A stretch of 64,000 nucleotides of DNA from Octopus vulgaris (GCA_951406725.2 OX597834.1:6510001-6574000); one strand, 5' to 3'; numbered from the stretch's first letter, positions 1-64,000 are shown. Notes: a model not told the origin generated them from the letters alone. Made by a program: numbers and translations.

Positions 1-14
1 TGGTGCCCTGATGG

Positions 15-195
15 TTACTGTATTGAAAGTGTTCTGCGTAGGATGTGTGCAGTGCCTAGTAGTGCAATTTTCTGTATGTTATGTGTGTTTGTAAGTCCTG
101 GTGTTTTTGTTATGCATTTTTCTGAATATTTTTTTATCATGCCTAATGCGCCTGCTATGATAGGAATTGTTTCTGTTTTTAGATTCCACATTCTA

Positions 196-196
<1 letters not shown>
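15..196 (-). mobile_element. 3' fragment of an R4/Dong-type (RLE endonuclease) non-LTR retrotransposon, abutting (TAA)n
   Basis: Translation RMWNLKTETIPIIAGALGMI...IQKIALLGTAHILRRTL is the typical C-terminus of R4/Dong ORFs. The 5' junction runs into a TTA repeat at 197-240; Dong-type elements are known to target TAA repeats. Confidence 0.8.
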
Positions 197-240
<44 letters not shown>

Positions 241-627
241 GTTGTTTGTGTGAGTTTGGATGTGTGTGTGTGTGTGTATCTATGTGTTAATATTTGAATA
301 GGTTTGCTGCCAGAGTTGACTTTGCCTTTTGCCCTTTGAGGTTGATAAAAAAAAGAACAGTTGAACATTGGTCAATATAATCACTTCACACCCACCCTCA
401 AAATTGCTGGCCTTGTGCCAAATTTTGAAACCAAAACTTGCACAGGTCTAAATCTTCATGTTGTTTATGTTGTGTCAATTTTCCTCCTGTAACTTAACAA
501 TACGATAAAGAAACTCATATAAAATACTTCCACACTGAAATAAGTCCTGCAGCCAATGTAATTTGGCAATGCCCCAGCATGGCCACTGTTCACAGGCTAA
601 AACTAGTAAAAGAATAACGAAAGAATC

Positions 628-1023
628 TGGCTGTGTGGTAAGTAGCTTGCTTACCTACCTCATAGTTCCGGGTTCAGTCCCACTGCGTGGCATCTTGGGC
701 AAGTGTCTTCTGCTATAGCCCCGGGCCGACCAATGCCTTGTGAGTGGATTTGGTAGACAGAAACTGAAAGAAGCCCGTCGTATATATGTATATATATATA
801 TATGTATGTATGTGTGTGTATATGTTTGTGTGTCTGTGTTTGTGTTTGACAATCGATGCTGGTATGTTTACTTCCCCGTCACTTAGCGGTTCGGCAAAAG
901 AGACCGATACAATAAGTACTGGGCTTACAAAGAATAAGTTCTGGGGTCGATTTGCTCGACTAAATGCGGTGCTCCAGCATGGCCGCAGTCAAATGACTGA
1001 AACAAGTAAAAGAGTAAAAGAGT
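628..1023 (+). mobile_element. SINE family A (tRNA head, CORE-like segment, internal TA/TG microsatellite, GTAAAAGA tail)
   Basis: A box tggctgtgtgg, B box ggttcagtccc, CORE-like cttgggcaagt and tail gtaaaagagtaaaagag; about 25 homologous copies in the window. Confidence 0.9.
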
Positions 1024-1366
1024 ATTCATAACTGATATGTTGTAATGTGCAATAGTTGGCAATGAGAAATGGTCCTCTCTGTTATCTATCAAGTCATCAC
1101 TCATCACTCATCACTCAAGAGATGTTGCTGTATGTCTGTATCTTTATCACTTATCTTTCACTCGTTTGAGTCATTGGATTGGGGCCATGCTGGAGCACCA
1201 CCTTGAAGGATATTAGTTGAACAAATTGGCCCCAGTATTATTTTATATAAAGCCTAGAACTTATTCTATTGGTGTCTTTTGCTGAACCGCTAAGTTACAG
1301 GGACATCAACATGAGTGATGGGGGACAGACACTGACAAATACACACACTGATATATATATATATAT

Positions 1367-1412
<46 letters not shown>

Positions 1413-1575
1413 TATATACATACTTAATAATTAGGGTTCAGCAATGATTTGCTTCACCACATACCGAAGTTTAGAAATAGCAGCCAAAAAACCTTAGCTA
1501 TTTCTTCTACTTTAAAAAGGGACTCCCAGAAAAACCAAAATACTTGAAAACAATCCACACAGGCACAATCCACAC

Positions 1576-1716
<141 letters not shown>

Positions 1717-1717
1717 T

Positions 1718-2010
1718 TACTGGAGTAAACACATAAATGTGAAACAAGGTGGAAAGAAAGAGTACTCAAATACCAGAGGTAGAGTAATATGCTTTAGTTA
1801 AAAGCAGCAGAAATTTAATAAAAGCTGTTACTCGGAGTTTCACGTTCCTGTTCTATTTTAACAAAACTGTCCGACGAACGGGGACGTGAAACTCCGAGTA
1901 ACAGCTTTTGTTAAATTTCTGCTGCTTTTAAATAAAGCATATTACTCTACCTCTGGTACTTGAGTACTCTTTTCTCCACCTTGTTTCACATTTATGTGTT
2001 TACTCCGGTA
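1718..2010 (+). mobile_element. Palindromic Penelope-type pLTR remnant within (TA)n
   Basis: Arms 1718-1853 and 1876-2010 are near-perfect inverted repeats, flanked on both sides by (TA)n. Hammerhead fold at the centre; second copy at 33065-33225. Confidence 0.75.
1857..1915 (+). ncRNA. Minimal type I hammerhead ribozyme-like motif (U4C core)
   Basis: ctgt-CCGACGA-acg(ggga)cgt-GAAA-ctccgag-TA-acag; stem I extends as tttaacaaaa/ttttgttaaa. Confidence 0.7.
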
Positions 2011-2137
2011 TATATATATATATATATATATCAGTGTGTGTGTTTGTCAGTCTCTGTCCCCCATCACTCATGTTGATGTGTTTATATCCCTGTAACTTAG
2101 CGGTGCAGCAAAAGACACCAATAGAATAATTTCTAGG

Positions 2138-2183
<46 letters not shown>

Positions 2184-3559
2184 GCCTTCTTTCAGTTTCC
2201 CTCTACCAAAACCATTCCCAAGGCTTTAGTAAAAAGACACTTGCCCAAGGTACCATTCAGTTGGACTGAACCCAGAACCATGTAGTTGGGAAGCAAACCT
2301 CTTACCACACAGCCATGATACACAAACACACACACACACACACACACACACATAAATATATATACAGAGAGAGAGACAGTTTTTGAAGTGATGTACAGAT
2401 ATTGTATATTTAGAATAATAAGGCAGTCAGAATGCTGGATGATATCTTTTTATTTATTTACATCTTATTTACATTTTAGCACTTTTTTCCTTTATTGGTT
2501 AAATCAAATATTGGTTTAAAGTTAGATTTTTTGGCCTTTTTATATGTAAAGAATTTTGTAGGGTTTGCCAAGCAAGGGAGAAGAAAGAAGAAATTTTTTT
2601 TGAGAAGGAGGGTGGGCAAAGAGGCATGTTTTTTGTAACCTCAGTGATTATTTTTTCTATTAAAACTTGGTGGTTACTCTATCTGTCTCTAATGCCAAAC
2701 CATCAAATTACATGAATGTAAACAAACCAACACCTACTTTTAAGCAGCGGTGGATAACAACCACAGACTCACACACATAAACTTCTTTCGGGTTCTGTCA
2801 ACCAAATTCAAGTCTTTGGTCATTCCAGAGCTATAGTAGAAAATACTTGCGCACAGTGTCATCATTCAGTGGAATTGAACCTTGATTGACATGGCTGGCA
2901 AGCAAACTTCTTGCCACATAGGCCACACTTGTGACCATTAAATAATTCCTTTATTTTTCTCTGATACTTCTTGTATTAATGCACTCAATGCCAGCATCAA
3001 GTTGGTTCACAATGACTTCGGCAAAGTGCATTTCTAATGATTAATAAAACGTTTTTATTGAGCGCCAGACAAAATCCCCTTCAACAAAACTTTCACTTTT
3101 GTGCAAAAATTTTTTGTAAAGAACTACTTCAAAAATATTCTTAGGAATTTTAATAAAATAAACTTATTAAAACTCCTCAAATCTTGTTAAATTTTTATGA
3201 AATTTTATTGAAACAAAACAAAATTCTAAAAAATTAATTCAGTAAGTTTTTCTTTGATAATATTCTCTAAAATATTTTAATATTCTTCCTTTAAAAAACT
3301 CTTTTGTGCAAGTGTGAGGGTTTTGTTTGTGGGAGGGGTTTTATCATGCGGGAGTTTTGTCACCTTCTTTGTTATGATATATAATGCAGGTATGACAGTA
3401 TTCTGTGAAGTAACGTATTTAATTAAGATTTTATTCTGGACTTTGAACCACTTGATAGAGCAGTTTGTTGTTCTGTTAAATGAAGTATCAATGAGTATTT
3501 CTTACTTTTATGTGAGGCAATGTTGAAATAAATCAATAACAATAACAACCATAGGTAGG

Positions 3560-3648
3560 GATTATTATTATTATTATTATTATTGTTATCGTCGTCATCA
3601 TCATCATCATCGTTATTATTATTATTATCATCATTATTATTATTATTG

Positions 3649-3724
<76 letters not shown>

Positions 3725-3777
3725 AATTATTATTATTATTATTGTTATTATCATTATTATTATTATTATTATTTTTA

Positions 3778-3820
<43 letters not shown>

Positions 3821-3990
3821 CATTATTATTATCATAATTATTATTATCATTATTATTATTATTATTATTATCATTATTATTATTATTATTATTATTACTT
3901 TTATCATTATCATTATTATTATTACTATCATCATCATCATTATTAGTATTACTACTGTTATTATTATTGTTGTTACTATTATTATTGTTA
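3560..3990. repeat. (ATT)n/(ATC)n compound microsatellite
   Basis: Seen directly; the poly-N/D/I ORFs over it are artefacts. Confidence 0.95.
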
Positions 3991-4511
3991 AAGTTGCTGG
4001 AAATACTTAAATCAAAAAAACTCATTCAGTTACAAAGATAATTAATTAACTATCCAGGTGCTTAATGCGAAAATCTTCACTCACACACAGAACTGTTTGT
4101 GTGGGCTTACAAAATGTCTGACATATAACTGTATTAAAAAAAATAACTCACACACATATTGAAGCTATTAATTATTTTTTTCCTTTTCTTCAGAATTTAC
4201 TTATTCTTTGCAAACAATGTCTCAGCTACCTATACTGCTTTTTAATTATTAAGATTCGGTTGGCTTTCTATTAGCTTATCCAAGTGGCAGTCACCTGTAT
4301 GCTACCTCACATTGTTTGGAAGTCATTCATTATTTTAAGATGTTGTCCACAGCCTGTTCCAGATGCAAGAAAGACTAACCCAATCTCCACCAACTTTGCA
4401 AGGTTGCAGAAATGTTAATTTTGAAAGAAGCTGCTGTTACAATCGGAGAAAAGTTTGGATGTGTTTCTTTTTTTCCTTTGGGTGTGTTCGACTGGCTATG
4501 GGAATCCACCA

Positions 4512-4843
4512 TAGGAGTGGCTCTGTGGTAAGTAGCTTGCTTACCAACCTCATGGCTCCGGGTTCAGCCCCACTGCATGGTACCTTGGGTGAGCGTCTTC
4601 TGCTATAGCATCGGGCTGACCAAAGCCTTGTGAGTAGATTTGGTAGATGGAAACTGAAAGAAGCCCGTCATATATATATGTGTACTACACACATTTTTTT
4701 CTCTCCTTGTTTTTTTCTGTGTCCCTTTCTGTACAAGAGTGTAGGCTCAAAACGTAAAAAACCTTTACTACTTCTGAGCGTTATACTAATACATCTGTTT
4801 GTTTTGTACACCACCTGTCTTCGTCTTTTGTTTGTTTCATAAA

Positions 4844-4878
<35 letters not shown>

Positions 4879-5103
4879 CGTGTGTGTATATGTTTGTGTG
4901 TCTCTGTTTGTCCCCCCAACATCGCTTGACAACTGATGCTAGTGTGTTTACATCCCTGTAACTTAGCAGTTCAGCAAAAGAGACCGATGGAATAAGTACT
5001 AGGCTTACAAAGAATAAGTCCTGAGGTCAATTTGCTCAACTAAAAGCGATGCTCAAGCATGGCCACAGTCAAATAACTGAAGCAAGTAAAAGAGTAAAAG
5101 AGG
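4512..5103 (+). mobile_element. SINE A with a nested insertion in its TA tract
   Basis: Head 4512-4670, body resumes about 4880-5103. Confidence 0.85.
4680..4850 (+). mobile_element. Short TA-targeting Penelope-type element with a decayed hammerhead (4726-4760)
   Basis: ttt-ctgtaca-a-gagt(gtag)gctc-aaaa-cgta-aaa parallels the better-preserved motif at 33859-33893; related decayed copy at 63765-63915. Confidence 0.5.
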
Positions 5104-5924
5104 GCCCATAGATAAGAAATGGTTGAGAAACCTTGCTCTAAATCAAGAAGATGCAATGTATGTCATTTTCACCAAAGTTTTAATATCCCTCATTTACTTG
5201 ACTTCATTTTTTGCATCATAAATTCCCAAACCATCATAATGTGCAACAGGATATTGGTGAATTAAGTGTGAACTGTCTTGTTTTAGTCTTGTTGTGACAT
5301 CATTAACTTAGCTCAACATCCAAAAATAGGATCAAAAGTCTTTCCCAAGCCTTAGGCTCATAAGGCTGGTTTCTTGGATTCTTTGGTGGTCCTATTCCAC
5401 CTCTGGCTGGGAGACCAGTCCATCATAGATTACTCATTTCTAGCAGCCACATAAAATGAAGTGTTTTGCTCAAGACCCCAAAACATTGCTCACTCCACAA
5501 TCTTATGATTTTAAGTGCATCACCCTAACCACTATGGCATGTGCTTCCACTTCTCCAACACCACTGATGCTCAATCAGGTGTAAACAACATCAAGATTCT
5601 TCTCTTCATAACATTACACGACCACTAAAACATCATCACACACCTGCAGCTGTACTGTAATGGAAAAACCAATTTTGACCAAACATTACAATGTTTTGAT
5701 TTGAATTTGAAATACAGAACAAGACATTTGTTTACAGACATGTCAAGAATTTCTTCAGTTCTTAACATGATAATCAGCTGATGCTGTTTCTTCAATCATG
5801 TTTTTTTGAACAATATAGTCTTAACTGTCGAGAAAATTAAACAGATGATTATTTTCACCAGCTGTCTTGGTAGTTGAACAATCTTTGCCATACATTTATT
5901 AATTTATCAAATTGAATGTATAGA

Positions 5925-6274
5925 CAATTGCAGCATGGAAGGTGTTTGTAAGCGATTTAAGAAACACACAAAAACGTTAGATTCACTTCAACATTTAAGT
6001 TTAATTTGTGAAAATATTTTTGTCGCTTTAAGACCGCGACCTATTCAATGACAAAAATCTGTGCTGCATCTCACGGATTTTTGTCAGCACGGATGCAGCA
6101 CGGATTTTTCTCAGTGAACAGGTCGCGGTCCTAAAGCGACAAAAATATTTTGACAAATTAAACTTAAATGTTGAAGTGAATCGAAACAGCTTACAAACAC
6201 CTTCCACACTGTAATTGTTTTCGTTTCAGCACACGATCTCAGATCAAGTCACTTGCTATGCAAGTACATCTCCG
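5925..6274 (+). mobile_element. Palindromic Penelope-type insertion with TSD
   Basis: Inverted arms about 5925-6070 and 6092-6217, plus an unpaired 3' tail. TSD tgaatgtataga (5913-5924) / tgaatgtacaga (6275-6286). Confidence 0.8.
6107..6157 (+). ncRNA. Hammerhead-like motif with G3:C8 core variant (G12 decayed to A)
   Basis: tca-GTGAACA-g-gtcgc(ggtcctaaa)gcgac-AAAA-atat-TT-tgacaaa; the two-arm consensus stem I is tttgtca/tgacaaa. Confidence 0.55.
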
Positions 6275-7060
6275 TGAATGTACAGAGTTATTCAGTTTAA
6301 CAGCTAAAAGCATATTGTCAATACGACCTTTGCTCTTCTCTCAGTTTGGTTTCTCTTTATATTCTCTCATCTGCTCTCTCACGCATTATCCATTGTACCC
6401 ATGTAACAGCTAATGATGGGTTATATTTTATTACCTGAGCTTTTTGTACACTATCCAAATGGGATTTATATGCCAAATGACGCTTTAAAAACTGAAGTTT
6501 CCAAAACTATTGCTTTTCTTTCCACTGCTAGATTCTCCAGCAAATTACACATCGCCACAAGACAAAAACATAACTTCTATTTCTTACATAAATATTTCCT
6601 ACAGTTGAATGTTTTATGATCTCATAAGTTTTTAGTGTATCAGCTTCAACTATTTTGCAAAGCCATTGCAGTTAGTTCTTTTGTTCTTCATGCTATTTGC
6701 TTCTGAAATCAACATAGTGAATCAGTATGTTTTTCAATAAAAACTCAGCAAGTCATCTACAGAACTTGAAACTGGTCTTTACGACATAAAAGACTATTCG
6801 CCAAATATGGCCACAGCCATTTTATAGCTTGCTGCTGCTGCTGCTGCAGACACTGGAGCAGGAATTATTAATTACAACATTAGTTTAGGTGATTAACCTT
6901 TCTTTTATACACACATTAATTTCTTTTGTGTACTGGTTGCACATACGAACAGCTCAGAGGAAATGTTACAACATGCTAGCAAAAATCTTTCTTATTTCAG
7001 TTGTTACTGACGATTATGAATTCTTAAAATGTGTCGTCATTTTTACAGACAAGTGGACAA

Positions 7061-7480
7061 GGTGCAAGAGTGGCTATGTGGTAAGTAGCTTGTTTACCAA
7101 CCACATGGTTCCGGGTTCAGTCCCACTGCGTAGCACCTTGGGCAAGTGTCTCCTACTATAGCCTTGGGCTGACCAAAGCCTTCTGAGTGGATTTGGTAGG
7201 TGGAAACTGAAAGAAGCCCATCGTATATATGTTTATATATATATTTGTGTGTGTGCTTGTATGTCTGTGTTTGTCCCCCAACCTCCAACATCGCTTGACA
7301 ACTGATACTGGTGTGTTTACCTCCCCATAACTTGGTGGTTCAGCAAAAGAGACTGATAGAATAAGTACTAGACTTACAAAGAATAAGTCCTGGGGTCGAT
7401 TTGCTTGACTAAAGGCAGTGCTCCAGCATGGCCACAGTCAAATGACAGAAACAAGTAAAAGAGAGAAAAGAGAAAGAGAG
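7061..7480 (+). mobile_element. SINE A, full length
   Basis: Head, body and tail match the family. Confidence 0.9.
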
Positions 7481-7539
7481 AAGGGCTGTTGGAGGTTAAG
7501 TGTTACAGCCATGATCACTATGGAGAACAAGTGAACATA

Positions 7540-7943
7540 TAGGCACAGGTATGACTGTGTGGTAAGAAGCTTGCTTCCCAACCACATGGTTCCAAGTTCA
7601 GTCCCATTGCATGGTTCTTTGAGCAAGTGTCTTTTACTATAAGCCTTGGGTTAACCAAAACTTTGTGAGTGGATTTGGTAGATGGAAACTGAAAGAAACC
7701 TGTCATATATATGTATATATATATATCACTTTACACTTTTACACTTTTACTTGTTTCAGTCATTTGACTGCGGCCATGCTGGAGCACCGCCTTTAGTCGA
7801 GCAAATCGACCCAGGGACTTATTCTTTGTAAGCCCAGTACTTATTCTATCGGTCTCTTTTTGCCGAACCGCTAGGTGACGGGGATGTAAACACACCAGCA
7901 TCGGTTGTCATGCAATGCTAGGGGGACAAACACAGACACACAA

Positions 7944-7976
<33 letters not shown>

Positions 7977-8241
7977 CGTCTACCAAATCCACTCACAAGG
8001 CATTGGTCGGCCCGGGGCTATAGCAGAAGACACTTGCCCAAGATGCCACGCAGTGGGACTGAACCCGGAACCATGTGGTTGGTTAGCAAGCTACTTACCA
8101 CACAGCCACTCCTGCGCCTATATATATATATATGTATAGTATATGTATGTGTGTGTATATGTTTGTGTGTCTGTGTTTGTCCCCTGCAACATCGCTTGAC
8201 AACCGATGCTGGTGTGTTTACATCCCCATAACTTAGCGGTT
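7540..8241. mobile_element. SINE A (+) interrupted in its microsatellite by a younger SINE A (-, 7730-8118)
   Basis: Plus head 7540-7710, minus full copy 7730-8118, plus body resumes 8150-8241. Confidence 0.85.
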
Positions 8242-8598
8242 TGTTTACATATGTTGCTGTTGCATAAAACATGTAGTATATCTGGGCCAGAAAGAGACAT
8301 TAAATGCTAAGGGATTAAACAAGGGAACAGATTAAGCCTGTGACTAAAGACCATACTCTAGACAAGATTATCTTTTAAACCAATAACTTGTTGCCAGTTA
8401 TCTGCTGTAGAAGTTTAGCATAACCATGTCTGAATCATGCGTTGATAAATATAGATTTCTTAAACATGACACAAACTGTCTCATAAGTTTGAAATCTGTA
8501 CAGTTCGTTGGAAGAGATACGTTACAATTTGTCATATCGTAAACCTAAATGCAATTAATTTATTAATGCTACTAACTGATGTGGGTTGATTCTAACAG

Positions 8599-8644
8599 TT
8601 TGTCAGTTGCCAGAACCAATTTAGTAAATAAGAAAAAGTTTGAG
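8599..8644 (+). other. Candidate 46-nt internal exon (LSVARTNLVNKKKFE)
   Basis: TACTAAC branch point at 8570, ttctaacAG acceptor, GAG/GTGAGA donor and one open frame, in unique sequence; protein not recognised. Confidence 0.35.
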
Positions 8645-8839
8645 GTGAGAACAAAGTTATCACCTGACCATACAGCACAAATATTTATAACATGTCCAAG
8701 AGAGTATTGCTTCCAATTGGAATGCAGAATTTACAATAACAGTAGGAAGAAGGGTAGGAGTTTACCTCAGTTCCAGAGACCTGTCTCAAATTCTTACACC
8801 AGAGAAGATTCAGCTAAATGTACCTGAGGGCCTGGTGGT

Positions 8840-8862
8840 GGTTAGGGTTAGGGTTAGGGTTA
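8840..8862 (+). repeat. Short interstitial (TTAGGG)n, about 3.5 units
   Basis: ggttagggttagggttagggtta. Confidence 0.8.
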
Positions 8863-9009
8863 AACTAAGTAAGATATGAGGTCTGTGACCAAAAATCAGT
8901 AATGGTTGCTCTGCTGGATTTCTATAAACCAAATTTAACTCACAAAGCTTTTTTGTTGATACAAAGCTGTGATAAACATCCCTTGGCAAATATACTGTGA
9001 AATGGGGTT

Positions 9010-10385
9010 GTGACCAAAACCTTTGGAAATATGCTGTGCTTGAGAAGACTCGGCAAGCACAAGTGAGACCATAACCTTGTGGCCTATGCCAGGGGTGTAA
9101 CCAGCCCGCTTATGCGTACCTTTCGTTCATTGGACACTAAACTCTTCCAATGAAGACTTGTTGAGGTAAGTGAAATCGAAATCGAAATCAAATTTGATGA
9201 CTGGCATCCGTGCTAGTGGTAGTGGTGATGTAGTAGTAGTAGTGGTGGTGGTGGTGGTGGTGGTGGTTGTAGTGGTTGTGGTTGCGGTGGTGGTGGTGGT
9301 GGTGGTGGTGATAATGGTAGTGGTGATGTAGTAGTAGTAACAGTGGTGGTGGTAGTGGTGGTGGTGGTGGTGGTAGTAGTAGTAGTAGTGGTGATGGTGG
9401 TGGTGGTGGTGGTGTTGGTGGTAGTAGTGGTGGTAGTGGTGGTAGTTGGGGTGATGGTGGTGATGATGTTAGTGGTGATGTAGTAGTTGTAATAGTAGTA
9501 GTAGTAGTAGAAGTAGTGGTGGTTGTGGTGGTGGTGGTGGTGGTGATGATGGTAGTGGTGATGTAGTAGTAGTAGTAGTAGTGGTGGTGGTGGTGGTGGT
9601 GGTTGTAGTGGTTGTGGTTGCGGTGGTGGTGGTGGTGGTGATAATGGTAGTGGTGATGTAGTAGTAGTAACAGTGGTGGTGGTAGTGGTGGTAGTGGTGG
9701 TGGTAGTAGTAGTATTAGTGGTGATGGTGGTGGTGGTGGTGGTGTTGGTGGTAGTAGTGGTGGTAGTGGTGGTAGTTGGGGGTGATGGTGGTGATGATGT
9801 TAGTGGTGATGTAGTAGTTGTAATAGTAGTAGTAGTAGTAGAAGTAGTGGTGGTTGTGGTGGTTGTGGTGGTGGTGGTGGTGGTGATGATGGTAGTGGTG
9901 ATGTAGTAGTAGTAGTAGTAGTGGTGGTGGTGGTGGTGGTGGTGGCGGCGACGGTATAACCTAATGAGTACTATAGGGGTGGGATTGTGGCCAGAGCAAC
10001 AAGCTGGCCTCTGTGCTGATGGTATGTTAAAAACACCATTCGAGCGTGATCGTTACCTGCGTCACATCATTAGCACTTGTGTTGGTGGCACATTCGAGCG
10101 AGGTAGTTGCCAGTGCCGCTGGACTGGCTCCTGTGCAGGTGGCACATAAAAAGCACCATTTGAGCGTGGCTGTTGCCAGTACTGCCTGACTGGCCCTCAT
10201 GCCGGTGGCACGTAAAAGCACCCACTACACTCTCGGAGTGGTTGGCGTTAGGAAGGGTATCGAGCTGTAGAAACTCTGCCAGATCAGATTGGAGTCTGGT
10301 GCAGCGATCTGGTTCGCAAGACCGCAGTCAAATCGTCCAACTCATGCTAGCATGGAAAGTGGACGTTAAACGATGATGATGATGA
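9010..10385 (+). mobile_element. RTE-type LINE 3' end (family C): ORF terminus, repetitive 3' UTR and (GAT)n tail, split by a triplet array
   Basis: DQNLWKYAVLEKTRQ at about 9012-9057 resembles an RTE ORF end. The UTR has repeated ggtggcacNtaaaagcacc units and ttggcgttaggaagggYatc, then the tail gatgatgat. Confidence 0.65.
9214..9966 (+). repeat. (GGT/AGT/GAT)n array with an internal higher-order duplication; left arm of an inverted duplication
   Basis: Diagnostic blocks such as gttggggtgatggtggtgatgatgttagtgg occur twice (about 9445 and 9776); ends in the unique tag ggcggcgacggtataacctaatg. Confidence 0.9.
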
Positions 10386-10389
10386 GGGA

Positions 10390-10805
10390 GGCGGCGAGCT
10401 GGCAGAAATGTTAGCACACTGGGCGAAATGCTTAGTGGTATTTCGTCTGCCGCTACGTTCTGAGTTCAAATTCTGCTGATGTCGACTTTGCCTTTCATCC
10501 TTTTGGGGTCGATAAATTAAGTACCAGTTACACACTGGAGTCGATGTAATTGACTTAATCCGTTTGTCTGTCCTTGTTTGTCCTCTCTGTGTTTAGCCCC
10601 TTGTGAGTAGTAAAGAAACAGGTATTTCATCTGCCGCTACGTTCTGAGTTCAAATTCAGCCGAGGTCGACTTTGCCTTTCATCCTTTCGGGGTCGATAAA
10701 TTAAGTACCAGTTATACACTGGAGTTGACATAATCGATTTAATCCGTCTGTCTGTCCTTGTTTGTCCCCTCTATGTTTATCCCCTTGTGGGTAGTAAAGA
10801 AATAG
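10390..10805 (+). mobile_element. SINE family B (head plus 2 tandem 3' units) inserted in a (GAT)n tail
   Basis: A-box-like tggcagaaa, B box gagttcaaattc and central gcctttcatcctttcggggtcgataaattaagtaccag (resembles the Meta-SINE domain); unit junction at 10621. Confidence 0.85.
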
Positions 10806-11113
10806 ATGATGATGATGATGAATATTGTACTTTTAACTTTTTCAACTGGTCCGACACCATGGTGAAGAAAGGAAAATTATTTGAAGTTAAACAGTTTTAT
10901 GTCTTTTCATTAATGAAGATGAGGGAGGGGTCAAATGTATCAGTAATATTTGGGGAGTGGACTAAGGGTTGGTGTCTGTTAGTTTAAGAACTGCGGTTAT
11001 AAATGATTGAAAAAATAACCTATGCACTGTGTGGCTTAGAAAGACGACCCCCATTGTAGATTGGAATCATGGCTAATAAAAAGAGCTGAAACATCAAACA
11101 GCTTTGCCAGAAA

Positions 11114-11270
11114 CATTAGGTTATACCGTCGCCGCCACCGCCACCACCACCACAACCACCACTACTACTACATCACCACTACCATCATCACCACCACCAC
11201 CACCACCACTACTACTACATCACCACTACCATCATCACCACCACCACCACCACCACAACCACCACTACTT

Positions 11271-11306
<36 letters not shown>

Positions 11307-11670
11307 TTACAACTACTACATCAACACTACCATCATCACCACCATCACCACAACTACCACCACCACCACCACTACTACCACCACCACCACCACCACCACT
11401 ACTACTACCACCACCACCACCACCACCACTACCACCACCACTACCACTACTACTACTACTACATCACCTATACCATTATCACCACCACCACCACCACAAC
11501 CACAGCCACACCACCACCACTACTACTACCACCACCACCACCACCACCACCACCGCTACCACCACCACCACCACTACTACTACTGCATCATCACCACCAT
11601 CACCACAACCGTCATCGCCATCATCATCATCATCGCCACCACCACTGCATCCGCTACCATCACCACCATT
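11114..11670 (-). repeat. Right arm of the inverted duplication of the 9.2-9.97 kb triplet array
   Basis: cattaggttataccgtcgccgcc is the exact reverse complement of 9944-9966, and the diagnostic interruptions also match. Confidence 0.9.
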
Positions 11671-12306
11671 GTTTTTAAGCATCCGCATTTCCATGCTTGC
11701 AAGGGTCAGATGGAATTTATTGAGGTATTTCTTTCTGTGGTTGGATGCTCCCCCCCCCCCCCATGGGCCAGACATGTTTTTGCAGAATAATGGAATCGAA
11801 TGACATTCCTTTGCAACAACCACACAATGTAAAAACATAGAGACATGCACACACACACACACACACACAAGTACACACACACACACACAAGCACACACAC
11901 ACACACACACACAAGCACACACATACACACACATACACATCCAACCACACGTGACTGGCTTTTTTAGTTTCCACCTACCAAATCTACTCACAAGTCTTTC
12001 GTTGGCAAGGAGCTGTAGTAGAAGACACTTGCCCAAGGTGCTCCAGACTGTAATTGAACTTGAAACGATGTGGTTGGGAAAAAAACTTCTCAACTACTCA
12101 CCCATTTATAGAATCGATTCAAGACAGAAGTCATATACCATTTTCTAACAGCATTTTCCTTTAGTAATAATTTCAAATTTTGGTACAAACCTAGCAGTTT
12201 GGGGGGAGGGGTAAGTTAATTACTCGCCTCCAATATTCAACTGGTATTTATTTTATCAACCCCAAAGAGATAAAAGGTGAAGTCAACTATGGCAAAATTT
12301 AAACTC

Positions 12307-12360
<54 letters not shown>

Positions 12361-12366
<6 letters not shown>

Positions 12367-12564
12367 GAAAAGAGTGAAAAAACTACAGAAGGCTTGTTTT
12401 ATAAGGTTAAAGAATATATTTAAGTCGTTATGTTAGAAAAATGTTATAAAATTTTATGTTACTATGCACAAAATTTTCTAACATTTTTCTAACATAACGA
12501 CTTAAATAAATTCTTTAACCTTATAAAACAAGCCTTCGGTAGTTTTTTCACTCTTTTCTATTTT
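12361..12564. repeat. About 204-bp near-perfect hairpin next to (TA)n
   Basis: Arms 12361-12458 and 12467-12564, 8-nt loop, about 4 mismatches. Confidence 0.9.
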
Positions 12565-12949
12565 GTATACATCCAACCACATGCTTTCACACACCAACTT
12601 TCTCACACACACATATATATATACATATATATATACATACATACATATGACAAGCTTCTTTCAGTTTCCATCTACCAGATCCACTCACAAGGCCTTGGTT
12701 GGCCCAAGGCTATAGTAGAAGACACTTGCCCAAGGTGCCACGCAGTGGGACTGAACGCGGAACCATGTGGTTGGTAAGCAAGCTACTTTCCACACAGCCT
12801 CTCCTGCGCCCTATGGATAACTAAGTTTAATTATAGCACAGTTTTACAACAAATTTCACTCCGTACCCATGGAATGAGTTTAGAGAAGGCTGTTTGATAT
12901 TCCTGAGTTCCAATCCCAGTCCAAGTGTGATCTACTTATACACAGCAAT

Positions 12950-13365
12950 AGGCGCAGGAGTGGCTGTGTGGTAAGTAGCTTGCTAACCAACCACATGGTT
13001 CCGGGTTCAGTCCCACTGCATGGCATCTTGGGCAAGTGTCTTCTGCTATAGCCCCGGGCCGACCAATGCCTTGTGAGTGGATTTGGTAGACGGAAACTGA
13101 AAGAAGCCTGTCGTATATATGTATATATATATATGTGTGTGTGTCTGTGTTTCTGTGTTTGTCCCTCTAGCATTGCTTGACAACCGATGCTGGTGTGTTT
13201 ATGTCCCCGTCACTTAGCGGTTCGGCAAAAGAGAATGATAGAATAAGTACTGGGCTTACAAAGAATAAATCCTGGGGTCGATTTGCTTGACTATAGGCGG
13301 TGCTCCAGCATGGCCGCAGTCAAATGACTGAAACAAGTAAAAGAGTAAAAGAGAAAGAGAGAGAG
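12950..13365 (+). mobile_element. SINE A, full length (head-to-head with a partial minus copy at 12645-12810)
   Basis: Starts ggcgcaggagtggctgtgtgg and ends in the gtaaaaga tail. Confidence 0.92.
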
Positions 13366-13950
13366 TAAGCATTCCACTGTTGATGAACAAAGATTAGATA
13401 TTTTGAAATGAAGTGTTTTAAAGGGAAGGAAAAAATATGTTTCCATCAGTACTAATAATAACTTGTGTAAAATTTAGGCACAAAAAAAAAAATTGCAATA
13501 GAAATACAAGAAGCAACGAAGAAAAGTAGTGCAGTGCAGGGGTTTGGTGTAACGTGGAGTTGGGTTGGATTGTTAAATAAAGAAATGAGCTGGTTAAACT
13601 GATGGAATTTGGCTTAATTCAGATATAACGTTTAATGTTGGCAAAGCTAGCTGAGTTACGTGATCTGTATAAATTTCAATTTCAATACCAGCAAAACGTC
13701 TCCTGATGCTTTAAGTCAGAGATAGAAATGCAAAACAAATATGAAAAATTTGAGAAAATATAGCATCTCTTCTTGATCTGTGACTCTCCTTCTGTGACAA
13801 ATACATTGCAGTAGCTGTTTACACAGAGGCATCGGCAATTCTCTTCACAGAATTCAGACAGAAAAAAGCCAAAATTTTTAACAGTGAAATGAAAATAAAG
13901 AAAACTTGTTAAAAGAAAATAAAATCTGTTATATATCAAATCAATGCGCT

Positions 13951-13990
<40 letters not shown>

Positions 13991-14007
13991 GATTAGTGGG
14001 TGCAGCA

Positions 14008-14082
<75 letters not shown>

Positions 14083-14093
14083 GTTTATATATA

Positions 14094-14127
<34 letters not shown>

Positions 14128-14309
14128 GATAGATAGATAGATAGATATAGATAGATATACATAATACAAACGTGCACACTCGTACATCAACACATACACA
14201 CACATACATATACATGAATGATGATGATGATGATGATGATGATGATATATATATATATATACAGATAGATAGATATACATAATACACACACACATACACA
14301 CACATATAC

Positions 14310-14354
<45 letters not shown>

Positions 14355-14499
14355 CACACACATATACATATATGTATGTGTGTATATATTATTGCTTGCT
14401 TGGTATAGTATACAGAGCACGATATATTGCCAACGTTTAGATTTCCATGTGTTTATCGTTCTAAAGATGCTTCTGTGAAAAGAAATTGAAATATTTTAG

Positions 14500-15720
14500 C
14501 AAATTTCTTGTTGTTGTTGTCCATCAAGTTCAGAACACAAGATATGTTGAGATATTTATTCGATACATCCTTACATGTATTTCATGAATATAAAATCCAT
14601 TAAGTAAGGGTTTTCTAAGAACATGATTACATCATCAAATCATCAGAGTTTGTAAAACAAATGGAATATTAGTCTTAAGAAAATATTAGTCTTAAGAAAA
14701 TTCATATTAGATAATTATGCTGTTTCTGTAAAATTTAGATTTTGTTGTAAATATAACCTGAAGATTTATTTAAATAGGCTTATTGCTAGTATAAGAGACT
14801 ATTTAATACTATAATAAGTATATTTTTACACACAAAAAATTAATATTGTTAGTATTTTTGGAAGAATGCATCTGGTTTTTAAAATTAAAAGAGGTAGCAA
14901 TTATGGTAGAATGACGTATCATAAAAAATGCTCTAGCTGATAGAAAACAGATGTGTGACTTACTATATACACTAGAAGACCTCAAAATATTAAAAAGAAA
15001 TAGAAAGAATGATATTCTAGTTCTGTGCAGCCATAAAAGTTTAAGAGTTAAGTACTAACAGCAAAAAAATTCTAGTTACATATAGTATAAAATAAACTCA
15101 TAATAAAAACATTAAGTATTTTTGAACAAAGTTTTAAATAGTCAAACAAGCACTTTTAATGCCTTTGAGAATGCTATTTTCATATATCAACAATTTCCCA
15201 ATATCCACAGAAGGCACCATGTTGGAATTTCCGTTTCTTATATCTGTGTACTGCTATGGCTGTGTTAAATATGTGAGGCCGCTGGAGTGTATTAGCTTAA
15301 TTTAAGAAGTATATATGTCTATCTATGTTTGTGGATGTGTGTGTGTTTGTATGTATGTCTGTATGTGGATGTATACACATGCATATATGTTTCTATACAT
15401 TAGCTATGTTTAAGTAGATATATGTTTCTATATATATATGTGTGTGTGTGTATGAATATGTACTTGTATGTATGAATGAACAGTTAAATCAAAAGATATT
15501 AAAGCGAAGACCCTGAAGAAAGTGGACTGGTGTTATAGGAGGGTTGCAATTGCAACGATTACTAATCAATGCAATAGAAACACGTGTAGGTCTATTTGAA
15601 GCTCTCTCTCTCTATATATATATATAAAATATTTTAAAATCTGTTGTCTATTGACTATTTATACATGCTAGGCCACTGGTGGTGATATTTATTATGAATA
15701 TTTGCTACCCTATAGATGTA
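14500..15720 (+). mobile_element. Decayed Penelope-like retroelement (RT and GIY-YIG remnants, pLTR)
   Basis: Peptide remnants DYIIKSSEFVKQM (about 14625) and NAFENAIFIYQQFPNIHRRHHVGIS (about 15158-15232, like the GIY-YIG C-terminal LE..I....P.LN..G), with a hammerhead downstream. Confidence 0.5.
15508..15593 (+). ncRNA. Type I hammerhead ribozyme motif, long stem II
   Basis: agacc-CTGAAGA-(57 nt)-GAAA-c(acgt)g-TA-ggtct: perfect 5-bp stem I, palindromic stem III, GUA triplet; stem II is decayed. Confidence 0.75.
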
Positions 15721-15723
15721 TCT

Positions 15724-15781
<58 letters not shown>

Positions 15782-15897
15782 TATAATTAAGGGTTAAGCA
15801 ACAATTTAGAAAATAGAACAATTTAGAAAATTTAGAAATAGCAGCCAAAGACAGCTTATTCCTCTTAACTACATATATTACTCCACATGTATGTATA

Positions 15898-15954
<57 letters not shown>

Positions 15955-16419
15955 ATTTATGTATATATATATATATATGTATATGTATGTATGTATATAT
16001 ATATATATGTGTGTATGTATGTATGTATGTATATATATATGCATATGTATGTATATATATGTATATATATGTATGTATGTATATATATGTATATATATGT
16101 ATGTATATATATATGTATATATATATATGTGTGTGTGTGTAAATATATAAAGGAATTAAAGTTAATTCTATGCTACTTTGTAATAATCCTTATCATCATC
16201 AACATCATCATCATCATCATCATCAACATCATCATCATCATCATCATTATATATATATTCGTAAGAAGAACTATGTATGCATATGTATGTGCATATATAT
16301 GTATATCAATCTATTTGTACTGGTGTGAGTGTGTAAATTTTAATTAAATACTAAAATATGAAATCTTTGGTTTCGTTACTATATTTTCCTTGTCATTTAA
16401 CCTTGATACCGGATATCGT

Positions 16420-16740
16420 GAACCTTTCTTGGAATTGTTTGGCAGACACCATGGAGCTTTAATTCACCAACAGACTATGATAGGATAGGATTAACCCTAG
16501 AAGCAGGAACCCTATTTATTTAAATTGATGACCTTAATCAAGACAAAATCCAAATTCCGCAGAAGCAGTGTCATTAACTGCCAACTGTGAATTATCTTCA
16601 ACTGCGAATATTTCATTTATTGCACAAACTCTGATGATTTGGTAATGTAAGAGGATTATAAGATAATCCTTACATAATGGATATAGTTATTAACGAAATA
16701 CATATAAGGAAAAACCTGTCCCCTCTCTTTCTTTTTCTCT
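16420..16740 (+). mobile_element. Decayed Penelope-like 3' end with a hammerhead at 16629-16708
   Basis: LTLEAGTLFI*IDDLNQD (GIY-YIG tail-like), then ct-CTGATGA-t-ttggtaa...ttattaa-c-GAAA-t(acat)a-TA-ag with inner hairpin atgtaag/cttacat. Confidence 0.6.
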
Positions 16741-16764
16741 ATATGTATATATGTATCTATTGTC

Positions 16765-16961
16765 TTTTTATGTTTTACTTGCTTCAGATATTAGACTGTG
16801 GCCATACTGGGGCACCACCTTGAAGAATTTTTAACTGAATATAGACCCCAATACATAGATTTTAAAGCCAGGTACTTATTCTATCAGTCTCTTTTGTTGA
16901 ACCACTAAGTTACGGTGGTCAACAGATGCAGGAGGAAGGACAAACACAGACACATACACAC

Positions 16962-17014
<53 letters not shown>

Positions 17015-17175
17015 CTTATATACATTGGGCTTCTTTCAGTTTCTGTCTACCAAATCCACTCACAAGGCTTTGGTCGGCCCATGGCTATAGTAGAAGACCC
17101 TTACCCAAGGTGTCATGCAGTGGGACTGAACCCCGAAGCATGTGGCTGGTAAGCAAGCTTCTTACCACACAGCCA
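16765..17175 (-). mobile_element. SINE A, older diverged copy
   Basis: Family homology. Confidence 0.8.
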
Positions 17176-17468
17176 TGCAAGCATATATAAGTATTTTAGA
17201 TTATATAAATGTGTAAGGCAGTGAGCTTGCAGAACTGTTGCAGCTTGCAGAACTGTTGCAGCATGCAATAAAATGTTCAGCATAATTTCTTTCAACTCTT
17301 GGCATTGTGAGTTCAAGCACTGCCAAGGGCGACTCTGCCTTCCATCCTTTCCATGTTGATAAAATAAGTTGCAACTGAACACCGAGATCTATACAACTGA
17401 CCTGACCCTCTCCTCATGAGTGCTGGTCTTAAGGAGAGTATAGGTGTAATCTATTATATGAGTTTATA

Positions 17469-17963
17469 TACTCTTTACTCTTTTACTTGTTTCGGTCATT
17501 TGACTGCGGCCATGCTGGATCACTGCCTTTAGTCGAGCAAATCGACCCCGGGACTTATTCTTTGTAAGCCCAGTACTTATTCTATTGGTCTCTTTTGCCG
17601 AACCACTAAGTGACGGAGACGTAAACACACCAGCATCGGTTGTCAAGCAATGCTAGGGGGACAAACACAGACACACAAACTTATATATATATATATATAC
17701 ATATATACGACAGGCTTCTTTCAGTTTCTGCCTACCGAATCCACTCACAAGGCATTGGTCGGCCCGAGGCTATAGCAGAAGACACTTGCCCAAGATGCCA
17801 CGCAGTGGAACTGAACCCAGAACCATGTGGTTGGTTAGCAAGCTACTTACCACACAGCCACTCCTGCACCTATAGCCACTCCTGCACCTATAGCCACTCC
17901 TGCGCCTATAGCCACTCCTGCACCTATAGCCACTCATGCGCCTATAGCCACTCCTGCGCCTAT
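17469..17963 (-). mobile_element. SINE A whose 5' terminus is reiterated as six 18-bp units
   Basis: (tatagccactcctgcRcc)n at 17853-17963. Confidence 0.9.
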
Positions 17964-18969
17964 GTGAGTGTAATTTATATACAACCATTTATCTCTGGAT
18001 ATTTGCCTCAGTACATGACTAAAATTCTTGTTACTGTATTGAATGTCAAGCTGTATTCAATAATAGCACTTGATTAGTATATTATGGGTGTCTAATATAA
18101 TTCCTACACTAACGAAGAACGATTAATAAATGTTTCGGTCATGCATTTGGCCATCTTCACAGCAGAGGTAAAGTAATTGACGGTGCATTAAAGTGTGAAA
18201 TGGACACAATTGCTTATGACTGTACACTTGTATTACTTCTATAACTTGAGCTGCGGGGTGTAAACAAGTGGAGAGTTAGATTAAGAGATGGCAATTGTGA
18301 TTGGTTGTCGGTTATCGATGGGAGGTTATTTTCATATTGTAATTGTAGCTATAGGTGTCGTTATGTTGAAAAGAGTGAAAAAAAAGAGAAGGAAAATGCA
18401 AGTATCTATTTGTTTGCATTTTTTTTTTTTGTTTCATCTGGTTATTTCTGTAGCTTGTTAAAATTGATTTCTTGTTAATTGACAGTTTCAATGGACTTTT
18501 ACTACGTTTTTTTTATATTTTTTATTCAAACATGTTTAATAGACATGTTTGGATGTTGATACTGTTTTATCCACACTAATTAATTTTAAATTTAGTTATT
18601 TCAGTAGTTTGTAACAATTTGATCTCTATCAATAGGAAGTTTTATTTCTGGTTTTGTCATGTTTGTTTAACTGGATTCATGGTTTAATACTGGTGTCTTA
18701 TCTGAGCTAATTACTCGTTTATTAAAGCTTGTGTGATTTTAATGATTGTGTTGATGTCTTTAACCTGTTTGTATCTCGCTCACACTTTTGTAACAGTAAC
18801 AAATTTATTTCCTATATATCCACCTCTCGCATGTGTGTATTTAGACACTTTTTTTTCATATAATATAATTGTCTGTCATTGTTGCTGTCGCTTTGTGTAT
18901 TATCTGTTTGAGGAGGAATAAATTAGAAAGTCTGGGTGGATCTGCAACTACAAGTTGGCTGATGAGTTC

Positions 18970-19774
18970 GAGGCTGGATGGATGTGGATTACCTTCTTGT
19001 ATATTTTTGAGATGGAGGTCTTGTGATATTGATAAGATACTGTCAAGGCAGTAAAAGCTGGTTTTGACATTGTACCAATTGAAAAGCGTGTGTACTGTAT
19101 AAAACTGACTAGAAAATATTAATCTAATCAGAGGCTGGATGGATGTGGATTACCTTCTTGTATATTTTTGAGATGGAGGTGTTGTGACATCGATAAGATA
19201 CTGTCAAGGCAGTAAAAGCTGGTTTTGACATTGTACCAATTGAAAAGCGTGTGTACTGTATAAAACTGACTAGAAAATATTAATCTAATCAGAGGCTGGA
19301 TGGATGTGGATTACCTTCTTGTATATTTTTGAGATGGAGGTGTTGTGATATCGATAAGATACTGTCAAGGCAGTAAAAGCTGGTTTTGACATTGTACCAA
19401 TTGAAAAGCGTGTGTACTGTATAAAACCGACTAGAAAATATTAATCTAATCAGGGGCTGGATGGATGTGGATTACCTTCTTGTATATTTTTGTGATGGAG
19501 GTGTTGTGACATCGATAAGATACTGTCAAGGCAGTAAAAGCTGGTTTTGACATTGTACCAATTGAAAAGCGTGTGTACTGTATAAAACTGACTAGAAAAT
19601 ATTAATCTAATCAGAGGCTGGATGGATGTGGATTACCTTCTTGTATATTTTTGAGATGGAGGTGTTGTGATATCGATAAGATACTGACAAGGCAGTAAAA
19701 GCTGGTTTTGACATTGTACCAATTGAAAAGCATGTGTACTGTATAAAAATGACTAGAAAATATTAATCTAATCA
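18970..19774. repeat. Tandem array, 5 x 161 bp
   Basis: Units start at 18970, 19131, 19292, 19453 and 19614 (gaggctggatggatgtgg...), with only a few substitutions. Confidence 0.97.
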
Positions 19775-20325
19775 AGACAGGGATTTCTGGATTTTTGGAT
19801 TTTACATTAATTTTATATGCTGAATAAGCTACATAATATTTATCTATCAGCAGTGGTGCCCCAGCATGGCTGCGGCCTTCGGGCTAAAACATTTTTAAGG
19901 ATCTAAGGATTTATCTTTAAAGCAGTGTCCCAGCATAACTGCAGTCTAATGAATGAAGTAGAAGATAAAAGAAATATATTTGCTATCTATATTTGTGAGT
20001 TTTCTCCATGCCAACTGCTTTTTCCCTCTTGAGATAGTGTCTTCGTCATGCTGCATTATAAAGGAGGACGAAGTCAAAAATAACGTTTTACAAAGGTAAG
20101 TAGAATATTCGATTCCTTATTTTGTTTACCAAATATTTATAATGGCTGGAGTGCTTTGAATTTTATGTAATATGCTTTTGTTTTCTCTGGAAATAATGAT
20201 TCTCACTGGACATTATAACGATGATTTGGTTATTCCTTAGACAGTGCTGATGGCAATTTCAAAGTTATGCAACATAACTTTAAGTTATGCAGCATATAAA
20301 ATGAATTGTTGTGGTACACCTGAGC

Positions 20326-20745
20326 ACTCTCTTACTCTCTTTTACTCTTTTACTTGTTTCAGTCATTTGACTGCGGCCATGCTGGAGCACCGCCTTTAGT
20401 CGAGCAAATCGACCCCGGGACTTTTTCTTTGTAAGCCCAGTACTTATTCTATCGGTCTCTTTTGCTGAACCGCTAAGTGACGGGGATGTAAACACACCAG
20501 CATCGGTTGTCAAGCAATGCTAGGGGGACAAACACAGACACACAAACACATACACACACATGCATATATATATACATACATATATATGACGGGCTTCTTT
20601 CAGTTTCTGTCTACCAGATCCACTCACAAGGCATTGGTCGGCCCGGGGCTATAGCAGAAGACACTTGCCCAAGATGCCACGCAGTGGGACTGAACCCGGA
20701 ACCATGTGGCTGGTTAGCAAGCTACTTACCACACAGCCACTCCTG
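20326..20745 (-). mobile_element. SINE A, full length
   Basis: Family homology. Confidence 0.92.
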
Positions 20746-20754
20746 TATACAATA

Positions 20755-20788
<34 letters not shown>

Positions 20789-21115
20789 AATAAGCTTAGA
20801 TTTTTTTAAAATTATATATCCATGATATAACTTTTCTTGTCCTGTAAAACAATTACACCATGTTTAATGTATAATTGTATATATTTATTAATGATATGTA
20901 AAACAAAAAGGCTGTAAGGTTCAGAGAGCTCGTGTCTCCAATGAGACATCAATCATGGAGTTATCACTATTTTTTTCACCCATTAGGAAGCATCACCTTA
21001 AATAATAAATAAGAATCAACTTCCTGAAACTCACAAAAATGTTGATATTTGTATCCCGGGTGGGAATATATTCTTCCTCAAATGTTCTTGGTTTTTCTAA
21101 AAATTGTGATTTATA

Positions 21116-21755
21116 TAAGGTGGTATCAAAAGGTTCCAGGACTAGTTATGTTTAATAAAAAATAAATTATTTACTTAAGTTTTAACATCATCTTTGAAAT
21201 AGTCACCTTGTGCAGCATTATACTGGTTCCAGCATTCCTGCTACTTTTGGAATTCAGGCTGGATGTTGTTTTCTAAAAGCGAGTCAAAGACCTTCAGTGA
21301 TTTTCTTTGAATCTCGACAATGGTATTAAAACAGTGAATCTTTGAGCTGCATTTTCCTTTTGGAGAAGAGATGGAAGACCGTAGGTGCTAAGTTTGGTGA
21401 ATGGGGTGGATACAGAAGCAATACTATGTTGTTTTCAGTGAGGAACTTACGAGTGAGGAGAGCTCAGAGACAGGATGAATTGTCATAAAGAATCCAGTTC
21501 TTTGCACTCTACAGATCCTCTCTCTTTTACTCTTTACTCTTTTATTTGTTTCAGTCATTTGACTGTGGCCATGCTGGAGCATCGCCTTTAGTCGAGCAAA
21601 TCGACCGCAGGACTTATTCTTTGGAAGCCTAGTACTTATTCTATCGATCTCTTTTGCCGAACCGCTAAGTGACGGGGACGTAAACACACCAGCATCGGTT
21701 GTCACGCAATGTTGGGGGGACAAACACAGACACACACACACATATACACACACGT

Positions 21756-21800
<45 letters not shown>

Positions 21801-22504
21801 TACGACAGGCTTCTTTCAGTTTCCGTCTACTAAATCCACTCACAAGGCTTTGGTCGGCCTGAGGCTATAGTAGAAGACACTTGCCCAAGGTGCCATGCAG
21901 TGGGACTGAATCCGGAACCATGTGGTTCGTAAGCAAGCTACTTACCACACAGCCACTCCTACGCCTAGTCACTCCTATGAACCAGTCACTTTCACTGAAT
22001 GTTTTCCCTCAAATTCTTCAAACTTTCACAATAGAACTCTCGATTGATGGCCTGGCCCCTGGGGGATGAATTATCGATGCACAGTACCACATTTCTGGTG
22101 GTAATGCTTGTGACAGGTCTTTCAGATACCTCATCATCTTCCAGGGACGTTTTTCCATTTTTGAAGTGCTTGTGCCATTTGAAACATTGCGTATGACACA
22201 TTGCCTCAACACCGTAAGCTTGTCAAAGCGTGCTCAATGTCTCTGTAGCCGACTTACCAAGTTTAACGCAAAATTTCACGTTGGTTCTTTGTTCCAACTT
22301 CCTGTCCATGACAAAAATCGCAGACTACAGCATACTCGTGATCGCAAAAACACTAGTTTCACAACTTGTGAAGTAAACACAGTGACATCACTCAACACAC
22401 TGCCTCAGGAATATCACATTTACCTCTCACAGTGCATGCAATCATGTGCTGCCATCTGTTGGCGTGCTACAGAACTACTCTGGGAACTTTTTGATACCAC
22501 CTCA
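21116..22504 (-). mobile_element. Mariner (Tc1/mariner) transposon, internally deleted, interrupted by SINE A (21517-21966)
   Basis: TIRs taaggtggtatcaaaaggttcc / ggaactttttgataccacctca with TA flanks. Transposase pieces TQCFKWHKHFKNGKTSLEDDEVSERPVTS, PRGQAINREFYCESLKNLRE and QGDYFKD. Confidence 0.9.
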
Positions 22505-23188
22505 TATATATATGCGGTTAATATTCTGTTATGTCGAATTGCATGAATCTTCTTTATATTAAGCTCTGGATTATCGTGGAATACAATTTCTTTCAGCTAA
22601 CCTTACTACATTTTTAATTTCGAGACGAATAGAGTTGAGTAATTTTTTGTGTAATTAAACCCATATAAAGTTTATTCATAGATATTTGATGTGTTGTCAG
22701 AAGTCAACTTTATGAACACTAGGAGAAATATAAAGAGATTACCTGACAAAGCAATCTAAGCTGTCTTCTAGTTTTAGTTATTGTGCATCCTCCTTTATAA
22801 AGTTGTAGGTCTTGAGGCATAATTTCTTGTATGCTTTATTCAATGTTGACTGACAGGAGCTTGTTGCATGTCACCAAGTCTGTATCGCATATATTTTTAA
22901 TAAATGGTGAAAACATGAGTATTAGGTGATTGTTCAAAGTGTTCAATACCAATTCAATTACCAGAAGATAATTGAACAGAAGATTACTTAAAAGGCACAA
23001 ATTTAATTTAAGCTATAGTTTTAATACTAATATGAAAAATTCATACACTATATATATATATATATAATTATACACATAAGGAATCTACACCTAGGGCGAA
23101 GATTCAGCGCATTAGAGAGCCACAAAAATAATGGATAAGATTCGACAGGAACAAAAATTTGAAAATCAAAAATATTTACCATTTATTA

Positions 23189-23267
23189 CCCCGGACCAAT
23201 ATTGGTTTCTGATCTTCTTTTAGCGAGTCATAGGAACTCACAAGGTCTGATCTTCTTCAATGAGGGC
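23189..23267 (-). ncRNA. Decayed hammerhead motif in a TA-flanked element (23070-23420)
   Basis: Minus strand: ccctca-TTGAAGA-a-gatc...gatc-a-GAAA-cc(aatatt)gg-TC-cgggg; C3 mutated to T, palindromic stem III, GUC triplet. Confidence 0.6.
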
Positions 23268-23443
23268 CAACCTGGGGTTAAAACATGTAAGACAGAAGAC
23301 AGGGAACCGCTATCTGCCTGCTGACTACATGAAGTAACTTTTCAAAATTTCTCTGCGCAATCGCAGTCCTATCGACAGCCAAAACAAACCGCCGATTTTA
23401 ACCGAAAGTCATCCAAAAATATACATATATATATATATATATA

Positions 23444-23671
23444 TATTTCTTCACTACCCACAAGGGGCTAAACATAGAGGGGACAAACAAGGACAGACAA
23501 AGGGATTAAGTCGATTACATTGACCCAAGTGCGAGAATGGTACTTTATTTATCGACCCTGAAAGGATGAAAGGCAAAGTCGACCTTGGCGGAATTTGAAC
23601 TCAGAACGTAACGACAGACGAAATACCGCTAAGCATTTCACCCAATGCGCTAACGTTTCTTCCAGCTTGCC
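23444..23671 (-). mobile_element. SINE B monomer
   Basis: Family homology. Confidence 0.88.
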
Positions 23672-23686
23672 TTATATATATATATG

Positions 23687-23743
<57 letters not shown>

Positions 23744-24302
23744 GTATGTATGTATGTATGTAATATATATATATATATATACTCACACACACATACATAC
23801 ATACATAAGGGCATTGGGATTAGGAAGGGCATCCACTCTTAAAGACAATGTTAAATCAGATTGGTGTTTGGTGCAGTCCCTCAGCTTACCAGCCCTGGTC
23901 AAACCATCCAACCCATGCCAACATGGACAATGGTCGTTAAATGATGATGATGGTGATGATGATGATGATGATGATGATATCCATTCTCTCCCCCACCCCA
24001 GAAAAACAGGCCAAATGCTCAAGGAGAAAATTTAAAGATATGCCCATTAAATTAGTACTGCCCTGCTGAAGCCATCATATAAGGAGCAAGGGTGACATCC
24101 CTGAAACTTAAAATCAAAGTGTGTAAGTGAAAATATGCATGCTCTTATAAGTCTTAAGAATGGAAAACTTTTGAAGTTTGGTGATTAGGAAAATTTTGAA
24201 AATTTTAAACATTATTTTGGAATGAGTTGTGAGAGCAGGTTATGCAAAAGGGACGTTTATTTACGAGAATTTGGTGAGTATTGAAAAATAAAAGCTTTGT
24301 AT

Positions 24303-25316
24303 AGGCGCAGGAGTGGCTGTGTGGTAAGTAGCTTGCTAACCAACCACATGGTTCCGGGTTCAGTCCCACTGCGTAGCATCTTGGGCAAGTGTCTTCTGCT
24401 ATAGCCCCAGGCTGACCAATGCCTTGTGAATGGATTTGGTAGACAGAAACTGAAAGAAGCCTGTCGTATATATGTATATATATATATATATAAGTGTGTG
24501 TATATGTTTGTGTGTCTGTGTTTGTCCCTCTAGCATTGCTTGACAACCGATGCTGGTGTGTTTACGTCCCCGTCACTTAGCGTTTCGGCAAAAGAGACTG
24601 ATAGAATAAGCACTGGGCTTACAAAGAATAAGTCCCGGGGTCGATTTGCTCGACTAAAGGCGGTGCTCCAGCATGGCCACAGTCAAATGACTGAAACAAG
24701 TAAAAGAGTAAAGAGTATAAAAACAGTGGAGAGGTGAGTAGAGGAAAGACGGTATCACAAAGTGAAATGTTGAAGAAATTAAAAATAAAGAAAGGTTAAA
24801 TGATGATGGTGGGAAAAATTATTACCAAACATCTAAGACTTAGTAATAAACATATCTTTGGATGAAGAGAATTTTATCAAATTTAGTCCATACAGCATCA
24901 ATCACTTATTCTTTTATTCTTTTACTTGTTTCAGTCATTTGACTGCGGCCATGCTGGAGCACTGCCTTTTAGTCGAGTAAATCGACCCCAGGACTTATTC
25001 TTTGTAAGCCTAGTACTTATTCTATCATTCTCTTTTGCTGAACCGCTAAGTTATGGGTACGTAAACACACCACCGTCGGTTGTCAAGCAACGGTGGGGGG
25101 GGGGGACAAACACAGACACACAAACATATACACACATACATATACATATATATGACAGGTTTCTTCCAGTTTCCGTCTACCGAATCCACTCACAAGGCTT
25201 TGGTCAGCCTGAGGCTATAGTAGAAGACACTTGCTCAAGGTGCCATGCAGTGAGAATGAACCCGGAGCCATGTGGTTGGTAAGCAAGCTACTTACCACAC
25301 AGCCACTCCTGTGCCT
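24303..25316. mobile_element. Tail-to-tail SINE A pair (24303-24716 +, 24905-25316 -)
   Basis: Family homology. Confidence 0.9.
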
Positions 25317-25460
25317 CATGTTGATAACTTTTATATAAAATCTGAATTTTTGACAATTCTCCAGTTTGGTATATATTGTTGTTGTTGTTTCTTTTAGATA
25401 ACAGGTTTACTTTGGGAGCCTTGTTGTATTTCAGTTTCAAAAGTTTTGAATGAGGAATCA

Positions 25461-26199
25461 TTATATATTTCGTTTTTGGATTTGGTTTGCAAGATTCTTT
25501 ATATGAGTTCGTGTGTTGAAGCATATTCTGTTGTGTCTGGGGAGAGTCATTTTCTTTTTGTGCCTTATAATGTAACACACTCACCGGTAAAATTTCCACT
25601 TATTTTTTATTTCTCAAGATAGTCAAGACTATGGAAAAGGTTTGCAAGGGACAACAAAAATTTTAGGAAAATAAAATAAGAAAGAAGTGGAAATTTTACC
25701 GGTGAGTGTCTTATAAATAATAAGGCACAAAATATAATAATGTTAGGTATATTTGCCATCTCAATATGGCTAACCACTAAGGGTGGGTGTTACTGTAGCT
25801 TTTAGCCCCAGGAGAACATCTCCTCCAGCTGGCTTTAGGCACACTTTCTGTGCTCTTTCGGTATTTGCAAAGGGAGGTCATCCTTGCAAATATCCCCCCA
25901 ACCTACGTTTGCAAATACCGAAAGGGCACAGAAAGTGTGCCTAAAGCCAGCTGGAGGAGATGTTCTCCTGGGGCTACAAGCTACAGTAACACCCACCCTT
26001 AGTGGTTAGCCATATTGAGATGGCAAATATACCTTACATTGTCGTGCAGTTACTGTTTATACCTCGTACACAGATTTATTATTGCTTATAATAATGTTAT
26101 AATAGTCTTATAATAGTGTTATAATATAGTGTTATAATATAATAGTGTTATAAAATAAGGCACAAAAAGAAAATGACTCTCCCCAGACACAACAGAATC
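25461..26199. mobile_element. Palindromic Penelope-type element (same family as 53350-53822), interrupted by a second hairpin element
   Basis: 25520-25612 is the reverse complement of 25668-25732 plus 26155-26199; decayed U3:A8-type hammerhead at 25629-25666. Confidence 0.7.
25739..26090. repeat. About 300-bp hairpin element with an unpaired 3' tail, in an (ATA)n tract
   Basis: Arms about 25739-25871 and 25908-26040 with about 3 mismatches. Confidence 0.88.
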
Positions 26200-26990
26200 A
26201 TTATATAATCTTCCTTAAATGTTCCTTCTATCATACCAATATAGCATAAAGGCTTGTGCTCTGACTCAGCATCACTGATTTAAACTCTGCCTTATATGTA
26301 GTTGCTTCTGTATTACATGTATCCTTTCTGGAGGCATGTTATCTTGTGAGTAGTTGAGCATCTGACAAATGTAAACACCCTATATAAGTCTTGTTAAGCA
26401 ACTGGTCACAGCCATTGTGAATGAGACATTGTCTCCATGCAAGTTTGAGTGATGAGTGCAGGAATGCAGAATTCTTCTTTAGTTCTTCTTTTCTTGCTTA
26501 AATCTCCAATTTTATTCTTAGTTCGTTGAACTGAAATTTCTTTTTGAATTATCGCTATGCAAACATTATTGTCATCAAAACCAATTTCTTTAATAGAATT
26601 CATTTAGAAATCCCTGCAAGGTAGCAGATTTAATTAACAATTGACAGAGCTCATTTACTTCCAGTTACTTCTTTTTGATTGTAAATTATGAACATAAAAT
26701 ATATAAAAAGGAAAAAGATGTTCCAAAAAAGCACGGAATGCACCAAAAAAGAAGTAAAAAAGAAAACCTTTTTAAATGTTCCTGGAAATACATCTGTGAG
26801 CTGAGATTGTGCAAGCGTTAAGATGTGCCAATCAATGTCTGGAGTTAAATATTTAACATGTTTGTCGGTGGCAGGATGAGCATCCAGATGTAAAAACCCA
26901 AACCAAAACCAAATCAGACTGGATATTAATGTAGCTTTCCTGCTAGCCAGCTCTGGTCAAACTGTCCAGCTAATGGAAAATGGGCGTTTA

Positions 26991-27022
<32 letters not shown>

Positions 27023-27087
27023 AATGATGATTTGTGCATTTCAAATAAAATGGGGTCAACACAGTTATTTTACAATAGTAAACGTAT

Positions 27088-27262
27088 ACTCTTTTACTCT
27101 TTTACTTGTTTCAGTCATTTGACCCCGGGATTTATTCTTTTTGTAAGCCCAGTACTTATTCTATCGGGCTCTTTTGCCAAACCGCTAAGTAACGGGGACA
27201 TAAACACACCAGCATCGGTTGTCAAGCAATGCTAGGGGGACAAACACAGACACACAAACACG

Positions 27263-27310
<48 letters not shown>

Positions 27311-27679
27311 TACGACGGGCTTCTTTCAGTTTCCATCTAACAAATCCACTCACAAGGCTTTGGTCGGCCCGAGGCTATAGTAGAAGACACTTGCCCAAGG
27401 TGCCATGCAGTGGGACTGAACCCAGAACCATGTGGTTGGTTAGCAAGCTACTTACCACACAGCCACTCCTGCGCCTATAGAATATAGAAATTTACTGTAT
27501 ATAGGCGTAGGAGTGGCTGTGTGGTAAGTAGCTTGCTTACGAACCACATGGTCCCGGGTTCGGTCCCACTGCATGGCATCTTGGGCAAGTGCCTTCTATT
27601 ATAGCCTCGGGCCGACCAAAGCCTTGTGAGTGGATTTGGTAGACAGAAACTGAAAGAAGCCTGTCGTATATATATATTC

Positions 27680-27710
<31 letters not shown>

Positions 27711-27953
27711 CGTGTGTGTGTGTGCATGTGTGTATATGTTTGTGTGTCTGTGTTTGTTCCCCCAACATCGCTTGACAACTGATGCTGGTGTATATACATA
27801 CCCGTAACTTAACGGTTCGGCAAAAGAGACCGATAAAATAAGTACTAGGCTTACAAAGAATAAGTCCTGGGGCGATTTGCTTGACTAAAGTCGGTGCTCC
27901 AGCATGGCCACAGTCAAATGACTGGGACGAGTAAAAGAGTAAAAGAGTGAAAG
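27088..27953. mobile_element. Head-to-head SINE A pair (27088-27476 -, 27503-27953 +)
   Basis: Two 5' ends about 26 bp apart. Confidence 0.9.
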
Positions 27954-28009
27954 ATATACAGATTCTATTAATTGCTTTTCAATTTCACACAATACAACTT
28001 GTTTTCTTT

Positions 28010-28660
28010 ATATATAAAAAAAAATACAAAATGGGACAAGAACGTAAAACATCTAAATAGACGATACAAAAAACACGGACGGGTCATTCTAAGCCTTTAA
28101 TCTTCAGTCAAGAACCGGGTCATCCTCTCAATTTCGGTTGATTAATCTTGAGATTGCTCCAATCTGGCCAGCCCCAAGGAAAAACTAAGCTAAGAGCATT
28201 AGATTCCTTGGAAAAAGGATCGAATGTATACAAAACAAGGACAGAAAGACGGACGATGTTACATGAATATAAATACAAAAAAACAAAAAAATACGAATAT
28301 AAATACAAAAATGCAATAATAATAATAATAATAATAACAGGACATAACAACAGGCGTCTTTCGACTAGAGAAGAATTAAATTCAGCCAGCGTATTGAGAA
28401 TAAGCCTTACGGCAGACGAAAAGAACAATGTTACAGTGCCCGTGGTCCGACGCAAAAGGGCTAGTCGGCCAGCGGTCATTTGAGAAGAGAAGAGAGAGAA
28501 AAAGAGGAGCAAAAGAATTAAGGAAGGGGGGGGGAGAAAAGAAAGAAAAAGAGGAACAAAGGAATTAAGGAGGGGGAGAAGAGAGAGAAAAAGAGGAACA
28601 AGGAATTAAGGAGGGGGAGAAGAAAGAGAGTGTGTAGACCGAAGAATCAAGGATTGTTTC
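28010..28660 (-). mobile_element. TA-flanked, CpG-rich repeat of uncertain class (probably Penelope-type non-coding end)
   Basis: TA boundaries, internal duplicated module (acaaaa..ggaca..gacgat..aca) and a purine-rich repeat; composition differs from the flanks. Confidence 0.35.
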
Positions 28661-28679
28661 CTTTATACATATATAAACG

Positions 28680-29108
28680 CTTACTCTTTTGCTCTTTTGC
28701 TTGTTTCACTGATTTGACTGCAGCCATGCTGGAGCACCGCCTTTAATCGAACAACTCGACCCCAGGACTTATTCTTTTGTAAGCCTAGTACTTATTCTAT
28801 CGGTCGCTTTTGCCGAACCGCTAAGTAACGGGGACGTAAACACACCAGCATCGGTTGTCAAGCGATGTTGGGGAGACAAACACAGACACACACATATATA
28901 TATATACAAACACACACATATATATACATATATATATATATATACGATGGGCTTCTTTCAGTTTTCGTCTACCAAATCCACTCACAAGGCATTGGTCGGC
29001 CTAAGGCTATAGTAGAAGACACTTGCCCAAGGTGCCACGCAGTGGGACTGAACCCGGAACCATGTGGTTAGTAAGCAAGCTACTTACCACATAGCCACTC
29101 CTGCGCCT
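28680..29108 (-). mobile_element. SINE A, full length
   Basis: Family homology. Confidence 0.92.
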
Positions 29109-29395
29109 ATGTGTATGTTTCAGTAAAACATGATTTTTTTCTTACTATCAAATCGATTATTATTCTATTATATACCCTAGCAGTATATAAACAATATATT
29201 GTACCTGTGCTGACATTTCTCTTTTTCTTGCACCTTCCTCTGTACCTCGTTCATGTCTTATGTTTGGGTCTGTCCCTCACTTACATCTTCATTCGTTGCA
29301 AGTACCTCCTTTCTTGCAGCCCCATTTTTCAGGGATTCACAACTCCCTGAATTCTAAACTGCATGTTTGCTTTTCAATTTGTGACACATGCACAC

Positions 29396-29455
<60 letters not shown>

Positions 29456-29935
29456 GTATGTATGTATGTATGTATGTATGTATGTATGTATATATGTAAG
29501 TATGTATGTGTGTATGTGTATGTAAGTATATATGTATGTGTATGTATGTAAGTATGTATGTATGTATGTATGTGTGTATGTGTGTATGTGAATTAGTTAA
29601 TCAATTTACAGGTAAAGGTATTAGTTGCCAATTCTGTACAAGACATTGTAGATCTTAAGCTGGGCTAAAAAGTGACATTTGATCACAGCACCAATAACAG
29701 TTAAGCTTCATGCAATGGCCATACTCGATAACGAGGGGCCAGCCATAACATAATAATGTATGTATGTATGTATGTATATATATATGTATGTATATATGTA
29801 TGTATGTATATATGTATGTATGTGTGTATGTATATATGTATGTATTTATGAATGTATGTATGTATATGTGTTTATGTATATGTGTGTATACATGCATATA
29901 CATATATGCATATATATACATATATATATATATAT

Positions 29936-30165
29936 GTTTCTTTACTACCCACAAGGGGCTAAACACAGAGAGGACAAACAAGGACAGACAAACGGATGAA
30001 GTCGATTACATCGACCCCAGTGCGTAACTGGTACTTAATTTATCAACCCCGAAAGGATGAAAGGCAAAGTCAACCTCGGCGGAATTTGAACTCAGAACGC
30101 AATGACAAACGCAATACCGCTAAGCATTTTGCCCGGTGTGCTAACGTTTCTGCCAGCTCGCCGCC
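29936..30165 (-). mobile_element. SINE B monomer
   Basis: Family homology. Confidence 0.9.
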
Positions 30166-30931
30166 TTATAATATATATACATGTATGTATGTATGTATTT
30201 ATGAATGTATGTATGTATGTATGTATGTATGTGTGTTTATGTATATGTGTCTGTATACATTCATATATATAATATGTATACATGTATGTATGTATATGCA
30301 TCTACCCAAACTCTCTAAAGAAGCCCCAAAAGTTAACACCTAAAATAGTGAAGAGAGAATAATTCTCATCTATCATGTCACAGCTATTTTCTTTCAGGGA
30401 AGCTGAAGTGTTTATACACAAATTGTATCCAAAGTGCAGATACACACACACACACACACACACACATACACACACATTTCAATATCCCCAAATGCTTAAA
30501 GATATGGGCCTGGATGAGTACCTCAATGCTGAACGCTTCGGTAATCTGGTAATTTTACTTCTGTTGTTTCACGCACACACAGAACACACATACGTACGTG
30601 TGAATAATATTGTTTCCCAGCAAGTTTTCACCAGCTCAATAAATTCTTCATTGACAGAGTTATGACAATGTAAACACATGAACACGTGAACACACACACA
30701 CACACACACAATGTAACAAATGGAAAAACGCCTAAAAATATTTGCTCTCTGCCCAGAGAATTACCATATCAAGAGAGTAATCGCTATGCCATACATCTCA
30801 CTTCCATCAATTATTACTCTTTACTCCTATCTCACACACCATCTTTTTTCTGCCTGATCTATATGTATACACCACTCTCTTTCTCTCTCTCTCTCTCTCT
30901 ACATATATATATGTATGCATGTATGCACGTG

Positions 30932-30966
<35 letters not shown>

Positions 30967-31196
30967 ATGTGGGTATATATATGTATTACGTATGTGTATA
31001 TATATATATATGTATATGTGTATATATATGTGTGTGTGTATATACATTTATACATGTGTATGTTTGTGTGTATATTTATATCTATGTATGTATGTGTGTG
31101 TATATATATATATACATATATATGTATGTATGTATATATATATACACACACATATATATGTATGTATATATATATATATATGTATATATGAATGTA

Positions 31197-31241
<45 letters not shown>

Positions 31242-31586
31242 GTATATGTATATATATTCGTTTACTTATATTCATATATTTACAGACTTTTATTAATGTG
31301 TTTGCTTATATGTGTACATATTACATATGTATTTGCTTCTACACACATTCACACATATATACATGCACATTTAAACACTTACATGCCATTATATACAGTA
31401 ACACTTTATCTTGCATTGTGGACAGCAGCATCATTATTGTATATATTTTCATAAGTGTGTGTGTGTGTCTCATTACGTCTGCCTATATGTATGTGTGTTT
31501 GCACACCCACACTCTCACAAAAAAATATATATATATTTATATACAAATTATGTAAGTATATGATTATATTTCTATGTGTCTGTGAA

Positions 31587-31637
<51 letters not shown>

Positions 31638-31677
31638 TCAGTCATTTGACTGCGGCCATGCTGGAGCACCGCCTTTA

Positions 31678-31833
31678 GAGTGGTGAAAGAGTACAGCAGG
31701 GATCACCACCTCGCCGGAGCCTCGTGGAGCTTTTAGGTGTTTTTTCGCTCAATAAACACACACAACGCCCGGTCTGGGAATCGAAACCGCGATCATCCGA
31801 CCGCAAGTCCGCTGCCCTAACCACTAGGCCATT
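31678..31833 (-). mobile_element. SINE family D, 5' half
   Basis: tRNA head tggcctagtggttagggcagcggac...ggtttcgattccc; matches 57740-57996. Confidence 0.85.
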
Positions 31834-33064
31834 ATATATACATATATATATATACATATATATATACATAAATCCATATATATATATACATGTATATATG
31901 TATACATATATACATGTATATATATACATATATACATATATATATAAATATGCATACGTACATACATACATATATATACATACATATATAAATATACATA
32001 CATACGTATACATATATACATATATACATAAACACAAATACAGTTAAATGCATGCATACATATATGTATATTTAACTATTTATATGCATATATCTACAAA
32101 TATATTTTCATACAAATATAGCTATATATATATCTATATATATATATACATTTATGATATACAAGAATAAATTCAGCATATATATATAAATGAGTATGTG
32201 TGTGTGTGTATACATTTATTATCATTATTTAATATCTATATTTTCTGTAGTAGAAGCCTTCCCAGCTACCAATCTGCACATGATGTGAAAATGAATATAC
32301 ACACAAATATACACATGTGTAAATGTATACACACACACACACATATAATATGCAAAATTTATATATATAAATAATATCATATAGTTTCTTTTGAAACTGA
32401 GTGTGTTGCTTATGACTTGAGTTTCATGCCACTGCAATCTTCTGGCCAGGATTTCTTGCCTGAACATTGTTGTGGTGCAGAGTTCTAGTTGCAAGACAAG
32501 CTTTTAGTTTAAGTCTTAATAAAATAAACAAAACTTATCTTCTGCAAAATATATGGAGCACATCTCTGTCATTCACTGAACATAAACTTATATATATATA
32601 TATACATATAAATATATAGATATATATACAAACAAATATATATATATATAATGAAGATAAAAGAGAAGACAGAATGTACCAACAAAAGAATTTTCATATT
32701 GTTACAAGAATTATTTCATCTTGAAGATGCCCTGCTCCCTCATGGGCGTGGAATGATGCAATAACACCAGATGGAAAGCACAGTGCATAGAAGACTCCTC
32801 ATGTAAGACACTAAGGTTTGAAACAGGGACATTTACATTTCAGTTTCGCTGTATTGAGAGATTTTAACAGTTAGACAGACTTGCAGACATTCTTATGTTT
32901 GAATCGTTACAAAGACATACAGATGCCCACATTAACAACCTGAGATAAGGTTTCAATACAGTTTTTAACATATATTTTCTTAACCTTAATTCTTTAACCT
33001 TATATTTGACTTATATATATATATGTGTGCATATTATATGTATAATATATATATATATATATAC

Positions 33065-33221
33065 TTTAAAAGCAGCAGCAATTCAACAAAACCTGTTACT
33101 CAGAGTAACTCCAAGTAACAGGTTTTGTTGAATTTCTGCTGCTTTTAAATAAAGCATATTACTCTACCCCTGGTATTTGAGTACTCTGTTTTCAACCTTG
33201 TTTCACATTTATGTTTACTCT

Positions 33222-33225
<4 letters not shown>
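33065..33225 (+). mobile_element. Second, shorter palindromic copy of the 1718-2010 family in (TA)n
   Basis: Same arm sequence; the inversion junction lies in the stem III palindrome (actcagagt/actccaagt). Confidence 0.85.
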
Positions 33226-33273
<48 letters not shown>

Positions 33274-33396
33274 CAGCAAAATTTAGATTCAAATGAATAT
33301 GGTACTTAAGTTAGATGCACCAGAATTTTGTATGGTGTTATCCTTTTTAATCCATGGGGTGATTATAATCAAGATAAGCAACAAGAATAACTTCGG

Positions 33397-33488
33397 TAAT
33401 TTGGTACAATCGTTTCACGCTACATCATTTTATTAAATATTGTAAGTATTACAACAGTTTTAGAATGTTGAGCAATCATCAGCCATTA
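33397..33488 (-). ncRNA. Type I hammerhead motif (inverted copy)
   Basis: Minus strand: tgg-CTGATGA-ttgctcaacatt...aatgatgtagcgt-GAAA-c(gatt)g-TA-cca. Confidence 0.75.
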
Positions 33489-33624
33489 ATAGAGGTTTCC
33501 CATTAATACATAATTTTCATATCAATTGATAACATTATAGAGAAGGCAGATATATAGACAAAGATGTCGATTTAAATTTTAAGAACATTCAGGTAGTAGA
33601 GTTTAGCAACTGACTGAAGAATAT

Positions 33625-33716
33625 TAATGGCTGATGATTGCTCAACATTTTAAAACTGTTGTAATACTTACAATATTTAATAAAATGATGTAGTGTGAAA
33701 CGATCGTACCAAATTA
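33625..33716 (+). ncRNA. Type I hammerhead motif, intact core, long stem II
   Basis: tgg-CTGATGA-ttgctcaacatttta...taaaatgatgtagtgt-GAAA-c(gatc)g-TA-cca. Confidence 0.8.
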
Positions 33717-33858
33717 CCGAAGTTATTCTTGTTGCTTATTTTTGATATATATATATATAGTTAATCCAAACGTGAAAACTCAAAGAGAAAACACAACGCG
33801 AGGACGTGGAACAAGTATAGCATTATTGGACACTCAGGAAACGAAGGAAAGAAGGAGG

Positions 33859-33893
33859 ATTCAATGTTTCAAGCGGAGCTCTTCATCAGAAAC
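33859..33893 (-). ncRNA. Ultra-minimal hammerhead motif in a TA-flanked element (33760-33965)
   Basis: Minus strand: ttt-CTGATGA-a-gagc(tcc)gctt-GAAA-ca-TT-gaa; the gctt and acat variants fit CpG decay of gctcGAAAcgtt. Confidence 0.65.
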
Positions 33894-34099
33894 ATAGAAA
33901 AAGGAAAGATCCACGTATGGGAAGACGGAAGGAAAGAATCGCCAACTATACACACGCGGTCATATATTGAATGACTGGAAGAGAATGGGTGAAGAAAAAG
34001 TTCTTTCAAAGACAGGAGAGTGCAAGAGAAGGAGGTATGTGTGTGTATGTGTGGGTATGTGCATGTGGGCAGGTCTGTGTGTGTGTAATGATAGCAAGT

Positions 34100-34130
<31 letters not shown>

Positions 34131-34197
34131 GTTGGGTTAATCTATGTGTGTGGTTGGGCTTAGTATTGTTTAAGATCATAGGAAAAATTGGTAGGAG

Positions 34198-34230
<33 letters not shown>

Positions 34231-34285
34231 CTGTATGTATATATATATGTATGTATGTATATATATATGTATGTATGTATATATG

Positions 34286-34350
<65 letters not shown>

Positions 34351-34356
34351 ATATAC

Positions 34357-34400
<44 letters not shown>

Positions 34401-34719
34401 AAGGCAATGATTCTAGTGACTATACTTTGCTGTAAATTTCCAGCTGTCGTTAACATTGCTAATTACGGAATTTCAATTAGCAAAAGTCCTGTAGTGAAAT
34501 GATGCTACAGGATTCGTTGGAGTTTATTGTTGAGGCCATTAGTGTTGACAGGGAAGCAAAACAAAGTGTAAAAGAAAAGCAAAAGAAAGTCTGTTAACGC
34601 TGACCATCGTTGAAATGAAATGTGATAATTGCAGTGTAGAATAGACGGATTGAACTGGAAGAAATATATTTTCAGCCGGAATAACAAATAGAACGGAGAT
34701 ATTTTAAGCCAAAGAAGTT

Positions 34720-36230
34720 TGCCATTTTGCAAAGAGCGTTTGACTACAGCTGTAGCCCATGGAAGCCAATGTGTCTGGTCAGGCAGCATGGAGAGACAGC
34801 TACACAAAGCAAACTTTTATCAAGTATTCTGTGAAGAAGAATGAAACCTATTGGGCTGCAAATTCCTTCTAAGGAAAGTGCGTGATGTGCTTTCATCCCC
34901 AGTTAATTCTAGATATCAGGGTTGGAGCGAGACAGGTGTTGGCATTTGTGTGAATATCATGCTACATTGGAGCATATATTTATTTCATTACTACCCACAA
35001 GGGGTTAAACACAGAGGAGACAAACAAGGACAGACAAACGGATTAAGTCGATTACATCGACCCCAGTGTGCAACTGGTACTTAATTTATCGACCCCAAAA
35101 TGATGAAAGGCAAAGTCCGACCTCGGCGGAATTTGAACTCACAACGTAACAGCAGACGAAATACCTATTTCTTTACTACCCACAAGGGGCTAAACACAGA
35201 GGCGACAAACAAGGGCAGACAAACGGATTAAGTCGATTACATCGACACCAGTGCACAACTGGTACTTAATTTATCGACCACGAAAGGATGAAAGGCAAAG
35301 TCGACCTCGGCGGAATTTGAACTCACAACGTAACAGCAGACGAAATACCTATTTCTTTACTGCCCACAAGGGGCTAAACACAGAGGGGACAAACAAGGAC
35401 AGACAAACGGATTAAGTCGATTACATCGATCCCAGTGTGCAACTGGTATTTAATTTATCGACCCCGAAAGGATAAAAGGCAAAGTCGACCTCGGCGGAAT
35501 TTGAACTCACAACGTAACAGCAGACAAAATACCTATTTCTTTACTACCCACAAGGGGCTAAACACAGAGGGGACAAACGGATTAAGTCGATTACATCGAC
35601 CCCAGTGCGCAACTGGTACTTAATTTATCGACCCCGAAAGGATAAAAGGCAAAGTCGACCTCGGCGGAATTTGAACTCAGAACCTAACGACAGACAAAAT
35701 ACGGCTACGCATTTCGCCCAGCGTACTAACGTTTCTGCCAGCTCGCCGCCCTGGAGCATATATTGGCAGCATTTACATCTTCCCTTGCAGAATAATACAT
35801 TGTAACGTAACTAAGTCTGGAGTATCTTTGCTGATGTATTTAACCCTTTATCATTCATGTCTTGCAAACAACTTGCACATGCAAGTGCTACCAGTCAAAA
35901 ACTCCGCATACCAGAAGCCAGCAAGTGTATGGGGTCATCAGGAGAGAATGCCCTTGTTGAATGATATTAAGCCTGTATGAGGTTTAGCAGCTTCACAGGG
36001 ATACCGTCTGCCTGCATAATATGCCAGAGGGCCTCCCGATCCACCGAGTCGAAGGCAGCCGCAAAATCGATGCTTGGTAAAATTTGACTTGGTAAAAAAT
36101 TCCACTTGCTGAGATTACAGTGCTTGGGAAGCAATCGATATGGGAAGAGCAAACAGCAGAAAGGACTTCAAACATGAATGACTCACAGATTCTTGGGAAG
36201 AAAGAGAATTGGTAGCATTCAATGTTTCCA
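34720..36230 (-). pseudogene. Decayed RTE-clade LINE (RT fragment and 3' region), interrupted by a SINE B multimer
   Basis: IDFAAAFDSVDREALWHIMQADGIPVKLLNLIQA is a classic RTE RT motif. Confidence 0.75.
34981..35751 (-). mobile_element. SINE B with four tandem 3' units and a single 13-bp TSD
   Basis: Units start at about 34981, 35167, 35350 and 35534, with one head. TSD tggagcatatatt at 34968-34980 and 35752-35764. Confidence 0.92.
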
Positions 36231-36271
36231 GTTGAGAAACGGTTTATAGATCCTTTATAGATCCTATATAA

Positions 36272-36502
36272 GGCGGTGAGCTGGCAGAAACGTTAGCATG
36301 CCAAGCAAAATGCTTAGCGGTATTTCGTCTGCCATTACGTTCTGAGTTCAAATTCCGCCGAGGTCAACTTTGCCTTTCATCCTTCTGGGGTCGATAAATT
36401 AAGTACCAGTTACGCACTGGGGTCCATGTAATCGACTTAATACCTATGTCTGTCTTTGTTTGTCCCCTCTATGTTTAGCCCCTTGTGGGTAATACAGAAA
36501 TA
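36272..36502 (+). mobile_element. SINE B monomer with TSD
   Basis: ggtttatagatccttt at 36241-36256 and 36503-36518. Confidence 0.9.
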
Positions 36503-37807
36503 GGTTTATAGATCCTTTGCAGATCCTCAATGCCCTATAAAGCTGACACTGGACTTAAAAAGGATTGCAAAGCAGAGACTTGTTAAATGGAGAAGGATGC
36601 ATTAATTCCTTCATCATGTATATAATAGGGATACATGATAGAAAGACCTAAACCAGTAGTTCTCAACTAGGGGTTCATATGAGATTTTTGGGAGGGCCCA
36701 GACAAGCAAAATAGTAAACTGGGCATACACAGTAATATATTAAGGTTCCATGAAAACATTTTGTTTTAAATGTATTTAGCATTTTACATAGTTCAACGTA
36801 CATAAGTTAATGTCTGCAAGAAGTTTCTATGAAACTAGTTTTTGAACATTGAGAAGCTATAGGGGTCCAGAAGAGTAGAATAGGAATCAAAGAAGGTCCA
36901 TAGGTAAAACAAAGTGTTGAGAACCACTGAATGGAGAGCAGAGAAGAAATCTTCATCGAGTAATAAAGCAAAATAGTTTCTTCATGGCTGAATGGTTAGA
37001 GCTACATATTGTTTGGATGGTAGATTCGGTAATAATAACAACAGAAAAATGTGTTAGAATCTAAGTCAAAAGAAGCCATTTATTACCTTGTAACAGCAAT
37101 GAACACATCACAACTGATAGGGATGATATTGTCAGAAGTGCTGAAATGACTGATGTCTAGTTGACAGCTGATGAATGAAAAGTCTGAATAGATATTTCGT
37201 AGATCAATGAGAATATAATGTTGATGTGATTGCATTTGCAGGAAACTCAATAGAGATAGGAAGTAGCTAGGTTTCGTGGATTATTGGTATGGTGGTGGGG
37301 GGGAGAACCTAATAGTGTTAAACAAGGAAACATACACACATTCTTACATACATACATAATACATATATATATATATATATATATTAAATTAGAGATAAAA
37401 CAACTATTAGGCAAATCAAACAGTGAAAAACATAGACCAAAACATAGAAATAAAATTAATATAATATACAAAATATATAAAATATAAAATTCAAAATTTA
37501 AATTATTTAAATTTAAAGTTAAGATTAAAAATTTTTTTTTTTAAATTATTAATTTTTACTTATAAATTTTGATATATATATATATATGTTTTTTATTATT
37601 TTTATTATTATTATTATTTTAATTTTTATTTAATTTTAATTTAATTTAATTTTTTTAATATTTTAATTTTTTAAAAAATAAATATAACTATCAAAAAGTA
37701 TTAAAAAGTTTAATATAAGATAAAGAGTATATATATATATATTAGGGAGCATAACTCCAAACTTACAAGGAAAAATTCAATTTAGCATTAAATCAAATTT
37801 CACAATA

Positions 37808-38317
37808 TCTATATATATAAAACTCTAGTTGTGTGAGTGTCTGTCTCCTACGATTTAGATTCCTAACTCCTCCCACATTTTGCGGTGCAGTTTAACCAAA
37901 TTCGGGTATCTTATAGTCGTGATTAATATCGAGCCCGTCTGGCTATTAGCGCGCGTCTACGATGAGTCTACGATTTTAAAAATAATTTAACATCATTTTT
38001 TATTCCATTTTAATGCCTAATTTTTCGTGTGTCGATGGCGGCGGAGTTGGCGTCCACGCTCACAGCTGCACCTGTTTGCTTCTCCCCCTTCCCTCCCTCG
38101 TGAAGCTGTGGGGAAGGGAGTTTAAGGAAATCAACGTCGTAATGCGTTGTCAAGGAGACCAGCGTTCTTTTAGAACAACGACTTCATGGCTTGAAGACAC
38201 CAAAACAGAAATGGCTAAGAAAGCCCGAATTGGCATCTATAAAGAAAGTAACTCTCTAAAAATGCTTATATAGTTATTTCCCTTACAAACCCGAGCAACG
38301 CCGGGCGATACTGCTAG
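37808..38317 (+). mobile_element. Complete non-autonomous Helitron (510 bp)
   Basis: 5' TCtatatatataaaa, 3' hairpin cccgagcaacgccggg followed by CTAG; inserted between A and T, no TSD, CpG-rich. Confidence 0.9.
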
Positions 38318-38720
38318 TAAATATATAAAATATAAATTAGAGATAAAACCACTACCATCCAAACAATATGTTGCTGCTCTCCATTCAGTGGTTCTTGACC
38401 CTTTTTTTGTACCCATGGACCTTTTTAAAAGATTGGCCCTTATTCCATCAATCTCGTTTGTTGAACCACTAAGTTGCTGGCAGACAAACACAGACACAAT
38501 TAAACACACACTTAATATTTATACATATTTATGATGAGCTTCTTTCAGTTTCCACCTATCAAATCCTCTCACAAAGCTTTAACTGGCCCGAGGCTATAGG
38601 AGGAGACACTTGCCTAAGGTGCCACGCAGTGGGACTGAACCAAGAAGCATGTGGCTAGGAAGCAAACTTCTTACCAGACAACCATCCCTATATGTTCATG
38701 TAATATGTAAATGCATGGAA

Positions 38721-38930
38721 GGTGGTGAGCTGGCAGGAACATTAGCAACCCGGGCAAAATGCTTAGCAGCATGACGTATGTCTTTATGTTCTGAGTTCAA
38801 ATTCCACCGAGGTCGACTTTGTTTTCATCCTTTTAGGATCGATAAATTAAGTACCAGTTGTGTACTGGGGTCGATCTAATCGATTGGCCCCTCCCCCAAA
38901 ACATTCGGCCCTTGTGCCTAGAGTAGAAAT
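38721..38930 (+). mobile_element. SINE B variant with an alternative 3' end
   Basis: Same head and central domain, but 3' ccctcccccaaaa...ccttgtgcct; related decayed copies near 300-430, 12170-12308 and 51880-51995. Confidence 0.75.
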
Positions 38931-39284
38931 GAATATGTAAATGTATGTAAATGATTCTCTGTGTGTGTGTATGTGTGTGTGTGTGTGTGTGTGCAGGAGC
39001 ATCAAAAGATGTACAACCCCACTATACATATACCTTATGTATGCATGCGTATATGTGTGTGAGATGAGAATGGAACAAGTCACCAGAAAAATTAAATTCA
39101 GAAGGGTGGGTCATAGTAGTAAATATTTTTCGATGTAATAAAATATTTACTTGTGCAAAAGTTTAACGAAGTGCTCAAGAATTCAAATTTCTGTGTAATA
39201 ATTCATAAATACATAAAACAACTTGAACAAAATGACACCTGAAAAATATGTCGAAGTATATACATTAAAATAAACATACATATA

Positions 39285-39378
<94 letters not shown>

Positions 39379-39435
39379 GTCTGTCTGTCTATCTATCTAT
39401 ATATATATATCTATCTATCTATCTCTCTATATCTA

Positions 39436-39470
<35 letters not shown>

Positions 39471-40860
39471 TTACACACACACACACACATACACGCGCAT
39501 ATATATTTCATAAGTTGTAGGAGAGCAATGTTATTTATTTTATACATGATGTCTTTGCCAAATTTTTTGGATGTTCTGGAATCTGTCATGACCAGCTGAA
39601 AATTCAAGAAAACTCAAATACCATCTCGCAATGTTGAAGAGCTATACAGATGAAAGTGCTCAACCTCCAGAACCGAACATTACTCTTGCATGAAGAAATA
39701 TTCTCGTTATATCTACAAAATATTCCCATCACTAATAGTGTGTGAGTGTGTCTGTGTGTGTGTGTGTTTGCATATGTGTTTTCTAATGCATGCCAACATT
39801 TGAATTGAATATTTTTTTGGGTTTTTTTGGGGGTTTTTTACATAATCCTGCTCTGCCATCCATTTGATATTTATCACGATAAAGTTGCCACAGAACTAGA
39901 GAAAGGAATGAAAGCAAGAAAAGAAATTAAATTTATCTTTCTTAGCATATTTAGTAATGGGGCCAGGAGCAAACCGCTTTTTTTTATATCTTCAATTTCC
40001 TTTTCGACTTAAATATTTCTAAAGATGATTGTTAAATAAAATTACCTCAGAAATACAAAATAAATAAGAAGATGAAATCCAGAAGGGATTAAGGTATTTT
40101 ATAGGTTATTTCTTATATTATATTATATTTTGTTTCTTCTGAAATATACAGGTTTAGTTAAATATAGCAGGTGTCAGAAATGGAAAGCATGCGGAGAGTA
40201 AGGAGAAAGTGAAAGTAAATGACACAGCGAGAGATATAGTGTGTTTGAAATAGAGAGGGATTACAGGAAGGATATTGTGATAAATGATGTTACCATCCTA
40301 GAAAAATAATCACAAATATTTAGGAAGACAAGAGGAAGTCTTCATGACAAACAAGTGGTTAGAAAGAACTGGCTAAATGCGAAATATGCTGTTATGTGAT
40401 AACTCTCCAGTGACAAAAGTGAAAGTAGATAAACGTGAAATATCTTGTGTGATAACATTCCAGTGACAAAAGTTCCTACTTGAAACTTGATATTTTCTTT
40501 CTTTTCGTGGAATGTCAAAGTATCTCCACTTCGGTTTTACTCAGTGGAGATATTTGACGCTAAACTTGTAGATTGCTGTGTTTTAGTTATTATTTTTCTA
40601 TGGCTTTGTCAGAAAGTGTTGCTAGCTCGATTCAGTATTGACCTGAGGTTAAACAATATTAAACAATATTACAACAGGGAAGAAACCAATAGGGAAACCT
40701 TTAAATGATCATTCAACTTGCTAGAAATAGCAGCCACTCTTCTTCATATCACCACAAAGAAAGACACAGCCTTATCGGATTATGAAATAAATTACACTGT
40801 ATCATAAAATATGTAAGTAAATAAATAAATATATAAACAGATAAATAAATATATAAACAG

Positions 40861-41515
40861 TGTGACTGTGCAGTAAAAAGCTTGCTTCCCAACCACATGG
40901 TTCCAGGTTCAGTCCCACTGCATGGCATCTTGGGCAAGTGTCTTCTATTATAGCCTTAGGCTGACCAAAGCCTTGTGAGTGGATATGGTTGACAGAAACT
41001 GAAAGAAGGCAGCATGCTGGCAGAAACATTAGCACGGCAGGCAAAATGCTTAACACTATTTCATCTGCCACTATGTTCTGAGTTCAAATTCTGCCGTGGT
41101 CGACTTTGCCTTTCATCCTTTCGGAGTCGATTAAATAAGTACCAGTTAGACACTGGGGTCGACGTAATCAACTTAATCCCTTTGTCTGTCCTTGTTTGTC
41201 CCCTTTATGTTTAGCCCCTTGTGGATTATAAAGAAATAAGAAACTGAAAGAAACCTGTAGTATGTGTGTCTGTGTGTGCGTGTGTGTGTGTGTGTGTCTG
41301 TGTGTCTGTGTGTTTGTGTCTGCGTTTGTCCCCCTTCACTGCTTGACAACCAATGTTGGTGTGTCTATGTCCCTGTAACTTAGCGGTTCGGCAAAAGATC
41401 CCAATAGTATAAGTACCAGGGTTTAAAACATAAGTCCTGGGGTCAATTCATTTGACAAAAAATGCCTTTAAGGTGGTGCCCCAGCATGGGCACAGTCAAA
41501 TGACTGATAAAAGAT
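40861..41515 (+). mobile_element. SINE A containing a nested SINE B (41008-41238)
   Basis: TSD agaaactgaaagaa at 40994-41007 and 41239-41252. Confidence 0.9.
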
Positions 41516-41869
41516 AATATGCTCAAAGTGGCAATTCCTTTTATTCCTACAATTGTTGGAGCAGAGCTGAATTGGACCTAAACAACATCAACAAAAACAT
41601 TATCAACCACAGTGCTAATATCAACATCATCATCATCATCAACAATATGTGCATAAAAGTAACTAGTAATTATGGGGCATATGTGATGAGTATGTGAATT
41701 GATCCAGACTGGAGGAGGTTTTGCTGTCGTAGTTCTTGTAATCTGAGACAGTTTGGTAAATATGTTTGGAGAGTAGAGAAGAAGGTAGAAGTCTGTTGAG
41801 AAAACGAGTCTCTAACAACGAAATCTGAAGTTCTTGTCTTGAATGCAGTTCAAGACATTTGAATGGATA

Positions 41870-42474
41870 CCAATTTCTTTACTACCCACAAGGGTCTAAA
41901 CACAGAGGGGACAAACAAGGACAGACAAAGGGATTATGTCGATTACATCGACCCCAGTGCGTAACTGGTACTTATTTAATTGACCCCGAAAGGATGAAAG
42001 GCAAAGTCGACCTTAGCGGAATTTGAACTCAGGATGTAAAGACAGACGAAATATCTATTACTTTACTACCCACAAGGGGCTAAACACAGAGGGGACAAAC
42101 AAGGACAGACAAAGGGATTATGTCGATTACATCGACCCCAGTGCATAACTGGTACTTATTTAATCGACCCCGAAAGGATGAAAGGCAAAGTCGACCTCGG
42201 CAGAATTTGAACTCAGGATGTAAAGACAGACGAAATACCTATTTTTTTACTACCCACAAGGGGCTAAACACAGAGGGGATGAACAAGGACAGACAAACGG
42301 ATTAAGTCGATTACATCGACCCCAGTGTGTAACTGATACTTATATAATCAACCCCAAAAGGATGAAAGGCAAAGTCGACCTCAGCGGAATTTGAACTCAG
42401 AACGTAGTGGCAGACGAAATAGTGATAAGCATTTTGCCTGGCATGCTAATCGTTCTGCCAGCTCGCCACCTTAT
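41870..42474 (-). mobile_element. SINE B with three tandem 3' units and a single TSD
   Basis: TSD atttgaatggata at 41857-41869 and 42475-42487. Confidence 0.92.
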
Positions 42475-42789
42475 ATTTGAATGGATAGCATCTGTGTGCT
42501 GGTGGTCTTTATGATCGTAGGAAATTGGTAAATGACCAAAGCTGAAGCATTTTCTAATCCTTTAAAAGGAACAAAATGCTAAGACCTTTATGAGTGGACA
42601 CAGGAGCTGATACAGGATAAATTGGCTTGCTAGAAATAGCAGTCAAATCTTCTTAAAATCATATCTAACAGTATTAGAAAATAAAGAACATACTGAATGC
42701 AATCCAAGACATTTGAATGGGTAGCATCTGGGTGTTGTTTCAGATGTGGATGTTGCTTTGATTGTGGGGTGTCGGTAACTGACCCAGGC

Positions 42790-43204
42790 TCTTTTACTCT
42801 TTTACTTGTTTCAGTCATTTGACTGCAGCCATGCTGGAGCACCGCCTTTTAGTTGAGCAAATCGAACCCAGGACTTATTCTTTGTAAGCCTAGTACTTAT
42901 TCTATCGGTCTCTTTTGCCGAACCGCTAAGTAACAGGGACGTAAACATACCAGCATCGGTTGTCAAGCGATGTTGGGGGGACAAACACAGACACACAAAC
43001 ACGCACATACACATATATATATATATATATACATATATACAACCGGCTTCTTTTCAGTTTCCGTCTATGAAATCCACTCACAAGGCTTTGGTCAGCCCGA
43101 GGCTATAGTAGAAGACACTTTCCCAAGGTGCCATGCAGTGGGATTGAACCTGGAACCGTGTGGTTGGTAAGCAAGCTTCTTACCACACAGCCACTCCTGC
43201 ACCT
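42790..43204 (-). mobile_element. SINE A, full length
   Basis: Family homology. Confidence 0.9.
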
Positions 43205-43379
43205 GAAGTATTTTTTTGATCCTTTAAAAGGAATAAATTGGTAAGACTTTTATCCTGAGTTGACAAAGGAGCCAATGCATGATAAATTGACTTGACAGAA
43301 ATAACAGTCAAATCTTCTGAAAATCAAATCCAACAATTTTAGAAAATGAGGGACATATTGAATAATATACATAGACAGG

Positions 43380-43697
43380 CAACCGTGCTGGTGGCAGGTA
43401 AAAAGCACCATCCGATCGTGGCCATTGTCAGCCTCGCCTGGCCCCTGTGCCGGTGGCACATAAAAAGCACCATCCAACCATGGCTATTTGCCAGCCTCAT
43501 CTGGCACGTGAAAAGCAACCACTACACTCACGGAGTGGTTGGCGTTAGGAAGGGCATCCAGCCATAGAAACATTGCCAGATCAGACTGGGCCTGGTACAG
43601 CCTTCTGGCTTCTGGCTTCCCAGACCCCAGTTGAACCATCCCACCGATGCTAGTATGGAAAGCAGACACTAAATGATGATGATGATGATGATGATGA
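43380..43697 (+). mobile_element. Family C (RTE 3' UTR) copy with (GAT)n tail
   Basis: Homologous to 10000-10385. Confidence 0.8.
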
Positions 43698-43699
43698 GT

Positions 43700-44560
43700 T
43701 CTAGATAAATAGAATGTTTGGGGACTGGGTGAAGTTCTCTAAGGGTTGTAGATTTTGTGACTTGCTAAAATGTCCGCAGCACAATAAGGAATAAGACTCT
43801 TAGAGGACTTGGGTCTTTGGATTTTGTTGTGTGAGGGACGTGAAGGGTGTGGCCTAAAGGGACTGTTTCACTCACCACTTGTATAGGTTATTCTAATGGA
43901 TCAGGAGTGAGAAGCACATCAGGTGCTGCCAAGGATAATTGGCAGAAACCTGACAGAGCTTTGATCAATCAACGGACATAGATCCAGAAACGAGAGGGGT
44001 TGTTGTGTGGTGTGTGACTGTGTTGAGCAGTTGTGATGAGGCAGGGGTCAGATAATCCAAGAGATTTTACTTAATCTAAGATAATCTAGGAGACAGTTAC
44101 GGTTTGGTAGAAGTTACGTTTTGAGATAAAAAAAAAGAGATCAAAGTTGTTTAAGGTGTCTGTGTAATGGGGTGGAATGCGAGTAAAAGGGAGAATCTGA
44201 CAAAGGGTTCAGCTTCCAGGCTGAAGGCATTGGTGCGTGTGGGGTGAATATGAGAGCCACGAGGAGATGTGAGGGTTGAAATCACTGAAAATGATAACTT
44301 CAAAGATGGGAAGGTGAGGTGAGATGTATATATTCTCAATGCAGAAGGAGACATGGGCAAAGTGTTTGTGGTGGTCAGAGGATTTCAGAGAGTGATAGAA
44401 AGAGTAGATATGTTTGGAGAAATGAGGGAGGGAGATTTTAATTCCGCATTACTGGAATTTCTTTTGCTGAAATTGAGATTAGAGAGAGGGAGATTGAGTG
44501 GAGTATATGTTTGTACAGATACAAACCTTTTGAGGAGAAATATAAGTAAAGAGTCTGTTT
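43700..44560 (-). pseudogene. Decayed CR1/L2-group LINE, endonuclease region
   Basis: Minus-strand remnants LGLSDPCLIT (PLGxSDH-like), NCLLDYL and NYPW, with many lesions. Confidence 0.45.
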
Positions 44561-46507
44561 TAGATTGTGGAGTTGGTTTGGGGACAAAAAAAAATTTGCA
44601 TTGCAGAGGAAAAATAAGATGTGCATAGGACATAAACAAACCGACAGCATTCATCAAGCAGTGAATGGCATACACACACACAAACGCACACATACACACA
44701 CACTCGAAGGCACACATACAAACCTGTACATGCATGCACACACACATGCACACAAATGCTCACACAGACAAACACAGATAGACAGACACGCATACACATT
44801 CAATAGGTTTTTTTTTACAAGTTTCCATTCACTGTATCCACTCACAAGACATTGATAAGCTTGAGGCTACAGTAAAAGACACTTGCCCAGAGTGCTGTGC
44901 AGTAGGACTGAACCCAAAACCATGTGGCTTCAAAGCAAGCTTCTTAACCACACAACCATGCCTGTGCCTAGCCGAATATTTTGAACTTTAGTTTATCTCT
45001 AATGGCTTAGTTTGAGGTGAAAGAGAAAGCACTCATCACTATTTTCTGAGCATCTAAAACTGTTTGGGGGACAAGAGAAGATCTTCTCAAACATGAACCC
45101 TCAACCAAATACTTGAAACAGAATGGGCTGGAGAGGGCAGGGGGTGGGTCTGTTAAAGACACCTACGGCCAAATGGCGGTGTTGTTAAATTGGACAATGG
45201 ATTAAGTTGAATAATATAATATGTGGGCTGCTTAATTAATGCATTGAACTATGGGAATACTAATTGATAGAACTGAAGCAAGGTCTGTATAATAATTAAG
45301 AATGTATTTAAAATGTTACCATTTCAGGAACAAATGAATTAAAATACGCCCATATATAGACACTCACATACACACACATATGAATACATATGCATACACA
45401 TATGCATGTACACATATTCACACAAACAATATATGCACACATATCCACAAATATCCATACATGTATACACACACACACACATGCACATACACACACACAC
45501 ACTCTCTCTCTTTCTCAGTGTTGGTCACACACACACACACATATATATGCACAAACACGTGTGCATGTGTAGGCACACACACACACACACGCACACACAC
45601 ACACATACACACACGCACACACACACATACACACACATACACACACATACACACACGCACACACACACACATACACACACACTCTCCCTCTCTTTCTCAG
45701 TGTTGGTCACACACACACACACATATATATGCACACATACTTATGCACAAACACGTGTGCATGTGTAGGCATACACACACACACACATGCACACACACAC
45801 ACAGACATACACACACGTACACATTCAAACACACTCCTAGAGGAGGGGTTGATCACTTAGAGGGGGGGAAGAATTTTGCGGAATGAAGAATTCTGGGAGA
45901 ATGAGACTAAAAGAGGAGACCTTCATCAATTAATGGTTTCTCCATTTGACATGAGGGATCAAAGTGAGTTCCATCTAAACCTGTTAATATAGTGTATCCA
46001 TTTTTAATATTCAATGATTTCAACAATCTCATTAAGCTTCACAATAGTCATTATAAATTCATAACAGAGTGGTAATTAATACTGTTCCAAGATTTCATAC
46101 TAAAGATTTGCAATTAATCTAAATATTTATTGGCCATTATATGTCAGCTTAATTTTCATATAATTACTAATTGTTTCAGCCATAAGTGAGAGGCGTAAGG
46201 TTCCAGAAGATAGGAATTGCTAAGTAGTCATATGTTGTTGTTGTTAAGCCCTGAGTCAGCCCTTCTGCAGAGAAAACTATGATTAAATACATTCCATTCG
46301 TGACCCTCCAATCTGTTTCTAGACCCATGACTACAGCATCTGATGTGTATTTCCTCTGGATGGTTTTGAGGATTTCCCTTCACCGCTTTGTGGCTTCAGG
46401 TTTGATCCCCCAATCAATAGCTTTGGTAAGCGTCTACTAGTACAGTCTCAACTTGATCAATATCTTGTGTGTGAAATTGTGTATATAAAAATTGTACTGA
46501 AGCACAG

Positions 46508-46536
<29 letters not shown>

Positions 46537-46538
<2 letters not shown>

Positions 46539-47282
46539 TCATCATCATCATCATCATCGTTTAACGTCCATTTTCCATGCTAGCATGCATTGGACGGTTC
46601 GACGGGGGTCTGGGAAGCCAGGAGGCTGCACCAGGCTCCAGTCTAATCTGGCAGTGTTTTTACAGCTGGATGCCCTTCCTAACGCCAACCACTCCACTGT
46701 ATCCATTTAATGGATATATATATATATATCATCACCATCATCATCATCATCGTTTAGCGTCTGCTTTCCATGCTGGCATGGGTTGGACGGTGTAACTGGG
46801 GTCTGGGAAGCCTGAAGGCTGCACCAGGCCCAGTCTGATCTGGCAATGTTTCTACGGCTGGATGCCCTTCCTAATGCCAAGCACTCCATGAGTGTAGTGG
46901 GTGCATATATATTTGTTTTGCAAAATTCTTGATGTGAAATCGTGTGTTGAAACAGATGTTGTTGTATTTAGGAATGGTCATTTTGCCAGTTTAGCCAATA
47001 AAAACACACGCACTATATATTTGGTGTTAATTTGCTTCAGCTTTATTTTATTTTTTACATTAATCTTAATCTTATTTCAGCCAGGTTTGGCAGAGTTTCT
47101 ACAGCTGGATGCCCTTCCTAATGCCAACCACTCCGAGAGTGTAGTGGGTGCTTTTTACATGCCACCAGCACAAGGGCCAGTCCAGCGGCACTGGCAACGA
47201 CCTCACTTGAATGTTGTTTTTCATGTGCCAGTAAGGTGATGCTGGTAACGATCACACTCGAATGGTGCTTTTTATATGCCAT
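46537..47282 (-). mobile_element. Cluster of three family C fragments
   Basis: 46537-46700, 46729-46903 and 47080-47282. Confidence 0.8.
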
Positions 47283-47454
47283 GAAAGTTATGATTATCCA
47301 AAGTCTGGGAAGCAGAAATCTGCAGTTATGCCGATTCAAAAATGCATAAAATAAGCAGGGCATGTAAAAATAAATTTGTCAATATTCAGAAGAATATTTA
47401 AAATTTGGATTTATACCCGCTATCCACGATAAACTATCACCAAGTAATGGGCGA

Positions 47455-47800
47455 AAATCTCGGATCTTGTGAATTTTCCGAAGTCCTCTCTCCACCTCTC
47501 GGAAAAGATTTTCCTTCAAATTTCTTTATAATCGTAATCTGTGCTGGTTGAAAGCTATTTATATAAAATTTCATTAAAAAAAAAAAGAATTCCTAAAAGT
47601 TAGGAGGGAAAAACTCGGATCTTGTGAATTTTCCGAAGTCCTCTTTCCACCCCTCGGAAAAGATTTTCCTTCAAATTTCTTTATAATCGTAATCTGTGCT
47701 GGTTGAAAGCTATTTATATAAAATTTCATTAAAAAAAAAAAGAATTCCTAAAAGTTAGGCAGGAAAAACTCGGATCTTGTGAATTTTCCAAAGTCCTCTC
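47455..47800. repeat. Tandem duplication, about 2.2 x 155 bp
   Basis: cggatcttgtgaattttcc at 47461, 47616 and 47771. Confidence 0.92.
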
Positions 47801-47877
47801 CCATCGTTGCTTTCTACGCCTTTTTTCTTTTTTTCTTCATATTCGTTTCCTACACATTTTTTTTTTTACATCCATTG

Positions 47878-48296
47878 CACTTGGACACAAAACTACTTGT
47901 GAAGACCTGTTGAGGCAAGTGAAAATCCAAATCCAAATCAAAATCGAAGTAGATCAATATCAATGGAAATTGCAACTGTGATACCAGTGCCGGTGGTACG
48001 TAAGAGAACCATCCGAATGTGGCCGTTGCCAGCGCCACCCCAACTGGCCTCGTGTCAGTGGCACATAAAAAGCACCATCCGATCGTGGCCATTTGCCAGC
48101 CCCGTCTGGCACCTGTGCCGGTGGCACGTAAAAAGCACCCACTACACTCACGGAGTGGTTGGCGTTAGGAAGGGCATCCAGCCGTAGTAACATTGCCAGA
48201 TCAGACTGGGCCTGGTGCAGCCTTCTGGCTTCCCAGACCCCAGTTGAACTGTCCAACCCATGCTAGCATGGAAAGCAGACGCTAAACGATGATGAT
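47878..48296 (+). mobile_element. Family C (RTE 3' UTR) copy
   Basis: Family homology and GAT tail. Confidence 0.82.
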
Positions 48297-48299
48297 TGC

Positions 48300-49284
48300 A
48301 CTATTTTTTCTTTTATTTTGTTTCTAGATAATATTGTAAACATTAGCCAAATTTTGAACAACAAAAATTAAATGTCACAAGGAAGCATCAGGATTTTAGA
48401 AATGATTCAGTGGGGCATGGCCAAAAGTCAGCTGGGAACCGTTGCTTTACACACAGGCCTTTTGCAAAGTGAACACATATATGAGGTCTCGCCCTGATAT
48501 CCTTTTGCTGTTTTTCTTTTTGGCAACGAACACAAGTCTGTAAACTTTTTTCCTTCCATTTATTTTTCCAACCTTATGGAAGTCAACTTTTTTCTCAGTC
48601 AATTTTCCTTTTCTCACATAGTGGATCGAGTGTCCCACGAATAGAAATCATACATTGAACATATTTATTTCCTCCGTGACAGTTTCAAAAAAAACTTTTC
48701 AGTAAAAATAAAAATTAAATAGTCCAATGGTTGAGCATCGAAGGGTAAATTTTTATTGTGGACTAGTCTTTTCTGTGGAATCAGGAATTGTGGTTGATGT
48801 AGTAATCTTCAACCATGATGCTGTAATGTTTTCAATACTATTTTCATCACTTTCGTTTTTATCACTTTCATCATCAAAATCTTCCTTGTCCAACAAAGAT
48901 TCATAAATACCGATATCAGATTCGTCCGAAGATAAATCACTGTTGTTTACGTTCATATTTTGCTCATCATCAAGAGTAAAATCTTCAAAGTCAGAATCGC
49001 TGCTTGCTGATGCCATGTTGTTAAAAACTAAGATGTACACTTCTCTTCAAACATTGAAAAACCAAAAAGTCTAAAAAAATTTCATGTTATTTTTACTTGA
49101 ATAAAGGCAGGAAAGGCTTTATCTCCCATTATCTCAAAGCTACAAGAATTCAGTCACATGATTTGTTTATTTTTATAGCAATTTTGTCGAGGAACCAGAT
49201 ACAGCCAGATCTGGCTGGTTCAAGCAAATAAAGGAAAATTTATTTTCGGTCAGTTTTTGGCTGGTCTGAACAGTAAGGGGTCAA
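48300..49284 (-). mobile_element. Internally deleted piggyBac-type transposon
   Basis: Acidic N-terminus MASASSDSDFEDF, then PFDAQPLDYFNFYF..ETVTEEINKY, joined to the Cys-rich tail TCVRCQK...ETSYMCSLCKRPVC. The end at 49284 reads ttga-cccctt (TTAA-CCC-like); the second TIR was not found. Confidence 0.75.
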
Positions 49285-49477
49285 GATGTTTGATCAAACC
49301 CTTGTCATCAAGGAAAAAGCAGGCACAGGAACTAAATTATAGTGGTGGTGGCAGTGTTGGTGGGAGTGGTGGTGGTGGTGGTGGTGGTGATGATGGCAGT
49401 GATTGTTGAGGAGGCAGCAGTGGCCATGGAAACGGTCAGTGTAGGGTATGATATAAATAAATAAATAAATAAATAAA

Positions 49478-49975
49478 TGCACCCTTTTAAATGCTAGCCA
49501 GGCTCATGGGCCCAGTTTCCCGGTTTCTATGGCATATGTGTTCCCCAGCTGGACGGGACACCAGTCCATCGCAGCGTTACTAATTTTTGCCAGCTGAGTG
49601 AACTGGGGCAATGTGAAATGAAGTGTTTTGCTCAAGAACACAACGCATTGCCGGACCAGGAATTGAAACCACAATCTTACTATCACGATGCTGACACCCT
49701 AACCACTAAGCCACATGCCTCCACAAATGCGCCCTTTTAAAGCCTAGCCAGGATCATAGGCCCAGTTTCCCGGTTTCTATGGCGTATGTGTTCCCCAGCT
49801 GGACGGGACACCAGTCCATCGCAGCGTTACTCATTTTTGCCAGCTGAGTGGACTGGAGCAACAGGAAATGAAGTGTTTTGCTCAAGAACACAATGTGTCA
49901 CCCGGTCCAGGAATTGAAACCACAATCTTACTATCATGGTGCTGACACCCTAACCACTAAGCCACGCACCTCCAC
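49478..49975 (-). mobile_element. SINE family E, head-to-tail dimer (about 250-bp units)
   Basis: tRNA head gtggcttagtggttagggtg..ggtttcaattcc, V-domain-like tgcgatggactggtgtcccgtccag and (ATTT)n tail; decayed copy at 5345-5550. Confidence 0.85.
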
Positions 49976-50567
49976 AGGGTATGATATACTGAGATTATAG
50001 AGGGTATGTCTTGTGGAGCAATTTTTGACTCTATCACGAATGTATCTGTTTCTTTGTAAACATTAGGGTGTGATTCGAAGAAATTTGGCTGTGGCTTCTA
50101 GCAAGTGTCAGTGACTGTATAGCATTTCTCTGTCTCTGCATAGCATTTCTCTGTCTCTCTCTCTTTGGCTTGTGAAGTAATCATGTTTATGCTGGAGGAT
50201 GCAGAAGCAAAAGAACAGTTGCCAAGCGTAAAGACAGTAAATGAAAATTTCTGCAAACTTCTTCTTTCTCACACACAAAGATATTTGTCACTTCAAGCAA
50301 TATACACAGATTATGAAAGTTATTGAAGACGTGTGATGCTGCTTCTTAATTAGATATTGGTATTAACTACAGAAGATTTGTGAAAGCCAGAGGGAAATAA
50401 GGTGGGTACTTACCCTAAAAGCATAAGTACAATAAATTAGAACCACAATAACTTCAATGAGGAAATGAAACTTTTGGTATTTTCTTCTAAAGTTATGGTG
50501 TATACATTAGTAATAATGATGATGATTATGATGGTGATGATGATGATGATGTTCCTTTGTGTTATAG

Positions 50568-50772
50568 TGTTGGAAACCTTAATGCTGGATTGTTATAATG
50601 CCCACTTTGGTATAGCAGTATAGTTGTTCGACCAGTAAAGACACGACTGTCTAAGAACGTCTACTTCATACTCTCTCTCTATACTCACTGACATCACCTT
50701 ATTTATAGTGACTAGCACATACCACTTGTCACGTGGGAGGGAAGTACCATTATTACTATTATCCCTGCAACA
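50568..50772 (-). mobile_element. 3' LTR (205 bp) of a Gypsy element
   Basis: TGTTG...CAACA ends, minus-strand TATAAATA, and polypurine tract aaaaggggg immediately upstream on the minus strand. Confidence 0.75.
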
Positions 50773-50883
50773 TACCCCCTTTTAAGTTTTTCTTTTTTTT
50801 CTTAGGGGGGTGTAATTTTATTTCTTTTAATAACAATAATTTTATTTCACCCCACTTCTCATTTTTGAATTTTTTTTACTTAA

Positions 50884-51760
50884 TTATACATTTAATATTT
50901 TTTTCCGTTCGCCATCCACTTTCAGGAACTCTGTACATTTTCTTTTTTTTACACTTGTGTGCCTGGGTTTAATCACCTGTGGTGGCGTTGGTACTTGAAA
51001 AGTATCATATAACCGTTTCATTGGTTCTTCCATTCTCTTGGGTTCACTCTCCACAAATTCTTTTTTCAGTTGGTTCATATGTCTCTTGTATATCCCTGCT
51101 CTACTCTTTACCAAGTATAGTATTTTTCCTATGCATTTGGTAATCATGCCATCTTCCCGACTCTGTTCTCCATTCTTATATGCCCTCACAAATACCTTTG
51201 CACCAATTTTGGAAAATCTCGCTGTACTTTCCATTGCAATTTTTTTCTTCTTGCCAGGTGTCAAAGATTGATTTTACCTTCTTTGCAAACATCAGCTCCA
51301 CTGGTGACATACCTGCTGATGTATTTGGATTTAGTGTCAAACGGTATACTCTTAAGAATTGCTGTAGAGCTACCTCACCAGTGACTTCCTTCTTCAACTT
51401 TCTTAGGGATCTCTCGAACATATCGACAAAGCGTTCTGCCTGTCCATTAGATCTGGGATAATATGGCTCCATAGTTACATGATCTGTCATGAACCCTTTT
51501 ACAAAACTTTTTAAATTCAAAAGACACAAATTGAGTTCCATTGTCAGACACTATTGTGTCTGGGATGCCAAATCTTGCAAACAGCTCATGTAAAAAATGT
51601 CACAGTTGAGGAGGTTGGCTTTTTAGCACTTACAAATTTCTGACCATTTAGAGAAACTATCAACTACCACTAAGTAGTATGAACAATTTAATGGATCAGT
51701 GAATTCAATGTGTTGTCTCAACCACAGAACATCTACTTTTGGCCAAGGTTCACTTTTTAT
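50884..51760 (-). pseudogene. Ty3/Gypsy integrase, frameshifted
   Basis: [47 protein letters not shown] and SPVELMF. Confidence 0.92.
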
Positions 51761-51818
51761 GAAATGCTGCTAAGTAAGCATTTTGCCTAGCATGCTAACA
51801 ATTATACCATCTCACAAC

Positions 51819-51864
<46 letters not shown>

Positions 51865-51995
51865 CAGTCAATAATAATTCTTTCTACTGTAGGCACAAGG
51901 CCTGAAATTTTGTGGAGAGGAAACTAGTCAATTTTATTGACCCCAGTATTTCACTGGTACTTGATTTATTGACCCTGAAAGTACAAAAGGCAAAT

Positions 51996-52044
<49 letters not shown>

Positions 52045-52266
52045 CCATCACCATCATCATCATCATTGTTGTTGTTGTTATTGTTACTATTAATGATAAT
52101 ATGTCTTGGCTAAATAGCAATATGGATGGTTTCTAAGAAGTTCTCTCCACAAAACAAACTTATTCCAAATAACATTGGTGCAATGGAAGGAAAACTTTGC
52201 GATATGGGGAAAAGTCCTGTTAAAGCCAAGGAACTAGAAAATTGGAAAGATTTTTGTTACATACAG

Positions 52267-52362
52267 TGTAGTTTATTTCTTAAATGCGTGATATCTCAAT
52301 GTGACATGTGCAAGACATTGAAGCCAGCACCAGGAACACTGGAAAGACACTCTAATTACATG
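52267..52362 (+). other. Candidate 96-nt exon
   Basis: ttttgttacatacAG acceptor, perfect ATG/GTAAGT donor and open frame CSLFLKCVISQCDMCKTLKPAPGTLERHSNYM; no recognised homology. Confidence 0.25.
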
Positions 52363-52613
52363 GTAAGTACGTTAATTGAATAATTACTTTTACATGCAAC
52401 TGTCCATGCATCCATGTGCACATGCTAATGTTTAGAAGCAACATAAATAATGCCTGCGCGATACACATGGAGAAAATAAAAGGAAACCATGTGTTACAAG
52501 CAATGAAGTACCAAGCAAAAACAAAGTGACTTCCCACGAATGAATATAAAAAGGAGCGAATTAGTCATTAAGTATAAAGCATATCCTTACATACAAACAT
52601 GGTACATAGTTGC

Positions 52614-52653
<40 letters not shown>

Positions 52654-52729
52654 TGCACACACAAGGAGACAGAGGTGCATACATATACAAACACATGCTC
52701 AAACATACATACATAGAAAATACACAAAC

Positions 52730-53135
52730 AGGCGCAGGGGTGGCTGTGTGGTAAGTAGCTCGCTTACCAACCACATGGTTCCAGGTTCAGTCCCACTGCA
52801 TGGCACCTTGGGCAAGTGTCTTCTGCTATAGCCTCGGGCCGATCAAAGCCTTGTGAGTGGATTTGGTAGACGGAAACTGAAAGAAGCCCATCATATATAT
52901 GTATATATATCTATGTGAGTATGTATATGTTTGTGTGTCTGTGTTTGTCCCCCCAACATTGCTTGACAACCGATGCTGGTGTGTTTATGTCCCCGTAAAT
53001 TAGCGGTTCAGCAAAAGACTCCAATAGAATAAGTACTGGGATTACATAAGAATAAGTCCTGGGGTCGATTTGCTCGACTAAAGGTGGTGCTCCAGCATGG
53101 CCGCAGTCAAATGACTGAAACAAGTAAAAGAGTAA
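52730..53135 (+). mobile_element. SINE A, full length
   Basis: Family homology. Confidence 0.92.
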
Positions 53136-53349
53136 ACACGGACATGCAAGCACATAAATATGCAGGATACGTACGTACAGATGCACACTCATACATACAT
53201 ATATACATATGCATACACACACTTATATACATACATACGCATGCAAATACACACATACATACATACGTACATGCATGCATGTATAGGCACACACACACAC
53301 TGACCCACACACATGCGCACAAACAAACAAAAGGGAACACAGTGTAAAT

Positions 53350-53822
53350 AACGGACAGAGTCAAGACTATTGAAAAGGTTGCAACATCATCATCATCATC
53401 ATCATCGTTTAGCGTCCGTTTTCCATGCTAGCATGGGTTCTACTGGGGTCTGTGAAGCCAGAAGGCTTCATCAGGCCCAGTCAAATCTGGCAGTGTTTCT
53501 ACGGCTGGATGCCCTTCCTAACGCCAACCACTCCGTGAGTGTAGTGGGTGCTTTTTACGTGCCACCCGCACTGGTGCCAGACAGAGCTGGCAAACGGCCA
53601 CGAACGGATGGTGCTTTTTATGTGCCACCGGCACGAGGGCCAGGCGATGCAACGAAAATTTTAGGGAAATGAAAATAAGAAATAAGTGGAAATTTTACCG
53701 GTGAGTGTGTTACATTCTAAGGCACAAAAAGAAAATGACCCTCCCCAGACACAACAAAATATGCTTCAACACACGAACTCATATAAAGAATCTTGCTAAC
53801 CAAATCCAAAAACGAAATATAA
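53350..53822 (+). mobile_element. Penelope-type element whose U3:A8 hammerhead is split by a family C insertion (53385-53645)
   Basis: cta-TTGAAAA-g-gttgc-aa[insert]gat-gcaac-GAAA-at-TT-tag; downstream sequence matches 25461-26199. Confidence 0.72.
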
Positions 53823-53888
53823 CTAAATAGTTATGCCTAGAAACATAGCTACGAAAAAATATAGAGGTGATTTTCAATCTATCAGCCT

Positions 53889-54380
53889 ATCATCATCATC
53901 GTTTAATGTCTGATATCCATGCTAGCATGAGTTGGATGATTTGACTAAGGTCTGGCAAACCAAATTCCAATCTGATCTGGCAGAGTTTCTACAACTAGAT
54001 GCCCTTCCTAATGCCAACCACTCCGAGAGTGTAGTGGGTGCTTCTACATGCCACCGGCATGAGGGCCAGTCTGGTGGTATTGGCAACAGCCACATTCAAA
54101 TGGTGCTTTTTATGTGCCACCTGCACAGGAGCCAGTCCAGCGGCACTAGCAATGGCCTCACTCGAATGCTTTTTCACATGTCACCAGCACAAGTGCTAGT
54201 AAGGTGACGCAGGTAACCATCACGCTTGAATGGTGTGTTTAACGTGCCATCAGCATGGAGGCCAGCTTGTTGCTCTGGCATCAATCTCACTCATATGGTG
54301 CCCTTAGCGCTCCACTAGCAATGGATGCCGGTCACCGAGTTTGATTTCGATTTCATGTGCCTCAACAGGTCTTCGCAATC
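53889..54380 (-). mobile_element. Family C (RTE 3' UTR), long copy
   Basis: Family homology. Confidence 0.8.
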
Positions 54381-54394
54381 GAGTTTGATTCCGA

Positions 54395-54735
54395 CTTTGG
54401 GTGTAAGGTTTTAGCACCGGTAGAGCATAAATTAAGACATGACAGTGTTGGCCAATATCTACACTGGATAATATGTTGGCATTATAATACCAAAACTGCT
54501 GATAAAAGGTACAAGCACCACTTTGAGGCTGTAATTGAGGGAGAAAATGTAATGGTTCTTTGGGACTTTCCAGAATGGACAGACCGGACCATCAAAGCAA
54601 ATAAACCAGATATTGTTGTGAAAGACCAAAGCAATAAAGTCTGTTTATTGATTGACATGAGGAGCATAACCTGGACATACCCTGTGACCATAATATCTTG
54701 GCTAAAGAATTTGATAAGCTCAGAAAATACAAAGA
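54395..54735 (+). pseudogene. RLE endonuclease fragment of an R4/Dong-type element
   Basis: GCKVLAPVEHKLRHDSVGQYLHW...WDFPEWTDRTIKANKPDIVVKD...LLIDM. Confidence 0.88.
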
Positions 54736-54739
54736 AAAT

Positions 54740-57700
54740 ACAAAAGAGGAGAAAGTAGACCTACCTCAAGAACACCAGAATAGATATGACTCAGAATTTG
54801 AAGTGAATAATAAAAAGATCATAGAAGCAAAAGAAGATATTATGAGAGAACTCAGCAAGATTGAGTTTACTTACCAAAAGAGAACCGCTACCAAAGCTCT
54901 GAAACAATATACAAAAATAACATAATCATGATATATAGTATTGCTCTTAGGCAGATCTTAAGAAATAAGGGAAATGACCTAACAGCTTTAAATAACGTCA
55001 CCTATTCCACTGCTAAAGTTGTAACTGCTCAGCTAGGCATCAGGACGACACAGAAAAGGACCAATCATGTCAATAGACCCCATAAGTGGAAAGTAGCAAT
55101 ACAAAAAGAGATTGGATTTTTGTGGGAGAAAGTATCAGTTCTTGATGAACTTGCTAGAGGAGTAAATGTTAAGATGAAATAAGCTAGGATAATAATGGAA
55201 AAATATAAAATCAAAGATGTTATAATCTTCCCTCCAACCAAGGAACAATTGAAACAACGAATACAACTGAAAGCCCGACGGCTCAGAAGGAATGACAAAA
55301 GAAACAAATTTTATCGACAAAAGAAGCTATTCAAGATAGATGCAAAAAACTTTTACAGGGAAATTGGCAAAAGTAAGATAGAAGTAAAGGAGCCATCTCA
55401 GACTGAGGAAATGGAAGAGTTCTGAGAGAAGATATGGAGCTATAAAAAGAATATAATACTAAAGCTGACAGGATATAGCATAAGAAAGTGGGACTGGATG
55501 AAGTTGAAGAGCAGAAATGGTAGGTAATAGGAATAGAAGAGCTAAGGTGCAGTCTTAGAAAGTCTCACAAAGGGAGAACCCCAGGACTGGATTGGATTTT
55601 GAACTTCTGGCTGAATTGTTTGTCAGAAGTACACCGAAATTTTGCTGCATCCCTAACTGATGTCATCCAGAACCCAGAGCAAATAACTGTCTAGCTGACC
55701 GAACGAACAACATACCTATTTCTTTACTACCCACAAGGGGCTAAACACAGAGGGGACAAACAAGGACAGACAAACGGATTAAGTCGATTACATCGACCCC
55801 AGTGCATAACTGGTACTTAATTTATCGACCCCGAAAAGATGAAAAGCAAAGTCGACCTCGGCGGAATTTGAACTCAACGAAACAGCAGACGAAATACTGC
55901 TAAGCATTTTGCCTGGCATGCTAACGTTTCTTCCAGCTTGCTGCCTTCTACCAACATACCTTCTACCAAAAACTGAAGACACAAAAAATCCAAAGAACTA
56001 CCAAACATTTACATGTCTCAACACCACCTGCAAGATTCTCCTGTCCATATTAACTGAAAGAATATGCATTTTCCTGGAACAGAATTCTATCCTTCCACAA
56101 ACTCAAAAAGGTTGTAAAAGGAATTCTTATGGGTGTGAAGATCAATAACTCATAAATAAAATTACTGTAGAGACTTGCTGGAGCAACAAGAACCTGAGTA
56201 TGGCATGGATAGACTACATGAAAGCTTTCGATAATGTCCCACACATTTGCTACTCAAGGCCCTTGAGATATACAAGATCTCTCCTGCAGTCTCCAGATTC
56301 TTAGAAGGTAGCATGGCATCATCTAATACATGTCACCTTCTAAACCATAGTAAGGGAATGAGCCAATCTAACAACATCAACATCAACCAAGGCATCTTTC
56401 AAGGTGATTCCCTCTCCCCATTACTCTTTTGCATGGCACTGATCCCACTCTCAAATGAACTGAATAACACCAGGTATGGCTTCAAAATGTATAATATTAT
56501 TGTAAACCATTTGTTTTATATGGACGATCTGAAGCCGTTTGATAGAAATGACAAAGAACTAGTAGAACTACTAATAACTGTTAAAGAGTTCAGCAATGAC
56601 ATCGGGATAGAGTTTGGCCTTGATAAGTGAGCTAAAGCAACTTTTGTAAGAGGCAAGCTCAAACAAACAGCTTCCATTAAATTAGATACCAACACTACCA
56701 TCAAAGAGCTTGATCCACAAGGAAGCTGTAAATACCTGGGGATAAACAAAGATGGTATACAACATGCTACTATGAAGGAAAAAATATGAAAGGAGTATTA
56801 CAGAAGAATATGACTCAATACTAAAAAAATTGAACTCAACCCCCCAAATTGCATTGAGGCGATTAACACCCTGGCACTTTCAGTAGTCCAGTAAGGTTTT
56901 AACATCATTAACTGGAATCTTATAGAGCTCCAATGCCTGGACAGGAAAACAAGAAAACTACTAACACCTAAGAATACGGCCCCACCCAAAAACAGGCATC
57001 GATCATCTGCACTTACCTAGATGTAACGGGGGAAAGGAATGATGCAGGTAGAACTGTGCTATAAAAGACCTCAAGAATAGCAATGAACAAATACTTGTCT
57101 AGTACAAAAGACTGGATGCTATGGCTTGTGTGGAAACATGAAAGCAGTAAAAAATCAAATTTGTTGTCAAGGAAGCTTGCAAATTCACAAGGGGGCTTGG
57201 AATTAACTCTGCATTAGATGAAGAACCTGAAACCACTGCCTTGAAAAATGCAAAAAAAACAGACTACTGTAAAAATTAATGGGCAGAAACAAATTGAGGA
57301 GTGGTGGAACCAGAAGCCTCTGCATGGACAGTATATGCTTTAAAGCCGAAATGCTGATGTAGACCAAGCAACAACTCATCAGTGACTGAGAAGCTCAGGA
57401 CAGAAAGCAGGGCCCAAAGGTTTCATATTGGCAGCACAAAATGAAAGCTTGCTTATCAAAAACTACCAGGCTAACATTCTATAAAATGGCTCTGACCCAA
57501 AATGCAGATTCTGTAATAAATTTGATAAGACAATAGACCATCTTATCTTTGGATGTCCTGTGCTGACACCAAATGAATACAAAAATCACCACGAGAGGTT
57601 AGGACAGTATTTACAGCGAAAAATGTGTAAATACTACAAAATCAGTACTTCTGCTTACTGGTATGAACTTTGTCTTGAGCCAGTTGTTAAAGGTAAAAAT

Positions 57701-58110
57701 GTCATTATCTTTTGGTATTTTCCAGTCAACACCGATAAATGGATGATGGAAGCACTCCGTCGGTTACGTGACACAGAGAGTGACAAGGCCGGCCCTTTGA
57801 AATACAGGTACAACAGAAACAGGAAGAAAGAGTGAGAGAAAGTTGTGGTGAAAGAGTACAGCAGGGATCACCACCATCCCCTGCCGGAGCCTCATTGAGC
57901 TTTAGGTGTTTTCGCTCAATAAACACTCAAAACGCCCGGTCTGGGAATCGAAACCGCGAGTCTGCTGCCCTAACCACTGGGCCATTGCGCCTCCACCAAC
58001 ACCGATAAAACACTCTCCCCCAAGGGGGACACTACTAACAGCTCTTCAAGTACATAAAAGCCTTACAGAACCTGACCCACCCTGGGCTCAAACCTAAGGG
58101 TCCCTGGTGT
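54740..58110 (+). pseudogene. Decayed R4/Dong-type non-LTR retrotransposon (RT, zinc knuckle, start of RLE)
   Basis: YLLPKTEDTKNPKNY, QKGC, AWIDYMKAFDNVPH, GIFQGDSLSPLLF, HLFYMDDLK, KYLGI and CRFC..TIDHLIFGC; many stops; interrupted by SINE B (55718-55945) and SINE D. Confidence 0.92.
57740..57996 (-). mobile_element. SINE family D with a 13-bp TSD
   Basis: TSD caacaccgataaa at 57727-57739 and 57997-58009; tRNA-like head gtggaggcgcaatggcccagtggttaggg. Confidence 0.9.
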
Positions 58111-58494
58111 CATTTTTCTGCAATATAAAGGCATACTTTCACCACGTGCATTCACTAAGTCCTCGTTAGCTACTTCTGCTTTTAGTATGAGAATAAATTG
58201 TGAAATGACATTTACAGTGTAATGTTCATTAGCAATTGTAACATAGTAATGACATTATCCAAATTATCAAGTGTAATTCTGTTAATTAGAGCTGTTAAAT
58301 TAGTTGGAAGTTCATATGTAATGCAGTAACATGCATCGTAGTAAAGAGTTAGTGTTCTTGTCCGTTTTGTTCCAAGATCGAATTTCGCAGTAGATAGGTG
58401 GAAGCAACTTACCATTTTTATTCTCACTGGGGTTGGTCATGTTAGGGATTGTATTGACAGCATTCTACTGAATAACAATCATCATTTTGTGTCA

Positions 58495-58787
58495 TCCTTA
58501 TCATCATAGCTGTTGTCATCATCTTTGTCATCATTGGTGCAATTGTTCTTTGACCTCCTCCTCCTCATCATCATCACCATCACCACCACCACCATCATCA
58601 TCATCACCATCATCACCATCATCATCATCACCGTCATCATCACCATCATCATCACCATCATCATCACCATCATCACTGTCATCATCACCATCATCGTCAT
58701 CATCACAATCATCACCGTCATCGTCACCGTCATCATCATCAACGTCATCATCATCACCATCATCATCACCATGATCATCACCGTCAT

Positions 58788-58819
<32 letters not shown>

Positions 58820-58892
58820 TTATCATCATCATCTTCATCATCAACACCATCATCATCATCATCAACATCATCATCATCATCACCATCATCAA

Positions 58893-58924
<32 letters not shown>

Positions 58925-59260
58925 TGATCATGATGATGATGATGATGATGATGATGATCATCATCATCATCATCATCATCACCATCAACACCACCATCAT
59001 CATCGTCATCATCATCATTGTCATCGTCATCATCATCATAATCATTATCACCATTATCATCATCATCACCATCACCATACCCACCATCATTGTTATCATC
59101 TTTATCATCATTGTTGTCTTTGTCATCGTCGTCATCATCATCCTCATCATCATCATCAGCACCTGCTACCTCACCTTCCTCATCACTGTTCCTAACTTGT
59201 TAGTCAACTATTATCATCCTCATCATCCACCACCACCACCACCACCGTCATCATAACCCT
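58495..59260. repeat. (CAT/CAC)n array with an internal inverted (ATG)n patch at about 58924-58960
   Basis: Seen directly. Confidence 0.92.
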
Positions 59261-59464
59261 TCCTTCGCATTATGTCCACTACCACCTTCATGTATCACAA
59301 CCAGCATCCTAATCCTCATCACCTGTAATCCTCCTCTGCCTCATCGTCAGCATCATCCTCCTCCTCGCTTCCTCTTATCCTCTGCACATTTGACTGTCTT
59401 CCTTGGATGTCATTATCAATGTTATCTTACTGTCTGGGCGATATTTACATAAAAGCAATAGCTG

Positions 59465-59478
59465 TAATGATGGTAGTG

Positions 59479-59535
<57 letters not shown>

Positions 59536-59553
59536 ATGGTAGTAGTAGTAGTG

Positions 59554-59610
<57 letters not shown>

Positions 59611-59732
59611 ATGGTAGTAGTAGTGGTGGTGGTGGTGGCGGTGGTAGTAGAATAGTAATGGTAGTAGTAGTAGTTGTAGTAGTATTAGTAGTAGTAGTGG
59701 TGGTGGTGGTGGTGGTAGTAGTAGTAGTACTG

Positions 59733-59765
<33 letters not shown>

Positions 59766-59975
59766 ATGGCGCTGATAGTAGAATAGTAATGGTAGTAGTA
59801 GTAGTAGTAGTGGTGGTGGTGGTGGTAGTAGTAGTAGTAGTACTGGTAGTAGTAGTAGTAGTAGTAGTGGTGGTGATGGCGCTGATAGTAGAATAGTAAT
59901 GGTAGTAGTAGTAGTAGTAGTGGTGGTGATGGCGCTGATATTAGAAGTAGTAGTAATGGTAGTAGTAGTAGCAGC

Positions 59976-60018
<43 letters not shown>

Positions 60019-60078
60019 ACAGCAGCAGCTGTTGTAATAGTGGTGGTGATGGCGCTGATAGTAGAAGTAGTAGTAATG

Positions 60079-60116
<38 letters not shown>

Positions 60117-60200
60117 TTGATGATGATGATGATGATAACAAAGATGATGATGATGTTGATGATAATGATAGGACCAAGATGATGATGCTGACGATGATGG
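59465..60200. repeat. (GTA/GTG)n array with the higher-order unit ggtgatggcgctgatagtagaa x4
   Basis: Tag at about 59762, 59873, 59925 and 60045. Confidence 0.92.
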
Positions 60201-60621
60201 TTAACGTCAGCTCAGTTCTGATCGAGAAGATAGATCTACATTCAGTGCCATTCCATCTACGGCTATTCAATCGTATTTTCTTTTTTTTTTCTTCTAAAAC
60301 ACACACAGCACCAATATCTACCGTTCTTTGTCTAAGATGATAAAATAGAGTAATTCAATTAACTGCTATTTCCTAGAAGCACCACAAGTGGTTTCATTGT
60401 TGCTTTTCTTCCACAAACAGAAATATTTTACAAAAAGAATACAATAAATGGCGGTGCCCCAGCATGGCCACAGCTCGTAAGCTGAAACTAGAATCAATCA
60501 ATCAATCAATCATACCTTTTTGCAAAGACGTGTACTGTGCCGAATGGTACTCTTTGATATTTGTGGCCATTCTGGAGTATCTACCTAACCTCATCACTCC
60601 TGATCTGTATGATATTTACAT

Positions 60622-60852
60622 TTACTCTCTTTTACTCTTTTTACTGGTTTCAGTCATTTGACTGCGGCCATGCTGGAGCACCGCCTTTATTTTAATCGAG
60701 CAACTCGACCCTGGGACTTATTCTTTTTTGTAAGCCCAGTACTTATTCTATCAGTCTCTTTTGCCGAACCGCTAAGTAACGGGGACATAAACACACCAGC
60801 ATCGGTTGTCAAGCAATGCTAGGGGGCAAACACTGTCACACAAATACACACA

Positions 60853-60896
<44 letters not shown>

Positions 60897-62731
60897 TACG
60901 ACAGGCTTCTTTCAGTTTCCGTCTACCAAATCCACTCACAAGGCATTGGTCAGCCCGAGGCTATAGTAGAAGACACTTGCCCAAGGTGCCACGCAGTGTG
61001 ACTGAACCCGGAACCATGTGGTTGGTAAACAAGCTACTTACCACACAGCCACTCCTGCGCCTGTATACTCTTTACTCTTTTACTTGTTTCAGTCATTTGA
61101 CTGCGGCCATGCTGGAGCACCGCCTTTAATCGAACAACTCGACCCCGGGACTTATTCTTTTGAAAGCCCAGCACTTATTCTATCAGTCTCTTTTGCCGAA
61201 CCACTAAGTAACAAGGACGTAAACACACCAGCATCGGTTATCAAGCAATGCTAGGGGGACAAACACAGACACACAAACACACATACATACATATATATAC
61301 ATATATACGATGGGCTTCTTTTCAGTTTCCGTCTACCAAATCCACTCACAAGGCTTTGGTCGGCCCGAGGCTATGGAAGAAGACACTTGCCCAAGGTGCC
61401 ACGCAGTGTGACTGAACCCGGAACCATGTGGTTGGTAAACAAGCTACTTACCACACAACCACTCCTGCGCCTGTATACTCTTTACTCTTTTACTTGTTTC
61501 AGTCATTTGACTGCGGCCATGCTGGAGCACCGCCTTTAATCGAACAACTCGACCCCGGGACTTATTCTTTTGAAAGCCCAGCACTTATTCTATCAGTCTC
61601 TTTTGCCGAACCACTAAGTAACAAGGACGTAAACACACCAGCATCGGTTATCAAGCAATGCTAGGGGGACAAACACAGACACACAAACACACATACATAC
61701 ATATATATACATATATACGATGGGCTTCTTTTCAGTTTCCGTCTACCAAATCCACTCACAAGGCTTTGGTCGGCCCGAGGCTATAGTAGAAGACACTTGC
61801 CCAAGGTGCCACGCAGTGTGACTGAACCCGGAACCATGTGGTTGGTAAACAAGCTACTTACCACACAACCACTCCTGCGCCTGTATACTCTTTACTCTTT
61901 TACTTGTTTCAGTCATTTGACTGCGGCCATGCTGGAGCACCGCCTTTAATCGAACAACTCGACCCCGGGACTTATTCTTTTGAAAGCCCAGCACTTATTC
62001 TATCAGTCTCTTTTGCCGAACCACTAAGTAACAAGGACGTAAACACACCAGCATCGGTTATCAAGCAATGCTAGGGGGACAAACACAGACACACAAACAC
62101 ACATACATACATATATATACATATATACGATGGGCTTCTTTTCAGTTTCCGTCTACCAAATCCACTCACAAGGCTTTGGTCGGCCCGAGGCTATGGAAGA
62201 AGACACTTGCCCAAGGTGCCACGCAGTGTGACTGAACCCGGAACCATGTGGTTGGTAAACAAGCTACTTACCACACAACCACTCCTGCGCCTGTATACTC
62301 TTTACTCTTTTACTTGTTTCAGTCATTTGACTGCGGCCATGCTGGAGCACCGCCTTTAATCGAACAACTCGACCCCGGGACTTATTCTTTTGAAAGCCCA
62401 GCACTTATTCTATCAGTCTCTTTTGCCGAACCACTAAGTAACAGGGACGTAAGCACACCAGCATCGGTTGTCAAGCAATGCTAGGGGGACAAACACAGAC
62501 ACACAAACACAGACACACAAACACAGACACACAAACACACACACATGCATATATATATACATATATACGATGGGCTTCTTTTCAGTTTCCGTCTACCAAA
62601 TCCACTCACAAGGCCTTGGTTGGCCCGAGGCTATAGTAGAAGACACTTGCCCAAGGTGCCATGCAGTGGGACTGAACCCGGAACCATGTGGTTGGTAAAC
62701 AAGCTACTTACCACACAGCCACTCCTGCGCT
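60622..62731 (-). mobile_element. Head-to-tail pentamer of SINE A (410-bp period) within one TSD
   Basis: Junctions at about 61066, 61476, 61886 and 62296. TSD tgtatgatattta at 60606-60618 and 62732-62744. Confidence 0.93.
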
Positions 62732-63000
62732 TGTATGATATTTATGTTTTTACTTTGTCTTTTTCTTTTGTCTTTTATTGGTTGCAGCTATAAGACTATG
62801 GCCATGACTTGAAGAATTTCAAGTTGGATGAATCAACCCCGGTACTTATTCTATCGGTCTCTTTTGTCGAACCACTAAGTTACAGGGACATAAATACACC
62901 AACATCGGTTGTCAAGTGGTGGTAGAAGTCAAACATGGATACAAGAACACACACACTTATATATATACACATATATATTCTCACAAACACACACACATAT

Positions 63001-63575
63001 ATTTCTTTATTACCCGCGAGGGGCTAAACACAGAGGGGACAAACAAGGACAGACAACGGGATTAAGTCGATTACATCAACCCCAGTGTGAAACTGGTACT
63101 TTATTTATCGACCCCGAAAGGATGAAAGGCAAAGTCGACCTCGGCTGAATTTGAACTCAGAATGTAACGACAGACAAAATAATTATTTCTTTACTACCCA
63201 CAAGGGGCTAAACACAGAGGGGACGAACAAGGAGAGACAAATGGATTAAGTCGATTACATTGACACCTGTGCAAAACTGGTACATTATTTATCGACCTCG
63301 AAAGGATGAAAGGCAAAGTCAACCTCGGCTGAATTTGAACTCAGAATGTAACGACAGGCAAAATAATTATTTCTTTACTACCCACAAGGGGCTAAACACA
63401 GAGGGGACAAACAAGGACAGACAAAGGGATTAAGTCGATTACATCAACCCCAGTGCAAAACTGGTACTTTATTTATTGACCCTGAAATGATGAAATTTGA
63501 ACTCAGAATGTAACAACGGACAAAATACCGTTAAGCATTTGCCCGGCGCACTAACGTGTCTGCCAGCTCACCACC
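63001..63575 (-). mobile_element. SINE B with three tandem 3' units
   Basis: Junctions at about 63183 and 63366, one head. Confidence 0.9.
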
Positions 63576-64000
63576 TTATACACACACACATATATATATA
63601 TATATTCTCAGATACACACAGGCACTTGCACACGCTAGTTCATCTTGGTTACTGTTATTATCTCCCTTTCACTCAGCCTCTTTCTTTCAACCATTTCATC
63701 ATGTCAAGCTGTTAATCTCCACACATTATCTGTCTCTGTTTTGCTTAATCTTTTGCTCAATCTCGCTCCATTCTTTTCCTCTCACCCCTTTCTGCTAAAG
63801 AATATAAGTTTAAAACATCAAAACGTTTCCCTTTCTCTCTGAGCATTAAACTAATACACCTACTTGTTGTTCCTTCACCTGTCTTCATCTTTCATTTTCT
63901 GTAAATTTAAACTACAGTGGAGGGAAATAGATATTCGTACATGTCAAAATTATTTATTTAATTTCTAATGAACATAATTTCTAATGAACGGGCGCAGGAG

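Follow-up and report, generated by a model that had tools for sequence, protein, structure and literature searches.

Do the unusual hammerhead cores scattered through this stretch of octopus DNA represent compensatory changes in whole families of retroelements, or only the decay of individual copies? The window (the whole stretch analysed, 64,000 nucleotides of Octopus vulgaris DNA) was described in a first-pass annotation as containing at least eight sequence-unrelated, Penelope-type mini-elements whose hammerheads co-vary at the tertiary 3-8 base pair. All nine heptamer cores reported there are present, eight at the exact base and one, placed at 33481 on the minus strand, actually starting at 33482, and the order stem I, core, stem II, GAAA, palindrome, UH, stem I is true at the family level. 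The cores at 33631 and 33482 are the two arms of one insertion, so the total is eight families. The elements and their parts are as follows.

1718..1853, minus strand: family C, inverted arm, ending within stem II, without core
1851..2008, plus strand: family C, direct arm; core CCGACGA 1871-1877 (C3:G8 with C4, the family state); GAAA 1888-1891; stem III CUC-C-GAG; UA 1899-1900
5924..6068, minus strand: family A, inverted arm of the same insertion as 6114, stopping at the first (tail-less) 3' end; decayed core TTGAATA 6048-6042; position 12 likewise A
6092..6275, plus strand: G3:C8 family A, direct arm, with the optional tail of ~58 bases at its end; core GTGAACA 6114-6120; extra G 6121; stem II 6122-6126/6136-6140; position 12 at 6141 A (family: G); palindrome AATATT 6144-6149; predicted cut after 6150; stem I 3' strand 6151-6157
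14568-14670, minus strand: single relative (78%) of the 16631 element
15480..15604, plus strand: family G; canonical core CTGAAGA 15513-15519; long loop II; GAAA 15577-15580; palindrome CACGTG; UA
16596..16715, plus strand: 16631 element; canonical core CTGATGA 16631-16637; GAAA 16695-16698; weak stem I
23047..23420, minus strand: family D; core TTGAAGA 23260-23254 (U3.G8 wobble); palindrome ACCAATATTGGT; one additional unpaired base ahead of G12
25581..25704, plus strand: second family B copy, decayed, with a short inverted arm; absent from the first-pass annotation
33059..33222, no strand assigned: family C fold-back pair, joined at helix III, without core; likewise absent from that annotation
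33364..33502, minus strand: family E, inverted arm; canonical core CTGATGA 33482-33476
33622..33746, plus strand: family E, direct arm; canonical core 33631-33637; GAAA 33697-33700; palindrome CGATCG
33795..33915, minus strand: family F; core CTGATGA 33889-33883; minimal helix III (ACGU), here decayed
46965..47083, minus strand: family H fragment, core-less; homology starts at the predicted cut site
52585..53830, plus strand: family B (U3:A8) copy; 3' UTR remnant rich in microsatellites, starting at about 52585 and broken by a SINE-like repeat 52731-53136; core TTGAAAA 53370-53376, then extra G; stem II 5' strand 53378-53382; insertion 53386-53645; stem II 3' strand 53649-53653; GAAA 53654-53657; palindrome AATT; predicted cut after 53661; ATG 53735, the likely ORF start

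Both window copies with variant cores are damaged. At 6114 (family A), A replaces G12 in both arms (AAAA) and one stem I pair is broken; at 53370 (family B), loop II is split by the insertion of roughly 260 bases. Stem I at 16631 is reduced to 2 bp in the window copy, and stem III at 33889 is decayed. A first, strict descriptor recovered 0 of the 9 cores in the window because the copies are damaged and its loop rules were too tight. In an Rfam scan the best 150 of 250 rows included no hammerhead; most of them were microsatellite matches, which made the scan uninformative.

The core of family A is GUGAACA, which matches neither CUGANGA nor the published U3-A8 variant, with a stem I of 7 bp and a stem II of 5 bp. 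The genome search gave 3,358 matches, compared with 0 in the reversed control, and among the first 100, which are the matches listed, 96 are G3:C8. When arms were chosen on downstream sequence only, G3:C8 was found in 13 of the 15 parsed arms (10 of the 25 arms in this sample were not parsed), and GAAA is kept in 26 of 27 readable copies from an unbiased sample of 30. The pair occurs in at least 10 flanking haplotypes, and no alternative letter reaches a level of at least 8% at position 3 or 8 in the contigs of four runs under four organism codes. No compensatory stem changes were found within the family among 9 aligned copies. The arms are arranged head-to-head with (TA)n flanks and two 3' ends about 58 bases apart, a tail that exceeds the usually quoted 30-40 bases; direct repeats are rare (examples are L005 and L041).

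Family B carries U3:A8 in 30 of 32 arms, with a stem I of 3 bp and a stem II of 5 bp, and family H is a C3:G8 relative of families A and B, with A9C in 2 of 4 copies. Family D contains both C3:G8 and U3:A8 subfamilies (19 C3:G8, 5 U3:A8, 2 U3.G8 and 1 C3.A8 among 27 matches); to call the core at 23260 decayed was too simple, as U3.G8 recurs in two of these matches. C is the commonest state at position 4 in family C (20 of 28 arms), which has A10.1-U11.1 without an extra base between 9 and 10.1, and whose stem III at 1871 is a palindrome with a single central unpaired base. All 16 family F copies examined are C3:G8, with CCGACGA as the commonest core. C4 is common in families C, D and F, and the canonical core is found in E, G and the 16631 element; the tally for family G was set aside owing to many false anchors. 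Families A and B have the extra base between 9 and 10.1 together with G10.1-C11.1, and both bear out two features pointed out in the first-pass annotation, a G added after A9 and a UUU triplet at the cut. Helix III is palindromic in A (AAUAUU), B (AAUU), E (ACGAUCGU), F (ACGU), G (ACAYGUGU) and young D (ACCAAUAUUGGU), and imperfectly so in C. G5, A6, A9, G12-A15.1, U16.1 and H17 are kept in the family majorities, a pattern that is partly built into the descriptor.

Covariation was measured with a descriptor blind to positions 3, 7 and 8 (score of at least 8) across 80 stretches, evenly spaced or adjacent, that total 800 kb. It yielded 27 matches, 26 of them Watson-Crick at 3-8 (20 C:G, 5 U:A, 1 G:C) and a single one A.G, compared with a mean of 1.6 matches, none Watson-Crick, in 5 dinucleotide shuffles. 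Among 23 multi-copy clusters the majority state is C:G in 17, U:A in 5, G:C in 1 and mismatched in none; random pairing of these states would make all of them Watson-Crick with p about 1.7e-6 if the clusters were independent, which they are not. Exceptions to the pairing are a G3.G8 sub-lineage of family A and the two U3.G8 copies in family D. The proposal that the variants are family-level states with a co-varying 3-8 pair is upheld by the G3:C8 and U3:A8 majorities and by the pairing in all 23 clusters.

The motifs of families A and B sit 3' of Neptune-like RT/GIY-YIG remnants. Broken runs of RT, thumb, linker and GIY-YIG, the linked ORFs that the annotation had suggested seeking, lie upstream of the motif at L247, L248 and L251 (A) and at L209/L253 (B); an ORF both intact and full-length was not recovered. 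GIY-YIG is matched in Pfam with E-values of 8e-6 and 2e-5. The RT piece was not recognised by Pfam, and a PDB search gave nothing significant; RT motifs QTKGGAIG and YVDD are present in L247, and atlas look-alikes carry PF26215 or PF00078. The CX2-5CxxC linker reads CQNNCAVC in A, CTNDNCMVC in B and CTDNYCTVC in H, and it is by this motif, not by a tree with reference elements, that the three families are putatively assigned to the Neptune clade. They are homologous (46-48% protein identity; 46% for A and B over linker and endonuclease), with alike N-terminal peptides after the motif, stem II variants GUCGC/GCGAC, GUUGC/GCAAC and GUCAC/GUGAC, and three pair states, G:C in A, U:A in B and C:G in H. 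The elements at 6114 and 53370 are thus not sequence-unrelated. Penelope-type identity is borne out by ORF links for these two families and for family G at 15513 (E 1e-6 to 1e-12, with a GIY-YIG remnant about 200 bases upstream in longer genome copies), and is weakly indicated for family E at 33631 (one match, E 2e-7); no RT/GIY-YIG ORF link was found in the loci examined for families C, D and F (1871, 23260 and 33889) and the 16631 element.

These results lead us to regard it as probable, on sequence evidence, that the window contains not a separate class of mini-element, as had been proposed, but short copies of the terminal repeat of several ordinary Penelope-like families, in which the minimal hammerhead (min-HHR) has swapped its 3-8 pair among C:G, U:A and G:C, likely since slow self-cleavage is kept in the long term yet dispensable for each insertion. 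The observed basis is the family-level cores, the covariation, the Neptune-like RT-linker-GIY-YIG link, the clustered 5' ends (40 of 74 arms stop at -20 to -23, and 3 continue to the long form) and the two 3' ends. Transcription would begin at an initiator-like TCAGAT some 22-23 bases ahead of the core; for the clustered 5' ends we also considered a 3' splice site at CAG/ATG, which fits less well because many copies retain G or AG. Two internal sites, a short way into the ORF, would serve as starting points for the reverse transcriptase, which would copy the uncut RNA to its 5' end; the outcome would be copies of 150-200 bases, often arranged head-to-head within (TA)n. Where transcripts are tandem or read-through, two motifs may pair via the palindromic helix III, probably aided by the element's protein, and the predicted cut after U17 would trim the precursor. 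A change to U:A would easily pass through a U.G wobble of the kind seen in family D. The route to G:C would have to include a mismatch, in keeping with how rare G:C is (one of 23 clusters).

The mismatched sub-lineage bears on the importance of cutting. It has 196 genome matches with differing flanks, some ORF-bearing, and G3.G8 equals the single mutant that abolishes cleavage in PAc, the Poseidon element of Anolis carolinensis (Frangieh et al. 2024, PMC11167929). One haplotype holds 14 of the 16 G8 arms, and C8 occurs in 10; this nesting favours a later reversion, so we refrain from calling G3.G8 a captured intermediate. Endonuclease-region trees (23 rows, G000 copies only, copies without a readable core excluded) did not settle the direction, and neither state is a clade (p-AU 0.029 and 0.007). 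In an end count of about 7,800 family A copies, 102 (non-T at 17) start at the cut site, compared with 181 and 86 at its neighbours. Three of 9 family H copies and the window fragment start within 2 bases of the cut, which we rejected as a fossil-cleavage signal because the cases are too few, one being microhomology, and the genome-wide family A count has no peak; ungapped end-mapping in family B, distorted by homopolymer shifts, was dropped. The active dimer model is not the lowest in energy (-27.0 vs -32.0 kcal/mol for A, -8.6 vs -21.3 for B), and G3 pairs with U17 in the modelled monomer fold; low in vitro activity is documented for such motifs (PMC4209133). Selection, as originally suggested, can fairly be inferred for the long term, but the case is weakened by the continued insertion of the G3.G8 sub-lineage and by the lack of an excess of copies starting at the cut site.

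It is conceivable, if unlikely, that the hammerhead fold is kept as a structure (a protein-binding, folding or template-selection leader), with the 3-8 pair serving the fold and not the cutting. Inserted copies derive from uncut RNA, without a family A peak at the cut site, and in PAc cleavage needs protein, is dispensable for insertion and was not matched by RNA ends seen at the cut site (PMC11167929); A9C in half of the family H copies, the extra base before G12 in D and the common C4 point the same way. Yet the core residues listed above are kept with the pair, partly by construction of the descriptor, the pair belongs to the conformation that is catalytically active (PMC8495972), and catalytic mutants left PAc insertion unchanged, which speaks against an essential structural role too (PMC11167929).

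G3:C8 could also be a relic: drift or weak selection would have fixed it in a single master element, it would now cut too slowly to matter, and family A would spread anyway. We find this improbable, as it involves two exactly complementary transversions, the rest of the core and both stems are intact in most unbiased copies, and the pair extends over the flanking haplotypes and organism codes noted above. On its side are the single G:C cluster in 23, which implies one event, the transposition of the G3.G8 sub-lineage, the only partial activity restored by engineered G3:C8 (PMC11167929, PMC8495972) and the ability of G3, in the model, to mispair with U17. The damage to the window's own A and B copies might suggest post-insertion decay, or a chance match to a loose motif, with canonical consensuses behind the variants; this is highly improbable, being refuted by the family-wide G3:C8 and U3:A8 states, the shuffle control and the position 3' of GIY-YIG ORFs.

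We retain the reading of a swapped pair in a slowly cleaving hammerhead. The function of hammerheads in Penelope-like elements has been called unclear (PMC8557442); matched changes on both sides of a tertiary pair, in families that are homologous, are strong evidence at the sequence level for selection on the active fold. More tentatively, we speculate that family A may be a naturally evolved active G3:C8 hammerhead in thousands of copies, and that it forms, with B, H, the U3.G8 of family D and the G3.G8 forms, a natural series of compensatory routes; if this is true, Penelope hammerheads would be selected for cleavage in the long term yet be dispensable for short-term spread. The sub-lineage within the same family offers a ready comparison for G3:C8. 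The suggestion that canonical searches miss the variants does not hold for U3-A8, for which descriptors are published, and holds only for the G3:C8 family; with at least 3,358 copies in one genome, this family is overlooked by the two descriptors in print (C3-G8 and U3-A8), and censuses of hammerheads come out too low as a result.

The natural form of G3:C8 is without counterpart in the searched literature; U3:A8 and the general anatomy are already known. Penelope-associated dimeric hammerhead variants with a short stem III are reportedly, by its title, the subject of a 2017 paper by Lunse, Weinberg and Breaker.

For Penelope hammerheads, U3-A8 (as in Cercyon of Schistosoma mansoni), the extra base after A9 and a palindromic helix III have been published (Cervera and De la Pena 2014, PMC4209133). 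The metazoan min-HHRs of that study share the type I order, an extra base between 9 and 10.1, G10.1-C11.1 and the palindromic helix III; they are likewise mostly single truncated copies and opposite-strand pairs, and the S. mansoni(4) core UUGAAAA is identical to that of family B. They differ in that the extra base is H in their consensus and G in A, B and H, and in that several of the families here have a C4 majority; no G3-C8 core is present among the Figure S3 alignment rows listed. Natural C3-G8 to U3-A8 covariation and U4C, a natural viroid variant, were described by Perreault et al. (2011, PMC3088659), mostly for bacterial and phage motifs with tertiary contacts, and the parts of that paper covered contain no natural G3-C8. 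The Neptune clade (Craig et al. 2021, PMC8557442) shares with A, B and H the RT, the CX2-5CxxC linker and the C-terminal GIY-YIG, as well as the inverted truncated copy, the tail and microsatellite targeting; those authors searched with cuganga strings and relaxed descriptors, and G3-C8 is not reported in the sections covered. Term searches for natural G3-C8 in PMC10085705, PMC11014351, PMC6155905 and PMC6765202 gave none, and in the parts of the literature searched only engineered examples appear (PMC11167929, PMC8495972, PMC3884650); the Lunse 2017 alignments may contain such motifs, and the novelty of G3:C8 may be limited by subscription papers, Repbase/Dfam annotation and the rest of the PMC4209133 supplement.

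Non-LTR retrozymes form tandem repeats of hammerhead units (10.64898/2026.07.22.740005), whereas here single copies or inverted pairs lie dispersed and derive from a parent that carries an ORF. PAc shares the motif at a terminal repeat next to the ORF start, the two 3' ends (tail), AT-rich targets and uncut RNA as the insertion template; its cleavage is dispensable for insertion in vitro and is partly rescued by C3G/G8C (PMC11167929). The G3:C8 of PAc is engineered, whereas that of family A is natural and present in thousands of Neptune-like copies, and, unlike in PAc, a natural G3.G8 sub-lineage occurs beside it.

All nine core heptamers reported in the first-pass annotation are present in the window, eight at the given base and one shifted by one. 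Two of them (33631 and 33482) are the arms, that is, the two halves of a head-to-head pair of short copies, of a single insertion, which reduces the set to eight families, here named by their cores: A (6114), B (53370), C (1871), D (23260), E (33631/33482), F (33889), G (15513), and the 16631 element. The assembly holding the window comprises 2.8 Gb, and microsatellites and SINE-like repeats are abundant in the window. G12 is replaced by A in both arms of the window copy of family A, and the family B copy is interrupted. Because the window copies of these two key variants are damaged, family states were judged on other copies in the genome (loci with L-numbers). Features of the window are as follows.

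53386-53645: window copy of family B, loop II split by an insertion
14568-14670 (-): 78% relative of the 16631 element, core CTGATGA, palindrome TACATGTA
54344-54755 and 56234-56627 (+): decayed pieces of non-LTR retrotransposon reverse transcriptase and endonuclease
22069-22543 (+): open frame of 158 residues, judged by eye to resemble a mariner-type transposase remnant
610-1030, 4500-5105, 7065-7470, 7730-8120, 52731-53136 and elsewhere: SINE-like repeats of two parts that contain (TA)n and are very numerous, frequently nested in, or adjoining, Penelope fragments
9220-9960 and 11120-11670: long tract of (GTG/GTA)n that, together with a counterpart in inverted orientation, makes up a large and imperfect inverted repeat enclosing SINE-like copies

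Family A carries G3:C8. A pattern of 24 letters that leaves positions 3 and 8 open has 3,358 exact matches in the genome, compared with none for the reversed control. Among the first 100 matches listed, all on contig C1, 96 carry the core GTGAACA, and 30 of those loci were examined for G12, which is retained in 26 of the 27 copies that could be read. The same core was found in 13 of 15 parsed arms picked by downstream sequence alone, the other 10 of these 25 arms being too diverged or truncated for parsing. The fold consists of stem I UUUGUCA/UGACAAA, an extra G, stem II GUCGC/GCGAC, GAAA, the palindrome AAUAUU and U17. Contigs of four public runs (RNA or DNA) with four organism codes contained no alternative letter at positions 3 and 8 at a frequency of 8% or more.

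An upstream walk through longer copies leads to broken open reading frames about 0.9–2 kb before the motif. Between two motifs at locus L247 lie reverse transcriptase (RT) motifs (QTKGGAIG, YVDD), a thumb, a CQNDCAVC linker and a GIY-YIG domain; the linker fits the CX2-5CxxC motif given for Neptune in PMC8557442. Pfam recognizes GIY-YIG with E = 8e-6 in family A and 2e-5 in family B. The RT piece has no Pfam match, and some clusters of its look-alikes in the protein atlas are annotated with PF26215 or PF00078. A further family met in flanks, H, is C3:G8. Linker and endonuclease are 46% identical between A and B and 48% between A and H, and all three families have in common the extra G and a stem II pattern in which changes are paired; the peptides that begin downstream of the motif are also similar. 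The elements had been described as sequence-unrelated, which is incorrect for A and B; since these are homologues, covariation between them carries more meaning. Family G has a link to another type of GIY-YIG, family E a weak one to GIY-YIG, and no link to a reading frame was found for families C, D, F and the 16631 element in the loci examined. The family H core is CTGATGC (A9C) in two of four core-bearing places, with a non-palindromic helix III (L087 1780-1800, - strand; L218, L309, L198).

Family B, retrieved with a query lacking the core, is U3:A8 in 30 of 32 arms having a readable stem I, 29 of them TTGAAAA. Family C keeps C3:G8, with C4 as its commonest state, families E and G have the canonical core, and all 16 copies of family F examined are C3:G8. 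The 27 genome matches of family D comprise 19 C3:G8, five U3:A8 (four insertions), two U3.G8, including the window copy, and one C3.A8. The U3:A8 and U3.G8 copies are among the nearest relatives of the window copy, mostly 94–98% identical, and a pair swap therefore took place within one family. The U.G wobble expected by theory on the route from C:G to U:A occurs in family D, where we infer the order of events. Further U3:A8 hammerhead families beyond the nine cores lie in flanks of L152, L323, L329, L093, L099 and L134, with mostly A at position 7, and another such motif (L012 2960-3010, +; TTGAAAA, 2-bp stem II, palindrome CCGG) stands behind a different GIY-YIG reading frame. U4C, which is reported to make cleavage slower, often creates CpG and is carried by most copies in several of the multi-copy families (window families 1871, 23260 and 33889; L264, L124, L099, L058).

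A descriptor that ignores positions 3, 7 and 8 was run over 800 kb picked independently of the motif. At scores of at least 8 it gave 27 matches (20 C:G, five U:A, one G:C, one A.G), compared to a mean of 1.6 in five shuffle controls, none with a Watson–Crick pair. When all hits examined were clustered and 11 single-place hits excluded, the 23 clusters present at two or more places divided into 17 C:G, five U:A and one G:C, and none had a mismatched majority. The nominal p = 1.7e-6 for all-paired clusters overstates the case because the clusters are non-independent. Both letters of the pair have probably changed on three or more separate occasions, to G:C in A and to U:A in B and, again, within D. 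The variant cores are real at the family level and their compensatory interpretation is largely right. Most of the phenomenon is of a kind already known.

Short copies of family A have characteristic ends. Among 74 arms selected for presence of the core, 40 end 20–23 bases upstream of it, inside TCAGATG, and only three continue into the long form. On the 3' side the copies stop at either of two points separated by about 58 bases. They are often flanked by (TA)n and commonly occur as head-to-head pairs. In Poseidon of Anolis carolinensis (PAc), according to PMC11167929, reverse transcription begins on uncut RNA at two internal sites, which lie a short way into the reading frame. We infer the same copying for family A; from two such sites it would run to the 5' end of the RNA and yield copies of 150–200 bases. 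A splice acceptor at CAG|ATG is a less likely explanation of the 5' boundary.

A family A sub-lineage with the core GTGAAGA (G3.G8) has 196 genome matches, and the first 6.7 Mb of contig C16 account for 24 of the 100 listed first; its copies have differing flanks and 3' ends, and some bear reading frames. In PAc, C3G alone abolished cleavage (PMC11167929). Haplotype nesting favours a reversion over an ancestral origin of G3.G8, a choice that trees do not settle. Copies of family A starting at the predicted cut, after U17, are not enriched (102, compared with 181 at one adjacent position and 86 at the other, out of 7,812 downstream-anchor matches), and an active dimer was the lowest-energy state in none of five families modelled with nearest-neighbour energies, which leave out tertiary contacts and protein help. 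The G3.G8 spread, the lack of a cut-site excess and the dimer energies count against a strict need for cutting, cleavage itself being a prediction. Several family H fragments (window 46965-47083, -; L022, L201, L215) begin at most 2 bases from the predicted cut, a possible trace of cleaved RNA as template, although copies are few and one is accounted for by microhomology. Long family A copies with reading frames and the G3.G8 sub-lineage cluster on C16 with independent flanks (L246, L247, L249, L250, L263-L265, L374-L402), and C16 holds 18 of 30 loci in one set of family A loci examined; this clustering may reflect re-insertion nearby or an unusual tendency of that chromosome to retain repeats.

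Several of these properties have precedents. Cervera and De la Pena 2014 (PMC4209133) describe minimal hammerheads in Penelope terminal repeats with an extra base after A9, a palindromic helix III and low dimeric activity, report about 1,300 U3-A8 motifs in Schistosoma, and list UUGAAAA in Figure S3; natural U3-A8 also appears in Perreault 2011 (PMC3088659). For G3-C8, the literature searched, as far as its text was available, yielded engineered mutants and no natural example, the likeliest place, Lunse 2017, lying outside its coverage. A very abundant natural G3:C8 family may be a new addition to these known hammerheads; it stands in a group of homologues in which each of the three pair states and both kinds of unpaired form occur.
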